A stretch of 64,000 bases of DNA from Flavobacteriales bacterium (GTDB taxonomy: Bacteria > Bacteroidota > Bacteroidia > Flavobacteriales_G > JALEGO01). Positions 1-64,000 of this stretch are shown here, piece by piece. The notes beneath the pieces are model-generated. The model was given only the letters and a program-made list of their open reading frames with translations, had not been told where the DNA came from and did not search any database. The DNA is taken from assembly GCA_020629755.1 (NCBI GenBank), contig JAHDCS010000005.1, positions 729 to 64,728 of the forward strand. The letters are read 5' to 3'. The translations under genes were made by a program, and so were the position numbers. Each line of letters opens with the position of its first letter. Position 1 is the first letter of the stretch.

Positions 1-1011
1 AGTAGTTGCTCCGTTTGAAAACCGAAGCTGTCTGGCGTTTTCATCTATATATTCAGAAGGTATGTCATACGATGGCACTACTGCAATATCGTTAGCGGCA
101 CTATAACCACTCTCAGACACATCCCCACCAATAGAAATGGTATAGCCTTTTTCAACAGCCCCTTTGATAAGTCCTGTAAAATCATTTAAAGGCACATTGT
201 AATAATCATCAGAATTCCACCAGTTATCTGGCACATCGTACTCTGCTTTTGAATAATAAGGCTTTTGCATCAGCGACATAAAATTCACATAATCATCAGG
301 ATTAATCTTAAGGATATTGCGCATATAATCTACAGGCTTCATATTTTTACCATCCACAGAAATAGTGGCAGGAGGCTCTCCTAAATAATGGTTTAAAATA
401 GATCGAATGGTTTTTAAGGCAGACTCTTCATCCCAGGCATTGGTTTTTTTAAGCGAAAATAAAAAGGTTTTCATCTCATTAAACATGCCTTTATGATCAT
501 GGTACTTGGTTTTTCTAGCATTGCCATTGTAATCAGATTGGCGCACCATCCCGTGGTTTTTCATCATCCGCGCTACAGCGTTGGTCTCTGAGCCTTCCCC
601 AAAAAAAGAAGCGCCTCTAGTGCGTACGAACTCTCTCGCTTTTTCAATGTATTCAAAATAGACCGTATACAATTCTGAAAGATCAACTTCTTTCTGAGTC
701 AAACGAAAGACTTCAGACTCGTAAAATGAGGTCGTTGAAAAACACCAACAGGTGCCCGTACGTCCTTGTGAAATAGGTTTTTGACACCAAGAGGTTTTAA
801 AGTCTTCAAAGGCGGGTGCGTTTACCTTTGACATATCCATTTTAAAGGCTTTTCTTTTGTTGCTCTTTTTTGAAGCATCCTCAGAAAGAGATGTTTTTAT
901 TTGTTTGTAAAATCCGTTTTCGTAGTCAATCAGCGCTGCTTTGTCTTTAGTTTGCTGAGCTGAAAGCGATAATCCTGATAATAACAAAAGAAAAAATAAG
1001 TGATAACGCAT
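1..1011 (-). CDS. C1-family (papain/bleomycin hydrolase-like) cysteine peptidase, signal peptide; 3' end lies outside the window
   Basis: Not in ORF track (runs off the edge). Manual translation from ATG at 1011: MRYHLFFLLLLSGLSLSAQ..., with catalytic-Cys motif QGRTGTCWCFSTTSFYESE; TAnnTTTG box at 1046-1053. Confidence 0.85.
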   Translation of the reverse strand, partial: MRYHLFFLLLLSGLSLSAQQTKDKAALIDYENGFYKQIKTSLSEDASKKSNKRKAFKMDMSKVNAPAFEDFKTSWCQKPISQGRTGTCWCFSTTSFYESEVFRLTQKEVDLSELYTVYFEYIEKAREFVRTRGASFFGEGSETNAVARMMKNHGMVRQSDYNGNARKTKYHDHKGMFNEMKTFLFSLKKTNAWDEESALKTIRSILNHYLGEPPATISVDGKNMKPVDYMRNILKINPDDYVNFMSLMQKPYYSKAEYDVPDNWWNSDDYYNVPLNDFTGLIKGAVEKGYTISIGGDVSESGYSAANDIAVVPSYDIPSEYIDENARQLRFSNGATT

Positions 1012-1258
1012 AATTGTTTAATTTATGGAAGGATGTTGAACCTCGCAAAGATACGTTGAACTTATTTAAAGTCCTCATAAAACTATGCTTCATACACATT
1101 AACCTTTCTAACTTTAGCTTATTTTTTTGTCATAGCTTGGGCTATTGCCAATAAATAAGAGCTTTGTTAGAAAATATTGATCTACATAAATCATTTGTTT
1201 TTGAAAACTTTAAATAAGTTCAGCATCCCCCCAAAAAAGAAACATGAAACCAAAAACC

Positions 1259-4200
1259 TTAGCGTTTTATCAGTTTCGCCGTATACCTATTAAAAAATTC
1301 ATCTCTCACCTCAACAATATATGCCCCAGGTGGTAAACGCTCAACCGAAATATCAGTAAGCTCTTGTTTTTTTAAGCTTAAAAGCACGTGTCCTCTAATA
1401 TCTTTAATGCTTAAAGAGGTTAATTCAACATCTAAAACGCCTATGTTTTCTACAAATACTTTTAGATTAAAACGATCTAAAACCGGATTCGGATAACACA
1501 TCAGCTCAATAGGCAGCACATCCATCAGATTACCCATGGGTGTACTTTTTACGGTATTAGTAGTAATAAAATCATTGAAATCAAACTGGATATGCGCCGT
1601 GTTTTCAATGAGCGTATAATCTAAAAGCCCAGCTTTAGGCAAAACTTTAAAAGTGACAAACCCATGACTTTCTGGCTCGTTTGACACACTATCAGGCAAA
1701 TGAATGCCCTGCATTAAAAACTTGAGCTGACGGCCTTCTCTTAGAACCTGCATAGGATGAGAAGAAGTAAAGTGATGCAAAGTAGTTAAATCTAAGTGCT
1801 CGCTAAGCGTATCAATAATAAGGACTCTTTCAGCCGCATACGTACCTACGTTTTGAAAACGGATTTTATAGGTTAACGTATCTGATTTTTTAATGTATCC
1901 AACTGGCGAAATCCCCTTAGGAAAAACCTGTTTATCGTTAGGATCTACAGAGCCTACCACAACATCAGAATAACTAGAAACACTACTAAAATTGCCACAA
2001 TCTTCTGAAACCTCAGCCTGTACACGCATGGTTAAAAATGCATCTAGTTTAGCTAATCTGCTAACAGAATCAGTAAGCTGAAGGGTATAACTTTCTCCTA
2101 CCTCTAAAGAGTCTATTTGCCAAGTATAAGTCGAATCTATCTTGTCTACCCAAGGCGTGTCAGAAAGCACAATGTCTATTTCACTAGGCATATGTAGATA
2201 CACCTGAACATCGTAGGCCGTTTGAGTACCTTTATTCTCAACTTGCCAAACCACCTGATTCCTGAGCCCTCTTCTAAAAGCAGAGCCCGAAACTGAAGCC
2301 TCTAGATCAGGGCCTAAGCACGTAGGTGTAAGTCCAAAATTATGCCCGCAGCTCTCAGAATTCTCTTGCACTATTATAGGTTTTGTCTTATCACAGGTCA
2401 TGTGCCAGTTAGGCGCATTTTGCCATTCAAGAACATAGCTGCCATTTTGTAAATAGGTCTGAAAATAGCCATTGTCATCTGTATTTAAAAAGGTATTGTT
2501 ATCATTAACTTTAATGGTTTGGCCTTTAATTAAAGGCTCATTTTCGTCTAACTGGCAATTGCCATTTAGATCTTCAAATACACTACCACAAACCTTTTCA
2601 CCTAAAGGCTCAATAATATCATGGCATGAATTAATCTCTAAATTTGATAGATTCTGAACCACCCCTGAAGGCCAAGATATCTTCACAGAATCAACAGAAA
2701 CAGCATCCGATAAACCAAACATGGCTTTAAGTGTGCTTTGAGAAGATGGCCCTCCTCCCCATGAAGACTGAATCACTCTGGTTTGCCATTTTAGCTGCCC
2801 ACCCATAGTAGCCAAAACACTAACCCTTGCTCCAATGGCATCTCTATTAGAACGTGTCCCTTCTAAACGTAAACACAACCATGAAGAACATTGCGCTTTA
2901 GTATTTTCATAAAAACTATTCTTCTTATTGTCATGATTGGTAATGTAAAGATCTAAATCACCATCGTTATCATAATCAGACCATCCGTGCGCAAAGGCAT
3001 TATCTGTGTTTTGCGCAACAGGGTTATCAAGCTTAGAAAACGTTCCATTGCCGTTATTGGTGTAAAAGAAATTGATGCTATTTTGATCGTTGGTAACCAA
3101 TAAATCTAAATCGCCATCGTTGTCAAAATCGACAAAAGAGCTGCCGTGAGAATGCCCCCGATCTAAAGAAGGTGTGGCACTTTCTTGCCATGTAAAAACA
3201 CCTCCATCATTCAAATACAGTTCATTATTTTGCTCAGAGGCATTGGCTATAAACAAATCTAAATCACCATCTGAATCAATATCGCCAAAGCTTGCCCCTA
3301 CAGAATGATTTTCTATGCTGGTTAAAGCTCCGGCCTCTGTTTTAGAAAAACTTCCTGAGCCTAAATTTTCATATAAGTCATTGGTTTGATTGTTGGTGTT
3401 GACTACCAAAAGATCTTGATCGCCATCGTTATCTATGTCAGCCCAAGCACCATACACCGAATACTTAGCATCTTTTGTGATGGGTGTATTCTCAATTTTG
3501 GTAAAGGTGCCATCGCCATTATTATGAAACAAGCCATTAAATTTTGTAGGCATATAATCGGCCACAAAAACATCTAAATGTCCATCGTTATCGTAATCAG
3601 CAAAACTTGTGCTATGGGCATACCCGCTATAGGTTAATCCTGAAGCTTCAGATTTGGTCATCTTGCCCTTTCCGCTATTCAAATACAGTACATTGTTGGC
3701 ACCGATATTATTTGAAAGCAATACATCTTTATCGCCATCGTTATCTACATCGGCCCAACTAGACGATACGGTTGAAATACCCTGAGGTGCAAATCCATCC
3801 GCCAAGCTGAACGTACCATCACCGTTGTTTAAAAACAATTCATTCTCCTGATTTTGATCGTAGGCTGAAATATATAAATCTTCAAAGCCATTGTTATCAA
3901 CATCCACCCAAGCAGAACTCCAGGTATTTTTAATTGAGGTAGTAGGCCCTTCAATTGTTTTTTGCTCAAATTTTACAGACGGATCATAGGCCAAACGAAT
4001 AACTGGCAAATCTGCTCCGCAAGCACGTTTAGAGCGCATAGCTGTTTCAATCACTTCTGAAGGAGTAAAATTTTCTTCAAGCATCATCTGAAACCTGATT
4101 TTAGCCCTATTTTTATCGAGCTGAAACACACCAGGTAAACCAGAAGCATTAATTTGCACATTTAGAGCCTGAAAATCATAACTATACCCCTGACTAGTAG

Positions 4201-7200
4201 ATTGAGGATCTTGTACTTGCAAAGCTGCAGACTCTAAAGGATACTCTAGATACGTTGATCCTGTAACGTAACTAATGCTTTGTGTTTGTGGAAGTGAAAT
4301 GTCCAAAAATAAATCTTTCACTACGGCCAATTGCACACTAGCAATTTCAAGTTCTACCTCTACAATTGGGCTACATGCATCACCAACTGTGGTTCCACTA
4401 ATAACCGCTTGCAATTCTGAAGGCTTCGGCTCTACATAAAGTTTAAGTTGCCTGTACCCACACTGAAAACTCTCAAAATCAACCGGATAACCCGAGCATT
4501 CATAGCCCGCATACATTTCAATATGATCATAATCGCAAGTATTATACTTGGCTATAATGTCTAAAGCTTCACTATTCGCTTCTCCAATTTTATACAAGCC
4601 ATTCTCTGCGATCAGTGTATCCCCTGTAGAGGTATTTACGACATATAAAAGATCAATCTGACCACTAGGCACTTTAAAATGCACCCAAGTATTGTTCACG
4701 CTTCCGCTATTGGTTTTAAGGTCTACCTGCCATTTAACCGTTTTTTCAACCCCATCGACGATAGGGTTTTTAGGAAAAAGCGTTATGGTTCTTGGGCGAT
4801 AGCGTATATTGTCTTGTCCGCCATCTAAATCAATGACCTGAGTCTGAATACGCGCATGGGTTTCTACCTGAAAATCCCAGGTGACGGGCAAGTATCTTTC
4901 TTTTGGCACAAAACAATTTGGCGCCAAATCCAAATAAAACGTCCCCCTAAAGCCATCGTCAGAGTAACTCAGCTGATTACCCCCTTGCTCTTCATAGTAC
5001 TTAGCCATATCAAAACGATAGCTCGTCGATGCAATCTGATCAGGCATAATATTAGACACTGTTTTTACTATTGAAGCGTTCGTGTGTTTGGTGTTCCATT
5101 GTTTGAAATACATATTCTGAATGCTATAATTCTCAGGAATAGTAAACTCTACCGTTTTTACATGTGCCCAACTACGATATTCATACGGAAATAAATTTCC
5201 GCCATTGTAATTGCTACAACAATCACCAATACTTAAAAATACATTTTGAGAAATCAATTGATTGCAATTGCTAATGGTCGTGTTTAAATTGCCTGAAGTG
5301 GTAAAATAATAACCCATAAACGTGATGCGTCCTCTTCTTGTATTGCACTGATATTTCTGGGAGGATATGGAGGGATTTTCAGTATGAGACACATAAAAGG
5401 TATTATTTATGGTCACTTCTTGAATATTTCCGCCTAAGTTTTCATCCACCCTATACACACCATCCACCCAAACAGAATCACCCTCTTCAAATATATAAGT
5501 GTCAAAACCCACATTGCCTGTCTGAAGGGTAGACACAGAAAAATCATAAAAAAAGGTACGCGTTTGCCCTGAAGTTTGGTATGTTGCTAAAGGGATTTGT
5601 CCTTGTAAATAAGTGTTTGCACTGGCATCATAAATACGTGCCTGCGCGCTTAAAGGCTTTAAACTATAGCCCATTGGGATTTGGCTTGAAGCATACCCGT
5701 TGGTGAAAGAGGGATGCGCTGCAGAGGTTTTGACCACCCCTGAAAAAGTAGCTAAAAGCGTATCGCTAAACATAGCACGCTCTGTTTTGATTTTACTTAA
5801 ATCTAAAGCTCCATTCATATCGGCATAGCCATCCTGATTGTTGTCAGGTTTACCAAAACTGGTTCGGTTAATATCATAGGCTAAAAAACGCATCCCTTCT
5901 GAACAATTACCAGGACAATGCAAATAGGTCTCTGTGGTTTCTTTGCAACTTATAGGAATCTCACAAGTAGTCTGGCAGGTTTCATCTGTTGTAAAAAACA
6001 TCTGCATAGAAATAGACTTGCTGCCAGAAAGAGCCCCTTCTACTCCACAATCAGCCCTTAGCTGTAGACTAACTTCTGATTTTGCAATTGTAAAAGGAGC
6101 GTCTAGATAAAATGACGCTTCTAAGGTATTGTCTTGCGCATTGTAAAAAATATTTTGAGCCTCCCAACTATGCGGTCCGCTTGTAAATACTAGGTCATTG
6201 TCTTGAGATTCAAACACAAGCCCTATAGGCAAATCAAATACGGCTTTGTAGTGTGCCCCTTCGCCCACAGGTAATGTATTGCTATGGGAAGAGACTAAAT
6301 AATTAAAAGGCAACTTTTGCCCATCCATAATATCTGGTGGCGTTTCAGTGAAAAATGTCATTAGGTTATCGTTGGTTTCTTGAATGACATCTTGCCCATC
6401 GAAGGTTTGGGTATTGCAACTGTCTGTATAACTAAGAGTATAACTATAGCCCATGATTTTTTCATTGGTGCAACTCGAAATGCAACAGCGGTGCATATTC
6501 CAACTTAAGACACCAGATTCACCTGCTTTTAATGGCGGCAATTGCACATCAAAATACCCGACGGCCGAAGGGCCAAAACATAGTGTTTCAGAAATGGTTT
6601 GTGTGTTGGTAATGGTTGGGCTTACGGTTCTGCCATCACTATAAGTAAATACCAGTGAGTTAAGATCAGATTTTTGCGCAATATTTGGATTATAAATTTG
6701 ATTTTCAGAGCGATTGTAAATCGTCACAAGAGTATTATTAGACGCACCAGCGCCGTTATTTATAAAGTTTATTTCTTGGCGGGATGCTAAATTCTGATCT
6801 AAACACGATGGTATATTTGGGCTAGCCTGAACCTGTATACTGGGCATTTTAAGTTCAATGCTAGTGTGTGCCACTCTTGATGAAAACTGACATTCATCCT
6901 CCCCTATAAACCAAACCGCTTTTAGATTAGAAGTATAGGTTTGTTCAGTGCAGGTTTCTGCTTTAAGGGTTTGTGTGATTTGAATGCTCTCGTTCTTGTC
7001 AAAAAAACCATCTTTATCGCCAATGCCCATAAAATCATTAGCACTTAATAACACTGTTTTTTGATCGGCTTGAAGCACTCCTTTATCTGATTCTAAAAAT
7101 AGTAACCCTTCAGGATGCTCATCTAAAAGTGTAAAGGCATCAATCTTTCCATTTCCTGCGTTTACAATCGTAAGGGTTCTTTGATAGCTCTCACCATTTA

Positions 7201-7720
7201 AAAGCGTTTTAGTGCTAGGCTGCGCTTGAATAATATTCAATGAGGCGTATAAAAGATTATAAGAGGCACTGTTTTGTGTGTTCAATATGCTGCCTGCCTG
7301 AGCTGTAATATTGTGTCTAAAAATCTCGCCAGCTAAAACCTCTTGAATAGCTTCACATGAAGCCTCTACTGTATAAGTAAACATCAAGTTTTCACCAGGT
7401 GATAATCCATCAATAGTAAACGACACCCTATTCTCTGAACTAGACTCACCACTCACACTTTGATTAGATTGCACCACCAGACTTTCAGTTTGGCAGTTAA
7501 TGCCTGTTGGTAAATCAATTTGTATCAGAATATTTGAAAGTAGCGTTGTGCCGTTATTTGTAATCTCAACACCAAATGCATCTGATGTTTCAGAGACCGT
7601 AACACTATTAGGCACAGTTTGAGAGATCTGAAAATCTTGTGCCAACAAATTATACGATAAAAAAATAAGAACTATAGAAATGTATACTCTTGTGATAGTG
7701 GGCAAAGCTGAAACAGTCAT
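1259..7720 (-). CDS. Large secreted T9SS type A substrate: DUF11-like/Ig-like region, FG-GAP (VCBS) propeller, ASPIC/UnbV, SdrD-B-like domain, C-terminal sorting domain
   Basis: Signal peptide; repeated WxDxDNDGDxDL motifs; SNRDAIGARV (ASPIC/UnbV); GSVDPNDK...YKIRFQNVG; YPNP...GAYIV...KLIKR C-terminus. Confidence 0.85.
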   Translation of the reverse strand: MTVSALPTITRVYISIVLIFLSYNLLAQDFQISQTVPNSVTVSETSDAFGVEITNNGTTLLSNILIQIDLPTGINCQTESLVVQSNQSVSGESSSENRVSFTIDGLSPGENLMFTYTVEASCEAIQEVLAGEIFRHNITAQAGSILNTQNSASYNLLYASLNIIQAQPSTKTLLNGESYQRTLTIVNAGNGKIDAFTLLDEHPEGLLFLESDKGVLQADQKTVLLSANDFMGIGDKDGFFDKNESIQITQTLKAETCTEQTYTSNLKAVWFIGEDECQFSSRVAHTSIELKMPSIQVQASPNIPSCLDQNLASRQEINFINNGAGASNNTLVTIYNRSENQIYNPNIAQKSDLNSLVFTYSDGRTVSPTITNTQTISETLCFGPSAVGYFDVQLPPLKAGESGVLSWNMHRCCISSCTNEKIMGYSYTLSYTDSCNTQTFDGQDVIQETNDNLMTFFTETPPDIMDGQKLPFNYLVSSHSNTLPVGEGAHYKAVFDLPIGLVFESQDNDLVFTSGPHSWEAQNIFYNAQDNTLEASFYLDAPFTIAKSEVSLQLRADCGVEGALSGSKSISMQMFFTTDETCQTTCEIPISCKETTETYLHCPGNCSEGMRFLAYDINRTSFGKPDNNQDGYADMNGALDLSKIKTERAMFSDTLLATFSGVVKTSAAHPSFTNGYASSQIPMGYSLKPLSAQARIYDASANTYLQGQIPLATYQTSGQTRTFFYDFSVSTLQTGNVGFDTYIFEEGDSVWVDGVYRVDENLGGNIQEVTINNTFYVSHTENPSISSQKYQCNTRRGRITFMGYYFTTSGNLNTTISNCNQLISQNVFLSIGDCCSNYNGGNLFPYEYRSWAHVKTVEFTIPENYSIQNMYFKQWNTKHTNASIVKTVSNIMPDQIASTSYRFDMAKYYEEQGGNQLSYSDDGFRGTFYLDLAPNCFVPKERYLPVTWDFQVETHARIQTQVIDLDGGQDNIRYRPRTITLFPKNPIVDGVEKTVKWQVDLKTNSGSVNNTWVHFKVPSGQIDLLYVVNTSTGDTLIAENGLYKIGEANSEALDIIAKYNTCDYDHIEMYAGYECSGYPVDFESFQCGYRQLKLYVEPKPSELQAVISGTTVGDACSPIVEVELEIASVQLAVVKDLFLDISLPQTQSISYVTGSTYLEYPLESAALQVQDPQSTSQGYSYDFQALNVQINASGLPGVFQLDKNRAKIRFQMMLEENFTPSEVIETAMRSKRACGADLPVIRLAYDPSVKFEQKTIEGPTTSIKNTWSSAWVDVDNNGFEDLYISAYDQNQENELFLNNGDGTFSLADGFAPQGISTVSSSWADVDNDGDKDVLLSNNIGANNVLYLNSGKGKMTKSEASGLTYSGYAHSTSFADYDNDGHLDVFVADYMPTKFNGLFHNNGDGTFTKIENTPITKDAKYSVYGAWADIDNDGDQDLLVVNTNNQTNDLYENLGSGSFSKTEAGALTSIENHSVGASFGDIDSDGDLDLFIANASEQNNELYLNDGGVFTWQESATPSLDRGHSHGSSFVDFDNDGDLDLLVTNDQNSINFFYTNNGNGTFSKLDNPVAQNTDNAFAHGWSDYDNDGDLDLYITNHDNKKNSFYENTKAQCSSWLCLRLEGTRSNRDAIGARVSVLATMGGQLKWQTRVIQSSWGGGPSSQSTLKAMFGLSDAVSVDSVKISWPSGVVQNLSNLEINSCHDIIEPLGEKVCGSVFEDLNGNCQLDENEPLIKGQTIKVNDNNTFLNTDDNGYFQTYLQNGSYVLEWQNAPNWHMTCDKTKPIIVQENSESCGHNFGLTPTCLGPDLEASVSGSAFRRGLRNQVVWQVENKGTQTAYDVQVYLHMPSEIDIVLSDTPWVDKIDSTYTWQIDSLEVGESYTLQLTDSVSRLAKLDAFLTMRVQAEVSEDCGNFSSVSSYSDVVVGSVDPNDKQVFPKGISPVGYIKKSDTLTYKIRFQNVGTYAAERVLIIDTLSEHLDLTTLHHFTSSHPMQVLREGRQLKFLMQGIHLPDSVSNEPESHGFVTFKVLPKAGLLDYTLIENTAHIQFDFNDFITTNTVKSTPMGNLMDVLPIELMCYPNPVLDRFNLKVFVENIGVLDVELTSLSIKDIRGHVLLSLKKQELTDISVERLPPGAYIVEVRDEFFNRYTAKLIKR

Positions 7721-8061
7721 AACAATCGAATTAGGGGTTTACAGCTTTAATACAGATTGCGTTCCGTAAATTAATAATTTGATTGTCAGTACTTTAAATG
7801 AATTAATGAAGTGCAAGAAATCTCAAATAGAGATCTGTTTCTCAAAATGAGAAAACAAAACAGTTAGAGTTCTTTTCAAAACCTCAAATTTTTGCACTTA
7901 TTAAGGCGTTTTGATGACAAAATACTGCCGGCTACTATTGAATGTGAGGATTTTTGGAAGAAAAACAACGAGAATAGGGGCAAAAAGAGGAGAAAACGCT
8001 CAATGAACAACAAATTATATTTTGAATTTTAGTTTTGAAAAGAATTCAGTTAATAGAAAGG

Positions 8062-8745
8062 CTATAAAAAAGACAGAAGTTCTTTCATCCCTTCTGTTGC
8101 TTTTTTTGGTATGCAATGCAGGTTTTTAATACCAGACAGCTCAGCATTAACTTGCGCCTTAGGGTCTATATAATACACCAACGCCTGGCTGGGTGCAAAA
8201 CCCACCAAACCTGCCGCAGGATAAACTTGCATTGATGTGCCAATAATCAGCACTATATCGGCATCAGAAATACAAGTAATCGCTTTTTCCATCATGGGCA
8301 CGGCTTCACCAAACCACACGATGTGAGGTCTGAGTTGGGCGTTTTCTTCACACAGATCGCCTAAATGTAAATCGTCTTCCCAGCTATAAATTAGATTGGG
8401 GTTTTTAGTGCTTCTCACTTTTCTAAGCTCACCGTGCAGATGATACACATTTGTAGAACCAGCCCTTTCGTGCAAATCGTCTACATTTTGAGTTATGATC
8501 TGAACGTGGTAATTCAGCTCAAGGGTTTTTAAAGCTATATGCGCATTATTGGGCAAGACCTCTTTGAGCTGAGCTCTGCGTTTATTATAAAAGTCTAATA
8601 CCAATTCAGGATTTTTTTCAAAACCTTCTGGCGAGGCTACCTCCATGATGTCATGCCCTTCCCACAGACCACCCGCATCTCTAAAGGTTGAAATACCGCT
8701 CTCGGCACTAATACCGGCACCAGTTAGGGCTACAATTTTTTTCAT
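8062..8745 (-). CDS. cobB: NAD-dependent protein deacylase (sirtuin)
   Basis: TGAGISAESG, TQNVDDLHERAG, HLHG, RPHIVWFGE motifs. Confidence 0.95.
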   Translation of the reverse strand: MKKIVALTGAGISAESGISTFRDAGGLWEGHDIMEVASPEGFEKNPELVLDFYNKRRAQLKEVLPNNAHIALKTLELNYHVQIITQNVDDLHERAGSTNVYHLHGELRKVRSTKNPNLIYSWEDDLHLGDLCEENAQLRPHIVWFGEAVPMMEKAITCISDADIVLIIGTSMQVYPAAGLVGFAPSQALVYYIDPKAQVNAELSGIKNLHCIPKKATEGMKELLSFL

Positions 8746-8824
8746 TTTAGCTAAATAAAAGATTTATCGACGAACGTAGTTTATTTAAAATAAGATAAAA
8801 TTTGCAAAAGTGTGAGCTGGCGAT

Positions 8825-8942
8825 GAAACAAGCGGCGCAGCGCATGAGTAAGGGCAAAAGAAATTGCTTTTAAAAAAAGCAATTTCTGTGCGTTTTCGCT
8901 TGTTTCGATTTTTTGTTAAACTTTTTTCTAAAAAAAGTTTAG
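8825..8942. repeat. Nested palindromic intergenic element (REP/MITE-like or structured RNA)
   Basis: GAAACAAGCG/CGCTTGTTTC enclosing AGAAATTGCTTT/AAAGCAATTTCT, followed by AAACTTTTTT-CT-AAAAAAAGTTT. Confidence 0.55.
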
Positions 8943-8948
8943 GAGATC

Positions 8949-11900
8949 CTACATATTTCTTCTATACTGCCCCCCTACTTCAAACAAACTCTCTGTAATT
9001 TGACCAAGCGAGCAAGACTTAACGGCTTCCATTAAGCTTTCAAATACATTTTGGTTGTTAATGGCAGATTGCTGAACAATGTCTATTGATGTTTTGGCGA
9101 GTGATTTCTCTCTAGACTTTAAGGCCTCAACGGTTTTAATTTGATTCTCTTTTTCTTCTTCAGTAGCACGGATGACTTCTTTAGGTAAAATAGTCGGCGA
9201 TCCTTCTGAACTTAAAAAAGTGTTCACCCCCATGATTTTTAATTCGCCGGTATGCTTGAGCATTTCGTAGTAATGACTTTCTTCTTGAATTTTTCCGCGC
9301 TGGTACATCGTTTCCATAGCCCCTAGCACCCCCCCTCTTTCGGTGATCCTATCAAACTCAACCAGAACTGCTTCTTCTACTAAATCAGTAAGCTCTTCAA
9401 TAATAAAAGACCCTTGTAATGGGTTTTGGTTTTTAGCTAAACCTAATTCATGATTAATGATCAACTGAATCGCCATAGCACGTCTTACAGATTCTTCTGT
9501 AGGCGTTGTAATGGCCTCATCATAGGCATTTGTGTGTAATGAATTGCAATTGTCGTAAATGGCATATAAAGCCTGAAGGGTAGTTCTAATATCATTAAAG
9601 CTAATCTCTTGGGCGTGTAAACTTCTGCCAGAGGTTTGAATATGATACTTAAGTTTTTGAGAGCGTTCATTCGCTCCATACACATCACGCATCGCTTTTG
9701 CCCAAATCCTTCGAGCTACTCTACCAATTACGGCATACTCCGGATCGATCCCATTAGAAAAGAAAAAAGATAAATTAGGGGCAAAGCTATTAATATCCAT
9801 CCCTCTACTTAAATAATACTCTACATAGGTAAAGCCATTGGCTAAGGTAAAAGCCAGCTGCGAAATCGGATTGGCACCTGCCTCAGCAATATGATAGCCT
9901 GAAATAGACACAGAATAAAAATTACGCACATTCTGATCACTAAAATACTGCTGCACATCGCCCATGAGCTTTAAAGAAAACTCAGTTGAAAAAATACAGG
10001 TATTCTGCGCTTGATCTTCTTTTAAAATATCGGCCTGAATAGTGCCCCGCACTTTTGTAAGTGTTTCGGCTTTAATTTTAGCATACACCTCTTTCTCTAA
10101 CACCTGATCGCCCGTTACACCTAAAAGCATCAACCCTAAACCATCATTTCCGTTTGGTATCTGGGCATTGTATTTAGGACGTTTGTTTTTTGGGAGGATG
10201 TCTTCAATTTGCTTTAAAACTTTCTTTTCGAGACCATTTTCTTTGATGTACTTTTCACATTGCTGATCTATGGCAGTATTTAAAAAGAAGGCCATAATAA
10301 TGGCGGCTGGGCCATTAATGGTCATAGACACTGAGGTTTTAGGGTCACATAAATCAAAACCAGAATAGAGTTTTTTAGCATCGTCTAAACAGCAAATAGA
10401 AACCCCTGCATTGCCTACTTTGCCATAAATATCTGGCCGATGATGCGGATCGCGCCCATACAGAGTAACCGAATCAAAAGCAGTAGACAGCCGTTTAGCA
10501 GGCAAGCCTTTGGATACATAATGAAAGCGCTTATTGGTGCGCTCTGGCGCGCCTTCGCCCGCAAACATCCGGGTAGGATCTTCACCCTCTCTTTTAAACG
10601 GATATACTCCAGCGGTAAACGGAAACTCACCCGGCACATTTTCTTGCAGTGCCCATTTTAAAATATCGCCATAGGCCGAGTAAGAAGGCAAACACACTTT
10701 GGGTATTTTATTATGCGAAAGAGAAGTAGTGAAGGTGTCAATTTCAATGGTTTTATCACGCACCTTAAAGGCATAGACATCGTCTTTATAGCGCCTAACT
10801 TTTTGAGGCCACTGATCAATTAAAATTTTATGTTTAGGATCTAAATCTAAAAGCACTTTTTCTTTTAGCTGATTTACTTCTTCGCTTTTGTAATCTAGCA
10901 AAGCCAATGTTTTCTCTAGAGCAAATAAGTCATTTGCCAAGTTCGCTTGGCTTTCAGCGCGCTTGTTGTACTGCCTAACAGCAGTTGAAATTTCAGACAA
11001 ATACCTCACACGCTCAGGGGGGATGATGAATTGCTTTTCTTGACCACTAATATTCTGATGTTTTGAATCAAAAAAACGAGTGCCACATTTCTCATCAATA
11101 GCTTTAAGGAGTTTACTAAATAAGCTATTCGTGCCCGGATCATTAAATTGCGAAGCCATCGTGCCAAACACAGGCATCTCTTTAAGATCTGTATCAAAAA
11201 GGGTATGATTTCTTTGGTACTGCTTTCTAACATCTCTAAGTGCATCTTGAGCGCCTTTTTTATCGAATTTGTTCAAGGCAATGAGATCTGCAAAATCAAG
11301 CATATCTATTTTTTCGAGCTGCGTGGCCGCTCCGTACTCAGGCGTCATCACATAAAGCGACAAGTCTGAATGATCGGTAATTTCGGTATCAGATTGCCCA
11401 ATACCAGAGGTTTCTAAGATCACTAAATCAAAACCAGATGCTTTCACTACATCCACTGCATCTTTAATGTGTTTAGACAGCGCCAAATTTGACTGACGCG
11501 TCGCTAAAGAACGCATATACACCCGCTCACTGAAAATAGCATTCATCCGAATGCGATCGCCCAACAATGCGCCACCTGTTTTTCGCTTAGAAGGATCTAC
11601 CGATATAATGGCAATGGTTTTTGTTTCAAAAGCATTTAAAAAACGTCTCACTAGTTCATCAACAAGCGATGATTTGCCTGCACCACCCGTTCCGGTAATA
11701 CCCAGAACAGGCGTTTTACTTTTTTGAGCAACCGCTCTTATCTCTTTAAAGAGGCTTGTGTGTTGTTCAGGCGCATTTTCAGCCCCAGAAATTAACCTCC
11801 CAATTTCTATATGATCTTGTGCTTGTATGCGCTTAAGCGAAACGGTTTGCTCTCCTGTTTTAAAGTCACATTTCTCTAATAAATCATTGATCATTCCTTG

Positions 11901-12296
11901 CAAACCCATAGCTCTACCATCATCAGGATGATAGATACGCGCAATACCATAGGCCTGTAATGTTTTAATCTCTTCAGGCAAAATTGTTCCGCCTCCGCCA
12001 CCAAAAATTTTAATGTGTCCACAGCCTTTTTCTTGGAGCAGATCATACATATAGGTAAAAAACTCCATATGTCCGCCCTGATAAGACGTAATGGCAATCG
12101 CTTGTACATCTTCTTGAATGGCACAGTTTACAATTTCTGCCACAGATCTATCGTGCCCTAAATGGATGACTTCAGCACCAGTAGCCTGAATAATCCGTCG
12201 CATAATATTAATGGCTGCATCGTGACCGTCAAACAAAGAGGCTGCAGTGACAATTCTTATTTTATGTTTAGAACGATAGGGTTTAGCGTCTTGCAT
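8949..12296 (-). CDS. icmF: Fused isobutyryl-CoA mutase (B12-binding + MeaB-like GTPase + mutase)
   Basis: N-terminal FDGHD B12-binding motif, [10 protein letters not shown]-loop, LLGDRIRM, C-terminal mutase barrel; 1115 aa. Confidence 0.93.
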
Positions 12297-12328
12297 AGCA
12301 GAATAAAAAAATCAATTTACAAAGAATT

Positions 12329-14266
12329 TTAGATCGGACGACCAATCTCTAGACCTATTTGGCGTTTAAATTCTTTGAGCTTGATTAGTTTACTAAAAAT
12401 TTCGTCTTGGGTTAAATCACTCTTTGAAAGATCTTTTAGTTTTTCTTCTAAAGCCTTAATCATTTTACTAACCCGAAAGCTCTTGTAGGCATACACAGCT
12501 TCAAAGCAGGCACGTTTGAGTTGCTTATCTTCAGTTTGCACCAAAATGTTTTTTCGCTCCCAGTCTGCCAAGGCATAAGGCAGGGTTGTAAGGTCAATCA
12601 CAATGTCTTTTGTCGCCGTATCGTCTTGATTGTAAAGCGCTCGCAAGGCGGCATCATGATCCTCTGCTTGCAGGTATTTTTGTGCAATTTTTGAAACAAG
12701 TTCATTTTCAAAATGCAACTCGTCTTTTAAGAGCTCACCACTTAAAAAGTCTTTTATTTTTTGGGGAGGATGTTCATCATCTACCACAAACTCTTGATCA
12801 CCATAATTGAGATACAGCCGCAATATATCAAGTTCATAAATATTCGGGCGATCTACATGATCAACCCCTAAATATCCTCTATTAACCCCTACATCGTCTT
12901 TAGGTGTATCTAATGGCAATACATCTATGGGCGGAATAAACCGTGCGTTTTTTTCGTGCTCGTATCTTTTTTTCCTTAACACTTTACTTAGCTCATTGAC
13001 AAGTAAAGATTCTGAGACATTAAGCACATTTGCACATTGCTGTATATAGAGTGTCCGCTTTATCTGATCATCTATTAAAGCAACAGAAGCAATAATACTA
13101 TGAATCAAAGACGCTTTTTCAATCGGATTGTTCTCTGCCTCGGCGCGCAAGAGCTCTGATTTAAATAAAATAAAATCTTTGGCCCCATTTTCAACAAATG
13201 CAAGTAATTCTTCAGATGATAGTTTTTTAGCCATCGAATCTGGATCATCCCCTTCAGGAAACAATACCACCTTTACATTCATCCCCCCAGAAAGCAAAAG
13301 ATCAATCCCTCTAAATGACGCTTTAATTCCGGCCACATCGCCATCGTATAAGACCGTGACATTAGACGTGAAACGCTTCATTAGTTTAATCTGACCATCT
13401 GTAAGCGATGTGCCTGATGAAGCCACTACATTTTCAATGCCTGCCTGATGAAAGGCGATCACATCGGTATACCCTTCAACCAGATAACAATTGTCTTTTT
13501 GAGCAATGGCACGTTTTGATTCAAAGAGCCCATACAAAACCTTATTCTTCACATAAAGAGCCGTTTCTGGGCTGTTGACATACTTAGGCGCTTTGGTGTT
13601 TTCTTCTAAAATACGGCCACCAAAACCAATACAGGCTCCTGACAAAGAGCGAATCGGAAAAATCAGCCGCCCTCTATATCCATCATATAATTTATCATTC
13701 TTTTCTTTACTTAGGCCAAGCTTTAAAAGAAACTCTTTTTGATAGCCTTTGCTGATGGCCGCTGAAGTAAAGGCATCCCATGCCTTTGGATTATAGCCAA
13801 TCAGAAACTTCTCAATGCTTTGTGTATTAAACTGCCTTGTTTGCAAATAACTGAGTGCTTGCTCTTGCCCTTCAGTGCTTTTGAGCTGTTTAGCGAAATA
13901 CTCTAGGGCATATTTTTGAATGATCTGCAAGCTCTCTTTCTCTGAAGCCGCTTTAATTTCTTCTTCGCTGAGCTTTCGCTCTTCTATTTCTATACCGTAT
14001 TTAGAAGCAATTTTTTTGAGTGCTTCAACATAAGACAAATGCTCATGTTTCATTACAAAATCAACCGCATTGCCCCCTTCGCCACAGCCAAAACATTTAT
14101 AGATACCCTTGGTTGCTGACACGCTAAACGAAGGTGTTTTTTCATTATGAAACGGGCAACAAGCTTTAAAATCAGCGCCTCGTTTTTTTAAGCTGACATA
14201 ATCGCCAACGACCTCTTCAATGCGAAGGGTTTCATATATTTCACTTACCGTCTCTTTAGGGATCAT
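12329..14266 (-). CDS. dnaG: DNA primase
   Basis: CPFHNEKTPSF zinc finger, KYVNSPET, VEGYTDVI TOPRIM; start placed at MIPKE (14266) because a TAnnTTTG box lies at 14278-14285. Confidence 0.97.
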   Translation of the reverse strand: MIPKETVSEIYETLRIEEVVGDYVSLKKRGADFKACCPFHNEKTPSFSVSATKGIYKCFGCGEGGNAVDFVMKHEHLSYVEALKKIASKYGIEIEERKLSEEEIKAASEKESLQIIQKYALEYFAKQLKSTEGQEQALSYLQTRQFNTQSIEKFLIGYNPKAWDAFTSAAISKGYQKEFLLKLGLSKEKNDKLYDGYRGRLIFPIRSLSGACIGFGGRILEENTKAPKYVNSPETALYVKNKVLYGLFESKRAIAQKDNCYLVEGYTDVIAFHQAGIENVVASSGTSLTDGQIKLMKRFTSNVTVLYDGDVAGIKASFRGIDLLLSGGMNVKVVLFPEGDDPDSMAKKLSSEELLAFVENGAKDFILFKSELLRAEAENNPIEKASLIHSIIASVALIDDQIKRTLYIQQCANVLNVSESLLVNELSKVLRKKRYEHEKNARFIPPIDVLPLDTPKDDVGVNRGYLGVDHVDRPNIYELDILRLYLNYGDQEFVVDDEHPPQKIKDFLSGELLKDELHFENELVSKIAQKYLQAEDHDAALRALYNQDDTATKDIVIDLTTLPYALADWERKNILVQTEDKQLKRACFEAVYAYKSFRVSKMIKALEEKLKDLSKSDLTQDEIFSKLIKLKEFKRQIGLEIGRPI

Positions 14267-14312
14267 CTTTGAGAAAACAAAGATACGCACTTTGTTTGTA
14301 TATTGTAAAAGA

Positions 14313-15278
14313 ATGGATATGCTCTCTTATTTGTCATCCCCCCAAGTACTTTGTGCTTTAAGCCTCTTAACCGGCTTATTTTTTCTCTTTAATATCTGGA
14401 TGAGCATACGCACAAAAAAACAAAATCAGACCCTTATTAAAACCCTTGAAGAAAAAAACAAAGAAATCGCGTCTCAAAAAGCGATGGTCGAAGAAAAAAA
14501 TAGAGCTATTTTATCTAGCATTGAATATGCAAAAAACATTCAAGAAGCCATTCTTACTTCTGAAAGCTACTTAAAGTCAATCATAGATGACTTTTTTATT
14601 TTTTACAAGCCTAGAGACATTATTGGAGGAGATTTTTATTGGGGATATAAAACCCAAGAAAACGACATTATTATTGCCGTGGCAGACTGTACAGGCCATG
14701 GCGTTCCGGGTGCTTTGATGAGCATGATTGGTAATGCACTTTTAAATGAAATTGTGATTGAGAATGGCATTACCTCTCCTGCATTAATTGCAGAACAACT
14801 CCGCGCCGGGATTATCAATTCATTTAAACATTCTGATGTAGAAGAAAAAAACACCACCCACGATGGCATGGATATTTCGCTTATAAAACTCAATTTAAGC
14901 ACAAGGCTTTTATCGTATACCGCAGCCAATCAACCCTTATATGTCATTTCAAATAATACAATCATTAAAACCAAGGTGAATGATTTTTCAATCTCAAGTT
15001 TAAATCTTGAGCTTAAACATTTTGAGGAGCATGAAGTACAACTTAAAAAAAGCGATTGTATTTTCTTATCTACCGATGGTTTTCAAGATCAATTCGGCGG
15101 CGAAAAAGGCAAAAAATTTAAACTAGAACCTTTTCGAAAGCTTCTTCTCAAGTTATCTAAACTTAACTCTGAAGAGCAAAAACGAACACTTGATACAACC
15201 CTTAAAAATTGGGTATCTTCTCAAACACCACAACATCCCCAAATTGATGACATCTGCATCTTAGGGATTCGGGTTTAA
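14313..15278 (+). CDS. SpoIIE/PP2C-type Ser/Thr phosphatase with one N-terminal TM helix and coiled coil
   Basis: SIEYAKNIQEAIL, GGDFY, VADCTGHGVPGA, DGMD, TDGFQDQFGG, QIDDI motifs; start at MDMLS preferred over the track start that overlaps dnaG. Confidence 0.9.
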   Translation: MDMLSYLSSPQVLCALSLLTGLFFLFNIWMSIRTKKQNQTLIKTLEEKNKEIASQKAMVEEKNRAILSSIEYAKNIQEAILTSESYLKSIIDDFFIFYKPRDIIGGDFYWGYKTQENDIIIAVADCTGHGVPGALMSMIGNALLNEIVIENGITSPALIAEQLRAGIINSFKHSDVEEKNTTHDGMDISLIKLNLSTRLLSYTAANQPLYVISNNTIIKTKVNDFSISSLNLELKHFEEHEVQLKKSDCIFLSTDGFQDQFGGEKGKKFKLEPFRKLLLKLSKLNSEEQKRTLDTTLKNWVSSQTPQHPQIDDICILGIRV

Positions 15279-15293
15279 AAAGCACTTAGCGCA

Positions 15294-15719
15294 TTAATTA
15301 AAAATCCGAAGGGTATTGCCATCAAAACTGGTCCGGTATCTATGAAGCGGCACTTGCGCTGGTCCTTCAAAGACAGAGCCATCTGTGATTAAAAACTGTG
15401 AACCACAACAATAATCTTCTAATAATAAATTGGCATTTACATCAATTACACCGCATGGATTAGATACTTCATAGGTGCAGTGCCTATCAAAAGCCATAAA
15501 ATTATCCTGGTCTAAACGATACACAATAATCCCTCTTGATCCGCCATTCAAATACACTGATCCACCCGGAAAATTTAAATCTATAAACAAGGGATCAGAC
15601 GTAAAAAGCATCACATCAACTGGCGTAAACGGAATAACGGTTTGCTGATCAATATTCGGATTACATCCCCCCAAAAAAAGACCTAAACATATAGAAACTA
15701 TAAAGGCTTTATTCTTCAT
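15294..15719 (-). CDS. Rieske-like lipoprotein
   Basis: Lipobox LGGC; AFDRHCTY...CCGSQF...DGSVFEGPA..PL..Y Rieske-like pattern. Confidence 0.75.
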   Translation of the reverse strand: MKNKAFIVSICLGLFLGGCNPNIDQQTVIPFTPVDVMLFTSDPLFIDLNFPGGSVYLNGGSRGIIVYRLDQDNFMAFDRHCTYEVSNPCGVIDVNANLLLEDYCCGSQFLITDGSVFEGPAQVPLHRYRTSFDGNTLRIFN

Positions 15720-18318
15720 TAGAAAACATTAATTGTACATCATCTTGTGAAAGTGATGATTTGATTTGAGTAATAAGTTGTTTAACATAACTGTTGGTCG
15801 ACTCGAGTTCTTCCTGATTTTGCTCGGCCTTCTTCTCTATGCCTAAAATAGCATCTAAGGCCTGCATTCTAACAGATTCTGATGTACTTGTATTGGTTAC
15901 AAGATCAGCTAAAAAATCAAGCTTTACGGCTGAGCCAACCTGAGAAATAAGCGCTGGCTTTTTCAAATAATCTTCTGTTAAAATGACTGCTGTTGTTTTC
16001 TCGTATTTTGAGGCCGAAGAAATATAGTTTTTAAAATACTCTAATTTGCCTTCTGGCGCATTGTCAGCGAAAACACGAGCGACCTGATACCGCACATTTG
16101 GATTGTCTTCGCCCTGCATTTGATTGGCAAAATCTGTTGATTTAGACTCATCTAATTTGTGAATTTGCCCAAGAGCTGTCGCCATGACCAAATAAGAACT
16201 ATCTGAGGTAAGAGGTTCAAAAAAACTAAGATCAGCTCCTGTAAAACTTTGATTAGACCCCATCCATCTGATCGCTTTAGCTCTTACCTTAGAATTTGGA
16301 TCTGATAGTAATGTCTTAATCTGAGAGGTAAAACTGACCTGACTAGACGAATCCAATGTAGAAACCAAATCCATGCCCAGTAAACGTAAGGCCCAAAAAT
16401 CTTCTTTAAGAATATTTGGAATCAGCCCAACAAAAGCCAAAGAATCTTCATTTTTTGCTCTATACGCACCAATAATTGAATGCTGCTTAGGTAAAAATGT
16501 TTTTGAATGCTTGTAATTCTCGATCCAGGCCTCAAGTGACTTATTTTCTTGAACTACACCCACTAAAGACTTTTCAGTGTCAAAGTCCGTAAAAATTGGT
16601 GGCTCAGACATAGCAAAAGAAAATGTATCTAACCCTTGGGTTAAGGTAATATCTTGATTTTGAATACCTGCTTTGGTGTGGATGTTTAATTTTACGGGAA
16701 TTCTGTAAAGAAATTCGCCCTGACTTTCTGCTAACGAATACCTTTGTTCAGTGAAAATGGTATAGGTTTGTTTAGTGCTGTCATACTGATACTCTACCCC
16801 TACCATTGGATGCCCCGCCTTTAAAAACCACTGATCAAAAAACCAATTTAAATCTTCTCCACTTACCTCTTCAAAAGCCATACGCAGATCATGTACCTCA
16901 GCCGTATTGTATGCTTTGTTTTTCAAATATAGGTTTAGAGCAGTAAAAAAAGCTTTATCGCCAATGTAGCCTCTTAGCATATGTAAAATACATCCTCCTT
17001 TCTCATAAGAGTGGTTATCAAACATATCTTCTTTATCGCCATAATAGTAACGAATAAGTGGTTCTTGCTTGGTTTGACTCTCTTCAAAATAATCTCTTAA
17101 ATCACTATCAAACTTATAATCGGCTGCATCTTGCCCATACTTATATTGCTCCCAGAGATACTCGCCATAGGTAGCGAAAGACTCATTCAAAGGCAAATTT
17201 GCCCATGACTCACAAGTCACGTAATCGCCAAACCAATGGTGAAAAAGTTCATGCGCCACTATAAATTCATAATTCCTATCAATCATTTCGCGTTTGGTTT
17301 GCTGAATGAAATCGCCATGAATAACAGCCGTAGTATTTTCCATAGCACCCGATACAAAATCACGCACAAAAATCTGACTATATTTTTGCCATGGGTATTC
17401 TAAACCAAGCAGATCAGAATAAAACGTAAGCATCTCAGGGGTATTGCCAAAAATAGCCATCGCATCGTCTTTGTATGCTGGTTCTACGTAATAATCAACC
17501 AGCATGGCGCTGCCGTCTTTTTTCTGCCAACTGTCTTTTTCAACGTAATACTCTCCAACGGCGATCATAACCAAATAAGGCACATGTTTTAAGTCTTGCT
17601 TCCAGACATCGGTTCTGGTCCCGTCTGTGTTTTTTGAAGAACGTATCAGAAGCCCATTTGAAAGCGTTTGATACTTATCTTCAACAGTAATGCTTATTTG
17701 CTGTGTCATCTTTTGGTTAGGGGCATCGATAGTCGGAAACCACTTTGAACTGGCCTGCGTTTCGCCTTGTGTCCAAATTTGTGAAGGTTTTTCAGGGTCT
17801 TCATCTAAAGGGTCAATAAAATACAAGCCTTTATCTTCTGAAATGGCATCACTTCCGCCTACTTTTAACTCATTTGGTTTAGCTGTATAATCTATATAAA
17901 TCGTTAAAGTTTCGTCTTTTTGATAGGTTTTATCAAGGGTGATATGCAATTGTAAAGAGTCGTAGTTATAGACTAGAGATGCTCCATTTTGGTCACGCAG
18001 ACTTACCTTATGAACATCAAAGCCTACCGCATCAATGATAAGAGTCTTTTGCGCATAAAAATGCGGGTGCATACTAATTTGAGCCTTTCCTAAAACATAT
18101 TGCTTTTTCCAGTCAAACTTGACCTCTAAATTCATATGCTCAAGCTGCCACAATTTTTTTTCGGAGGGATGATAGATGGGCTTTTTTTCAGGGCTTACCT
18201 GAATTTGTTCTAGATACTGGTTTAAGGTTTCTTCAGGTATAGTGGTAGTGACTTGTTTTTTAGATTTACATCCAACAATAAAAAATAAAGCAAGGCAGAC
18301 TAAAAATAGATTTTTCAT
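15709..18318 (-). CDS. M1-family aminopeptidase N lipoprotein with C-terminal HEAT repeats
   Basis: GAMEN and HELFHHWFG...NESFA (HExxH-18x-E); lipobox IVGC; promoter box 18323-18330 supports MKNLF start. Confidence 0.93.
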   Translation of the reverse strand: MKNLFLVCLALFFIVGCKSKKQVTTTIPEETLNQYLEQIQVSPEKKPIYHPSEKKLWQLEHMNLEVKFDWKKQYVLGKAQISMHPHFYAQKTLIIDAVGFDVHKVSLRDQNGASLVYNYDSLQLHITLDKTYQKDETLTIYIDYTAKPNELKVGGSDAISEDKGLYFIDPLDEDPEKPSQIWTQGETQASSKWFPTIDAPNQKMTQQISITVEDKYQTLSNGLLIRSSKNTDGTRTDVWKQDLKHVPYLVMIAVGEYYVEKDSWQKKDGSAMLVDYYVEPAYKDDAMAIFGNTPEMLTFYSDLLGLEYPWQKYSQIFVRDFVSGAMENTTAVIHGDFIQQTKREMIDRNYEFIVAHELFHHWFGDYVTCESWANLPLNESFATYGEYLWEQYKYGQDAADYKFDSDLRDYFEESQTKQEPLIRYYYGDKEDMFDNHSYEKGGCILHMLRGYIGDKAFFTALNLYLKNKAYNTAEVHDLRMAFEEVSGEDLNWFFDQWFLKAGHPMVGVEYQYDSTKQTYTIFTEQRYSLAESQGEFLYRIPVKLNIHTKAGIQNQDITLTQGLDTFSFAMSEPPIFTDFDTEKSLVGVVQENKSLEAWIENYKHSKTFLPKQHSIIGAYRAKNEDSLAFVGLIPNILKEDFWALRLLGMDLVSTLDSSSQVSFTSQIKTLLSDPNSKVRAKAIRWMGSNQSFTGADLSFFEPLTSDSSYLVMATALGQIHKLDESKSTDFANQMQGEDNPNVRYQVARVFADNAPEGKLEYFKNYISSASKYEKTTAVILTEDYLKKPALISQVGSAVKLDFLADLVTNTSTSESVRMQALDAILGIEKKAEQNQEELESTNSYVKQLITQIKSSLSQDDVQLMFSNEE

Positions 18319-18357
18319 TCTGCAAAGATAATGGGTTGGGCGCAGAAGGCCTGACAT

Positions 18358-20463
18358 TTAGCCGATCATCTGAAAATCGACTTGCTTTTTGTAGAGGTCA
18401 ATGTCTTTGATTTTAATTTTAACCTCATCGCCCAGACGGTATGTTTTTTTAGTACGCTTGCCTACTGCACTATACTTTTTCTGATCAAAGACGTAATGAT
18501 CGCCTTCTAAATCTCTTAAACGCACCATTCCTTCGCATTTATTTTCTTTGATCTCTACGTAAATGCCCCATTCGGTTATCCCGCTGATTACCCCATCAAA
18601 AATTTGGCCAACGCGTTCTTCTAAATACAATACCTGCATGTAACGTATAGAGGCTCTTTCTGCTTCACTGGCTAGCCGCTCGCGGTCAGATGAATGGGTG
18701 CATAAATGCTCTAGATCATCAGGCTTCATGCCTTTTTCTTTATTGAGATATTGCTCTAACAAACGATGCACAAGCACATCGGGGTACCGGCGAATCGGAG
18801 AGGTAAAATGCGTATAATAATCAAAGGCCAAGCCGTAGTGCCCAATGTTTTCTGTGGTGTATACCGCTTTTGCCATAGAGCGCACTGCTAAAGTCTCAAT
18901 CATATTTGCCTCTCCCTTGCCTTTGACTTGTGCCAGTAATTTATTCATTGATCTGGCTATTTCTTTAGGAGCCTTACCCCCAAATGAATACCCAAAGGTT
19001 TTCACAAAACTACTCAGTTCATTCACACGTTCTTCAGAAGGCGTATCATGAATTCTATAGACAAAAGGTTTGGGGCGATTTTCGCCTTTAGGCATACCGA
19101 TGAACTCAGCGACCTTTTTATTGGCCAACAACATAAATTCTTCGATCAGTTTATGGGCATCTAAAGAACGCTTAAATACTACTTCTGAAGGACGGTCTCC
19201 TTCTAATTTAAAGCGCACCTCTTCTCTATCAAATGAAATAGCGCCATGTTGCATGCGTTTTTTCCGAATAGCCTTTGCTATTTTATCTACAATACCAATC
19301 TCTTTTGCGTAATCTCCTTTTTGTGTCTGAATGATCTCTTGCGCCTCTTCGTAGGTATATCTACGTCTAGAATGAATAATACTCTTGCCCAGCCATTGTT
19401 TTTTAATAGTGCCATTAATATCAAGTGTAAACACGGCTGAAAACACCAGTTTGTCTTCATTTGGGCGCAATGAACACACCACATTAGAAAGCACTTCAGG
19501 CAACATCGGAATCACTCTGTCTACCAAATAAATAGATGTTGCTCTCTCAACTGCTTCTTTATCAATCAGTGAACCGGGCTTTACGTAGTGCGTCACATCA
19601 GCAATGTGCACGCCAATTTCATATAACTCATTCTCTAAAGCTTTAAAAGAAATCGCGTCATCAAAATCTTTCGCATCAAACGGATCAATGGTAAAGGTGA
19701 GTGTATCTCTAAAGTCTCTCCGCCTTTTTATTTCTTGGGGGGATATGTCAAGTGGAATTTTAGCGGCTTCTTTTTCTAAGCGTTCAGGAAACCCTCTAGG
19801 CAAGCCAAATTCGGCAAGTATGGCATGAATCTCTGTGTTTTTTTCTCCGGCCTTTCCAATGACTTCAATAACTTTTCCTTCTGGAGATTCGTCTTTTTTC
19901 CGAGGCCATTTGACAATTTCAACACCTACTTTCTCGCCTGATTTAGCTCCGTTTATTTTTTTTAGGGGGATGAAAATATCTTGTCCAAATTTAAAATCGT
20001 CTGGGATAACAAATGCGAAGTTTTTTGAAAGTTGAATTAGCCCGGTAAAATAACTCTTATGACGTTCTAACACTTCGAGTACTTCGCCTTCAGGCTTTTG
20101 ATCTGAAAACTGAGAAGTGACACGAACTCTAACTTGATCTCCATTATAGGCTCCTGCCAAATACCTTTGGGGAATAAACACATCATTTTCCATAGCCTCA
20201 CTCACTACAAATCCGGCACCTGATTTTATGGTTTCAATTTTTCCTTCAATGATGAATTCTTGTTTTTTATAGCGGTATCGGCCTCGATCAACAAATTCTA
20301 TTTTTCCCTTAAAAGCTAAATCATCTAAAATTTTCAAAAGCTGTTTTCTAGATGCTTTGTCTTTTAGACCTAGATGACTTGCAATTTGCTTATGGTTTAA
20401 AGGTCTCTTTTCAGCAGAGAGCAGTGCAAGAATTTCTTGAATAAAAAAAGAGATAGATTTCAA
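18358..20463 (-). CDS. rnr: Ribonuclease R
   Basis: TIDPFDAKDFDDA, HFTSPIRRYPD, C-terminal S1 domain; TTG start. Confidence 0.97.
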   Translation of the reverse strand: MKSISFFIQEILALLSAEKRPLNHKQIASHLGLKDKASRKQLLKILDDLAFKGKIEFVDRGRYRYKKQEFIIEGKIETIKSGAGFVVSEAMENDVFIPQRYLAGAYNGDQVRVRVTSQFSDQKPEGEVLEVLERHKSYFTGLIQLSKNFAFVIPDDFKFGQDIFIPLKKINGAKSGEKVGVEIVKWPRKKDESPEGKVIEVIGKAGEKNTEIHAILAEFGLPRGFPERLEKEAAKIPLDISPQEIKRRRDFRDTLTFTIDPFDAKDFDDAISFKALENELYEIGVHIADVTHYVKPGSLIDKEAVERATSIYLVDRVIPMLPEVLSNVVCSLRPNEDKLVFSAVFTLDINGTIKKQWLGKSIIHSRRRYTYEEAQEIIQTQKGDYAKEIGIVDKIAKAIRKKRMQHGAISFDREEVRFKLEGDRPSEVVFKRSLDAHKLIEEFMLLANKKVAEFIGMPKGENRPKPFVYRIHDTPSEERVNELSSFVKTFGYSFGGKAPKEIARSMNKLLAQVKGKGEANMIETLAVRSMAKAVYTTENIGHYGLAFDYYTHFTSPIRRYPDVLVHRLLEQYLNKEKGMKPDDLEHLCTHSSDRERLASEAERASIRYMQVLYLEERVGQIFDGVISGITEWGIYVEIKENKCEGMVRLRDLEGDHYVFDQKKYSAVGKRTKKTYRLGDEVKIKIKDIDLYKKQVDFQMIG

Positions 20464-20593
20464 TCTTGGATAGTGTTACAACGAATATAGGCATTTTGAT
20501 TGCCATCCCCCCAAGTAAACCCAAAAATTAACAGGAACCGGCAATTGGCTTCAAAGAAATAGATGAGGATTTACACCATCAAATTACAAGCTA

Positions 20594-20989
20594 TTAAAGC
20601 GGATAAATCGTGATTTCTTGCTCCGTTACTTCTCCTTTCTGAAATTCAACAAAAGCACTGCCTTTTAAGGAATCTGTAACTACTACAGAATCTACAGTAA
20701 GCGTTCTAAGGTGTACAATTTCTGCTTTTAACACACTTGGCAGAGGCACTTCAAACTCTACAATGCCATCAGCAGACGTTACGCCCTCTTGCTCAAGCCC
20801 TTCTTTACATTCTTGAGTATTTGAATCGTCCATCGCAGGCACACATGTTAAACTCACTTTTGCCCCCGAAACTAAGACCTGGTTTTCGTCTTTTACGGTA
20901 ATAACAGCACGTGGTGGTTCTGGATCTTTGCAAGCAAATACCCCAAGAACTACGAATAAAACAGATAAAATAATATGATTTTTTTTCAT
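20594..20989 (-). CDS. Hypothetical lipoprotein (carboxypeptidase-regulatory-like beta-sandwich)
   Basis: Lipobox VFAC; V.DEN...V.GA.V.L...G.T.ADG pattern. Confidence 0.65.
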   Translation of the reverse strand: MKKNHIILSVLFVVLGVFACKDPEPPRAVITVKDENQVLVSGAKVSLTCVPAMDDSNTQECKEGLEQEGVTSADGIVEFEVPLPSVLKAEIVHLRTLTVDSVVVTDSLKGSAFVEFQKGEVTEQEITIYPL

Positions 20990-21048
20990 TATTGTAAAAT
21001 AAAGCGTTAACAAAATTGTAGCTTTGCTACTCTACAAATTTAGAAAAA

Positions 21049-21873
21049 ATGCGCCAGTTTAAATTCTTTCTTCTACTATTTTGCTTTTTTTATGCTCCTT
21101 ACTCAAGTTTTTCACAAACACACAAGGTTAAAATCTCAACCGAATATGGGGATATGGTTGCTGTTTTATACGATCAAACGCCAAAACATAGAGATAATTT
21201 TTTAAAGCTTACCAAAGAAGGCTTTTACAATGGCACACTCTTTCACCGCGTAATCAAGAACTTTATGATTCAAGGTGGCGATCCTAAATCTAAAAACGCA
21301 ACGCCACAGGCACAGTTGGGCAACGGAGGTGTAGATTACACTTTACCTGCCGAGATTAAACCTCACTTATATCATAAAAAAGGCGCACTTTCTGCAGCTC
21401 GATTAGGCGACAATGTAAATCCGAATAAAGAAAGTTCAGGCTGTCAGTTTTATGTTGTTCAAGGGCAAAAAATATCTGATGAACAAATAAATAGAATCAA
21501 GCAAAATCAACACCAAACCAATTTAGGAATGGCTTATAGAATGCTTCTGAGCGATCCAGAAAATAAAAAGTTGTTAGAACGACAAAATGAATTAAAAAAA
21601 CAAAACGACACCAAAGGCATGCAAGATTTCTTGAAAGAAGTTGAACCTCAACTTAAAAAAATAGCAGAAAAATTACCTATTCAAACTTTTTCTGACCAAC
21701 AGGTAATAGATTACAAAACCACCGGAGGAACGCCCCATTTAGATGGCGGATACACTGTTTTTGGCCAAGTGATAGAAGGCTTAGAAGTAATTGACAAAAT
21801 CGCTGGTGTAGAAACCTCTAAAACAGATCGTCCTTTATCTGATGTAAAAATGACCATCAGTATTATAGAATAA
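21049..21873 (+). CDS. Cyclophilin-type peptidyl-prolyl isomerase with helical insertion
   Basis: FHRVIKNFMIQGGDP, HKKGALSAAR, HLDGGYTVFGQV; signal peptide. Confidence 0.95.
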   Translation: MRQFKFFLLLFCFFYAPYSSFSQTHKVKISTEYGDMVAVLYDQTPKHRDNFLKLTKEGFYNGTLFHRVIKNFMIQGGDPKSKNATPQAQLGNGGVDYTLPAEIKPHLYHKKGALSAARLGDNVNPNKESSGCQFYVVQGQKISDEQINRIKQNQHQTNLGMAYRMLLSDPENKKLLERQNELKKQNDTKGMQDFLKEVEPQLKKIAEKLPIQTFSDQQVIDYKTTGGTPHLDGGYTVFGQVIEGLEVIDKIAGVETSKTDRPLSDVKMTISIIE

Positions 21874-21889
21874 ATTAAACACCTAATTT

Positions 21890-22912
21890 GTGCTTAATCA
21901 AATAAAAGACTTACACAAGCAAATCAAAGAGATCTCTGCGGCAAGCGCTCAACAAGCAGAAGAACTACGCATTAAATATTTAGGACAAAAAGGAATTGTT
22001 AAGCATTTATTTGATCAATTCAAACAGCTTTCTAAAGAAGAAAAAAAATCGATAGGCGCTCCTTTAAATATTCTTAAAAAAGAAGTACAAGAAAAAATTG
22101 AGGCGCTAAAACAACAATTTGAATCTCACACCAATGTATCTTCTAGTGCTTCTAAAGATCTGACTTTACCTGGCTCTGATTCTTTTAAAGGAAGCATACA
22201 TCCTATTTGGGCCACAAAACAGCAAATTTGTGAAATCTTTTCAAAAATGGGATTCTGCCTTTCTGAAGGCCCAGAGGTAGAAGATGACTGGCATAATTTT
22301 ACCGCACTAAACTTTCCGGAACACCACCCGGCCAGAGACATGCAAGATACTTTTTTTGTAGACAACAATAAAGGTTATTCTTTGCGCACACACACCTCTT
22401 CTGTGCAGGTGCGTGTCATGGAAAATCAAAAGCCCCCCATTAAAACCATCTCTCCCGGAAGGGTGTATAGAAACGAAGCTATTTCTGCGCGTTCTCATTG
22501 TTTTTTCCATCAGATTGAGGGCTTATATATTGACGAAAAGGTCAGCTTTGCGTCTTTAAAACAAACGCTTTTAACCTTTGCTCAAGAATTTTTTGGCGCA
22601 GAGACTAAAATACGCTTACGCCCTTCTTATTTCCCATTCACAGAGCCTAGCGCTGAAATGGATGTGTCTTGCTTTATATGTAAACAAGAAGGCTGTAATA
22701 TTTGCAAATATTCAGGATGGGTTGAAATTTTAGGCTGCGGCATGGTTGACCCCAACGTGTTATCTAACTGCGGAATTGATTCAGAAACATATAGCGGATA
22801 TGCCTTTGGAATGGGCATAGAACGCATGACCATGCTTAAATACCAAATCAATGATATTCGATTATTTTATGAAAACGATCAACGCTTTTTATCACAATTT
22901 AAGACGCTTTAA
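21890..22912 (+). CDS. pheS: Phenylalanine--tRNA ligase alpha subunit
   Basis: HPARDMQDTF, LRTHTS, YFPFTEPS, FGMGIER. Confidence 0.98.
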   Translation: MLNQIKDLHKQIKEISAASAQQAEELRIKYLGQKGIVKHLFDQFKQLSKEEKKSIGAPLNILKKEVQEKIEALKQQFESHTNVSSSASKDLTLPGSDSFKGSIHPIWATKQQICEIFSKMGFCLSEGPEVEDDWHNFTALNFPEHHPARDMQDTFFVDNNKGYSLRTHTSSVQVRVMENQKPPIKTISPGRVYRNEAISARSHCFFHQIEGLYIDEKVSFASLKQTLLTFAQEFFGAETKIRLRPSYFPFTEPSAEMDVSCFICKQEGCNICKYSGWVEILGCGMVDPNVLSNCGIDSETYSGYAFGMGIERMTMLKYQINDIRLFYENDQRFLSQFKTL

Positions 22913-23699
22913 GCTCTTTATATTTTTATGCAGCTCTTTATCTGTTTGCGCACAAGAATGCCCGGATATTGAAAATTTTTTCAAAGGCGAAATCCTTCTT
23001 GAGTCTAAACAATACCCAGAAGCAGATCTTTATTTTGCCGAGCAGGCCCAAAATAACGAAGAGGCTTTATTCTTTTTATCTAAAGCTCTTTATCATCTTG
23101 AAAATTTCTCAGCGGCCATTGAAAAAAATGAACGCGTGATGAAATTGTTCCCGAAATGTGGAGAAGTCACCTACTGGCAGGGTGAACTGCTCGAAACATT
23201 TGGCGACTACGCCAGTGCTATAGGGCTATACAATAAAGCGTCAAAACAGGGATATTCCTCTGAAATGTGTCTGCAAGGACGAGCCAGATGTAAAATAGGC
23301 ATCGGGGATTATACGAGTGCAAATGTTGATATCGCTAAGCTAATCAAAGAAAATCCCTCTACAGAAAACCAACTCATTAAAGCTGAAATGTATTTGAGCC
23401 AGAAAAAAGAAAAATCAGCGCTTAATCTTTTAAATCAAATTATTGCAAAAGACCAGCGTTCAGGAAAAGCTTACTTTTTACTCTCGATATGTTATATGGA
23501 AGAAAAACAACCTGAAAAATCATTAGATGCCTATAAAAAAGCCAGTAGCCTAGATAGTGAATTTGCTGACCCCCATGTGAATAAAGGGATTGAATTATTT
23601 ATGGAAGGCAATCAGAAAGAGGCGTGTAAAGAGTGGAAAAAAGCCGGGAAATTAGCTAAACCTATCGGCGAAGACCTTATCAATACACACTGCAAGTAA
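22869..23699 (+). CDS. Tetratricopeptide repeat protein, probably secreted; start uncertain, overlaps the pheS 3' end
   Basis: TPR-like helical repeats, terminal ACKEWKKA...C motif, hydrophobic N-terminus. Confidence 0.75.
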   Translation: MKTINAFYHNLRRFKLFIFLCSSLSVCAQECPDIENFFKGEILLESKQYPEADLYFAEQAQNNEEALFFLSKALYHLENFSAAIEKNERVMKLFPKCGEVTYWQGELLETFGDYASAIGLYNKASKQGYSSEMCLQGRARCKIGIGDYTSANVDIAKLIKENPSTENQLIKAEMYLSQKKEKSALNLLNQIIAKDQRSGKAYFLLSICYMEEKQPEKSLDAYKKASSLDSEFADPHVNKGIELFMEGNQKEACKEWKKAGKLAKPIGEDLINTHCK

Positions 23700-23720
23700 T
23701 AAGTTTACACTTACTTAAAG

Positions 23721-24953
23721 CTAAATTGAGTCTTCAAAGTACTCTAAAAGCATCTTAGCTTTGGTGTAGCATTCCTTATATTCTTCTTCGGGATCAGATT
23801 CTATAGTAATCGCTCCACCAACAGGTATAATGGCCTTTTTAGTTTTTGCATTGGCAATCACAGAGCGAATCACCACGTTAAAATCAAAATCTCCATTTGG
23901 CGCCACATAGCCCAAAGCCCCAGAATAGATTCCTCTTTTAAACCGTTCAAGTTTCTCTGCTATCTGCATGGCCGATAGCTTAGGTGCTCCGGTCATAGAA
24001 CCCATTGGAAAAGTGGCTCGAATAATCTCTTTAAAAGAGATGTCTTTCGAAACCTCACAACGGACCGTTGAAATAAGTTGATGAACAGCCTCAAAAGTGT
24101 ACACTTTACATAATTCATCTACTTTTACCGTCTTAGGCAAAGCAATTTTAGAGAGATCATTACGCACTAAATCTACAATCATAATGTTTTCTGACCTGTC
24201 TTTAGGGTGATCTTGCAATTCTTGTTTTAAGGCCTCATCAAGTTGAGGATCTGAGGCTCTTTTGCGCGTCCCTTTTATGGGGGATGATACTAAAACATTC
24301 TCTTTTTTTTGTAAAAAACGTTCAGGTGAAAAACACAGTACATTTAGCTCTTTAGCTTTTAGATACGAAGAAAATGGGGCTTTAGCACGACTGTCAATAT
24401 CTATGAATATTTCAGGACAGTGCCCGTCAAAATTTTCACTCTCGTAGGTCATGCAATAATTCATCTCATAAATATTGCCATATTGCAATTCAGCTTTAAT
24501 GGCTTTTAAATCTTCTAAATATTCTTGTTTTGAGGTTTGTGGTGTAAAAGAATAGTTTGATTTTATTTTTGGGGGGGGATGAGCCCCACGCACGAAGGCC
24601 AAAAGCATTTGAAGTTTAGAATAATTTTTCTCATAGGTATAAAGGCACTGAATTGAACCATGATCTTGACGAGAAAAAACATATTTTGGTCTATAGAGCC
24701 CCATCTCATTAGCACCGATAAAATCTTTATTTTTTGAAAAAATATTTTCAACCTTATTTTTAAGATCATATCCTATGAATCCATACAACCAATCTTTAGA
24801 CGGATATAACTGATCCCAGTTATTGTAGTGTTCAATCGCCCCAACAAACCAAAATTCTTTCTTTTGGTGGTTATCATAAAATCGTAAATACTGCCCGTAT
24901 TCTTCTTTATCAATACACTGCAGCAATTCGTAATCTGTCAGCTCATCAAACAT
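23721..24953 (-). CDS. pabB: Aminodeoxychorismate synthase component I (chorismate-binding)
   Basis: SPERF, PIKGTR, ENIMIVDLVRNDL, FPMGSMTGAPK. Confidence 0.85.
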   Translation of the reverse strand: MFDELTDYELLQCIDKEEYGQYLRFYDNHQKKEFWFVGAIEHYNNWDQLYPSKDWLYGFIGYDLKNKVENIFSKNKDFIGANEMGLYRPKYVFSRQDHGSIQCLYTYEKNYSKLQMLLAFVRGAHPPPKIKSNYSFTPQTSKQEYLEDLKAIKAELQYGNIYEMNYCMTYESENFDGHCPEIFIDIDSRAKAPFSSYLKAKELNVLCFSPERFLQKKENVLVSSPIKGTRKRASDPQLDEALKQELQDHPKDRSENIMIVDLVRNDLSKIALPKTVKVDELCKVYTFEAVHQLISTVRCEVSKDISFKEIIRATFPMGSMTGAPKLSAMQIAEKLERFKRGIYSGALGYVAPNGDFDFNVVIRSVIANAKTKKAIIPVGGAITIESDPEEEYKECYTKAKMLLEYFEDSI

Positions 24954-24976
24954 CCCCCCTAATTATTATACTACCC

Positions 24977-26164
24977 TTACAAAAAACATTGCCCATCACC
25001 ACGATACGAAGAAAAGGTCTTAGTGATTTTATCGCCTTCAATAACATGTATGGTGTTGAAACGTTCTAAAAGTTCTCCGGCTTTTGCATGCCTAAAAAAG
25101 ACAGGATCGCCTAAAATAAATTTTTCTTTTGAAAGAAAGGGCGTTTGCACCTCACCCATCCCTTCATTTTTAAATAATTTTAATTGATTTAAATAAGGAA
25201 CAGGCGCTTTAGTAGACTCAACAGAACCAGAGGCAATATAGCCCCCACCATGAGCCGTATAAATATTTTTTTCTGGACGGCGTACCATTTGAGTCGCGTA
25301 GAAAAGCGCTGGTTTATGTTGAAAAGAAACAAAATAATCAAATAGATGAGAACTGTAAATGCCGCTGCCAACTGTTATCTCGGTGACCTTAGACTCTTCT
25401 TTGCTAGACTCGATGCTTCCGGTGCCTCCGGCATTGATAATCTCTAAAGGCTGCTGAAGTGTTTGCTCAATAAGATCAATTGCCTTAGTTCTTCTTTCTC
25501 TGATTTTAGGAATCGATATTTTTTTTAATCGTCTAATAATGCTTTGCGTAACCCCCATGCCTTTGTCGCCTAATCCAGCTACCTGGGCCTCGTATCCCAT
25601 TAACCCAACAAGATGAATATGCGTAGTTTTTTCAAGGGCCTGCAAATATTTTTCTAAGCCATTATTGTCTCTAATAGACGAACGGTAAACACCAAACCAA
25701 AGGCCTGGAAAAGAGATACTCATATCTATATCGACACAGATTTTAGCTTTAATATTTATCTCTTGAGCCACTGATTCAATATACTCTATATGGGCAATAA
25801 GATCAGTCATAAATACCATATTGGCATTTTTTTCAACAGACAAACAAAGTGCCTTTTTAATCCATTTTTTTTGTACGTCAGGATACCCCATTAAAATGTC
25901 TGTAAAGCCTTGCTCCATTAAATAACAAGCTTCTTGTAGTGTAAAACACATTACCCCCTGAAACGCAGAGTCAAAGCCCAATATCTCTTTTAACACCCCG
26001 ATAGAACGTATAGATTTTGTAGCTACTCTGATCTTTTTGCCTTTAGCTCTATGCAAAATAGCGTTTAAGTTTTCTTCAAAAAAGGCTTTATCTAAAAACG
26101 CAGCGGGCAAATCTACCCCTTTAGCTAACTCTCGGTAGGTACTCAATAAGGTTTGTGCATTCAT
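24977..26164 (-). CDS. PLP-dependent fold-III amino acid aldolase/racemase family protein (DSD1-like)
   Basis: RVATKSIR PLP lysine, GLMGYEAQVAG, NAGGTGS, FRHAKAGELLERF. Confidence 0.85.
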   Translation of the reverse strand: MNAQTLLSTYRELAKGVDLPAAFLDKAFFEENLNAILHRAKGKKIRVATKSIRSIGVLKEILGFDSAFQGVMCFTLQEACYLMEQGFTDILMGYPDVQKKWIKKALCLSVEKNANMVFMTDLIAHIEYIESVAQEINIKAKICVDIDMSISFPGLWFGVYRSSIRDNNGLEKYLQALEKTTHIHLVGLMGYEAQVAGLGDKGMGVTQSIIRRLKKISIPKIRERRTKAIDLIEQTLQQPLEIINAGGTGSIESSKEESKVTEITVGSGIYSSHLFDYFVSFQHKPALFYATQMVRRPEKNIYTAHGGGYIASGSVESTKAPVPYLNQLKLFKNEGMGEVQTPFLSKEKFILGDPVFFRHAKAGELLERFNTIHVIEGDKITKTFSSYRGDGQCFL

Positions 26165-26213
26165 ATATTTAACGTAACTCAAAGACAAAGATAGCGTATA
26201 TGCAAACTGATTA

Positions 26214-27263
26214 ATGAATAAAAAAAGGAATATCAGGCTGATCGAAAAAAAAGAACTTGATCAAATCCTCTCAGACTATGGCGCTAAACCCTTTGTAGCT
26301 AAACAAATTTTAGACTGGATCTGGAAAAAAAATATCGGAGAGATTTCTCAAATGAGAAACCTTCCCAAAACACTGCTTGACAAGCTTTCTTCTGATTTCA
26401 CTACCCATAAAGTAAAGGTGAAAACACTTCAAAAAAGTGCAGACAAAACCATTAAAGCTGCTTTAGAACTTTACGATGGTGCGCTTGTAGAAAGCGTTTT
26501 AATCCCTACCCCAAAACGCATTACCGCCTGTGTGTCTTCTCAGGTAGGATGTAGTTTAACCTGCAGTTTCTGTGCCACAGGAAAGCTCAAACGCATGCGT
26601 AATCTCACTTTTGATGAGATTTACGACCAAGTCTATTTCATTAAAACATTGGCCGAAAAAGAGTATCAAAAACCGCTGAGCAATATTGTGTATATGGGTA
26701 TGGGTGAGCCACTTTTAAACTACCAGAACACCTTACAATCGATCCACTATATTACCTCTGAACAAGGCCTAGGCATGTCGCCTTCTCGCATCACTGTTTC
26801 TACAGCTGGCATTGCAAAAATGATAAAAAAACTAGGCGACGATCAGGTTAAATTTAATCTTGCCCTCTCCTTGCATGCTGCTATTGACTCAAAGAGAGAC
26901 CAGATCATGCCTATCAATGCAAGCAATAACTTAGAAGCACTTAGCCAAGCCATTCAGTATTATTATTCTAAAACACAACACCGCATGTTTTACGAATACA
27001 TTATTTTCAAAGATTTTAATGACTCTACCCAAGATGCTGCTCAATTGGCTAATTTCGCAAAAATTACCCCGTGTAAAATCAATATTATTGAATACAACCC
27101 AATAGATGACTCTGATCAATTTCAAAAATCGCCCGTAGAGAAGGTAGAGGCCTTTAAAAACTATCTAGAGAGTAAGAACTTAATTGTAAATGTCAGAAGA
27201 AGCCGTGGAAAAGATATCGATGCCGCCTGTGGGCAATTGGCCAACAAAAATTTAAAAAAATAA
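26214..27263 (+). CDS. rlmN: 23S rRNA m2A2503 methyltransferase (radical SAM)
   Basis: CVSSQVGCSLTCSFC, MGMGEPL, DIDAACGQL. Confidence 0.97.
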   Translation: MNKKRNIRLIEKKELDQILSDYGAKPFVAKQILDWIWKKNIGEISQMRNLPKTLLDKLSSDFTTHKVKVKTLQKSADKTIKAALELYDGALVESVLIPTPKRITACVSSQVGCSLTCSFCATGKLKRMRNLTFDEIYDQVYFIKTLAEKEYQKPLSNIVYMGMGEPLLNYQNTLQSIHYITSEQGLGMSPSRITVSTAGIAKMIKKLGDDQVKFNLALSLHAAIDSKRDQIMPINASNNLEALSQAIQYYYSKTQHRMFYEYIIFKDFNDSTQDAAQLANFAKITPCKINIIEYNPIDDSDQFQKSPVEKVEAFKNYLESKNLIVNVRRSRGKDIDAACGQLANKNLKK

Positions 27264-27297
27264 CCCCCCCTTTGGGCAAAGCCCAAAGGGGGGGTTA
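27261..27297. terminator. Bidirectional intrinsic terminator
   Basis: Perfect 17-bp stem TAACCCCCCCTTTGGGC-AAA-GCCCAAAGGGGGGGTTA between convergent genes. Confidence 0.85.
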
Positions 27298-27319
27298 AAA
27301 ATAGTTTGTTCAAGATTGA

Positions 27320-30300
27320 TTATTTAATCACGCCTATGATTCTTCTCTCTATTACGCCATCGGCTTCTAAAGAGTAGACATAATATCCATTAGGCTGAAT
27401 CTCTCCACTCATGTCTCTTCCATCCCAACCGTCTTGGTAGTTGTTGATCATCTTAACCAACTGACCTGACATATTGTAGATCTCAACATGGTAGTTTTTC
27501 ATCTGAGGACCTCCTATAAACATGATGTCTTCAAATCCATCGTTGTTAGGTGAAAAAACCTGAACTGGCGAACCAATCACACCTGGATTTCTTGGTTCAG
27601 TCATGTTTGGAGCTGTACAATCCTCTACATAAACAGTCACAGCAACATAATCACTCATACAACCTGTACTGTACTCATCAAATACATAGTACGTCGTTGT
27701 TTGATCTGGGCAAACTGTGAAATCATCGCCAATCATAAGCGGACCACCTTGACCAGGCGTTGGATTTGGATAATCAAACCAACAAATCGATCCAATGGTA
27801 GTACTAGTCGCGGTCATCGTTACACACTCATCTTCACATATAGTGTATTCTGTCTGACCTACCGGAGGATCTAACTCTCCAAGGTGAATTACTTTCACAC
27901 AAATAAAGTTATCGCTATAACAAGAGCCGTTGGTTGCAAAACCATAGTAGAATATAGTCTCAATCGGCGCATTTGTTGTAGGCTGTGGATCAAATGCAAA
28001 CGGGTTTCCTACACCAACAAGCGTATTAGCATTTGGATACATCGACGTATGCCACTCAACCGTATACGGCGTATTTGCTGTTAATGTAATCATCTCATTA
28101 TGACATGGTCTAAACTCAAGCGTATCCTTAGCCAAGAATGGTGCTGGGCTTACTTGAACATTCACGGCCAATGGCGCACCCTGACAGTTTGCACTGCTAC
28201 CGGGTGTAAAGGCATAGTAGGTAGTGCTTGAAGAAGGACTAACGACAATCGAAGAACCTGTTCCGATAGGCGTACCTGTTCCGGCAGAGTTTGTATACCA
28301 CTCAATAGATGAACTATTTGATGATGAAGCCGTTAAAGTAACTTGCTGGCCACCACAAGTTTGATATTGCGTCTGACCTGAAGGCGTATCGCCACCTGAT
28401 CCGGCATTAAGATTAACTTGAGCGTAGTTTGGGCTATAGCAATCTCCATTGCTTGCAAACACATAGTAGGTCTGACTAGCACTTACATTATTAACAATGT
28501 AAGGATTGCCAACAAATACTGGAGTGCCATTATTAGATGGAGATGTAAACCAGTGTAAAGATCCTGTAGCACCTGGAACAGTTAAATAAGCACTCTCTCC
28601 AGCACACACAAGTGAATTGTATGTAGAAGATGATATACTTGGTGCAGGACTCACCTCAACATTTACTTCAATAGCAGGGCTCATACATCCGTTACCCAAC
28701 TCATCTCTCACCCAAAATGTTCCATCTTGAGAAGGACAAATAGTATACGTACTACCTATGTAAATTGGCGTGGTAGCATTTGGGTCATCAAACCAGCAAA
28801 TAAGACCGCCACTCTGACTTGTAGCCGTCATGTTTACACAAGAGTTAGCACAAACCTCATAGTTTGTTTGATTAATAACAGGCACGTCTGGTGCATTTAA
28901 AACTGTAACATCAAACTCAACATAATCATTGCTCATACAAGCTCCTGAACCTGTATATCCGTAGTAGGTTGTACTTGAAGTAGGAACAACCGGAATATTA
29001 TTTCCAGTATACACTGGATTACCAGTTGGGTTTGGTTGCGTATACCAGCTAATGGTTCCGTTTGAAGTACCGCCTATTACTACTGTAGACCCTTCACATA
29101 CAGTGGTCTCTATTAATTCTGGCTGAATAAATGGAGCTGGATCAACATTAACTTGAACTACTAATGGTGCCTGAGCACAAGTTCCTGAACCATTTACTGG
29201 CGTAAATGCATAATAAGTAGTTGTCGTACTTGGAGATATTGTAAAGGTAGACCCTACAAATACTGGGCTTCCTGATCCAGTTGGGTTGGTATACCACTCA
29301 ATCATACTACTGTTAGAAGAAAGAGCACTAATCACCGTTTGATCACCAGCACAAATATTATACACGGTTTGTCCAGTAGGCGTATCTCCACCACTAGAAA
29401 CATTAAGGTTTACTTGCGCATAGTTATCACTGTAGCATGATCCACCATAAGCAAACACATAGTAAGTAGCGTTTGTTGACACATTGGTCTGAGAATATGT
29501 TTGACCAGTAAACACAGGTGTAGAGTTTGTTGAAGGAGATGTAAACCAGTGTAACACACCGTTTGATCCAGGAACCATTAAGTTAACTGATTCTCCAGCA
29601 CACACATCATAATCATATACTCCACTTACCATAGAAGGCGTTGGGTTAACCACAACATTTACTTGTATTGGATCACTCATACATCCATTTCCTAGCTCAT
29701 CGATCACCCAAAACGTAGTGTCTTGAGTAGGGCAAATATTATAAATGTTTCCTATAAACAAAGGAACCCCTGTTCCGTCAGGATTATCAAACCAGCAAAT
29801 TAAACCTCCGTTCTGACCATATGCAGTCATATCTAAACAAGATCCAGCACAAATCTCAAAATTAGTTTGAGGAACTGTTGGCTCTCCTGGAGTGTTCAAT
29901 AAAGTAACTTGATATAAAATAAACTCATCACTTATACATGATCCGGTCACTGTAAATCCATACAATTGCATTGTCGATGTCGGCGTAATAGTTAAATTAT
30001 TACCCGTGTACACAGGTGATCCAGAAGCATTTGGATTATCATACCAATAGATCATTCCATTGGCATTTCCTGATAATGTGATGGTATTGCCCGCACAAAT
30101 TGTTTCTTGAACAGTATCCGCTTCAATGAAAGGCGTTAAAACAACATTAACTGTTACTTCTGTTGGCGCACTGATACACTGTGAATTACAGGTTGTAAAT
30201 ACATAGAACGTTGTAGGAATAGCATCGGTGTAGTTGAATGTATTACCAACAAATACAGGAGTTCCGTTTCCTGCAGCGTTATCATACCACTCTAAAGTAC

Positions 30301-32266
30301 ATCCTGCATCAGAAGTTAAAGTCATTTCAATTGCAGAATTTTTACAAATTGTATAACTAGTATTACCAGAAGGCACTGAAGGAATAGGATCTACTACTAT
30401 GTTTACCACATAATATCCACCCAAAAAGCAGTTTCCATCATGCTGAAATGCATAATAAGTTTGGTTAGAACCAGGAGAAACAGATAAGATATCACTAGTA
30501 CTCAATGTGTTTGCTGTGTTTGGATCAACTCCATCCATCCAAACTAAACCAGAACCTAACACACCATTTGAGTTAATATCAAACTGATCACCTTCACAAA
30601 CCGTAAACGTAAATTCATTTACCATAGTAAGATCTGTAGGCACATCAGTAACCGTTACGTCTACTTGAAGAGCTCCATCATTACTTAAACAAGATCCATT
30701 ATCTGCCATTGCTACAAAAAATGTACTCGCTGAAGGAGCTATAGTAATATCATTGCCTTGACCAACCATGTTGCCTTGATCATCGAACCATGTTACTCCA
30801 ATAATAGAATTAGCAGATAAAGTAACACTATCACCTGGGCAAATTTCATAAGCCGCATCGCCTACAACATCTGCAGAGTAGTTTGTAACCTCAACTGTCA
30901 CTACTAAAGCAGCATCGCTTGAACAGTTACCTACCTGAGCAAAGGCATAATAATTCGTTGTACTTGAAGGATGCACCAAAATGCTATCCATTCCTAAAGA
31001 TGTTGTGTTTTGATCATTAGATGCATACCAAAATACAACACCAGAACCTAAGACATGATCGGCAGTTAACCAAACAGAATCTCCATTACAAATTTCATAT
31101 GACTCTTGAGCAATTGGCGTTTCAATTACTGGGTTTACGATAATTTCAGCCTGATAATATGCTTCTGAATAACAAGTACCATTAAAGCAAAATGCATATA
31201 ATGTTTGATTTTGACTTGGTGTTATTGAATAAGAAGATCCAACATGAATTGGTGTTCCTGAAGCTACAGGGTTATTAAACCAATGAATCTCACCGTTACA
31301 AGATAAATCCAGATCAATGGTTTCTCCAGCACATATTTCAAATGTATCTAAAGATGTGTTTGTTTGTGTAGACACTGGTGTTGTAGGATAATCTAACACC
31401 TCAACCACAACCTCAACAGGTTGAGATAAACAACCATGAAATTCATATACATAATACGAAGTAGTGGTCTGTGGCGCAACCATCATGCAATTTTCGTAAT
31501 CACTTGCACCTGAAGTTGATAAATATGGGCCATCGCCATTTGGATTATCGAACCATTGAATATAATACTTCCACACTTCGTTATAGGCACAAAGCTCAAC
31601 CGAATCACCAGCACAAATCTGATAATGCGTTTGAGGAACATCTAATAATACTCCAGGCTGAGGATTTGGTCTAATGTCTAAACCGTATGTACAGCCTCTT
31701 GCATCTGTAACAGTTCCAAAATAAATACCTGCTGTTAAATTATCTATAAAAAAGCTATCAGGTAAACTCTCACCATATGTGGGGCTTACCCAGTCATACG
31801 TATAAGGAGCCAAACCTGTATGATCGTTTTCTCTAACAGAGATATAAGAACTAGAGTCATCCCCACATTCTACATTAGAATAATTAATGGTAGGTTGATA
31901 AAAATTACACAATGAATCATTGGTATACACATCAAAAGAACATCCCATTAAAGAATATGTATGTGTACCTTGATTGATTGGCGTACCGTAACCTTGAAAT
32001 TCTGCAAGTTCATATAACCCTGATGAAGTCGCATTTAAGGTAATAGAATAATAAGCTCCATTAACTGTATCTGTTGACAGAGTATAAGTACCTGGTGCTG
32101 TCACGTTAAGATCTACAAAAAGGCGGTTACTTAGCCACGAACTTAACTCTAAGCCTTGTTCATGAACTCCTTTTTGATAAATAGCATCACAATCAATGCT
32201 AACACCCTGAGCTGTCAAATTAATAAAAGCAAAGAGAAACGGTATAAAAAATAGCTTTTTCATCAT
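27320..32266 (-). CDS. T9SS type B substrate with many tandem Ig-like (CHU_C-associated) repeats
   Basis: Signal peptide; ~80-aa repeats IC.G....L......WY/F....P..TT.YY; C-terminal VFSPNNDG.ED...WDG...GYYVY. Confidence 0.9.
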   Translation of the reverse strand: MMKKLFFIPFLFAFINLTAQGVSIDCDAIYQKGVHEQGLELSSWLSNRLFVDLNVTAPGTYTLSTDTVNGAYYSITLNATSSGLYELAEFQGYGTPINQGTHTYSLMGCSFDVYTNDSLCNFYQPTINYSNVECGDDSSSYISVRENDHTGLAPYTYDWVSPTYGESLPDSFFIDNLTAGIYFGTVTDARGCTYGLDIRPNPQPGVLLDVPQTHYQICAGDSVELCAYNEVWKYYIQWFDNPNGDGPYLSTSGASDYENCMMVAPQTTTSYYVYEFHGCLSQPVEVVVEVLDYPTTPVSTQTNTSLDTFEICAGETIDLDLSCNGEIHWFNNPVASGTPIHVGSSYSITPSQNQTLYAFCFNGTCYSEAYYQAEIIVNPVIETPIAQESYEICNGDSVWLTADHVLGSGVVFWYASNDQNTTSLGMDSILVHPSSTTNYYAFAQVGNCSSDAALVVTVEVTNYSADVVGDAAYEICPGDSVTLSANSIIGVTWFDDQGNMVGQGNDITIAPSASTFFVAMADNGSCLSNDGALQVDVTVTDVPTDLTMVNEFTFTVCEGDQFDINSNGVLGSGLVWMDGVDPNTANTLSTSDILSVSPGSNQTYYAFQHDGNCFLGGYYVVNIVVDPIPSVPSGNTSYTICKNSAIEMTLTSDAGCTLEWYDNAAGNGTPVFVGNTFNYTDAIPTTFYVFTTCNSQCISAPTEVTVNVVLTPFIEADTVQETICAGNTITLSGNANGMIYWYDNPNASGSPVYTGNNLTITPTSTMQLYGFTVTGSCISDEFILYQVTLLNTPGEPTVPQTNFEICAGSCLDMTAYGQNGGLICWFDNPDGTGVPLFIGNIYNICPTQDTTFWVIDELGNGCMSDPIQVNVVVNPTPSMVSGVYDYDVCAGESVNLMVPGSNGVLHWFTSPSTNSTPVFTGQTYSQTNVSTNATYYVFAYGGSCYSDNYAQVNLNVSSGGDTPTGQTVYNICAGDQTVISALSSNSSMIEWYTNPTGSGSPVFVGSTFTISPSTTTTYYAFTPVNGSGTCAQAPLVVQVNVDPAPFIQPELIETTVCEGSTVVIGGTSNGTISWYTQPNPTGNPVYTGNNIPVVPTSSTTYYGYTGSGACMSNDYVEFDVTVLNAPDVPVINQTNYEVCANSCVNMTATSQSGGLICWFDDPNATTPIYIGSTYTICPSQDGTFWVRDELGNGCMSPAIEVNVEVSPAPSISSSTYNSLVCAGESAYLTVPGATGSLHWFTSPSNNGTPVFVGNPYIVNNVSASQTYYVFASNGDCYSPNYAQVNLNAGSGGDTPSGQTQYQTCGGQQVTLTASSSNSSSIEWYTNSAGTGTPIGTGSSIVVSPSSSTTYYAFTPGSSANCQGAPLAVNVQVSPAPFLAKDTLEFRPCHNEMITLTANTPYTVEWHTSMYPNANTLVGVGNPFAFDPQPTTNAPIETIFYYGFATNGSCYSDNFICVKVIHLGELDPPVGQTEYTICEDECVTMTATSTTIGSICWFDYPNPTPGQGGPLMIGDDFTVCPDQTTTYYVFDEYSTGCMSDYVAVTVYVEDCTAPNMTEPRNPGVIGSPVQVFSPNNDGFEDIMFIGGPQMKNYHVEIYNMSGQLVKMINNYQDGWDGRDMSGEIQPNGYYVYSLEADGVIERRIIGVIK

Positions 32267-32452
32267 TTTATAAAATTTTCTATCGCAAATCTACCCATTA
32301 ATGTCATGGATGTCAATTATAATTATGTTAAAACACCCTTTTTTATGTAAATACTTCAATTTTTCTTGTGAAATGCAAAAATAAGAGCGCAGGGGTCTAA
32401 AAAGAAAAGAATAAAGTGTAAAATCTTGAAAAACAGTGTTTTAAAAATAAAA

Positions 32453-32490
32453 AAAGCCTTATTCATAGGAAATACTACAAATAAGGCTTT
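32453..32490 (-). terminator. groEL terminator
   Basis: AAAGCCTTATT/AATAAGGCTTT inverted repeat with an adjacent A-run (U tail on -). Confidence 0.7.
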
Positions 32491-32524
32491 AAATACTTTA
32501 AAATCTTAAAGTTGAATAGTCTGA

Positions 32525-34448
<1,924 letters not shown>

Positions 34449-34577
34449 TGTGTGTAAAAATTTAGTTTTTAACGTTTACAATTTGCACATGATCCAAATT
34501 CATGCCAAACTTTAAATCTGTGGATTAATCTGAAAAAAAAGCAGTTCAACTATGCTTTACTGCCAGTTTGACTGATT

Positions 34578-34952
34578 TTACTCTGCTGACTCTGGTGAAT
34601 TTGGCAGAGTCTGAGTTGGTGTATTTGCAGGTGGTAAAGCCTGTGGCGCATTATTTTGAAAATCTGTATCGTCATTCTCATCTTCGTACTGTTGCACTTC
34701 ACTCTGTCCTACTTCTTGGCCTTCGCCTGCTGACATATTAATACTAATGGTTGAAAACACACATAACACCACTAGAGCTATGGCTAATCCCCAGGTTATC
34801 TTTTCAATTTCATTTGAAGCGCGAACACCTGCCACTTGTTTAAAAGACCCCATTGATTCGTTTAATCCACCCCCTTTTGCATCTTGAGCCAATACAACTA
34901 GACATAAGAGAATAGAGACCAAAACAATCAGAACTGTAAATACTATAGACAT
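34578..34952 (-). CDS. secG: Preprotein translocase subunit SecG
   Basis: Two TM helices, VLAQDAKGGGL, EKITW; context next to groES. Confidence 0.9.
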   Translation of the reverse strand: MSIVFTVLIVLVSILLCLVVLAQDAKGGGLNESMGSFKQVAGVRASNEIEKITWGLAIALVVLCVFSTISINMSAGEGQEVGQSEVQQYEDENDDTDFQNNAPQALPPANTPTQTLPNSPESAE

Positions 34953-34965
34953 ACTTATTTAATTT

Positions 34966-35670
34966 TTAAGAAGACTTTATTTTTTTAATCTCCTGAATTT
35001 TCTGTGCAAAATAACCCTTTTTTTCTGGAAATAACAAGCTTAGCTTTTGATAATAATACAAGGCCTTGTCATATTTTTTTTGATGAAAATAAATATTTGC
35101 TAAGGTCTCTGAAATCACCTCACCACTATCAACATTACTGATGTCTACCATTTTTTCAGCAGAATAAAAGCTTGCGCTCCCCTGCGCCGCCTTATTATTT
35201 TGCTCGTATTGCTGCATCCAGTCTGTAAATGATAATTTTATGCTTTGTCTGCCAACTGTTTGTTGTTTAACGCTCTTCTCTTTTTTTCGGGGGGATGATT
35301 TTTGATTTAGGGATTGCGCTACCTTAGAAATTGATTCTTCAGTGTGTGTAGTAGACACCTCTTCTTTCAATTGATACGTCTTGGTAAAATCAAGGTTTGT
35401 TTTTTTGGTCTGATCATTTCTGGACGAAGAAGCCTTGTCAACTTGCGCATGAATCAAACTGTATAATACTTCTCTATTATTGATTTTAAAAGCATAATCC
35501 ATCACCTTTTCCTCGAAAAGAATTTTATCAGAAGAATGATAGGCTTTTAAAGCTAACAAATGGACCAAGCTTGAATGCGGAAATTTAGACACATATTCTT
35601 CTAAAAGCTCTACATCTTTTTGAGTAAGCCTTGCATTAGATAATACATTATGAATAGTCTTGTTTACCAA
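34966..35670 (-). CDS. Conserved hypothetical protein with C-terminal TPR-like motif
   Basis: SETLANIY..Q..YDKA...Y.KL.L.FPEK..YFA motif; between lptE and secG. Confidence 0.8.
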   Translation of the reverse strand: MVNKTIHNVLSNARLTQKDVELLEEYVSKFPHSSLVHLLALKAYHSSDKILFEEKVMDYAFKINNREVLYSLIHAQVDKASSSRNDQTKKTNLDFTKTYQLKEEVSTTHTEESISKVAQSLNQKSSPRKKEKSVKQQTVGRQSIKLSFTDWMQQYEQNNKAAQGSASFYSAEKMVDISNVDSGEVISETLANIYFHQKKYDKALYYYQKLSLLFPEKKGYFAQKIQEIKKIKSS

Positions 35671-36170
35671 TTCCCTAAAGCTGCATTAAATATTTCTTGG
35701 GTTAACTGATCGGTAATCTCTCTAATGAGTTCATCTTCAACCGCTGATAAATCTTGAGTGTTGTCAAAATTAAAATCTTTTGGAAAACTCCGCTCAAAAG
35801 ACGCATTCGGATCTGTTAGGTTTACATAGGAAACTCTTACGGTTATCGTTAATTTATTCTGTGCTGCAATTTCATTGCCCTGAACAGAAACAGGGGTAAC
35901 ACGGTAACCGGTTATGGCTCCTGACAATCTTAAATCGCCTTGATCTGTCACTAATTTTAAAGAGGTCTGATTTAAAAATACATCTTTAAGTTTTTCAGTA
36001 AATGTTTGAGAGAGCGAAGCTGGGGCTAAAGGCGCAGTATTTGAAAAAAAATCTACTGAAAATGTCTTTGTCGCTGGATCAATCGCTGCTCCTGTAAACG
36101 AATAATTTACACCTTTACAAGACACTAACAAAATGAGTACACAATAAAAAAATAGCCTACGAAAGTTCAT
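35664..36170 (-). CDS. lptE: LptE-family LPS assembly lipoprotein
   Basis: Lipobox LVSC, YSFTGA, terminal IFN...NW; conserved context. Confidence 0.85.
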   Translation of the reverse strand: MNFRRLFFYCVLILLVSCKGVNYSFTGAAIDPATKTFSVDFFSNTAPLAPASLSQTFTEKLKDVFLNQTSLKLVTDQGDLRLSGAITGYRVTPVSVQGNEIAAQNKLTITVRVSYVNLTDPNASFERSFPKDFNFDNTQDLSAVEDELIREITDQLTQEIFNAALGNW

Positions 36171-37431
36171 ATTCTTTTATCTTACGGTACAAAGTGCGCT
36201 CTGAAATACCCAATTCTTTAGCGGCATTTTTTCTTTTTCCTCTATGTTTTTGCAAGGCCTTTTTGATTAGTTCTTTTTCTTGATCTACAATAGACAAAGA
36301 TTCTTCAATTTCTTGATGCTGCGAAAAATTTTGGTCTGTTTGTATGGGGGATGTATTAATTTGCGGCTCAATAAAAGCACTAGATACTTGATTTTCATTA
36401 AGATCTGAAGACAACAACATTGATGTATTTGATGTATCAGAGAAATCTGAATCATTTAAAAGTGCTATAATTTCTTTCTTGTTCTCATGTACACTCGGAT
36501 CATTTTGCATAATCTTTGCTAAAAGCATTTTAAGCTCACTGACATCTTTTTTCATATCAAAGAGTACCTTATATAAAAGGTCTCGTTCAGAAAAATCATG
36601 TGACCTTTGCCCATCAGAACCCTGCTGCTTTTGAGCCACTACGGGTAAAGTCGCATTGGGCAAATAGCGCATCAAAATATCTTTAGAAATGATACGCTCT
36701 TTTTCAATGACTGAAATCTGCTCAGAGATGTTCTTTAATTGCCTGATATTTCCCGGAAAATAATAATTTTCTAGAGCTGCAATGGCTTCAGGCAAAAGCT
36801 TTACTTGAGGCATTCTATATTTTTGAGCAAAATCTGAAGAAAATTTTCTAAACAATAAATGAATATCTTCTTTTCTATCTCTTAGCGGAGGTAAAAAGAT
36901 AGGTACCGTATTTAATCTATAAAAAAGATCTTCTCTAAACTTATTGTCTTTTATTGCTTGTTCAACATTTACATTAGTGGCTGCAATTACACGTACATTC
37001 GTTTTAATGGGTTTAGACGAACCCACTCTTATAAATTCGCCCGTTTCTAAAACACGCAATAGCCTAACTTGTGTTTGCATGGGCAACTCGGCCACTTCAT
37101 CTAAAAAAATAGTGCCCTGATCAGCCACTTCAAAATACCCTTTGCGCGAAGCACTTGCGCCTGTAAAGGATCCTTTTTCATGACCAAACAACTCTGAATC
37201 TATTGTTCCTTCAGGTATTGCTCCACAATTTACTGCAATATATTGGTGGTGTTTTCTGGCACTTTGCGCATGTATCACCTGCGGAATAGCTTCTTTACCA
37301 ACACCACTTTCTCCTGTGATTAATACAGATAAATCAGTGGGGGCAACCTGTAAAGCCGTATGCAAAGCTCTGTAGAGTTTTTCAGATCGGCCAATAATGC
37401 CAAAACGTTGTTTTATCTGATCTACCGTCAT
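36157..37431 (-). CDS. Sigma-54-dependent Fis-family transcriptional activator without a sensor domain
   Basis: [35 protein letters not shown]-terminal [18 protein letters not shown]. Confidence 0.95.
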
Positions 37432-38795
37432 GCTATTTTACCAATCAAAGTGGCTTTAGTACAATCATCAACCTTTACCTTTACATAGTCTCCTATCTTC
37501 AAAGACGCTTGTTTAGGAAATACTACCACTGCGTTTTGAGAATTTCGCCCAAAAAAGAAATCGTCTGAACGTTTTGAAAACCCCTCTATTAAAACCTCAA
37601 AGGTATGCCCCACCATTTTTTGATTAGAGGTATAGGAATGCTGCATTTGAAGATCAATAACTTCTTGTAGCCTTTTCTTTTTTATTTCTAGAGGGATGTC
37701 ATCTTCAAATTTTCTTTCGGCTAATGTTTTAGGCCGCTCAGAATAATAAAACATGTACGCAAAATCATACTTTACCTCTTGCATTAAAGAAATCGTATCG
37801 GCGTGTTCCAAGGGCGTTTCACCACAAAAGCCCGTAATAATATCTGTTGAAATAGCACAACCAGGTAAAATAGTGCGTATGGCATTAATTCTGTTCAAAT
37901 ACCATTCGCGTGAATATCCTCTATTCATTTTTTTCAAGACATTGCTGTTTCCAGATTGCACAGGCAAATGAATGTATTTGCAAATATTCTGATGTGCCGC
38001 CATAGTGTGCAACACCTCATCGCTCATGTCTTTAGGATGCGAAGTAGAAAATCGCACACGCAATTTTTGATCTACTTTGGCTACCATATCTAGAAGTTGT
38101 GCGAAATTCACAGCAGGTTGCTCAGGGTTCTTTAAAACGCCTTTAGATGTTACATTCCATCGATAAGAATCAACGTTTTGCCCTAAAAGCGTCACTTCTC
38201 TGTAGCCCTTTTTGAAAAGATCCTGACATTCTGAAACAATGGTCTGAGGATCTCTACTTCTTTCTCTTCCTCTTGTAAAAGGCACAACACAAAACGAGCA
38301 CATATTATCACAGCCTCTCATAATAGAAACAAAAGCGGTAACACCATCCTGATTCATTCTCACAGGTGAGATGTCTGCATAGGTTTCTTCGCGACTCAAC
38401 AATACATTCACCGCCTTTCTGCCTTGAGAAACATCCTCCAACAAGTTTGGTATATCGCGATACGCGTCAGGGCCAACCACTAGATCAACAAGCTTTTCTT
38501 GCTCGAGAAGTGTTGATTTTAAGCGTTCTGCCATACATCCCAACACCCCAACTTTAACGCCTTTCTTTTTGGTTTTGCTGTGTTTAAGATTTGTTAATCT
38601 GTTGCGCACAGTTTGCTCGGCTTTTTCGCGAATAGAGCAGGTATTTAAAAAAATAAAGTCTGCTTCATTTTCGTTTTTAGTGACCCCATAGCCCTCTTTG
38701 GTCATGATTGACGCCACAATTTCAGAATCTGAAAAATTCATTTGACAACCGTAGCTCTCAATAAAAAATTTTTTTCTCTCTTTTTCTTTCAGCAT
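37428..38795 (-). CDS. miaB: tRNA methylthiotransferase MiaB
   Basis: [16 protein letters not shown]-terminal TRAM domain. Confidence 0.97.
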
Positions 38796-38805
38796 AATTA
38801 GACGA

Positions 38806-38837
38806 CAAACTTACCAGTTTTCAGCGTTACTGTCAAA
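38806..38837 (-). promoter_or_regulatory. Bacteroidota housekeeping promoter for the miaB operon
   Basis: TTTG (38834-38837)-N20-TAAGTTTG (38806-38813) on - strand. Confidence 0.7.
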
Positions 38838-38895
38838 AAGTCAGCTGTTAAAAAACATAAATTATTTCTGGGGGGATTAAAACAAAATGCTCTTC

Positions 38896-38927
38896 TTGAC
38901 ATTTAGAAGGTTATTTTTATATGTTTG
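38896..38927 (+). promoter_or_regulatory. Bacteroidota housekeeping promoter for topA
   Basis: TTG-N21-TATGTTTG. Confidence 0.7.
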
Positions 38928-38951
38928 TAACAACTTTTAATCTAATCAAGC

Positions 38952-41249
38952 ATGAACTTAGTTATTGTAGAGTCGCCGGCTAAAGCCAAAACAATTGAAG
39001 GTTTTTTAGGGAAGGATTTTACAGTAAAATCAAGCTACGGACACGTACGTGATATTAAAAAGAAAGGCATTTCTATTGATATAGAAAATGATTTTTTACC
39101 CGATTACCAAATCCTTCCAGATAAAAAAGAGGTGGTTAAAGAACTCAAAGATCTTTCAAAAAAAGCATCTGTTGTTTGGCTTGCCACCGATGAAGATCGT
39201 GAAGGAGAGGCCATTTCATGGCACTTATTTGAAGCCTTAAAACTTAAAGAAGAAAACACCAAACGAATTGTATTTAATGAAATTACCAAGTCTGCGATTT
39301 TAAAAGCCATTGAAAATCCTCGAAAAATTAACCAAGAATTGGTGAATGCCCAACAAGCCCGAAGAGTGCTTGACCGTTTGGTCGGATTTGAATTATCGCC
39401 TGTACTTTGGCGAAAAGTTCGCCCGTCTCTTTCTGCTGGACGAGTACAGTCTGTGGCGGTGCGTTTGATTGCTGAGAGAGAAAATGAGATTGAGTCATTC
39501 ATTCCAAGTTCTTTTTTTAAAACTACGGCTGTGTTCACCAATCAAGATGGGCAAGTTTTTAAAGCTGAATACCATAAAAGATTAGAAGATAAATCACAAG
39601 CTACTAAGCTTTTAGAATCCTGTAAAGATCAAGTATTCACAGTCAATAGCTTAGAAAAAAAACCTTCAAAAAGAAAACCCACAGCGCCCTTTACCACCTC
39701 CACCCTTCAACAAGAAGCCAGCAGAAAACTTGGCTTCTCAGTCTCAAAAACCATGTTAGTCGCTCAAAAACTGTATGAAAGCGGTAAAATAACCTACATG
39801 CGTACCGATTCTGTCAATTTATCTGAAACCGCTATAGAAGGCGCCAAAAGCCACATTATTAACAGCTATGGCGAGAATTATTCTAATCCCACACAATACA
39901 AAGGCAAGGCAAAAGGAGCACAAGAAGCACACGAAGCCATTCGACCAGTGTATCTTGACAAACCAAACATAGAAGCAGAAGCAGATTTCATTCGTTTGTA
40001 TGACTTAATTTTTAAGCGCACTATTGCTTCACAAATGGCTGAAGCAAAACTTGAAAAAACTACTGCTAAAATAACAAGCAGCGCAGTTGATGGACACTTC
40101 ACCGCTAAAGGTGAAATGATTGTATTTGATGGATTTTTAAAAGTCTACCAAGAATCTTTAGATATTGAAGATTCGCAAGATCAATCTGGCATGCTCCCAA
40201 AACTTTCAGAAGGTGATCATATCGGATGCAATCAAATTAGTTCTGTAGAACGTTTCACAATGCCTCCCGCGAGATATACAGAGGCAAGTTTAGTTAAAAA
40301 GTTAGAAGAAAAAGGCATCGGTCGTCCTTCTACCTATGCGCCTACTATTTCTACAATTCAAAAAAGAGGTTATGTAGTGAAAGAAAGTCGCGACGGAAAA
40401 CAAAGAACCTACACTGAACTCATTCTTGAAAATTCGGCTCTATCATCCTCTGAAAAAACAGAAATAACAGGAGCCACTAAAAACAAACTCTTTCCAACAG
40501 ATATCGGACGGGTGGTCAATGGTTTTTTGGTCAAAAACTTTGAGACCATTTTAGATTACAATTTTACTGCCAATGTTGAAAAACAGTTCGATGATATCGC
40601 GTCTGGAGCATTAAAATGGCAAAAAATGATCGATGGCTTTTACAAGCCTTTCCATGTTAAGGTAGAAGACACCCTTGAAAATGCAGAAGCCGCAAGAGGG
40701 CAAAAATTACTCGGACAAGACCCTAAAACTGGCAAAAATGTTTATGTAAAAATTGGCAAATACGGCCCTATTGTACAATTAGGCGAAACTGAATCTGAAG
40801 AAAAACCCAAATTTGCTAGTATTACTGGCGATTCAACACTCGGAAACATCACCCTTGAGCAAGCACTATCGCTTTTAGATTATCCCAAACATATTGGCTC
40901 CTATGAAGAAGAAGATATGCTGGCTGCCATTGGCAGGTTTGGCCCTTATGTGAAGTGGAAGGGCAAGTTCTTTTCTATAAAAGAACCATACCATATTGAT
41001 TCATTAACTCAAGAAGAGTCTATAGAACTTATCAAAGCAAAATTAATTGAAGATGCTAAAAAGAATATTTTAAGCTTTGACTCTGAAGACCCACCTATTC
41101 TTGTCTTAAATGGCAAATACGGTCCTTATATAAAGCAAGGCAAAAAAAATTATAAAATCCCAAAAGATAAAACCCCTGAAAAATTAACCTTAGAAGAGTG
41201 TAAAGAAATTATTGCGACTCCAAAAAAGCCCAGAAAAAAAAAGAAATAA
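38952..41249 (+). CDS. topA: DNA topoisomerase I
   Basis: IVESPAKAK, ATDEDREGE, SAGRVQ, ITYMRTDS, C-terminal GKYGPY repeats. Confidence 0.98.
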   Translation: MNLVIVESPAKAKTIEGFLGKDFTVKSSYGHVRDIKKKGISIDIENDFLPDYQILPDKKEVVKELKDLSKKASVVWLATDEDREGEAISWHLFEALKLKEENTKRIVFNEITKSAILKAIENPRKINQELVNAQQARRVLDRLVGFELSPVLWRKVRPSLSAGRVQSVAVRLIAERENEIESFIPSSFFKTTAVFTNQDGQVFKAEYHKRLEDKSQATKLLESCKDQVFTVNSLEKKPSKRKPTAPFTTSTLQQEASRKLGFSVSKTMLVAQKLYESGKITYMRTDSVNLSETAIEGAKSHIINSYGENYSNPTQYKGKAKGAQEAHEAIRPVYLDKPNIEAEADFIRLYDLIFKRTIASQMAEAKLEKTTAKITSSAVDGHFTAKGEMIVFDGFLKVYQESLDIEDSQDQSGMLPKLSEGDHIGCNQISSVERFTMPPARYTEASLVKKLEEKGIGRPSTYAPTISTIQKRGYVVKESRDGKQRTYTELILENSALSSSEKTEITGATKNKLFPTDIGRVVNGFLVKNFETILDYNFTANVEKQFDDIASGALKWQKMIDGFYKPFHVKVEDTLENAEAARGQKLLGQDPKTGKNVYVKIGKYGPIVQLGETESEEKPKFASITGDSTLGNITLEQALSLLDYPKHIGSYEEEDMLAAIGRFGPYVKWKGKFFSIKEPYHIDSLTQEESIELIKAKLIEDAKKNILSFDSEDPPILVLNGKYGPYIKQGKKNYKIPKDKTPEKLTLEECKEIIATPKKPRKKKK

Positions 41250-41255
41250 GCGCGG

Positions 41256-42422
41256 ATGGACATTGATATTTTCTTAAAACCAATAGATCATCAAAAAATA
41301 GAGATCAAAAAAAACAGCTTTGGCGATCTTATCTCTTCATATACCACACCGGGCGATATCCCCTCAATAGAACAGGTCGATTTATGTATTATCGGTGTTC
41401 TTGAAGACAGAGGTACCATAAATAACAAAGGCTGCGCTTTAGCTCCTGATGAAATAAGGGCTCAACTCTACGCGCTTTATCCAAATTTTCATGCCGAAGC
41501 CAAGATTGCCGATTTAGGCAACATCCACCCTGGCAAAACATTATCTGACACCTACTTTGCAGTGAGCGAAGTGGTGAGCTATTTGCATCAAAACAATATT
41601 ACAGTCATTATTTTAGGAGGGTCTCAAGACATTACCTTTGCTAATTATTTAGCCTATCAAAAACAAGAAAAAATCATTAACCTGGTTTGCATTGATCGTA
41701 AACTAGACATTAATAATACCAAAGAGATTTGTGCTGATAATTTTGTAAATAAAATTATTTTGCATCAACCCAACTTCTTATTCAACTTTTCAAACATTGG
41801 ATTTCAAACCTATTTTGACTCCCAACAGTCAATTGATTTGATGCAAAAAATGCATTTTGATTTATTTAGACTTGGCGAGATTAATAAAGAAAACATAAAA
41901 GAAGTAGAGCCTGTATTGCGAAACACTGATATGGTATCTATCGATTTATCTGCTGTTCGGGCGTCTGATGCACCAGCCACTGCCTTTTCTTCGCCCAATG
42001 GCTTGTATGGCGAAGAGCTCTGCCAACTTACATGGTATTGTGGGCTTTCAGATAAAGTGAGTAGTATTGGCTTTTACGAAACCAACATAACCTTAGACAA
42101 GAAAAAACAAAGCACACATTTAATCGCACAATCTATCTGGTATTTCATTTCTGGCTACTACAAACGCAGAAAAGAATCCCCCATAAACGACAAAGAAAAC
42201 TTTTTGACATTTCGTGTGATCATAGAAGAAGGTGGTCAAGAAATTACCTTTTTAAAAAGTACAATCAGTGACCGATGGTGGATGCAAGTGCCTTATCCAA
42301 CTAACGAAGAACATCGTTATGCCTCTCAGCAATTGGTGCCTTGTTCTTACAGCGACTATCAAAAAGCTTGCAATGAAGATATTCCCGAAAGATGGTGGAA
42401 AACATTTCAAAAACTTTTGTAA
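41256..42422 (+). CDS. Arginase-family / formimidoylglutamase-like protein
   Basis: IADLGN, ILGGSQD, SPNGLYGEE; usual position between topA and gldK. Confidence 0.8.
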   Translation: MDIDIFLKPIDHQKIEIKKNSFGDLISSYTTPGDIPSIEQVDLCIIGVLEDRGTINNKGCALAPDEIRAQLYALYPNFHAEAKIADLGNIHPGKTLSDTYFAVSEVVSYLHQNNITVIILGGSQDITFANYLAYQKQEKIINLVCIDRKLDINNTKEICADNFVNKIILHQPNFLFNFSNIGFQTYFDSQQSIDLMQKMHFDLFRLGEINKENIKEVEPVLRNTDMVSIDLSAVRASDAPATAFSSPNGLYGEELCQLTWYCGLSDKVSSIGFYETNITLDKKKQSTHLIAQSIWYFISGYYKRRKESPINDKENFLTFRVIIEEGGQEITFLKSTISDRWWMQVPYPTNEEHRYASQQLVPCSYSDYQKACNEDIPERWWKTFQKLL

Positions 42423-42444
42423 CCTTTAGTGGCCCTTCTTCGTT
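42418..42444 (+). promoter_or_regulatory. Putative ECF-sigma promoter upstream of porP-gldK
   Basis: TGTAAC-N17-CGTT; same motif recurs before gldL and other secreted-protein genes. Confidence 0.5.
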
Positions 42445-42564
42445 AGAAAGCTCTAAAAGCTGATTTTACAGCAATTTAAAAAACAAGTTAAATTTAATTT
42501 TCATAGTACTGTTTTTTTGTGTAATTTAGCCTAAATAAACTGTAGTATTTAAAACTCGGTATAA

Positions 42565-43542
42565 ATGAGAAAATATATATCCTATCTATCTTTTGGTGTT
42601 TGTTCACTTTTGTTTTCTGTGGGGGGATTTGCCCAACAAGACCCACAATTTTCACAAAACATGTTCAATAGACAGTTTCCTAACCCCGGTTTTGTAGGCA
42701 GTAAAAATGCCATTTGTGGTACATTATTGGCACGTCACCAATGGACGGGATTCAACGGTAAGCCAGAAACCTATTTATTTACAGCACACATGCCTTTATC
42801 TATGGTGACTGATCTACCTATTGGGGCTGGTCTTTCAGTTTATAATGATGGACTGGGTAATTTTAATTACACGGGGTTTAAAGCAGCTGGGTCTTACCGC
42901 TTTACATTGGGTGTTGGTATTTTAGGTGTAGGCGTTTCTCTAGGAATGGTTAATGTGAAGGTGAATAACGATTGGTTAGCCTTGCAGGATGTTTCTTTAG
43001 ACCCTACTATTCCTGATAATGGCGTAAATAAAATTACTTTTGATGCCGATTTAGGCGGATATTACGAAATTAAAGACAAGCTCTATGTAGGTCTTTCAAT
43101 GCTTCACTTGCCAGCTACTACTCTTAAGAAGGATTTAGGTGCAGATCAATTTTCATATAAGGTAGCACGTCACTACTACATTATGGCTGGGTACCAATAC
43201 AATTTCCAGAGTTTAGACCTTTCACTTTTGCCATCCGCGTTTATTAAAACAGATGGCTCTTCTACTCAGATGGATTTTAACGTGATTGCCTTATACAAAA
43301 AAATGTTCTGGGCAGGGGCATCGTACCGTTTGCAAGATGCTATTGCACCAATGATTGGGGTACAAAAAGAAGGCTTAATCAAAAAAGGAACGCTTAAGGT
43401 AGGGTATTCATACGATGTAACAACTTCTACTTTAAAAAATTACAGCAATGGTTCTCATGAAATTATGGTTGGCTTTTGCTATGACATAGAAAAAGAAGAA
43501 AAAGCAGAAAAACGACAAATTATTCGCTTAATTGGTAGATAA
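42565..43542 (+). CDS. porP: T9SS membrane protein PorP/SprF family
   Basis: QQDPQFSQ..FN....NPG, R.QW.G, GYSYD, GSHEI; directly upstream of gldK. Confidence 0.92.
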   Translation: MRKYISYLSFGVCSLLFSVGGFAQQDPQFSQNMFNRQFPNPGFVGSKNAICGTLLARHQWTGFNGKPETYLFTAHMPLSMVTDLPIGAGLSVYNDGLGNFNYTGFKAAGSYRFTLGVGILGVGVSLGMVNVKVNNDWLALQDVSLDPTIPDNGVNKITFDADLGGYYEIKDKLYVGLSMLHLPATTLKKDLGADQFSYKVARHYYIMAGYQYNFQSLDLSLLPSAFIKTDGSSTQMDFNVIALYKKMFWAGASYRLQDAIAPMIGVQKEGLIKKGTLKVGYSYDVTTSTLKNYSNGSHEIMVGFCYDIEKEEKAEKRQIIRLIGR

Positions 43543-43600
43543 ACAATATTATTGTTTTAAATAACGTTATTTTAATATGTTAAATTCTAAGCTCAATACA

Positions 43601-44932
43601 ATGAATATCTATAAGCAAATTCAATTGCTAGTGGTTTTCTTTGTATCAGGATTTTTTACTTCTTGCGATAATAGTGGGCAAGGGCAGTTAATTGGCGTTC
43701 AAGGAAGGCAAATGTGGTATCAACCAGATCCTTTTGGTACGCTTTACATTCCTATGGGGAGTTATGTCATGGGGCCTTCAGATCAAGATGTGGCTTTTGC
43801 GAGTACCACAAAATCAAAAACGGTTTCTATCCAAGCTTTTTACATGGATCAAACGGAAATCACTAACAATGAATATCGTCAATTCGTGTACTATGTGAGA
43901 GACTCAATTATGAGACAAGTACTTGGCAATAGTGGATATGAAGAATTTTTAATCACAGAAGATTATTATGGAGAACCTCTAGAAATCCCTAAAATTAATT
44001 GGGATGAACGCATTGATTTTTCAGATCCTGAAATCATGCAGATTTTAGAACCTGAAATTTACGTGCCTTTCCATGAACGATTTAAGGGAAGGAAAGAAGT
44101 AGATGCCCGAAAATTAGATTACAAGTACTCTTGGATAGACTATAAAGACGCAGCACGTAAATCTCCAACATCAAAAGGCGATAAATTAAGAGAAAGAGGT
44201 TTAGAAGATCGTTCTGTGTTTATCAAAGAGGACATTATTAATGTGTATCCAGACACTTTATGTTGGATTCATGATTTCACTTACTCTTTTAATGAGCCAA
44301 TGACTAAAATGTATTTTTCTCACCCGGCTTATGATGAATACCCTGTTGTTGGTGTATCCTGGAAACAAGCACGTGCATTTTCAATTTGGAGAACTGATCT
44401 TATGAATGGTTTTTTAGCACAGGTAGGCAGTGCTGGTGTGCAAGATTTTAGATTGCCTACAGAATCTGAATGGGAATATGCCGCCAGAGGAGGTTTAGAC
44501 CAGTCGCCTTATCCGTGGGGTGGTCCTTATATTAGAAACCTACAAGGGTGTTTCTTAGGTAACTTTAAACCTTTAAGAGGTAACTACGTTGATGATGGAG
44601 GTTTTCATACTGTGAAATCTACCTCATATTCACCAAATGATTATGGCTTATATTGTATGGCTGGTAACGTTGCGGAATGGACTAGTAATGCCTTTGATGA
44701 ATCATCCTTTGATTTTGCACATGACTTAAACATGGATTATGTTTACGACGCAAAAGATGATGATGCTCCAGTACTTAAAAGAAAAGTAATTCGTGGAGGA
44801 TCATGGAAAGATGTCGGTTTTTACCTTCAAAATGGTACTAGAACGTATGAGTATCAAGATACCGGTAAGTGTTACATCGGCTTTAGAAATGTGATGACCT
44901 ACATGGGGCGTTCTAAAGGAGACGATATTTAA
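43601..44932 (+). CDS. gldK: Gliding/T9SS lipoprotein GldK (PorK)
   Basis: Lipobox FTSC, FGE-sulfatase fold (TEITNNEY, RLPTESEWEYAARGG, RGGSWKD), YPDTLCW. Confidence 0.95.
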   Translation: MNIYKQIQLLVVFFVSGFFTSCDNSGQGQLIGVQGRQMWYQPDPFGTLYIPMGSYVMGPSDQDVAFASTTKSKTVSIQAFYMDQTEITNNEYRQFVYYVRDSIMRQVLGNSGYEEFLITEDYYGEPLEIPKINWDERIDFSDPEIMQILEPEIYVPFHERFKGRKEVDARKLDYKYSWIDYKDAARKSPTSKGDKLRERGLEDRSVFIKEDIINVYPDTLCWIHDFTYSFNEPMTKMYFSHPAYDEYPVVGVSWKQARAFSIWRTDLMNGFLAQVGSAGVQDFRLPTESEWEYAARGGLDQSPYPWGGPYIRNLQGCFLGNFKPLRGNYVDDGGFHTVKSTSYSPNDYGLYCMAGNVAEWTSNAFDESSFDFAHDLNMDYVYDAKDDDAPVLKRKVIRGGSWKDVGFYLQNGTRTYEYQDTGKCYIGFRNVMTYMGRSKGDDI

Positions 44933-45222
44933 TCAGGGTACCTGTACCTAATTGCTTTATAAGGCTTTTCATTTATTTGTTTTTTTGTTCTGCCATCTAT
45001 CTTAAGAGATAATTTAGCTCTAGCTTCATTCTTGGCTTGAATTTTCGTTCTTTTCTTCAAGGAAAAGGACAAAACATAAGGATAGAAGAAAATAACTTAA
45101 AAAAAGGGGTATATACAGATTTAAACTACTTGACAAAGCTTGCATAAATCCTGAATTCACAGGTCATAATTGGTAATTTAACTTTTTTTTGGCCGTATTT
45201 TTAAAAAAAATTGTATTGTTGT

Positions 45223-45248
45223 TGTAACCAATCAAAAGATTGGCCGTT
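45223..45248 (+). promoter_or_regulatory. Putative ECF-sigma promoter upstream of gldL
   Basis: TGTAAC-N16-CGTT; second copy GGTAAT-N16-CGTA at 45172-45197. Confidence 0.5.
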
Positions 45249-45276
45249 ATAGGTTAAAAATTTAAAACAAAACATT

Positions 45277-46116
45277 ATGTCAGCACATTCAGATAGCTTT
45301 TTTGCAAGTATGAAGTTTAAAAATATCATGAAGTATGTTTATGGTATTGGAGCAGCAGTAGTAATTTTAGGCGCATTATTTAAGATTATGCACTGGCCTG
45401 GAGCAGATATTATGCTTATCCTTGGATTAAGTACTGAAGCTGTCATCTTTATCATGTCTGTATTAGAACCCTTACATATTGAAAAAGAATGGGACTGGTC
45501 ACTTGTATATCCACAATTAGAAATAGGAGACAGCTCTGAGATAGACGAATTGCCTATGGCTTCAGCCGCGCCTGCAATTGCGTCGTCAGGTGCTTCGACA
45601 GGTGTTTCTCAGCAATTAGATGAACTTTTAGAAGAGGCTAAAATAGGCCCAGAACTTATTGAAAGTCTTGGGCAAGGCTTTAGAAATTTGACAGATCAAA
45701 CCTCAAAGTTGTCTGACATCACTTCTGCCTCTGATGATTTTACAACCAATCTAAAAAGCGCATCTAATAATGTGGCTTCTTTATCAGAAAGCTATGCAAA
45801 TGCCGCCTCTTCTTTAGCAGATATAGGTATTTCACCCGAAGACGGCCAAGGCTATGGCGAACAAATGAGAAAAATTACTGACAATTTATCGCAGCTAAAC
45901 TCAATGTATGAGATGCAACTCAAAGAAACTACTGACAATTTAAGCGCTGCAAGCAAAATGTCTGAAGGCGTAAGTGGTTTAATGAAAAATTTATCAGACT
46001 CTGTTGAAGACACTAAAAAATATAGAGAAAATATCTCTGAGCTAACTGGTAATTTGTCCGCATTAAATACCATTTATGGCAATATGTTAAATGCCATGAA
46101 TTTTAACAAAGGATAA
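45277..46116 (+). CDS. gldL: Gliding motor protein GldL (PorL)
   Basis: YGIGAAVVILGALFKIMHW, TEA, DWSLVYP, LN.IYGNML.AM. Confidence 0.97.
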   Translation: MSAHSDSFFASMKFKNIMKYVYGIGAAVVILGALFKIMHWPGADIMLILGLSTEAVIFIMSVLEPLHIEKEWDWSLVYPQLEIGDSSEIDELPMASAAPAIASSGASTGVSQQLDELLEEAKIGPELIESLGQGFRNLTDQTSKLSDITSASDDFTTNLKSASNNVASLSESYANAASSLADIGISPEDGQGYGEQMRKITDNLSQLNSMYEMQLKETTDNLSAASKMSEGVSGLMKNLSDSVEDTKKYRENISELTGNLSALNTIYGNMLNAMNFNKG

Positions 46117-46165
46117 TTGTACTAAACTCTAAGAAAGATTAACGTCTAACTAAAAACTAAAGACT

Positions 46166-47893
46166 ATGGCTGGTGGTAAAGAAACCCCACGGCAGAAAAT
46201 GATCGGGATGATGTACCTGGTATTAACTGCCCTTTTAGCAATGAATGCCCCTAAAGAACTCATTAACTCCTTTGTAGTAGTAAATGAAGGTCTTGTTAAA
46301 TCAAATGCTGGATTTGAGAGTAAAAACTCTCTCACTTTGAAGAGTTTTGAAAAAAGTGCCGCAGAAGATGAGGCATATCAAAAAGGGTTTCAAACAGCAA
46401 AATCTATTAAAGCTAAATCAAGTGCCTTGTACAAGCATATTGAAGAGTTAAAAAGGTATTTAATGATTAGAACAAGCAAGAGTTCATTTGAAGTACCTGA
46501 AGGGTTATCTACTGAAAATCAGTCTGAGTTAACAAAATTCTTAATGGAGACCCCAGGGTCTGACACGACTTACCTTCTCAAAAAGGTACTTGTTAAAGAT
46601 AACTACGATGTGCCCACTTTTGAAATGATCGGTAGTGATATGGCTAATCCGCGCCCGGAGACCGATTATTACAGTGCTTTAAATTTAAAAAAGAAAATAC
46701 AAGAATTTAAAGACGTTGCTCTTAAAGATTTTGATAAAGGTAAAAATGCAGCACTTTTTAATACTATGGAAAAAGCATTTAGCTTTGAAGATGTTGTAGA
46801 TCATGGTAAAACTATGCCCTGGGAAGTAGGGACCTTCTATCATTTGCCGCTTGCAGCAGTTATTACAAACTTATCAAGAATGCAATTAGATGTACTTAAT
46901 ATTGAAGCAGATGCATTAAATGAACTGATGAAAGATATCGCAGGGCAAAGGTTTCAAGTTGATGAATTACAAGCAAGAGTGCTGCCCAACACAAATTACG
47001 TTATGATGGGTGATAGCTTTAAGGCTGATATCTTTGTGTCGGCTTCTAGTTCTGCCATTGTGCCTGAAGTATATCTCACAAAAGATAAAGGCATGATCGA
47101 ACAGATTAATAAAAATGTTGAAGGTGTTGATGAGAGTAAATTAGAAAAAATAGCAAGTTCTGCCAATGGAGGTATTGTAACATATGGGCTCAAATCAAGC
47201 TCTGAGGGTGATTTTGAATGGGGTGGAATTGTTAAAGTTAAAAAACCAGATGGGTCGGGATACGATAAATACCCAATAGCGCCTCAAAAATATACAGTTG
47301 CAAAAGGAAATTTAACTATTTCTCCAACAGCTATGAATGTGTTTTACAGAGGTTTACCTAATCCTGTTAAGATCGCAGCACCAGGTGTAGCTTCAAATAA
47401 ATTATCTTTGAAATGTTCTAATGCTATAAGTGTTACACCTAAAAACAAAAGTATGGGTGAATGGATTGTAAAACCTGGAAAAGGAAAAAAATGCGAATGT
47501 ACACTTATTGGTGAAGTTAATGGAAAATCTAAAAAATTCGGGCCAGCAGGTTTTAGGGTTAAAAATGTGCCAAAACCAGAAGCTAAATTTGCTGGCATAA
47601 AAGCGAGTGGGTCTACTTCTTTATCTAAAGTGAAAGCGGCTGCAGGTGTGATTGCGGATATGGGGGATTTCGATTTTGCAGGAGCTAAGTTTAAGGTGGT
47701 TAGTTTTACCGTATCAACTATATATAAGGGACAACCTGTTGAGAAAAAAGTAAAAGGCAATAGAGTTACGTCTGATGCTAAAAAATTAATTGGTTCTCTG
47801 AAAAAAGGATCTAAGCTATACATAGAAGATGTTAAAGCAAAAGGGCCTAGCGGAATGGTAACTTTAGGCGGAATTAAAATAAAAATATTATAA
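46166..47893 (+). CDS. gldM: Gliding motor protein GldM (PorM)
   Basis: PRQKMIGMMYLVLTALLAMN, MNVFYRG..NP. Confidence 0.97.
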   Translation: MAGGKETPRQKMIGMMYLVLTALLAMNAPKELINSFVVVNEGLVKSNAGFESKNSLTLKSFEKSAAEDEAYQKGFQTAKSIKAKSSALYKHIEELKRYLMIRTSKSSFEVPEGLSTENQSELTKFLMETPGSDTTYLLKKVLVKDNYDVPTFEMIGSDMANPRPETDYYSALNLKKKIQEFKDVALKDFDKGKNAALFNTMEKAFSFEDVVDHGKTMPWEVGTFYHLPLAAVITNLSRMQLDVLNIEADALNELMKDIAGQRFQVDELQARVLPNTNYVMMGDSFKADIFVSASSSAIVPEVYLTKDKGMIEQINKNVEGVDESKLEKIASSANGGIVTYGLKSSSEGDFEWGGIVKVKKPDGSGYDKYPIAPQKYTVAKGNLTISPTAMNVFYRGLPNPVKIAAPGVASNKLSLKCSNAISVTPKNKSMGEWIVKPGKGKKCECTLIGEVNGKSKKFGPAGFRVKNVPKPEAKFAGIKASGSTSLSKVKAAAGVIADMGDFDFAGAKFKVVSFTVSTIYKGQPVEKKVKGNRVTSDAKKLIGSLKKGSKLYIEDVKAKGPSGMVTLGGIKIKIL

Positions 47894-47931
47894 TATCGTT
47901 ATATTTGTATAACAAGTTAAACTATTCTGCC

Positions 47932-48774
47932 ATGAAGTCATTTTTTGTTATACTTTTTAGTTGTTCAATTATTGTTTCTTTTGCACAAGAAAGCACAGTC
48001 TTAGATGGTGTGTATGTCAAAGAAAATACCCCGCATAGAAAAGTAGTGCCCTACCCTCACTTAAGAGAAGCCGATGTAAATTGGTCTAAACGAATTTGGA
48101 GACAAATCGATTTAAAACAAAAAATGAATCATCCGCTATATTATCCTGAACAACCTTCGCAGGGTAAAAAAAGCTTGTTTGATGTGATCAAGGATGGTAT
48201 TATGAAAGAAAACAACTTGACAGCTTATTATGTTGGAGATTTAGGAGACGATGACATGTTTACCAAAGAATTAACCCCTAACGAATTATTGGGTATTTTA
48301 AACGACTCCGTTACAAGTTATACAGAAGATCCTGATACAGGTGAAATGCTTGAGGTATCGACAGTAGAAGAAGTGACCTCTGATAAAATCACTCGTTATG
48401 AAATAAAAGAAGATTGGTTTTTTGACAAACAACGTTCTGTGATGGATGTGCGCATTGTGGGTATTTGCCCACTTTTAGCTGACTATGATGAGTTTGGCGA
48501 ATTTAAAGGCTACAAAAAACTATTTTGGGTGTACTTTCCAGAAGCAAGATATGTATTTGCCAATGCAGATGTACACAATCGTTTTTCTGATTCTGAAAGA
48601 AGAACCTATGAAGATATCTTCTGGAAAAGACAATTTGCCAGCTATATTGTAAAAGAATCTAATCCTTATGATCGTAGAATAAACGAATATAAAATTGGCA
48701 TGGATGCCCTTTTAGAAGCAGAAAAAATTAAAGAAAATATCTTTAATTACGAACAAGATATGTGGCATTACTAA
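47932..48774 (+). CDS. gldN: Gliding protein GldN (PorN)
   Basis: READV.WSKRIWR.IDL, IKEDWFFDK, FNYEQDMWHY. Confidence 0.96.
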   Translation: MKSFFVILFSCSIIVSFAQESTVLDGVYVKENTPHRKVVPYPHLREADVNWSKRIWRQIDLKQKMNHPLYYPEQPSQGKKSLFDVIKDGIMKENNLTAYYVGDLGDDDMFTKELTPNELLGILNDSVTSYTEDPDTGEMLEVSTVEEVTSDKITRYEIKEDWFFDKQRSVMDVRIVGICPLLADYDEFGEFKGYKKLFWVYFPEARYVFANADVHNRFSDSERRTYEDIFWKRQFASYIVKESNPYDRRINEYKIGMDALLEAEKIKENIFNYEQDMWHY

Positions 48775-48798
48775 ATCAAAATATCTATTAAAAGCATC

Positions 48799-48832
48799 AA
48801 GCCAGTCTTATATTATTAGACTGGCTTTTTTT
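48799..48832 (+). terminator. gldN terminator
   Basis: AAGCCAGTCT/AGACTGGCTT stem followed by a T-run. Confidence 0.8.
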
Positions 48833-48846
48833 ATTTTTGAAACTCT

Positions 48847-51480
48847 ATGACTTTAGCAAAAAACTTTGAGGCTCAACAAATTGAATCTAAATGGTTAGAT
48901 TATTGGTCTGAACATGCGCTTTATGAATCAAAGCCCAACCAAAAAGAAGCACATACTATTGTAATCCCCCCACCAAATGTAACAGGCATATTACATATGG
49001 GACACATGCTGAATAATACCATTCAAGATGTTTTGATTAGACGCGCGCGTCAAGAAGGTAAAAATGCATGCTGGGTGCCTGGAACAGATCATGCCTCTAT
49101 TGCAACAGAAGCCAAAGTATTAAAAATGCTTGCTGAAAAAGGCATCCAAAAAAAAGATCTTACCAGAGAAGCCTTCTTAACACATGCTCTAGAATGGAAA
49201 GACAAACATGGGGGTATTATTTTAGAACAACTCAAACGCTTAGGCTGCTCATGCGATTGGTCAAGAACCAAATTTACCATGGACAAAGAGATGACACAGG
49301 CTGTAATTAAAACCTTTGTTGATCTTTATGAAAAAGGCTTTATCTACAAAGGCATCCGTATGGTTAATTGGGATCCTGAGGCACAAACAGCCGTATCTGA
49401 TGAAGAAGTGATTCATAAAGAAGTTGATTCGTCACTATACCATATCAAGTATCAAATAAAAAACAGTTCTGAATGTATTGTCATAGCCACTACCCGGCCA
49501 GAAACTCTATTAGGCGATACGGCTATAGCCATCCACCCAAAAGATAAACGGTTTAAACAGCATCACCGTAAAACAGCTATAGTCCCCCTAATTGGGAGAG
49601 AAATCCCCATCATACTTGACGAATATGTAGATAAAGAATTTGGAACTGGAGCGCTTAAAATTACCCCAGCACATGACATCAATGACTATGAATTAGGCCT
49701 CAAACACAATCTTAATTCTATCGACATTTTAAACGACGATGGCACCTTAAATGAAAAAGCAGAAATCCTGATTGGTGAAGACAGATTTATAGCACGTAAG
49801 AAAATCGCAAAGCTTTTAAAGCAACAAAATGCGCTTATAAAGACAGAGCCTTTAAAAAATAAGGTCGGTTTTTCAGAGCGTACAGACGCAGTAATTGAGC
49901 CTAAGCTCTCTTTACAGTGGTTTGTAAAAATGGATGAACTCTCAAAACCAGCGCTTGAAAATGTGATGAATGACAACATCAAATTTCATCCTCCCAAATT
50001 TAAAAACAGCTATAAACATTGGATGGAAAATATCAAAGATTGGTGTATTTCTAGGCAACTCTGGTGGGGACAACAAATTCCGGCTTTTTATTATGGTGAT
50101 GGGGCTAACGATTTTGTAGTCGCTGAAAACAAAACACTAGCCCTTGAAAAAGCACAAAAAAAGACCAAGAAACCTCTTAAAGGAAGTGATTTAAAACAAG
50201 ACCCAGATGTTTTAGATACATGGTTTTCGTCATGGCTTTGGCCTATTTCTGTATTTGGAGGGATAAAAGATAAAACCAATAAGGAGATTCAGTACTACTA
50301 CCCTACTCAAGATTTGGTGACGGCTCCTGAAATTATGTTTTTCTGGGTGGCGCGAATGATCATGGCTGGCTATGCCTTTATGGGCGAGAAACCCTTTGAA
50401 AATGTCTATTATACAGGTATTGTAAGAGATAAACAAAGGCGGAAAATGTCGAAATCTCTGGGTAATTCTCCTGACCCCATAAAGCTGATGGAAAAATACG
50501 GGACAGATGCCGTTCGGGTGGGTATGTTACTAAGTTCACCAGCTGGTAACGACTTATTGTTTGATGAAAATTTATGTGCACAGGGACGAAATTTTTCAAA
50601 TAAAATATGGAATGCCTACAGGTTAATCTGCTCATGGAATACCAATGAAGAACAGAGCAGTGAGGCAGAAAAAATGGCCATTGATTGGATGACTCAAAGA
50701 ATACATAAAATAGGTTATGAAAATAACGCTTTATATAGCCAATATAGGTTATCTGATGTATTGATGAACCTTTATAAACTTATTTGGGACGACTTTTGTG
50801 CTTTGTTTTTAGAACTCATTAAGCCTGGATTTGAGCAAACTATCTCTGAAAAAACCACAAAAGACGTTAAAGCGCTTTTTGAAAATATATTAAAGCAATT
50901 GCACCCCTTTATGCCATTTATTACCGAAGAGCTATGGTCTAATTTAGAGTCTCGAGAAAAAGGCGAAAGTATTTCAACGGCAGCATGGCCTAAATTTAAC
51001 ACTACGTTTAACCAAAAGCTTTCAGAAGACTTTATTCTATTCTCTGGTATTACAAGCCATATACGAACCATTAGAAAAGAAAAAAACATCGGATTTAAAA
51101 CCCCAATACCTTTGTATTTTAAAGAAAATAATTTCGTGCATCCAAACATCATCCCACTGCTTAAAAAAATAAATAATTTGAGTGCTTTTGATAAATACGA
51201 TGAGAAGGCAAGCGGTTTACTCTCATTTATTGAGCAGAATCAAGAATATTTCATTAAAAACCCTGTGGGAGATCTTTCTGAGAATACAGCTGATATCTCA
51301 AAAATTCAAGAAGAAATCAACTACACCAAAGGCTTTTTAGCTTCTGTTGAGAAAAAATTAGCAAATGAGCGCTTTGTGCAAAATGCTCCAGAGAAAGTAG
51401 TAGAATTAGAACAAAAGAAAAAAGAAGATGCCCTACAAAAACTCAAACTTTTAAAAAAACAACTCTCAACGTGTAATTAG
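48847..51480 (+). CDS. valS: Valine--tRNA ligase
   Basis: PPPNVTG.LHMGH, DWCISRQLWWG, KMSKS, C-terminal coiled coil. Confidence 0.98.
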   Translation: MTLAKNFEAQQIESKWLDYWSEHALYESKPNQKEAHTIVIPPPNVTGILHMGHMLNNTIQDVLIRRARQEGKNACWVPGTDHASIATEAKVLKMLAEKGIQKKDLTREAFLTHALEWKDKHGGIILEQLKRLGCSCDWSRTKFTMDKEMTQAVIKTFVDLYEKGFIYKGIRMVNWDPEAQTAVSDEEVIHKEVDSSLYHIKYQIKNSSECIVIATTRPETLLGDTAIAIHPKDKRFKQHHRKTAIVPLIGREIPIILDEYVDKEFGTGALKITPAHDINDYELGLKHNLNSIDILNDDGTLNEKAEILIGEDRFIARKKIAKLLKQQNALIKTEPLKNKVGFSERTDAVIEPKLSLQWFVKMDELSKPALENVMNDNIKFHPPKFKNSYKHWMENIKDWCISRQLWWGQQIPAFYYGDGANDFVVAENKTLALEKAQKKTKKPLKGSDLKQDPDVLDTWFSSWLWPISVFGGIKDKTNKEIQYYYPTQDLVTAPEIMFFWVARMIMAGYAFMGEKPFENVYYTGIVRDKQRRKMSKSLGNSPDPIKLMEKYGTDAVRVGMLLSSPAGNDLLFDENLCAQGRNFSNKIWNAYRLICSWNTNEEQSSEAEKMAIDWMTQRIHKIGYENNALYSQYRLSDVLMNLYKLIWDDFCALFLELIKPGFEQTISEKTTKDVKALFENILKQLHPFMPFITEELWSNLESREKGESISTAAWPKFNTTFNQKLSEDFILFSGITSHIRTIRKEKNIGFKTPIPLYFKENNFVHPNIIPLLKKINNLSAFDKYDEKASGLLSFIEQNQEYFIKNPVGDLSENTADISKIQEEINYTKGFLASVEKKLANERFVQNAPEKVVELEQKKKEDALQKLKLLKKQLSTCN

Positions 51481-51526
51481 CCAATCCTTAACAGCTACTT
51501 GGTTTTGTTTTGTTAAGGATTAGCTA
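51477..51526. terminator. Inverted repeat between convergent genes, probable bidirectional terminator
   Basis: TTAGCCAATCCTTAACA...TGTTAAGGATTAGCTAA (one mismatch). Confidence 0.65.
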
Positions 51527-51544
51527 AATAACTATAATAGTTTT

Positions 51545-52258
51545 TTAATTGTCTACCAGATCAACCATGCTTTGTGTGGTTGGATCATCTACCTCTATGC
51601 CAAAATCTCCACATACTGTTGCATGCGCAATGATATAAATTGTAGAGGAAGTAGGTTCTGAATCATAAGGGTATTCGTTTCCATAATCAACCGGATTTAG
51701 ATCCGTAGATCCGTCACTATTCACTATAAATGAATACTTGTCTATCTGTGCACCATCTAAATTTTGGTGTTTATCTGTATAGCGTCCTGGCGCAATTTTA
51801 CTTGGCAATTCATCTGATATATACACATGTGTTTCAAACAAACCAAAATGGTCATATGTTTCAAAGATTACTTCAGCGTCGCGGCCATTATATTCTACAT
51901 ATAATTCACCTATTTTACTCCCCTTAGATATATCACCTTGTCCGGCTGCTGCATATATCGGATAGGTAAATGTGCCTATATTTTCAATAGGTATAACCCA
52001 ACCCCAACGCTTATGATTTGAAATGCCTAGATCAAAAAATGAGAGATCTCCAAGAGCAAATGCAGTTTCACATTTGTACATTTCTGGGTCAACTTCTCCC
52101 TGATAATCACCCTCACCAAAAGGAAGTTCTGAAATTAAATGTTTTTTTTGGGCTGAGTCAGCAATACTTAAAGGATTTTGATGTTGTTCTTTAGCGCAAG
52201 AAGAAATAAGAAGAATGCCACTTAGTGCTAGGGTTGAAAAAAAGGGGGTACATTTCAT
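51545..52258 (-). CDS. Hypothetical lipoprotein
   Basis: Lipobox ISSC; beta-rich domain with ETAFA...WGW...IYAAAGQ...AHATVC. Confidence 0.75.
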   Translation of the reverse strand: MKCTPFFSTLALSGILLISSCAKEQHQNPLSIADSAQKKHLISELPFGEGDYQGEVDPEMYKCETAFALGDLSFFDLGISNHKRWGWVIPIENIGTFTYPIYAAAGQGDISKGSKIGELYVEYNGRDAEVIFETYDHFGLFETHVYISDELPSKIAPGRYTDKHQNLDGAQIDKYSFIVNSDGSTDLNPVDYGNEYPYDSEPTSSTIYIIAHATVCGDFGIEVDDPTTQSMVDLVDN

Positions 52259-52396
52259 GATTAACAGATTTTAAAAATTAAACTTAACCTTACTGTACGT
52301 TCAACTTTAAAAAAGGTTACCTATGTTATTATTTTAACCCGGATTATACATTAGAAAATCGACTACGCCTTTCCAATGCATAATCCGGGTTTAACG

Positions 52397-52428
52397 CAAA
52401 AAGCCCTTTATCTCTAAAGGGCTTTTTC
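52397..52428 (-). terminator. Terminator after the Cys-rich protein gene
   Basis: AAAAAGCCCTTTA-TCTC-TAAAGGGCTTTTT. Confidence 0.8.
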
Positions 52429-52454
52429 TATTCTCTTAATTAAGAGTGTTCTTT

Positions 52455-52853
52455 TTAATGGCTGTGGTTATGCCCACCAGTACATTGCTGTTTCTTGGTT
52501 GGCTGCGCCTTTACATCAGCACAACATACTTTTTCGCAATCTGGTGCACAAGCCTTTTTATCAGCAGATTTTGAACAAGGTTTTTCACAACCTGGCTTGC
52601 AAGCTTTTTTGTCCTTAGCTCCTTCACAAGAAGCCTTATCTTTTTTAGCACAACAGTCTTTATCTCCTCCTTTTTTGCATTTTTTTGCATTGGCACACTT
52701 TTTGGCCTTTGCGTTATCACAACACTTCTTTTCACATCCTGGTTTACAGGCTTTGGTTTCTACTTTTTCTTTAGCGGCATCTACTGCTTCTTGAGCTTGG
52801 TACGAGAAGCTTAAACCAAACATCATCATTAATAAACAACATACATTTTTCAT
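52455..52853 (-). CDS. Secreted Cys/Lys-rich, metallothionein-like small protein
   Basis: Signal peptide, 17 Cys in the mature part, KACxPxCEKxC repeats, HNHSH tail. Confidence 0.75.
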   Translation of the reverse strand: MKNVCCLLMMMFGLSFSYQAQEAVDAAKEKVETKACKPGCEKKCCDNAKAKKCANAKKCKKGGDKDCCAKKDKASCEGAKDKKACKPGCEKPCSKSADKKACAPDCEKVCCADVKAQPTKKQQCTGGHNHSH

Positions 52854-52908
52854 AATTGATCTATTTAATTAAGTTTAATAAGTTTCATTACTATTTAAGG
52901 TAAAGATA

Positions 52909-55155
52909 CTACTTTACATCTGCTTTAACGTAAATAATTTTGGAAAGTTGCACTTTTCCAGTGTAAAGTACCTGCATTTTTCTTGTGACCACTCCTTTTT
53001 TTGTGGCTTTAAAAATAATATCTAGTGCTTTACGCTCTCCGGGAGCTAGTGAAAACTCTTGTTCATTGACCACCGTGCACGAGCATTCTGATTCTATATC
53101 ATAAATATGAAGCGTATCTGAACCTGTATTTTTTAAAGTCAGCTCTGATTTTGATTTTGATCCGTACCTCAAGGTTCCTAAATCGATCAAAGAATCTACT
53201 TCAAGGCTTGAGATCGTCTCTGCTTTAGAGGTTTCAATATTTTGCGCCAAACTCACTGATAACACCTCTATTTTTCGCTCTTGTGCTGCTTTAATACTAT
53301 ATACAGAGTTCTGAACATCATGAAAATTATCGCTTACCGTAGTATCAGCACGGTATTCGCCAAAGGGTTCTTTTTTAAACTGAATATTCCCATTTTCGAG
53401 AAAGCTTAAAAGCGCTCCGTTTTTATATTGCTTGACATAATTTTGGAGGGATGAAATACGTCTTAAGGTCAGTTTTTCATTATAATCGCTCTTGGCCAGT
53501 GGAGAGGCATACCCTTTAACCGTTAAAAGAAAAGACCTCCCTGCCTTTAATTCTTTCTCTAGCAAAGCCATAAACATCTGCAAATCACTCACTCCTTTAT
53601 CGACCTTTTGAAAGAAAAAATCTTCTATATCTTCTTGAGCTGTTTGGGCTAGAGTATCGTCTAATCCTTTCGCATACTCTTTTTTATAGGTGTCGATTAA
53701 ATCTGTATAGCGCGTATAAGTCTCAAGATAATTTTTAGATGTAAGTGTGTCTGTGGTTTTTGGATCGGGTCTGTCATTATGAAAATATAAGGTAACGGGT
53801 AAATACTTATTGAGTTGTTCTAAAGAGGTATAAATGTCTGTAATGGTATCCGTACTGTCTTTTGGGGGATACTTAAATGCGTAAATATCACTGCAACAGC
53901 GTTGCGTATCTGACGCTGTTATATAGGGCCGATTTGAACTTAATAATCCGTACTGATCATAGAGAGCAAAATATAAATCATTGTGTGAAGAGTTTAGGGG
54001 GATGCCCACATTGTTGGGAACGCTTAATGATTTAAGAGGTCCGCAAGATTTAAAAATATCGTATCCGCCAAGCCCATGGTGCCAATCTGAACTAAAATAT
54101 AAACACCCATCTTGTGTATTATAAAAGGGCGTCACCTCATTTCCAGGTGAGTTGATTGTTCTGCCTGCATTTTTAGGCGTAGAAAACCGATCGCCATTGT
54201 TTTTAATTTCTGCATAAAAAATATCAAAGCCGCCTTTTCCGCCTCTTTTATTCGATGAAAAAAACAAGTACTCTTTTTTAGAAACCTCAACAACAAAAGG
54301 TTGTGTTGAAGAATATCCTTCGGGATTAATAGTCATAGGAAGCATTTGGGGTTCTGACCAACCAGAGGCTGTTTTTTTAGTTTTATAAAGCGCGCAATCA
54401 CGCCCTTCGCATCTTGAAAAAAATCCTAGTTTTCTGTCTTTGGTTAACACAAAATTAGCCTGATGATATGCGCTGTTGTTGACCATTAGATCAAAAGTTT
54501 GTGGCTTACCAAAATCTAATACAGAAGTATCCACAGAAGCCTGAATAATAGAAATAGGTTTTTGTTTAATATTTGTGGCCTCTTTAGTGTTTTCATCGTA
54601 CTTTAATTGTGCATAATATAAAGTGTTGTCAAATACCTTAGGGGCAAAATCGGCATATTTAGAGTTTAAAGGCTCATCTGCTCTTTGAACCTCTAAGGCT
54701 AAGGTATCTAATACTATTTTTTGAGCTACATCTATGCTGACCAATTCATTTTTAGCTCTTCTTTTTAAAAGCGAAGGTGCTCTTCGATACGTTTTAGAAA
54801 ACACAGAGAGCATTTGTTTTGATTCTTCATACGAGCCTTTTATTTTTAAGAGCAGTGCTTTGTAAAAAAAAGCCTCAGCCATTGTTTTATTTTTATCTTT
54901 TTCAATGACTTGATCATAGGCCAAAAGTGCTTTTGCATTTTCATTCATCTTTCTGAGTGAATGCGCGTGATTCAATAGTAAATCTACTTGATCTTCATTG
55001 GCTTTATATCCCTCTAAATAATAAGCGGCAGCAGCGGCATAATCAAGTTTTTGTTCTGCTTCAAGGCCTTTTTTTATCCAGCCATTATTACTGCTTTGAG
55101 AGAGTAGTGAAAAGACAAAAAAAATACACGCTATAGTGTTTAAAATCTTACACAT
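52909..55155 (-). CDS. TPR + PD40 propeller + degenerate OmpA-like + DUF1573/Ig-like protein (PorE-like)
   Basis: N-terminal TPRs, FSSNKRGGKGGFDI and FSSDWHHGLGGYDI PD40 repeats, YN..L..RR, NTG...I..I..EC.CT. Confidence 0.8.
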   Translation of the reverse strand: MCKILNTIACIFFVFSLLSQSSNNGWIKKGLEAEQKLDYAAAAAYYLEGYKANEDQVDLLLNHAHSLRKMNENAKALLAYDQVIEKDKNKTMAEAFFYKALLLKIKGSYEESKQMLSVFSKTYRRAPSLLKRRAKNELVSIDVAQKIVLDTLALEVQRADEPLNSKYADFAPKVFDNTLYYAQLKYDENTKEATNIKQKPISIIQASVDTSVLDFGKPQTFDLMVNNSAYHQANFVLTKDRKLGFFSRCEGRDCALYKTKKTASGWSEPQMLPMTINPEGYSSTQPFVVEVSKKEYLFFSSNKRGGKGGFDIFYAEIKNNGDRFSTPKNAGRTINSPGNEVTPFYNTQDGCLYFSSDWHHGLGGYDIFKSCGPLKSLSVPNNVGIPLNSSHNDLYFALYDQYGLLSSNRPYITASDTQRCCSDIYAFKYPPKDSTDTITDIYTSLEQLNKYLPVTLYFHNDRPDPKTTDTLTSKNYLETYTRYTDLIDTYKKEYAKGLDDTLAQTAQEDIEDFFFQKVDKGVSDLQMFMALLEKELKAGRSFLLTVKGYASPLAKSDYNEKLTLRRISSLQNYVKQYKNGALLSFLENGNIQFKKEPFGEYRADTTVSDNFHDVQNSVYSIKAAQERKIEVLSVSLAQNIETSKAETISSLEVDSLIDLGTLRYGSKSKSELTLKNTGSDTLHIYDIESECSCTVVNEQEFSLAPGERKALDIIFKATKKGVVTRKMQVLYTGKVQLSKIIYVKADVK

Positions 55156-56653
55156 CGAAAGGGTGTTTTTCTCCATTAACAATACGGTAACAACTGAGCT
55201 TGTCTTTGAATACTTCTGGCTTAAAGGTAGAGGTCTTTAACAGCATACGCACACACTCTTGAATACCTTCAGTAATGGAAGGGTGCGGATGCACCATTTC
55301 GGCCAGCTCTTCAATGCCTTTATTCATTTTAATAAGCAAAGCTACTCCTTGTATAGCGCTAGAAGCATGTGGACCAATCGCACGCATACCCAAGACTTTC
55401 ATTTGGTCGTCGTCGGTGACAATAATTTTAAAAAACCCTTGGGTGGTACGCATGGCAATGGCTCTGGTTATTAAGCTATAATCAAGCTTAACGACCCTTA
55501 CATTTACTTTATTCTCAATGCAATGTTGCTCATTTACGCCAACTGCTGCAACCACAGGATGCAAAAACATAATGGTGGATACATTCTGATAACTCAAGGC
55601 TTTTTGCGTATTGCCAAACATTTTTTCAACCGCATACCTGGCTTCAACTTCGCCTACATTGACAAGTGCAATATGGCCAGACACGTCACCTACCGCATAA
55701 ATATTTGGGATGGATGTTTGGGTGTCATTCTCTTTAATTGAAGAACCCCTTTCTGAAAGATCAATCCCAATGTTCTCTAAATTAAGCCCCTCTACATTTG
55801 GTACTCTACCAATAGACAACAATGCCTTATCCGCGCGGATGGTTCGTTTTTCGCCCGTTACATTGTGCTTGATGGTGTAAGACACCTTGTTGTTTACTGT
55901 ACGCATCTCTTCAAGCGCACAACACTGATGAATCTCTACCCCTTTATCCTGTAGATTTTTTGCCACCATATCTGCAATGTCTTGATCTTCAAAAGGCAAA
56001 ATTCGGTCTGCTCTATCAATCAAATAAACTTTTGTTTTACCAAAGTTTGAAAAAATAGTCGCATATTCACACCCAATCACCCCGGCACCTAAAATCACCA
56101 AGCTCTCAGGGTATTTTTCGAGCCTATGAATACCATCGCTGGTCATGATAATGCGTTCATCTACCTCGATCTGATCAATCACCCTTGGCCGACTGCCTGT
56201 GGCTATAATAATATTTTTGGCCTGAATGCTTATGGTCTCACCGTCTTTTTTTTCGATACACACATCGTGCTTACTCTTTAAAGAGCCAAAACCTTTAAAG
56301 TAAGAGAATTGAGCATTTTCTGACTCTTTTTGCAACAACTTCAAATGCAGAGAGTACTGAAGTTTTTTCTCAAAGATGGCTTCTGAAACGGTGCGTTGTA
56401 CCTCTTCCCATGAAATGGTGTAATTTTGATCAGATTTGGCATGTAAATAATTATTAATAAAGGCCACGCGTTCTGAAAGTTCCCACATGGTTTTAGAGGT
56501 TAAGGCCCCATCATAAACCCCAGCGCCTCCTATGCGTTTTTTCTCAACTAAAGCTACCTTTTTACCAAAATCTACCGCGCGCATAGCCGCTGCATAACCT
56601 GCAGGGCCACCACCAATCACACATAAATCATACTCTGTAGTTTGTTTTGACAT
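55148..56653 (-). CDS. Class-I pyridine nucleotide-disulfide oxidoreductase homologue lacking the redox cysteines
   Basis: GGGPAG, ATGSRP, GAGVIGCE, YAVGD, HPHPSITE. Confidence 0.85.
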   Translation of the reverse strand: MSKQTTEYDLCVIGGGPAGYAAAMRAVDFGKKVALVEKKRIGGAGVYDGALTSKTMWELSERVAFINNYLHAKSDQNYTISWEEVQRTVSEAIFEKKLQYSLHLKLLQKESENAQFSYFKGFGSLKSKHDVCIEKKDGETISIQAKNIIIATGSRPRVIDQIEVDERIIMTSDGIHRLEKYPESLVILGAGVIGCEYATIFSNFGKTKVYLIDRADRILPFEDQDIADMVAKNLQDKGVEIHQCCALEEMRTVNNKVSYTIKHNVTGEKRTIRADKALLSIGRVPNVEGLNLENIGIDLSERGSSIKENDTQTSIPNIYAVGDVSGHIALVNVGEVEARYAVEKMFGNTQKALSYQNVSTIMFLHPVVAAVGVNEQHCIENKVNVRVVKLDYSLITRAIAMRTTQGFFKIIVTDDDQMKVLGMRAIGPHASSAIQGVALLIKMNKGIEELAEMVHPHPSITEGIQECVRMLLKTSTFKPEVFKDKLSCYRIVNGEKHPFDV

Positions 56654-56701
56654 TTGAGTTTTGCCAAATTTAACGTAATTTCATCAATCTATTTTCTTTT
56701 T

Positions 56702-57722
56702 ATGGGCAGCACACAAAGAAATCTATTTTTCATGTTCACTATCGCTTTTTCCACGATGGTGTTTTATTCTTTTGAGTGGATGAATCCTCCTGAAAAAAAC
56801 CAAGACCATTCTTCTCTAGTTAGCCAACAACTCTCTGTTTTAGGTGAGAATTTGCCCTGGTATTTAGACAGTACGTTTACCCCTCAAGAAATTGAAAGAG
56901 GACAATCCCTCGTTTATAAGGGCTATTATACTCTAGGCACTAAAAAAAGCAAAAAACAATCTAAACACTTTACGTGTAAAAGCTGTCACAATACACAAAG
57001 AGAAGATCCTGTTTTGTATCGTCCATCTGCTGAGTCTCGTCTTGAATATGCCGTTGAACATAATCTACCTTTCTTACAGGGCACCACACTTTGGGGTGCT
57101 GTGAATAGAGAGCATTGGTACAATGACGATTATTATAAAAAATACGGCTCGCTTGTGAAAAACGCACAAGATAATCTAGAAAGTGCCATCCAACTTTGCG
57201 CCACTGAATGCGCCCAAGGCCGAGCGCTTACTCAAGAAGAAATGCGCTATATGCTTGCCTATCTTTCATCCCTCCAAGTTAAAATGAGTGATCTAGATTT
57301 AACTGAAAAAGAAACTCATAAAATCAGCAATGCTTCATCCCCCCAAGAAAAAAAACAGGCCCTCTCACTTCTTAAAAGCAAGTACTTATTAGCTTCAGGC
57401 GCTACATTTACAGATGTATTATCAAAAGATAAACGAAATCAAAAAGCGAATCCTCAAACCGGAAAACAGATTTACACCCAGAGTTGTTTGCATTGCCACA
57501 ATCCGAAAAATGGGGTTACCAATTACACCTTAGACATTAGCAAAATTGACATCAAACATCTGAAAAAGAATGTTTTAGAGAATAATCCATACTCTATCTA
57601 TACGATTACTAGAGTGGGTACTTCCCCCATTCCGGGCTATAAACCTTATATGCCTCATTATAGATAGATTGAGCGATCATCAAATTCATGATTTGGCTGC
57701 TTATTTAAATGTCGCAAAATAA
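56702..57722 (+). pseudogene. Di-heme cytochrome c, frameshifted about 20 codons before its natural end (or a sequence error)
   Basis: CKSCH and CLHCH; frame stops at TAG 57665-57667, while the +1 frame continues DRLSDHQIHDLAAYLNVAK* to 57722. Confidence 0.7.
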
Positions 57723-57729
57723 AACAATG

Positions 57730-57756
57730 TGTAACTTTTAGCTAAGTAGCGACGTA
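57730..57756 (+). promoter_or_regulatory. Putative ECF-sigma promoter
   Basis: TGTAAC-N17-CGTA, 17 bp upstream of the T9SS substrate start. Confidence 0.5.
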
Positions 57757-57773
57757 CAAAAAGCGTTTCTATC

Positions 57774-60700
57774 ATGTTAAAAAAAGGTTACATAATCGCC
57801 GTACTGGTGTTTTTATCTTGTGTTCAGACACTACAGGCTACACATATTGTAGGCGGTGCATTTGATTACCAAAAAATAGCCGATTCTACTTATGTGATTA
57901 CCCTTAAATTGTACCGCGATTGTAGAGTTGACTCTGTGAATTCGCCTATTCCACTTCCGACAGTTGCCAATATAAAAATACGAGGATTTTTAGGTGCTGA
58001 TGTAGGCAAAGACATCCAAATTCCTAGAATTTCGATAGGCGAAGTTGATCCGGTGGTAGATACTTGTGTGGTACAACCCAATATATGTGTACAAGAAGGC
58101 ATTTATAGAGATACTATTTATGGCATTGACCCCAGACAAGGGCATCATGTATATTATCAGTTGTGCTGTAGAAATTCTACCATATTAAATGTGGTAAACC
58201 CTTTAGATGCCGGCGAGAGTTTTTACACCTATATTTCGCCCGATACCCTTTTTTATCCTAAGGTTTCTGAACGTTTAATCTGGTTTGAAAATTTTGATTT
58301 AGCAGATAGTTTAGACAGTGATAATGGCAGCACTGCATGGAGCACAACGTCTTCTTCAGGTTCAAATGTTTTTGGCGGAACTTTAGACGGTAAGTTTTGT
58401 GTGTCTGATGCAGATGGTCCTTATACACTTACAACTGAATATGTCGATATTTCAGCGCATAGCTCAGTTGATTTACAAGTTACTTTATTTGAAGAAGGCG
58501 GGCTTGAATCAAGCGATCAAATTGAAGTGTTTTATAATTTAAATGGTTTGGATGGCGTTGATTACCCTTTTGATGTCAATGATTTTGTACAGGACGACTT
58601 TACTCCTGGATTAACCGCATATGCCGATAATGTTTCGGGGCTTAGTGTACGGGTTAAAGTGGTAATAGAAAATAATTCACCCCTAGAAATGCATTGCATT
58701 GATAACATCAAAATTATTTCGCCAGATACGGCAAGTTATGCCCTTGGAGATAACAGTAGTCCTGCCTTTGTGAATACGCCTCCGATTTTTGTATGCCTAC
58801 AAGAAACGCTAGAATTTGATAATTCTGCCATAGATGCAGACGGAGACTCTTTAGTCTATAGTTTTTACACCCCTTACGATGCAAGAAATCCGGCAGATGC
58901 TGATTTTGAAGATTATATACCTACCTATTCTGTAGACGATCAAATTATTTTTGACACCATCCCTTGGGTCACTGGATTTGATGCCAACAATCCCTTGGGG
59001 CCATCAGGCATTTCACTTAATGCCAATACTGGATTGCTCACGATAAGCCCTCCAAATTTAGGACAATACGTTGTGGGTGTTCGGGTGGATGAATATCGAG
59101 ACGGACGCCTGATTGGGTACACGGTTCGTGATTTTCAATTTAACGTAGTCTATTGCCCGCCTATCGCTGAGGCTATGATCAATGATTCTACCTCTTGCGC
59201 CAATAGAGCCACCATTTTTCTTGAAAGTGAGGATGCTGCAAAAAACTACTGGTGGGATTTTGGTGATCCGACCACCAATGCGGATACCTCTATTATCAAG
59301 TCCCCTACTTATGCCTATGATGCTGGAGGCAATTATACCGTTACCCTAATTACAAACCCTAATACGGCCTGCGCAGACACGATGACAAAAAACTTGGCGA
59401 TAAAATCTATAGATGCTGATTTTGGATTTGGCTCTTCGTTTTGTCAAAACGAAACCGTACTATTTAAAGACTCTACTGTTGTGTCTTCTAATAATGCTAT
59501 TGTAAGTTGGACATGGGATTTTGGCAACGGATCCACATCCACCCAACAAAACCCAAGCTCAACCTACACCACAGTAGGCACTTACCAAATAAAGCTCGTG
59601 GTTGAAGACCAAGAAGGATGTAAAGACTCTATCACTAAAAGCATTGTGGTTACACCAAGACCTATACTTACAGCAGCCAATGATTTTAATGCCTGTGTAA
59701 ATGAAAATAAAATTACTTTATCGGCTACTGCGCAGCATTATGTATCGATTGATTGGAATTTAATCGGACCAGGCTATGGGGTATTTGTCTCTGAAAATAA
59801 TTTAAGTACTGATTTTACTCTTAGCCCCTTAAACAATACTTTTAATGTAAGTAGCTTAAAATTTGAAGTGATTGCCACAGGCAGTTGCGCCACAGTGAGA
59901 GATACCATTGAAGTGACCCTTAAAAAAGCACCAAGGCTTGATCTTTTTGGTGATACCACGATGTGTTATGGCGCCGACAGTATTTTAATTGCTCTTTCTC
60001 CAAGTGGAGGCACCTTGCCTTATCAGTACAATTGGAGTAATAACATCACATCCATTAGTCAGTATGTAGATGTAGGCTCTTATGTAGGCTGGGTTGAAGA
60101 TGCAAATGGATGTCTCTCGCCAAAAGATTCTATTGTAATTGATCAGGTTCAGAATCAGACAACGGTGCAGATACATGCCGATTCAATTGTGTGTTTAAAC
60201 AATGCGCCTTTTGACATTCACGCCTCTTATGCTCACACTGATGGCATTACCTGGTCAGCTGCCGGCACCATAGCACCTAGTAGTACAGATTCGGTGATTA
60301 CTTATAACCCAACAGCAGCTGAGAGAGCTGCCCTTAGTTTTAGTATTCGCATTCAAACAGATCAAGACGCTTTAGGATGCCCTACGGCAAAAGATACTGC
60401 TGAGATTCAAATCAATAGGCTAATCGTATTAAATAAAGATTCTATTATTCCGCCTTGTTATGACAACGACGGATTGGCGTATGTTCAGGTATCTGGAGGC
60501 ACAAATCCATACCTCTACCAATGGGGCAGTTCTTCTAATAATCAGATTGGCGATACAGCCTTTAATTTAAGTGCCTCCTGGCATTATGTAACGGTTACTG
60601 ACACTATTGGATGTAGCGTGGTAGATTCTTTTGATTTAAGAAATAACCCACTTGTGCTTGATATTACAGACACTAGCGATGTAACCTGCTTTGATCAAGC

Positions 60701-62867
60701 AACTGGTAGCGCTACACTGGGCATATCAGAAGGTGTAGCCCCCTATTCTATTTTGTGGGATAGCCTTGCCGGATCTCAAACTACGGCCACAGCTACAAAT
60801 TTAACACCTGGCACCTATACAGTTACCGGTGTGGATGCTATTAATTGTAAAGTTGACATCTCTGTACCTATTCAAAATTTAGCACCTTCAGCAGTTGCAT
60901 TAAATAGCTTAGGTAGTGACACTTTATGTGCAGGCAACTCCTTTAATTTATCTACAGGTGCTTCGGGGGGATATGGCCCACCTTATACGTATAACTGGAG
61001 TACTGGCTCAAGCAATACCTCTTTTACAGTTTCTCCGGCAGACGATATGCTTTATACTGTATCGGCTACCGATAAAGAAGGTTGCCCAAGTGAAATAGAC
61101 TCTTTACACATAGGCGTAAACACGATGGTGCTTACTAAAGATTCTATAATTCCGGATTGTGATTCTACCAATGGCGTAGCGAGTGTAAGTCTAATTGATG
61201 GCACGATGCCTTTTACGTATCAATGGGGTGCTAGTTCGAATAATCAAGCTACAGATACCGTTTACAATTTAGCCCCGGTGATGCATTATGTAACCATTAC
61301 AGACGCTATTGGGTGCCAAACCTCTGCCTCATTTAATTTAGACAATGATCAGCCAGATTTAGCTTTAATCGACACCACACATGTCGATTGTTACGGCCAG
61401 CCTGAAGGCGAAGCGACCGTATTGGCTTCAGGAGGTACTGCACCTTACGCCTACCAATGGGATTCTTTAGCCAATTACCAAACTACCCCAACTGCAGTGT
61501 TATTACAAGCAGACATCTATACTGTTTCAGCTACTGATGCTACAGGTTGTACTGTATCTTTAGAGGTCGAAATTGAAGATCGTTCTGAAGGTGAAATTTT
61601 TGTTACGCTCTCTGAGCCTGATACAGTCTGTCCAAACACACAAATCACCTTAAATGCGTCTGCTTCAGGTGGTGCTGGAGGCCCTTATTCTTTTGATTGG
61701 AACAACGGTTTTGGATCTGGAAACAGCATTACAGTAACCCTTGTATCTGACATGACCTATAATGTCATTGCTACAGACAGCAAAGGCTGTAAAAGTCTTG
61801 GTGATTCTGTTATCATGCGCGTGCACTTGTTTAACCCAGATAGCTTGCTGTTGAATACGCAAGATGTCTGTCAATTTAGTGAAAGTTTTATCAGTGCCTC
61901 TTACCAAGGTGATCTTGGCCCTTATACCTATACCTGGGATAACGGTTTAAACGGATCAGGACCTCATCAAATTATAGTGTCTGACACACAGAATTATTCA
62001 GTTACAGTAACTGATGTATGTGGCAATCAAGTCAGTAATTCTCTTTCAGTTTATCCGCTTGATGTTCCTGAAATTGCAGACTATATAAATATGGATGGAT
62101 GCGAGCCTTTTTCATTTTCAATTTCAGATTCATTAAACAATTCAAATATAGTAGAATATTTATGGGATTTAGGAGACGGCACCACCTCTAGCCTTTCTGA
62201 GGTGTCTCACACCTATCAAAATCCTGGTATTTACTCAGTCAAATTGCAAATGATTAACACTCTTGGCTGCACCTCAAATTTTGATACTGCTTCTATTGTA
62301 AACGTATTTAGCTTACCTATTGTGATTTGTGGCGCTTCAGATACTGAAATTGAATTTGGTGAACCTGCCCAATTTAGCAGCTCAACCCAAACTACCTACA
62401 ATTGGGATTTAGGCGATCCCCTATCAATTGAAGATACATCCACCCAAAAAGCAGTGACCTATTTTTACAGCGACACGGGCACCTATACCGCCTCTGTAAT
62501 AGTGAGTAATCAATACGGATGTATTGACTCTTGTTTTGTGACTATTCGTGTGAGTCCTGATATTAGTATCAAAGTACCCAATGTATTTATTCCTGATCCG
62601 ACCGGGCCAAATGGGGGAGACTATGATCCTGATAATCCGAATAATCAGGTTTTCTTTCCGTTTACCGAATATGTAGATAAATTTCACATGATGATTTTTA
62701 ACCGCTGGGGTGAAATGATCTTTGAAACCTACGATATTAACAAAGGATGGGATGGTTATTACAAAGGCAAATTATGCCAACAAGACGCCTATGTATGGAA
62801 AATTGAAGCTACCTTTTTTGATGGGAGAGAGAAGAGTTTAACTGGAGACGTGACATTGCTAAGATAA
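57774..62867 (+). CDS. T9SS type B substrate with PKD and SprB-like repeats
   Basis: ATHIVGG..Y N-terminus, WDFGD/WDLGDG PKD motifs, GGT.PY.Y.W...Y.V.VTD..GC repeats, VPNVF.P...IFNRWGE...WDG...G.VTLLR. Confidence 0.92.
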   Translation: MLKKGYIIAVLVFLSCVQTLQATHIVGGAFDYQKIADSTYVITLKLYRDCRVDSVNSPIPLPTVANIKIRGFLGADVGKDIQIPRISIGEVDPVVDTCVVQPNICVQEGIYRDTIYGIDPRQGHHVYYQLCCRNSTILNVVNPLDAGESFYTYISPDTLFYPKVSERLIWFENFDLADSLDSDNGSTAWSTTSSSGSNVFGGTLDGKFCVSDADGPYTLTTEYVDISAHSSVDLQVTLFEEGGLESSDQIEVFYNLNGLDGVDYPFDVNDFVQDDFTPGLTAYADNVSGLSVRVKVVIENNSPLEMHCIDNIKIISPDTASYALGDNSSPAFVNTPPIFVCLQETLEFDNSAIDADGDSLVYSFYTPYDARNPADADFEDYIPTYSVDDQIIFDTIPWVTGFDANNPLGPSGISLNANTGLLTISPPNLGQYVVGVRVDEYRDGRLIGYTVRDFQFNVVYCPPIAEAMINDSTSCANRATIFLESEDAAKNYWWDFGDPTTNADTSIIKSPTYAYDAGGNYTVTLITNPNTACADTMTKNLAIKSIDADFGFGSSFCQNETVLFKDSTVVSSNNAIVSWTWDFGNGSTSTQQNPSSTYTTVGTYQIKLVVEDQEGCKDSITKSIVVTPRPILTAANDFNACVNENKITLSATAQHYVSIDWNLIGPGYGVFVSENNLSTDFTLSPLNNTFNVSSLKFEVIATGSCATVRDTIEVTLKKAPRLDLFGDTTMCYGADSILIALSPSGGTLPYQYNWSNNITSISQYVDVGSYVGWVEDANGCLSPKDSIVIDQVQNQTTVQIHADSIVCLNNAPFDIHASYAHTDGITWSAAGTIAPSSTDSVITYNPTAAERAALSFSIRIQTDQDALGCPTAKDTAEIQINRLIVLNKDSIIPPCYDNDGLAYVQVSGGTNPYLYQWGSSSNNQIGDTAFNLSASWHYVTVTDTIGCSVVDSFDLRNNPLVLDITDTSDVTCFDQATGSATLGISEGVAPYSILWDSLAGSQTTATATNLTPGTYTVTGVDAINCKVDISVPIQNLAPSAVALNSLGSDTLCAGNSFNLSTGASGGYGPPYTYNWSTGSSNTSFTVSPADDMLYTVSATDKEGCPSEIDSLHIGVNTMVLTKDSIIPDCDSTNGVASVSLIDGTMPFTYQWGASSNNQATDTVYNLAPVMHYVTITDAIGCQTSASFNLDNDQPDLALIDTTHVDCYGQPEGEATVLASGGTAPYAYQWDSLANYQTTPTAVLLQADIYTVSATDATGCTVSLEVEIEDRSEGEIFVTLSEPDTVCPNTQITLNASASGGAGGPYSFDWNNGFGSGNSITVTLVSDMTYNVIATDSKGCKSLGDSVIMRVHLFNPDSLLLNTQDVCQFSESFISASYQGDLGPYTYTWDNGLNGSGPHQIIVSDTQNYSVTVTDVCGNQVSNSLSVYPLDVPEIADYINMDGCEPFSFSISDSLNNSNIVEYLWDLGDGTTSSLSEVSHTYQNPGIYSVKLQMINTLGCTSNFDTASIVNVFSLPIVICGASDTEIEFGEPAQFSSSTQTTYNWDLGDPLSIEDTSTQKAVTYFYSDTGTYTASVIVSNQYGCIDSCFVTIRVSPDISIKVPNVFIPDPTGPNGGDYDPDNPNNQVFFPFTEYVDKFHMMIFNRWGEMIFETYDINKGWDGYYKGKLCQQDAYVWKIEATFFDGREKSLTGDVTLLR

Positions 62868-62869
62868 CT

Positions 62870-63901
62870 ATGAGAGCACTTACTTGCATATGTTTTTTTT
62901 TCGCTTTTATTTCAGCTGATTCTTTTGGGCAAGACATTCAATTCTCTCAGTTTTATGCGGCTCCTACCCACTTAAATCCAGCGTATGCTGGAAATACCCC
63001 TGGCACTAGAGTAGCCTCTATTTTTCGCTCACAATGGACCTCTTTAGTAGGCACCTTTAACTCATTTAACCTCTCATTAGACCGTAATTTTTCGGATAGA
63101 AACAGCGGAATAGGTTTAAACTTTACAAGAGATAAGGCTGGTTCTGTAGATCTTAACTTTACAAAGATTGAACTTAATTATGCCTATTACATTAAAATTA
63201 ATCGTCAGCTTAAAGCACGTCTTGGCTTAGGAGGCGCTTTTGCCTCTAGAAGTGCAGATGTCTCTAAATTTGTATTTTCAAGCCAAATTGCTCAAAATAC
63301 GACAACTATACCACAAGGATATTCTTTTCAAACCAGTCGGTATTTTGATCTTTCTACTGGTGGGCTTTTATATGGAAGCAATTGGTGGGCAGGATTATCG
63401 TTTGGGCATCTAAATATGCCTCAGCAAAATATTGTAGCTACAGCTATCGCAGGCAATAGCTTACCCATTTTAATGTCTTTGCATGGAGGATATACATTTA
63501 AACTAAAAGAAAGTATTAAGAAAAAAGCAGAATTCACCATGACACCCATTTTGCATTATAAGTCGTCTAGAAAATGGGACCAGTTAGATATCGGCTCATA
63601 TTTCAATAAGCGTATTCTCACTTTTGGCGCTTGGTATCGTGGTTTACCATTGATTAAAAGAAATCCAGAAAAAAACCCATCTACCGGATTTAATCAGAGT
63701 TTAAATCAAGATGCCGTAATTTTACTCTTTGGTTTAGAGGTGGACGAAATGCGTTTGGCCTATTCGTATGACATAACGGTGTCTAAACTTTCTACTGGAT
63801 CTTCTGGCGGAAGTCATGAAATCACCTTTATCTGGGAGATTGCTTCACGTCAACAAAAGCTTTCGTATAGAAAACATTTAGTGCCTTGTGCTAAATTTTA
63901 A
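62870..63901 (+). CDS. PorP/SprF-family T9SS membrane protein, partner of the upstream type B substrate
   Basis: QDIQFSQFYAAP..LNPA.AG, R.QW, YSYD, GGSHEI, terminal CAKF; begins 2 bp after the upstream stop. Confidence 0.92.
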   Translation: MRALTCICFFFAFISADSFGQDIQFSQFYAAPTHLNPAYAGNTPGTRVASIFRSQWTSLVGTFNSFNLSLDRNFSDRNSGIGLNFTRDKAGSVDLNFTKIELNYAYYIKINRQLKARLGLGGAFASRSADVSKFVFSSQIAQNTTTIPQGYSFQTSRYFDLSTGGLLYGSNWWAGLSFGHLNMPQQNIVATAIAGNSLPILMSLHGGYTFKLKESIKKKAEFTMTPILHYKSSRKWDQLDIGSYFNKRILTFGAWYRGLPLIKRNPEKNPSTGFNQSLNQDAVILLFGLEVDEMRLAYSYDITVSKLSTGSSGGSHEITFIWEIASRQQKLSYRKHLVPCAKF

Positions 63902-63952
63902 ACCCAGGTTAAATGTTTTTAATTGCTTTTTGAAGCATGTGAGCTTATGAGT

Positions 63953-64000
63953 TTATCGAACTAAAAAGATTTCACCGGCCTTTTTGTGCTTAGCTCCAAA
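63953..64000 (-). CDS. Possible 3' end of another T9SS type B substrate
   Basis: Reverse frame reads FGAKHKKAGEIFLVR*, similar to the G..TLLR type B terminus; only 15 residues visible. Confidence 0.4.
   Translation of the reverse strand, partial: FGAKHKKAGEIFLVR

What the first reader, a model, noticed from the sequence alone, without database searches (positions are those of the whole stretch)
1224..60972. Highly iterated non-palindromic motif (C)ATCCCCCC(AA): candidate DNA-uptake-sequence-like signal in a Bacteroidota genome
Seen: 15 exact copies of ATCCCCCC by manual scan, about one per 4 kb. Plus strand: 1225, 13281, 14336, 15665, 20505, 24952, 48964, 57337. Minus strand: 11017, 19737, 24573, 35289, 38870, 42621, 60965. 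Five are the identical 11-mer CATCCCCCCAA. A zero-order estimate at ~36% GC predicts about 0.5 copies on both strands. Of the 20 C/G runs of 6 or more that I found, 15 have the AT flank, so this is not just homopolymer abundance. Copies occur on both strands and in several frames (SSPQ twice, ISPQ, SSPR, HPPP, IPP twice, SGGM, LGGC, VGGF, SGGY), often in signal peptides or linkers, and also between genes. Established: this dispersed, strand-neutral, frame-independent pattern is typical of Neisseria DUS, Pasteurellaceae USS and cyanobacterial HIP1; Chi and KOPS are instead strand-polarised. Inference: a sequence-specific uptake, recombination or repair process is driving the motif into this genome. 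I know of no such motif described in Bacteroidota.
Basis: partly seen in the sequence, partly recalled or inferred. Interest (0 to 1): 0.9.

Follow-up and report, generated by a model that had tools for sequence, protein, structure and literature searches.

The report
Hyper-abundant ATCCCCCC motif, uptake-sequence-like
This Bacteroidota genome carries hundreds of copies of one short DNA word, its sister species carries a one-letter variant of it, and the pattern looks most like the self-recognition tags that some bacteria use when taking up DNA, which have not been described in this phylum.

Summary
ATCCCCCC occurs 15 times in the window (0.74 expected) and 736 times in the 2.36 Mb genome (23-43 expected; the other 15 NNCCCCCC words have 54 copies or fewer). 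It is the most over-represented 8-mer. It survives codon-preserving shuffles (691 against 64).

The extended form is (C)ATCCCCCC followed by an A-rich tract. It lies equally on both strands, in all six frames and in non-coding DNA. It is often made by synonymous GGN-GGN to GGG-GGG changes. It is not polarised with GC skew.

It is species-specific: none of 67 other genomes of the order or 400 of the class is comparable. The same-genus species instead has ATCCACCC (468 copies against 19 control). Another genus of the family has a weaker ATCCTCCC excess.

Best reading (about 0.45): a DNA-uptake-sequence-like tag acting through a pilus-independent, Riemerella-type route, whose gene homologues are present. 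Uptake itself is untested.

Main rival: an unpolarised Chi-like signal.

An unexplained 2:1 alternation of motif orientation at 0.5-3 kb shows that the function depends on orientation.

The parts
1225..1232 (+). ATCCCCCC copy (11-mer CATCCCCCCAA). Non-coding, between the stop of the minus-strand ORF 1259-7720 and the start of ORF 1-1011.
11017..11024 (-). ATCCCCCC copy on the sense strand of the minus-strand ORF 8949-12296 (methylmalonyl-CoA mutase/MeaB fusion).
13281..13288 (+). ATCCCCCC copy antisense to the primase ORF 12329-14290, so GGGGGGAT lies on the coding strand.
14336..14343 (+). ATCCCCCC copy (11-mer CATCCCCCCAA) on the sense strand of ORF 14220-15278. The aligned G001 sequence is unrelated.
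15665..15672 (+). ATCCCCCC copy (11-mer) antisense to ORF 15294-15719. It encodes the LGGC lipobox of a signal peptide (T-tract, G6, ATG).
19737..19744 (-). ATCCCCCC copy on the sense strand of the RNase R ORF 18358-20463.
20505..20512 (+). ATCCCCCC copy (11-mer). Non-coding, between ORFs 18358-20463 and 20594-21013.
24573..24580 (-). ATCCCCCC copy with a run of 8 (24571-24578), on the sense strand of ORF 23721-24953. G001 has CATCCACCA at the aligned site.
24952..24959 (+). ATCCCCCC copy abutting the listed start of the minus-strand ORF 23721-24953. On the coding strand it reads G6 followed directly by the ATG.
   Evidence: reading of the coordinates
35289..35296 (-). ATCCCCCC copy on the sense strand of ORF 34966-35670.
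38870..38877 (-). ATCCCCCC copy. Non-coding, between the divergent ORFs 37428-38795 (minus strand) and 38952-41249 (plus strand, topoisomerase I).
42621..42628 (-). ATCCCCCC copy antisense to ORF 42565-43542. It encodes VGGF in the N-terminal signal peptide.
48964..48971 (+). ATCCCCCC copy on the sense strand of the valyl-tRNA synthetase ORF 48847-51480. It encodes a conserved IPP, which G001 writes as ATACCCCCT, so the difference is synonymous.
57337..57344 (+). ATCCCCCC copy (11-mer) on the sense strand of ORF 56654-57667.
60965..60972 (-). ATCCCCCC copy antisense to the 1697-aa ORF 57774-62867.

Best explanation
ATCCCCCC, in its extended form (C)ATCCCCCC plus an A-rich tract of about 7-10 bases, is most likely a DNA-uptake-sequence-like self tag. 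The proposed mechanism is as follows.

1. Cells of this species preferentially bind and import DNA fragments that carry the motif.
2. Homologous recombination installs the imported alleles.
3. Over time any mutation that creates the motif is over-transmitted (molecular drive), wherever protein function tolerates it.

The proposed entry route is the pilus-independent one described genetically in Riemerella. It runs from an outer-membrane TonB-dependent-receptor-like protein with its DUF5689/choice-of-anchor-J surface lipoprotein, through a periplasmic ComEA-like HHH protein, to ComEC, then ComF-like, DprA and RecA.

Shown here:
- the extreme and specific enrichment;
- its DNA-level origin;
- strand and replication neutrality;
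- avoidance of the most constrained genes;
- one-base dialects in related species;
- presence of the gene homologues.

Inferred, not shown:
- that uptake is biased towards the motif;
- which protein reads it;
- that the 2:1 alternation of orientation reflects strand-specific or directional action with saturation over roughly 0.5-2.5 kb.
For: **Enrichment and specificity**
- 736 copies against 23-43 expected. It is the top 8-mer of the genome under an order-3 model (z = 106).
- The other NNCCCCCC words have 54 copies or fewer.
- The run length is specific: AT followed by C6 occurs 689 times, by C5 176 times, by C7 36 times.
- Positions 1-4 (ATCC) are strict, with variants at 0.3-1.2 times expectation. 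Positions 5, 6 and 8 are relaxed, as in a graded binding specificity.
- Observed copies in ORFs are 10.8-fold above the synonymous-codon shuffle.

**Origin at the DNA level**
- Copies occur in all six frames. 40 of 736 lie outside my ORFs, which matches the roughly 6% non-ORF fraction.
- At 32 of 130 gap-free orthologous sites, every amino acid is conserved with G001 while the codons differ, for example GGCGGAAT in G001 against GGGGGGAT here.
- Only 6 of the 130 sites hold G001's own motif and 1 holds ATCCCCCC, so most copies arose after the split.
- Copies pile up in signal-peptide hydrophobic regions in three frames (FFLGGC, FFGGMF, FFWGDV). 113 of 430 antisense copies lie within 100 nt of an ORF start.
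- Density falls from 0.49 per kb in weakly conserved genes to 0.12 per kb in genes 80% or more identical to G001.
- The largest motif-free stretch (21.5 kb) is the S12/EF-G/L3/L2/SecY/RpoA block.

**Distribution**
- The G-rich form lies on the G-rich strand in 326 of 591 cases (55%). Comparable G-rich 8-mers have a median of 64%.
- Spacing is more even than random: the variance-to-mean ratio is 0.73 in 189 bins of 10 kb.

**Dialects**

| Genome | ATCCCCCC (control) | ATCCACCC (control) | ATCCTCCC (control) |
|---|---|---|---|
| G000 | 736 (77) | 181 (31) | 128 (46) |
| G001, same genus | 11 (14) | 468 (19) | 16 (20) |
| G002, other genus | 11 (12) | 50 (25) | 164 (29) |

The enriched word in each of the three genomes has an A-rich 3' flank.

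**Machinery present in G000**
- ComEC and DprA.
- A ComEA-like HHH_3 protein.
- A ComF-like ORF.
- A DUF5689/choice-of-anchor-J lipoprotein 4 bp downstream of an 864-aa protein. Sources name that protein's 3,941 or more homologues TonB-dependent receptor plug proteins.
- The pair is flanked by two endonuclease/exonuclease/phosphatase genes.

**Literature**
- DUF5689 and its outer-membrane neighbour are essential for transformation in Riemerella anatipestifer (PMC8459023, abstract and sections 19-20 read).
- R. columbina prefers its own DNA, yet no uptake sequence has been identified (PMC7965970, passages read).
Against: - No uptake or transformation data exist for this uncultured organism.
- ComEC and DprA are near-universal. 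They ring in 10-11 of the 14 control genomes, including non-competent ones.
- Strong DUF5689 orthologues also occur in G003, G005 and G004, where I saw no such motif. None was found in G002 (82% complete), which has the weak T dialect. Presence of the machinery therefore does not track the motif.
- No secretin was found, and no PilB/PilT-type ATPase scored above cut-off. The only known DUS receptor type, a type IV minor pilin, cannot apply.
- Known DUS and USS lie about half in terminators, often as inverted pairs (bioRxiv 10.1101/2025.10.24.684340, passages read). Here only 5% of copies are outside ORFs. Opposite-orientation pairs closer than 250 bp are nearly absent: 4 against 28.5 expected.
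- The density of 1 per 3.2 kb is about three times lower than I recall for Neisseria and Haemophilus.
- The orientation alternation has no precedent that I know of in DUS or USS. An orientation-dependent enzyme such as AddAB would explain it more naturally.
- The fold of the DUF5689 protein (pLDDT 66.5) matched only carbohydrate-binding and MAM-type beta-sandwiches, so there is no evidence that it binds DNA.
Confidence: 0.45

Rival explanations
1. The motif is an unpolarised Chi-like signal. The organism's AddAB-type helicase-nuclease would read the G-rich strand, GGGGGGAT in this species and GGGTGGAT in the sister species. Reading it would switch the enzyme from degradation to RecA loading. 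Copies would be kept in both orientations at regular intervals to protect either side of two-ended breaks or both ends of incoming linear DNA.
For: - AddA-like (UvrD helicase plus PD-(D/E)XK, 1011 aa) and AddB-like (914 aa, C-terminal PDDEXK_1) ORFs are present.
- The motif is G-rich, 8 bases long and differs between species. From recall, known Chi sites share these traits.
- Function clearly depends on orientation. Same-orientation neighbours are depleted about two-fold at 0.5-2.5 kb, and the configuration 'C-form then G-form' is enriched at 1-2 kb (88 against 54). The effect survives conditioning on gene strand (z = -6.6).
- The Chi site of Bacteroides AddAB was unknown in 2010 (PMC2887965, passages read).
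Against: - There is no replication polarity. 55% of copies lie on the G-rich strand, below the 64% median of comparable G-rich words and the 71% of the most skewed words. From recall, known Chi sites are co-oriented with the leading strand.
- The 20-30-fold enrichment and the A-tract flank are far beyond what I recall for Chi.
- RecC was not found.
Confidence: 0.2
2. The motif is driven by another sequence-specific biased gene-conversion or repair process, analogous to very-short-patch repair. A mismatch-specific nickase or repair enzyme would convert near-matches into the motif, with no DNA uptake involved.
For: - Motif gains are by point substitution, often synonymous.
- One-off variants at positions 5, 6 and 8 are themselves enriched 3-11-fold. 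That fits a mutation-conversion balance.
- The dialect differences would follow from changes in enzyme specificity.
Against: - No Vsr homologue and no C5 DNA methyltransferase were found in a genome that is 98% complete.
- No known repair system reads 8-9 contiguous asymmetric bases plus a flank (recall).
- This mechanism does not explain the orientation alternation or the A-tract.
Confidence: 0.1
3. The motif is a binding site for an abundant chromosome-organising or nucleoid-associated protein. Selection rather than drive would maintain it, and the C6/A-tract junction would supply a structural signal.
For: - Spacing is more even than random (variance-to-mean ratio 0.73).
- The G/C-tract followed by an A-tract is a strong structural discontinuity (inference).
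- The higher-order arrangement depends on orientation.
Against: - The word changes by a base between sister species and is missing from the rest of the family and order. That is unusual for a conserved architectural system.
- No candidate protein was identified.
- Copies avoid conserved genes, as expected of a costly passenger rather than a required site.
Confidence: 0.1
4. The finding is a compositional, codon-usage or assembly artefact.
For: - The genome is a 92-contig draft.
- Homopolymers are error-prone in some sequencing technologies (general knowledge).
Against: - Codon-preserving shuffles give 64 copies against 691 observed.
- The G6 runs preserve Gly-Gly residues conserved in G001 at more than 20 sites.
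- Logan contigs of three runs cover motif sites with 0 differences. This is the same sample but a different assembler.
- A sister genome has its own dialect.
Confidence: 0.01

Closest known systems
DNA uptake sequences of Neisseriaceae (DUS and its dialects)
   Same: - A hyper-abundant short asymmetric word.
- Equal on both strands, in coding and non-coding DNA.
- Species- or genus-specific one-base dialects.
- Present in housekeeping genes.
   Different: - No type IV pilus or ComP-type receptor genes.
- Almost no close inverted pairs or terminator copies.
- About three-fold lower density (recall).
- An A-tract flank.
- Orientation alternation at 0.5-3 kb.
Uptake signal sequences of Pasteurellaceae (USS)
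   Same: - A strict core followed by an A/T-rich flank.
- Mostly inside genes.
- Preference for weakly constrained protein positions.
- Spacing more even than random (PMC2817400, abstract seen; the rest recalled).
   Different: - A different phylum and a different envelope machinery.
- A single continuous A-tract rather than phased AT tracts (recall).
- Uptake bias is untested here.
Natural transformation system of Riemerella (Flavobacteriales)
   Same: - Homologues of its essential genes are present: ComEC, DprA, a ComF-like protein, an HHH protein, and a DUF5689 lipoprotein with its outer-membrane neighbour.
- Riemerella prefers its own DNA, by an unknown signal (PMC8459023, PMC7965970).
   Different: - No motif has been defined in Riemerella. 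Their k-mer table lists only A-rich words (PMC7965970, Table 3 passage).
- I could not fetch a Riemerella genome to test it.
Chi (crossover hotspot instigator) sites
   Same: - A G-rich, species-specific 8-mer.
- Function that depends on orientation.
- AddAB-like genes are present.
   Different: - Not co-oriented with replication.
- Much stronger enrichment, plus a flank.
HIP1 of cyanobacteria
   Same: A hyper-iterated octamer dispersed through genes.
   Different: - HIP1 is palindromic (recall); this motif is not.
- No C5 methyltransferase was found here.

Membership tests
DUS/USS (DNA uptake enhancing sequences) | One specific 8-12-mer present at hundreds to thousands of copies, far above expectation | tested here: met
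   736 copies against 23-43 expected (Markov models) and against 64 (codon shuffle).
DUS/USS (DNA uptake enhancing sequences) | No strand or replication polarity | tested here: met
   367 forward and 369 reverse copies. 55% lie on the G-rich strand, against a 64% baseline. The genome is a draft, so GC skew stands in as a proxy for replichores.
DUS/USS (DNA uptake enhancing sequences) | Lineage-specific dialects among relatives | tested here: met
   ATCCACCC in G001 (468 against 19 control). ATCCTCCC in G002 (164 against 29 control, weaker).
DUS/USS (DNA uptake enhancing sequences) | Motif-bearing DNA is taken up or transforms preferentially | not testable with these tools
   The organism is uncultured and known only from an assembly.
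DUS/USS (DNA uptake enhancing sequences) | Type IV pilus with a minor-pilin receptor (ComP; ComN is predicted for USS) | tested here: not met
   There was no Secretin hit, and no T2SSE hit scored above cut-off, in a genome that is 98% complete.
DUS/USS (DNA uptake enhancing sequences) | Frequent inverted-repeat pairs in transcription terminators | tested here: not met
   4 opposite-orientation pairs closer than 250 bp, against 28.5 expected. 40 of 736 copies lie outside ORFs.
DUS/USS (DNA uptake enhancing sequences) | Core competence genes (comEC, dprA, comEA, comF) | tested here: met
   ComF-like and ComEA-like score below the NCBIfam equivalog cut-offs. These genes are widespread, so this is weak evidence.
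Riemerella-type transformation machinery | DUF5689/choice-of-anchor-J lipoprotein next to an outer-membrane receptor gene | tested here: met
   C81:9568-10848 matches DUF5689 (E = 9e-44) and choice_anch_J. Its 864-aa upstream neighbour has homologues that sources name TonB-dependent receptor plug proteins. No CarboxypepD_reg hit was found in that neighbour.
Chi | Co-orientation with the leading strand | tested here: not met
   326 of 591 copies (55%) lie on the G-rich strand. The most skewed 8-mers reach 71%.
Chi | RecBCD or AddAB present | tested here: met
   AddA-like and AddB-like ORFs are present. RecC was not found.
Chi | Attenuates the nuclease or stimulates recombination | not testable with these tools
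   This needs biochemistry.
KOPS/AIMS | Strong polarity from origin to terminus | tested here: not met
   Successive copies alternate in orientation: 386 opposite against 263 same.
HIP1 | Palindromic octamer | tested here: not met
   The motif is asymmetric.
REP/MITE-type repeats | A longer conserved unit that is intergenic and structured | tested here: not met
   Information content is confined to about 9 bases plus the A-tract. About 95% of copies lie inside ORFs.
Dcm/Vsr very-short-patch drive | A C5 methyltransferase plus the Vsr endonuclease | tested here: not met
   Neither was found.

The most novel reading that the evidence does not exclude
This is the first DNA-uptake-sequence system outside Proteobacteria. 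It would be read not by a type IV pilin but by a SusC/SusD-like pair on the Bacteroidota surface, made of a TonB-dependent receptor and a DUF5689 lipoprotein. Its specificity would evolve as one-base dialects (C, A and T at position 5) among species of one family. It would act in a strand- or direction-specific way. In that case a copy in one orientation would not substitute for a copy in the other, which would explain the 2:1 alternation of orientation at 0.5-3 kb. If so, it would also explain the unexplained self-DNA preference of naturally competent Riemerella.
Probability: 0.35. Interest if true: 0.9.

Novelty: new variant of a known kind. Interest (0 to 1): 0.8.

Why it matters
Sequence-specific DNA uptake is firmly known only in two proteobacterial families, and its receptor is settled only in Neisseria.

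Flavobacteriales such as Riemerella are naturally competent and prefer their own DNA. They use a machinery with no pilus, and no recognition signal has been found for it.

A hyper-abundant, dialect-bearing motif in a Bacteroidota lineage that carries that machinery gives a concrete sequence to test. It also gives a simple recipe for finding more such motifs: k-mer over-representation normalised for composition, rather than raw counts.

Whatever the mechanism, three species with three dialects offer a natural experiment in how a DNA-reading specificity and a whole genome co-evolve.

The orientation alternation is a new quantitative constraint that any proposed mechanism must explain.

Tried and rejected
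**Models and searches that gave nothing**
- Maximal-order Markov expectation is uninformative, because the sub-words are themselves dominated by the motif. I used models of order 1-3 and codon shuffles instead.
The one locus with 6 copies (L192) is C-rich low-complexity DNA from an organism with 49% GC. No further carrier was found. Records near the window's own genome are left out by that tool.
- The literature search for the 8-mer letters found 859 papers. None of the 20 listed was relevant.

**DUF5689 lipoprotein**
- The structure model is mediocre (pLDDT 66.5, from an alignment of 6 sequences).
- Foldseek against the PDB gave only CBM, MAM and adhesin beta-sandwich matches for the C-terminal domain. 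This says nothing about DNA binding.
- phmmer of the 864-aa neighbour against PDB sequences gave no hit.

**Taxonomy and related genomes**
- Valyl-tRNA synthetase loci from genome contigs served only to place the organism. The best hits are about 60% identical and come from Flavobacteriales or Bacteroidota MAGs. The genome's own record and near ones are withheld.
- The G004 sample was only 64 kb, too small to judge.

**Tests that did not discriminate**
- Divergence of the candidate receptor genes between G000 and G001 is unremarkable: 58% identity for DUF5689 and 67% for its neighbour, against a median of 55%. This gives no sign of accelerated co-evolution.
- Motif-poor stretches are mixed. 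They include the ribosomal block, BamA/GidA, PolA and a low-GC capsule locus. 'Depleted in foreign DNA' is therefore only partly supported.

**Sequencing runs**
- No RNA holder was listed.
- The runs X1-X3 come from one sample and may be the source of the assembly. They support the letters of the sequence but are not independent occurrences.

**Not available**
- Supplementary tables of the Riemerella papers were not seen. They may list homologue distributions that bear on the machinery claim.

Full report
**1. The observation**

- ATCCCCCC occurs 15 times in the window at the stated places. Dinucleotide-preserving shuffles give a mean of 0.74 and never more than 4.
- The window has 20 C or G runs of six or more, and 15 of them carry the AT flank.
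- Five copies are the 11-mer CATCCCCCCAA.

The window is part of contig C5 of a 2,363,385-base, 92-contig genome with 36.6% GC.
- Genome-wide there are 736 copies, 367 forward and 369 reverse.
- The fifteen other NNCCCCCC words have 2-54 copies each.
- Markov models of order 1, 2 and 3 expect 25, 23 and 43 copies.
- Under the order-3 model it is the most over-represented 8-mer of the genome, and the next-ranked words are its own overlapping neighbours.
- The run length is specific: AT followed by C6 occurs 689 times, by C5 176 times, by C7 36 times.

I made crude ORF calls: longest ORFs of 90 aa or more, greedy and non-overlapping. They cover 94% of the genome, so they over-call.
- Observed in ORFs: 266 sense and 425 antisense copies.
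- Shuffling synonymous codons within each gene gives 15.3 and 48.6.
- Shuffling codon order gives 5.6 and 23.2.

The enrichment is therefore not a matter of homopolymers, codon usage or amino-acid usage, and it is not local to the window.

**2. Anatomy of the motif**
- The logo is C (58%) at position -1, then the invariant octamer, then an A-rich tract: 64-79% A at +8 to +13, 60% at +14, and still 50% at +18.
- Positions 1-4 (ATCC) are strict. Single-base variants there sit at 0.3-1.2 times expectation.
- Positions 5, 6 and 8 are relaxed: ATCCACCC 5.2x, ATCCTCCC 6.9x, ATCCCTCC 11.5x, ATCCCCCA 3.3x.
- Copies occur in all six frames. 40 of 736 lie outside my ORFs, which matches the non-ORF fraction.
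- In the antisense orientation, 113 of 430 copies lie within the first 100 nt of an ORF. There the T-tract, G6 and AT(G) are read in three frames as FFLGGC (lipobox), FFGGMF or FFWGDV, inside signal-peptide hydrophobic cores.

**3. It is real, and it is written at the DNA level**

I fetched 695 kb of the same-genus genome G001 and aligned it codon by codon through tblastn. Background nucleotide identity in aligned codons is 64%.
- 159 motif sites lie in genes with a G001 match. 142 of these were aligned, and 130 were aligned without gaps.
- At those 130 sites G001 has ATCCCCCC once and its own ATCCACCC six times.
- Per-position identity at motif sites is 0.38-0.66, at or below background. Most copies therefore arose after the split.
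- At 32 of the 130 sites every amino acid is conserved and only the codons differ, for example GGCGGAATC, GGTGGAATT or GGAGGAATC in G001 against GGGGGGATN here.
- These conserved Gly-Gly and Pro-Pro residues also show that the six-base runs are genuine and not miscalls.

Logan contigs from three runs of one sample, labelled algae metagenome, cover the motif sites at 13281, 14336 and 19737 with no differences. This is a second assembler on what may be the same reads.

Motif density falls with protein conservation. It is 0.49 and 0.41 per kb in genes 40-60% identical to G001, and 0.12 per kb at 80% or more.

The largest motif-free stretch, 21.5 kb in C10, is the S12/EF-G/L3/L2/SecY/RpoA block. 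Other long gaps hold BamA and GidA, PolA, and a low-GC capsule locus.

**4. Distribution among relatives: dialects**

In G001 the most over-represented 8-mer is ATCCACCC (51 copies against 4.2 expected in the first 308 kb).

Whole-genome counts, with the tool's control (the word read backwards) in brackets:

| Genome | ATCCCCCC | ATCCACCC | ATCCTCCC |
|---|---|---|---|
| G000 | 736 (77) | 181 (31) | 128 (46) |
| G001, same genus | 11 (14) | 468 (19) | 16 (20) |
| G002, another genus of the family, 82% complete | 11 (12) | 50 (25) | 164 (29) |

- In 600 kb of G002, ATCCTCCC is the top 8-mer (40 against 8.0). The excess is only about five-fold, and codon-like words follow closely behind it.
- The enriched word in each of the three genomes has an A-rich 3' flank.
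- In G001 position 1 is looser: A, C and T at that position are enriched 15.7x, 11.7x and 5.4x.
- 200-kb samples of G003 and G005 showed nothing of this kind. The 64 kb of G004 was too little to judge.
- None of the 67 other genomes of the order exceeds 90 copies of ATCCCCCC.
- None of 400 genomes sampled across the class is comparable. The highest is 394 copies in 8.5 Mb. Two unpublished genomes are in that tally, and it does not depend on them.

**5. Polarity and higher-order arrangement**

I used local GC skew (windows of plus or minus 10 kb, contigs of 15 kb or more, absolute skew of 0.02 or more) as a proxy for replication direction.
- The G-rich form lies on the G-rich strand in 326 of 591 cases (55%).
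- The median for 139 other 8-mers with five or more G and no C is 64%.
- The most skewed frequent 8-mers reach 71%.

The motif is therefore less polarised than its composition predicts, which argues against Chi-like or KOPS-like polarity.

Copies are spread more evenly than random. The variance-to-mean ratio is 0.73 in 189 bins of 10 kb, and the coefficient of variation of spacing is 0.87.

Successive copies unexpectedly prefer opposite orientations, 386 against 263. Compared with 300 random placements:
- Same-orientation pairs are about half as frequent as expected at 0.5-2 kb and still depleted at 2-2.5 kb (z = -4.3, -3.6, -2.9, -1.8).
- The configuration ATCCCCCCAAA ... TTTGGGGGGAT is enriched at 1-2 kb (88 against 54).
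- Opposite-orientation pairs closer than 250 bp are almost absent (4 against 28.5).

The alternation survives two controls.
- Resampling each copy's orientation conditional on its gene's strand and on ORF-start position gives 166 +/- 8.8 same-orientation neighbours at 0.5-3 kb, with a minimum of 137 in 2000 resamples. The observed number is 108.
- After dropping the ORF-start copies the counts are 85 same against 158 opposite.

The 114 copies in my G001 sample do not show the alternation, with 15 same against 15 opposite, but the power is low.

I read this as follows. The function depends on orientation. A second copy in the same orientation within about 2.5 kb adds little. Close inverted pairs, which would form hairpins of about 16 bp inside genes, are selected against. 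That reading is inference.

**6. Candidate machineries**

Uptake route.
- G000 has ComEC, DprA, a 227-aa HHH_3 ComEA-like protein and a ComF-like ORF that scores below the equivalog cut-off.
- It has no secretin, and no PilB/PilT-type ATPase scored above cut-off.
- At C81:9568-10848 it encodes a lipoprotein with DUF5689 and choice-of-anchor-J domains.
- That gene lies 4 bp downstream of an 864-aa protein with 3,941 or more homologues, which sources name TonB-dependent receptor plug proteins.
- The pair is flanked by two endonuclease/exonuclease/phosphatase genes, one of which has a T9SS sorting tail.
- The block is syntenic in G001.
- This is the domain pair that a transposon screen found essential for natural transformation in Riemerella anatipestifer, together with an HHH protein, ComEC, ComF, DprA and RecA (PMC8459023, abstract and sections 19-20 read).
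- R. columbina takes up its own DNA in preference to DNA of R. anatipestifer or E. coli. The authors' raw k-mer counts yielded only A-rich words (PMC7965970, passages read).
- Against a simple link: strong DUF5689 orthologues also occur in G003, G004, G005 and two genomes of another family, and none was found in G002.

Recombination route.
- AddA-like and AddB-like ORFs are present. RecC is not.
- The Chi site of Bacteroides AddAB was unknown in 2010 (PMC2887965, passages read).

Repair drive.
- No Vsr and no C5 methyltransferase were found.

**7. Interpretation**

The data fit best a sequence that spreads by a transmission advantage at the DNA level and is held back by protein constraint. This is the behaviour described for USS and DUS (PMC2817400, abstract seen; bioRxiv 10.1101/2025.10.24.684340, passages read).

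- Uptake bias followed by recombination is the only known process that yields this combination: 20-30-fold enrichment of an asymmetric word, strand neutrality and dialects. I give it about 0.45.
- It is not a member of the DUS/USS family in the strict sense. The pilus receptor is absent, terminator-type inverted pairs are absent, and uptake is untested.
- An unpolarised Chi-like signal (0.2) would explain the orientation dependence better. It fits the lack of replication polarity and the size of the enrichment worse.
- A repair-type conversion drive (0.1) and an architectural binding site (0.1) remain possible.
- An artefact is excluded as far as sequence data can show.

**8. Novelty**

Full-text searches found no paper that combines 'uptake sequence' with Bacteroidota. 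Four papers combine it with Flavobacteri- and competen-, and only the R. columbina paper is relevant. Three combine 'DNA uptake sequence', Bacteroidetes and 'natural transformation', and none describes such a motif. Subscription journals are not covered by these searches.

I rate the finding a new variant of a known kind. It is a DUS/USS-like hyper-abundant word in a new phylum, apparently without a pilus, with a previously undescribed alternation of orientation.

Noticed in passing
window 27264-27294: A C7 run (27264-27270) and a G7 run (27288-27294) face each other in the 56-bp gap between the convergent ORFs 26214-27263 (plus strand) and 27320-32266 (minus strand). This looks like a terminator hairpin. 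These runs lack the AT flank and are not part of the motif family.
   Followed up: no
window 1259-7720 and 27320-32266: The two giant ORFs (2153 aa and 1648 aa) contain no ATCCCCCC copy in 6.4 kb and 4.9 kb. They account for two of the longer motif-free gaps in this contig.
   Followed up: no
G000 contig C81:5812-13706 (locus L169): A gene cluster: an Exo_endo_phos_3 nuclease, an 864-aa TonB-dependent-receptor-like protein, a DUF5689/choice-of-anchor-J lipoprotein, a T9SS-tailed protein, and a T9SS-tailed endonuclease/exonuclease/phosphatase protein. It could be an extracellular-DNA capture or processing locus. It is syntenic in G001.
   Followed up: partly
G001 loci L001-L020 (308 kb): A second family of over-represented words, unrelated to the motif: GGCGGAAC/GTTCCGCC (13 against 1.5 expected), TTCCGCCC and GGTTCCGC. 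The palindrome AAGTACTT (56 against 20.8) is also high in the small G004 sample. Both are unexplained.
   Followed up: no
G003 loci L031-L040 (200 kb): Words around the palindrome TCTCGAGA, with flanking CCCCTCTC/GAGAGGGG, are strongly over-represented (for example CTCTCGAG, 13 against 0.4). This probably reflects a dispersed repeat element.
   Followed up: no
class survey, handles G432, G262, G270, G345: Moderate excess of ATCCCCCC over the reversed-word control in a few distant genomes: G432 150 against 15, same-genus G262 69 against 13, G270 394 against 54, G345 308 against 86. Densities are far below G000's.
   Followed up: no
window 24951-24959: On the coding strand one copy reads G6 followed directly by the ATG that the ORF listing gives as the start of ORF 23721-24953. 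The motif can therefore sit on a start codon.
   Followed up: no
runs X1-X3: The only public runs that hold this stretch are three runs of one sample, labelled algae metagenome. This suggests an alga-associated habitat.
   Followed up: no
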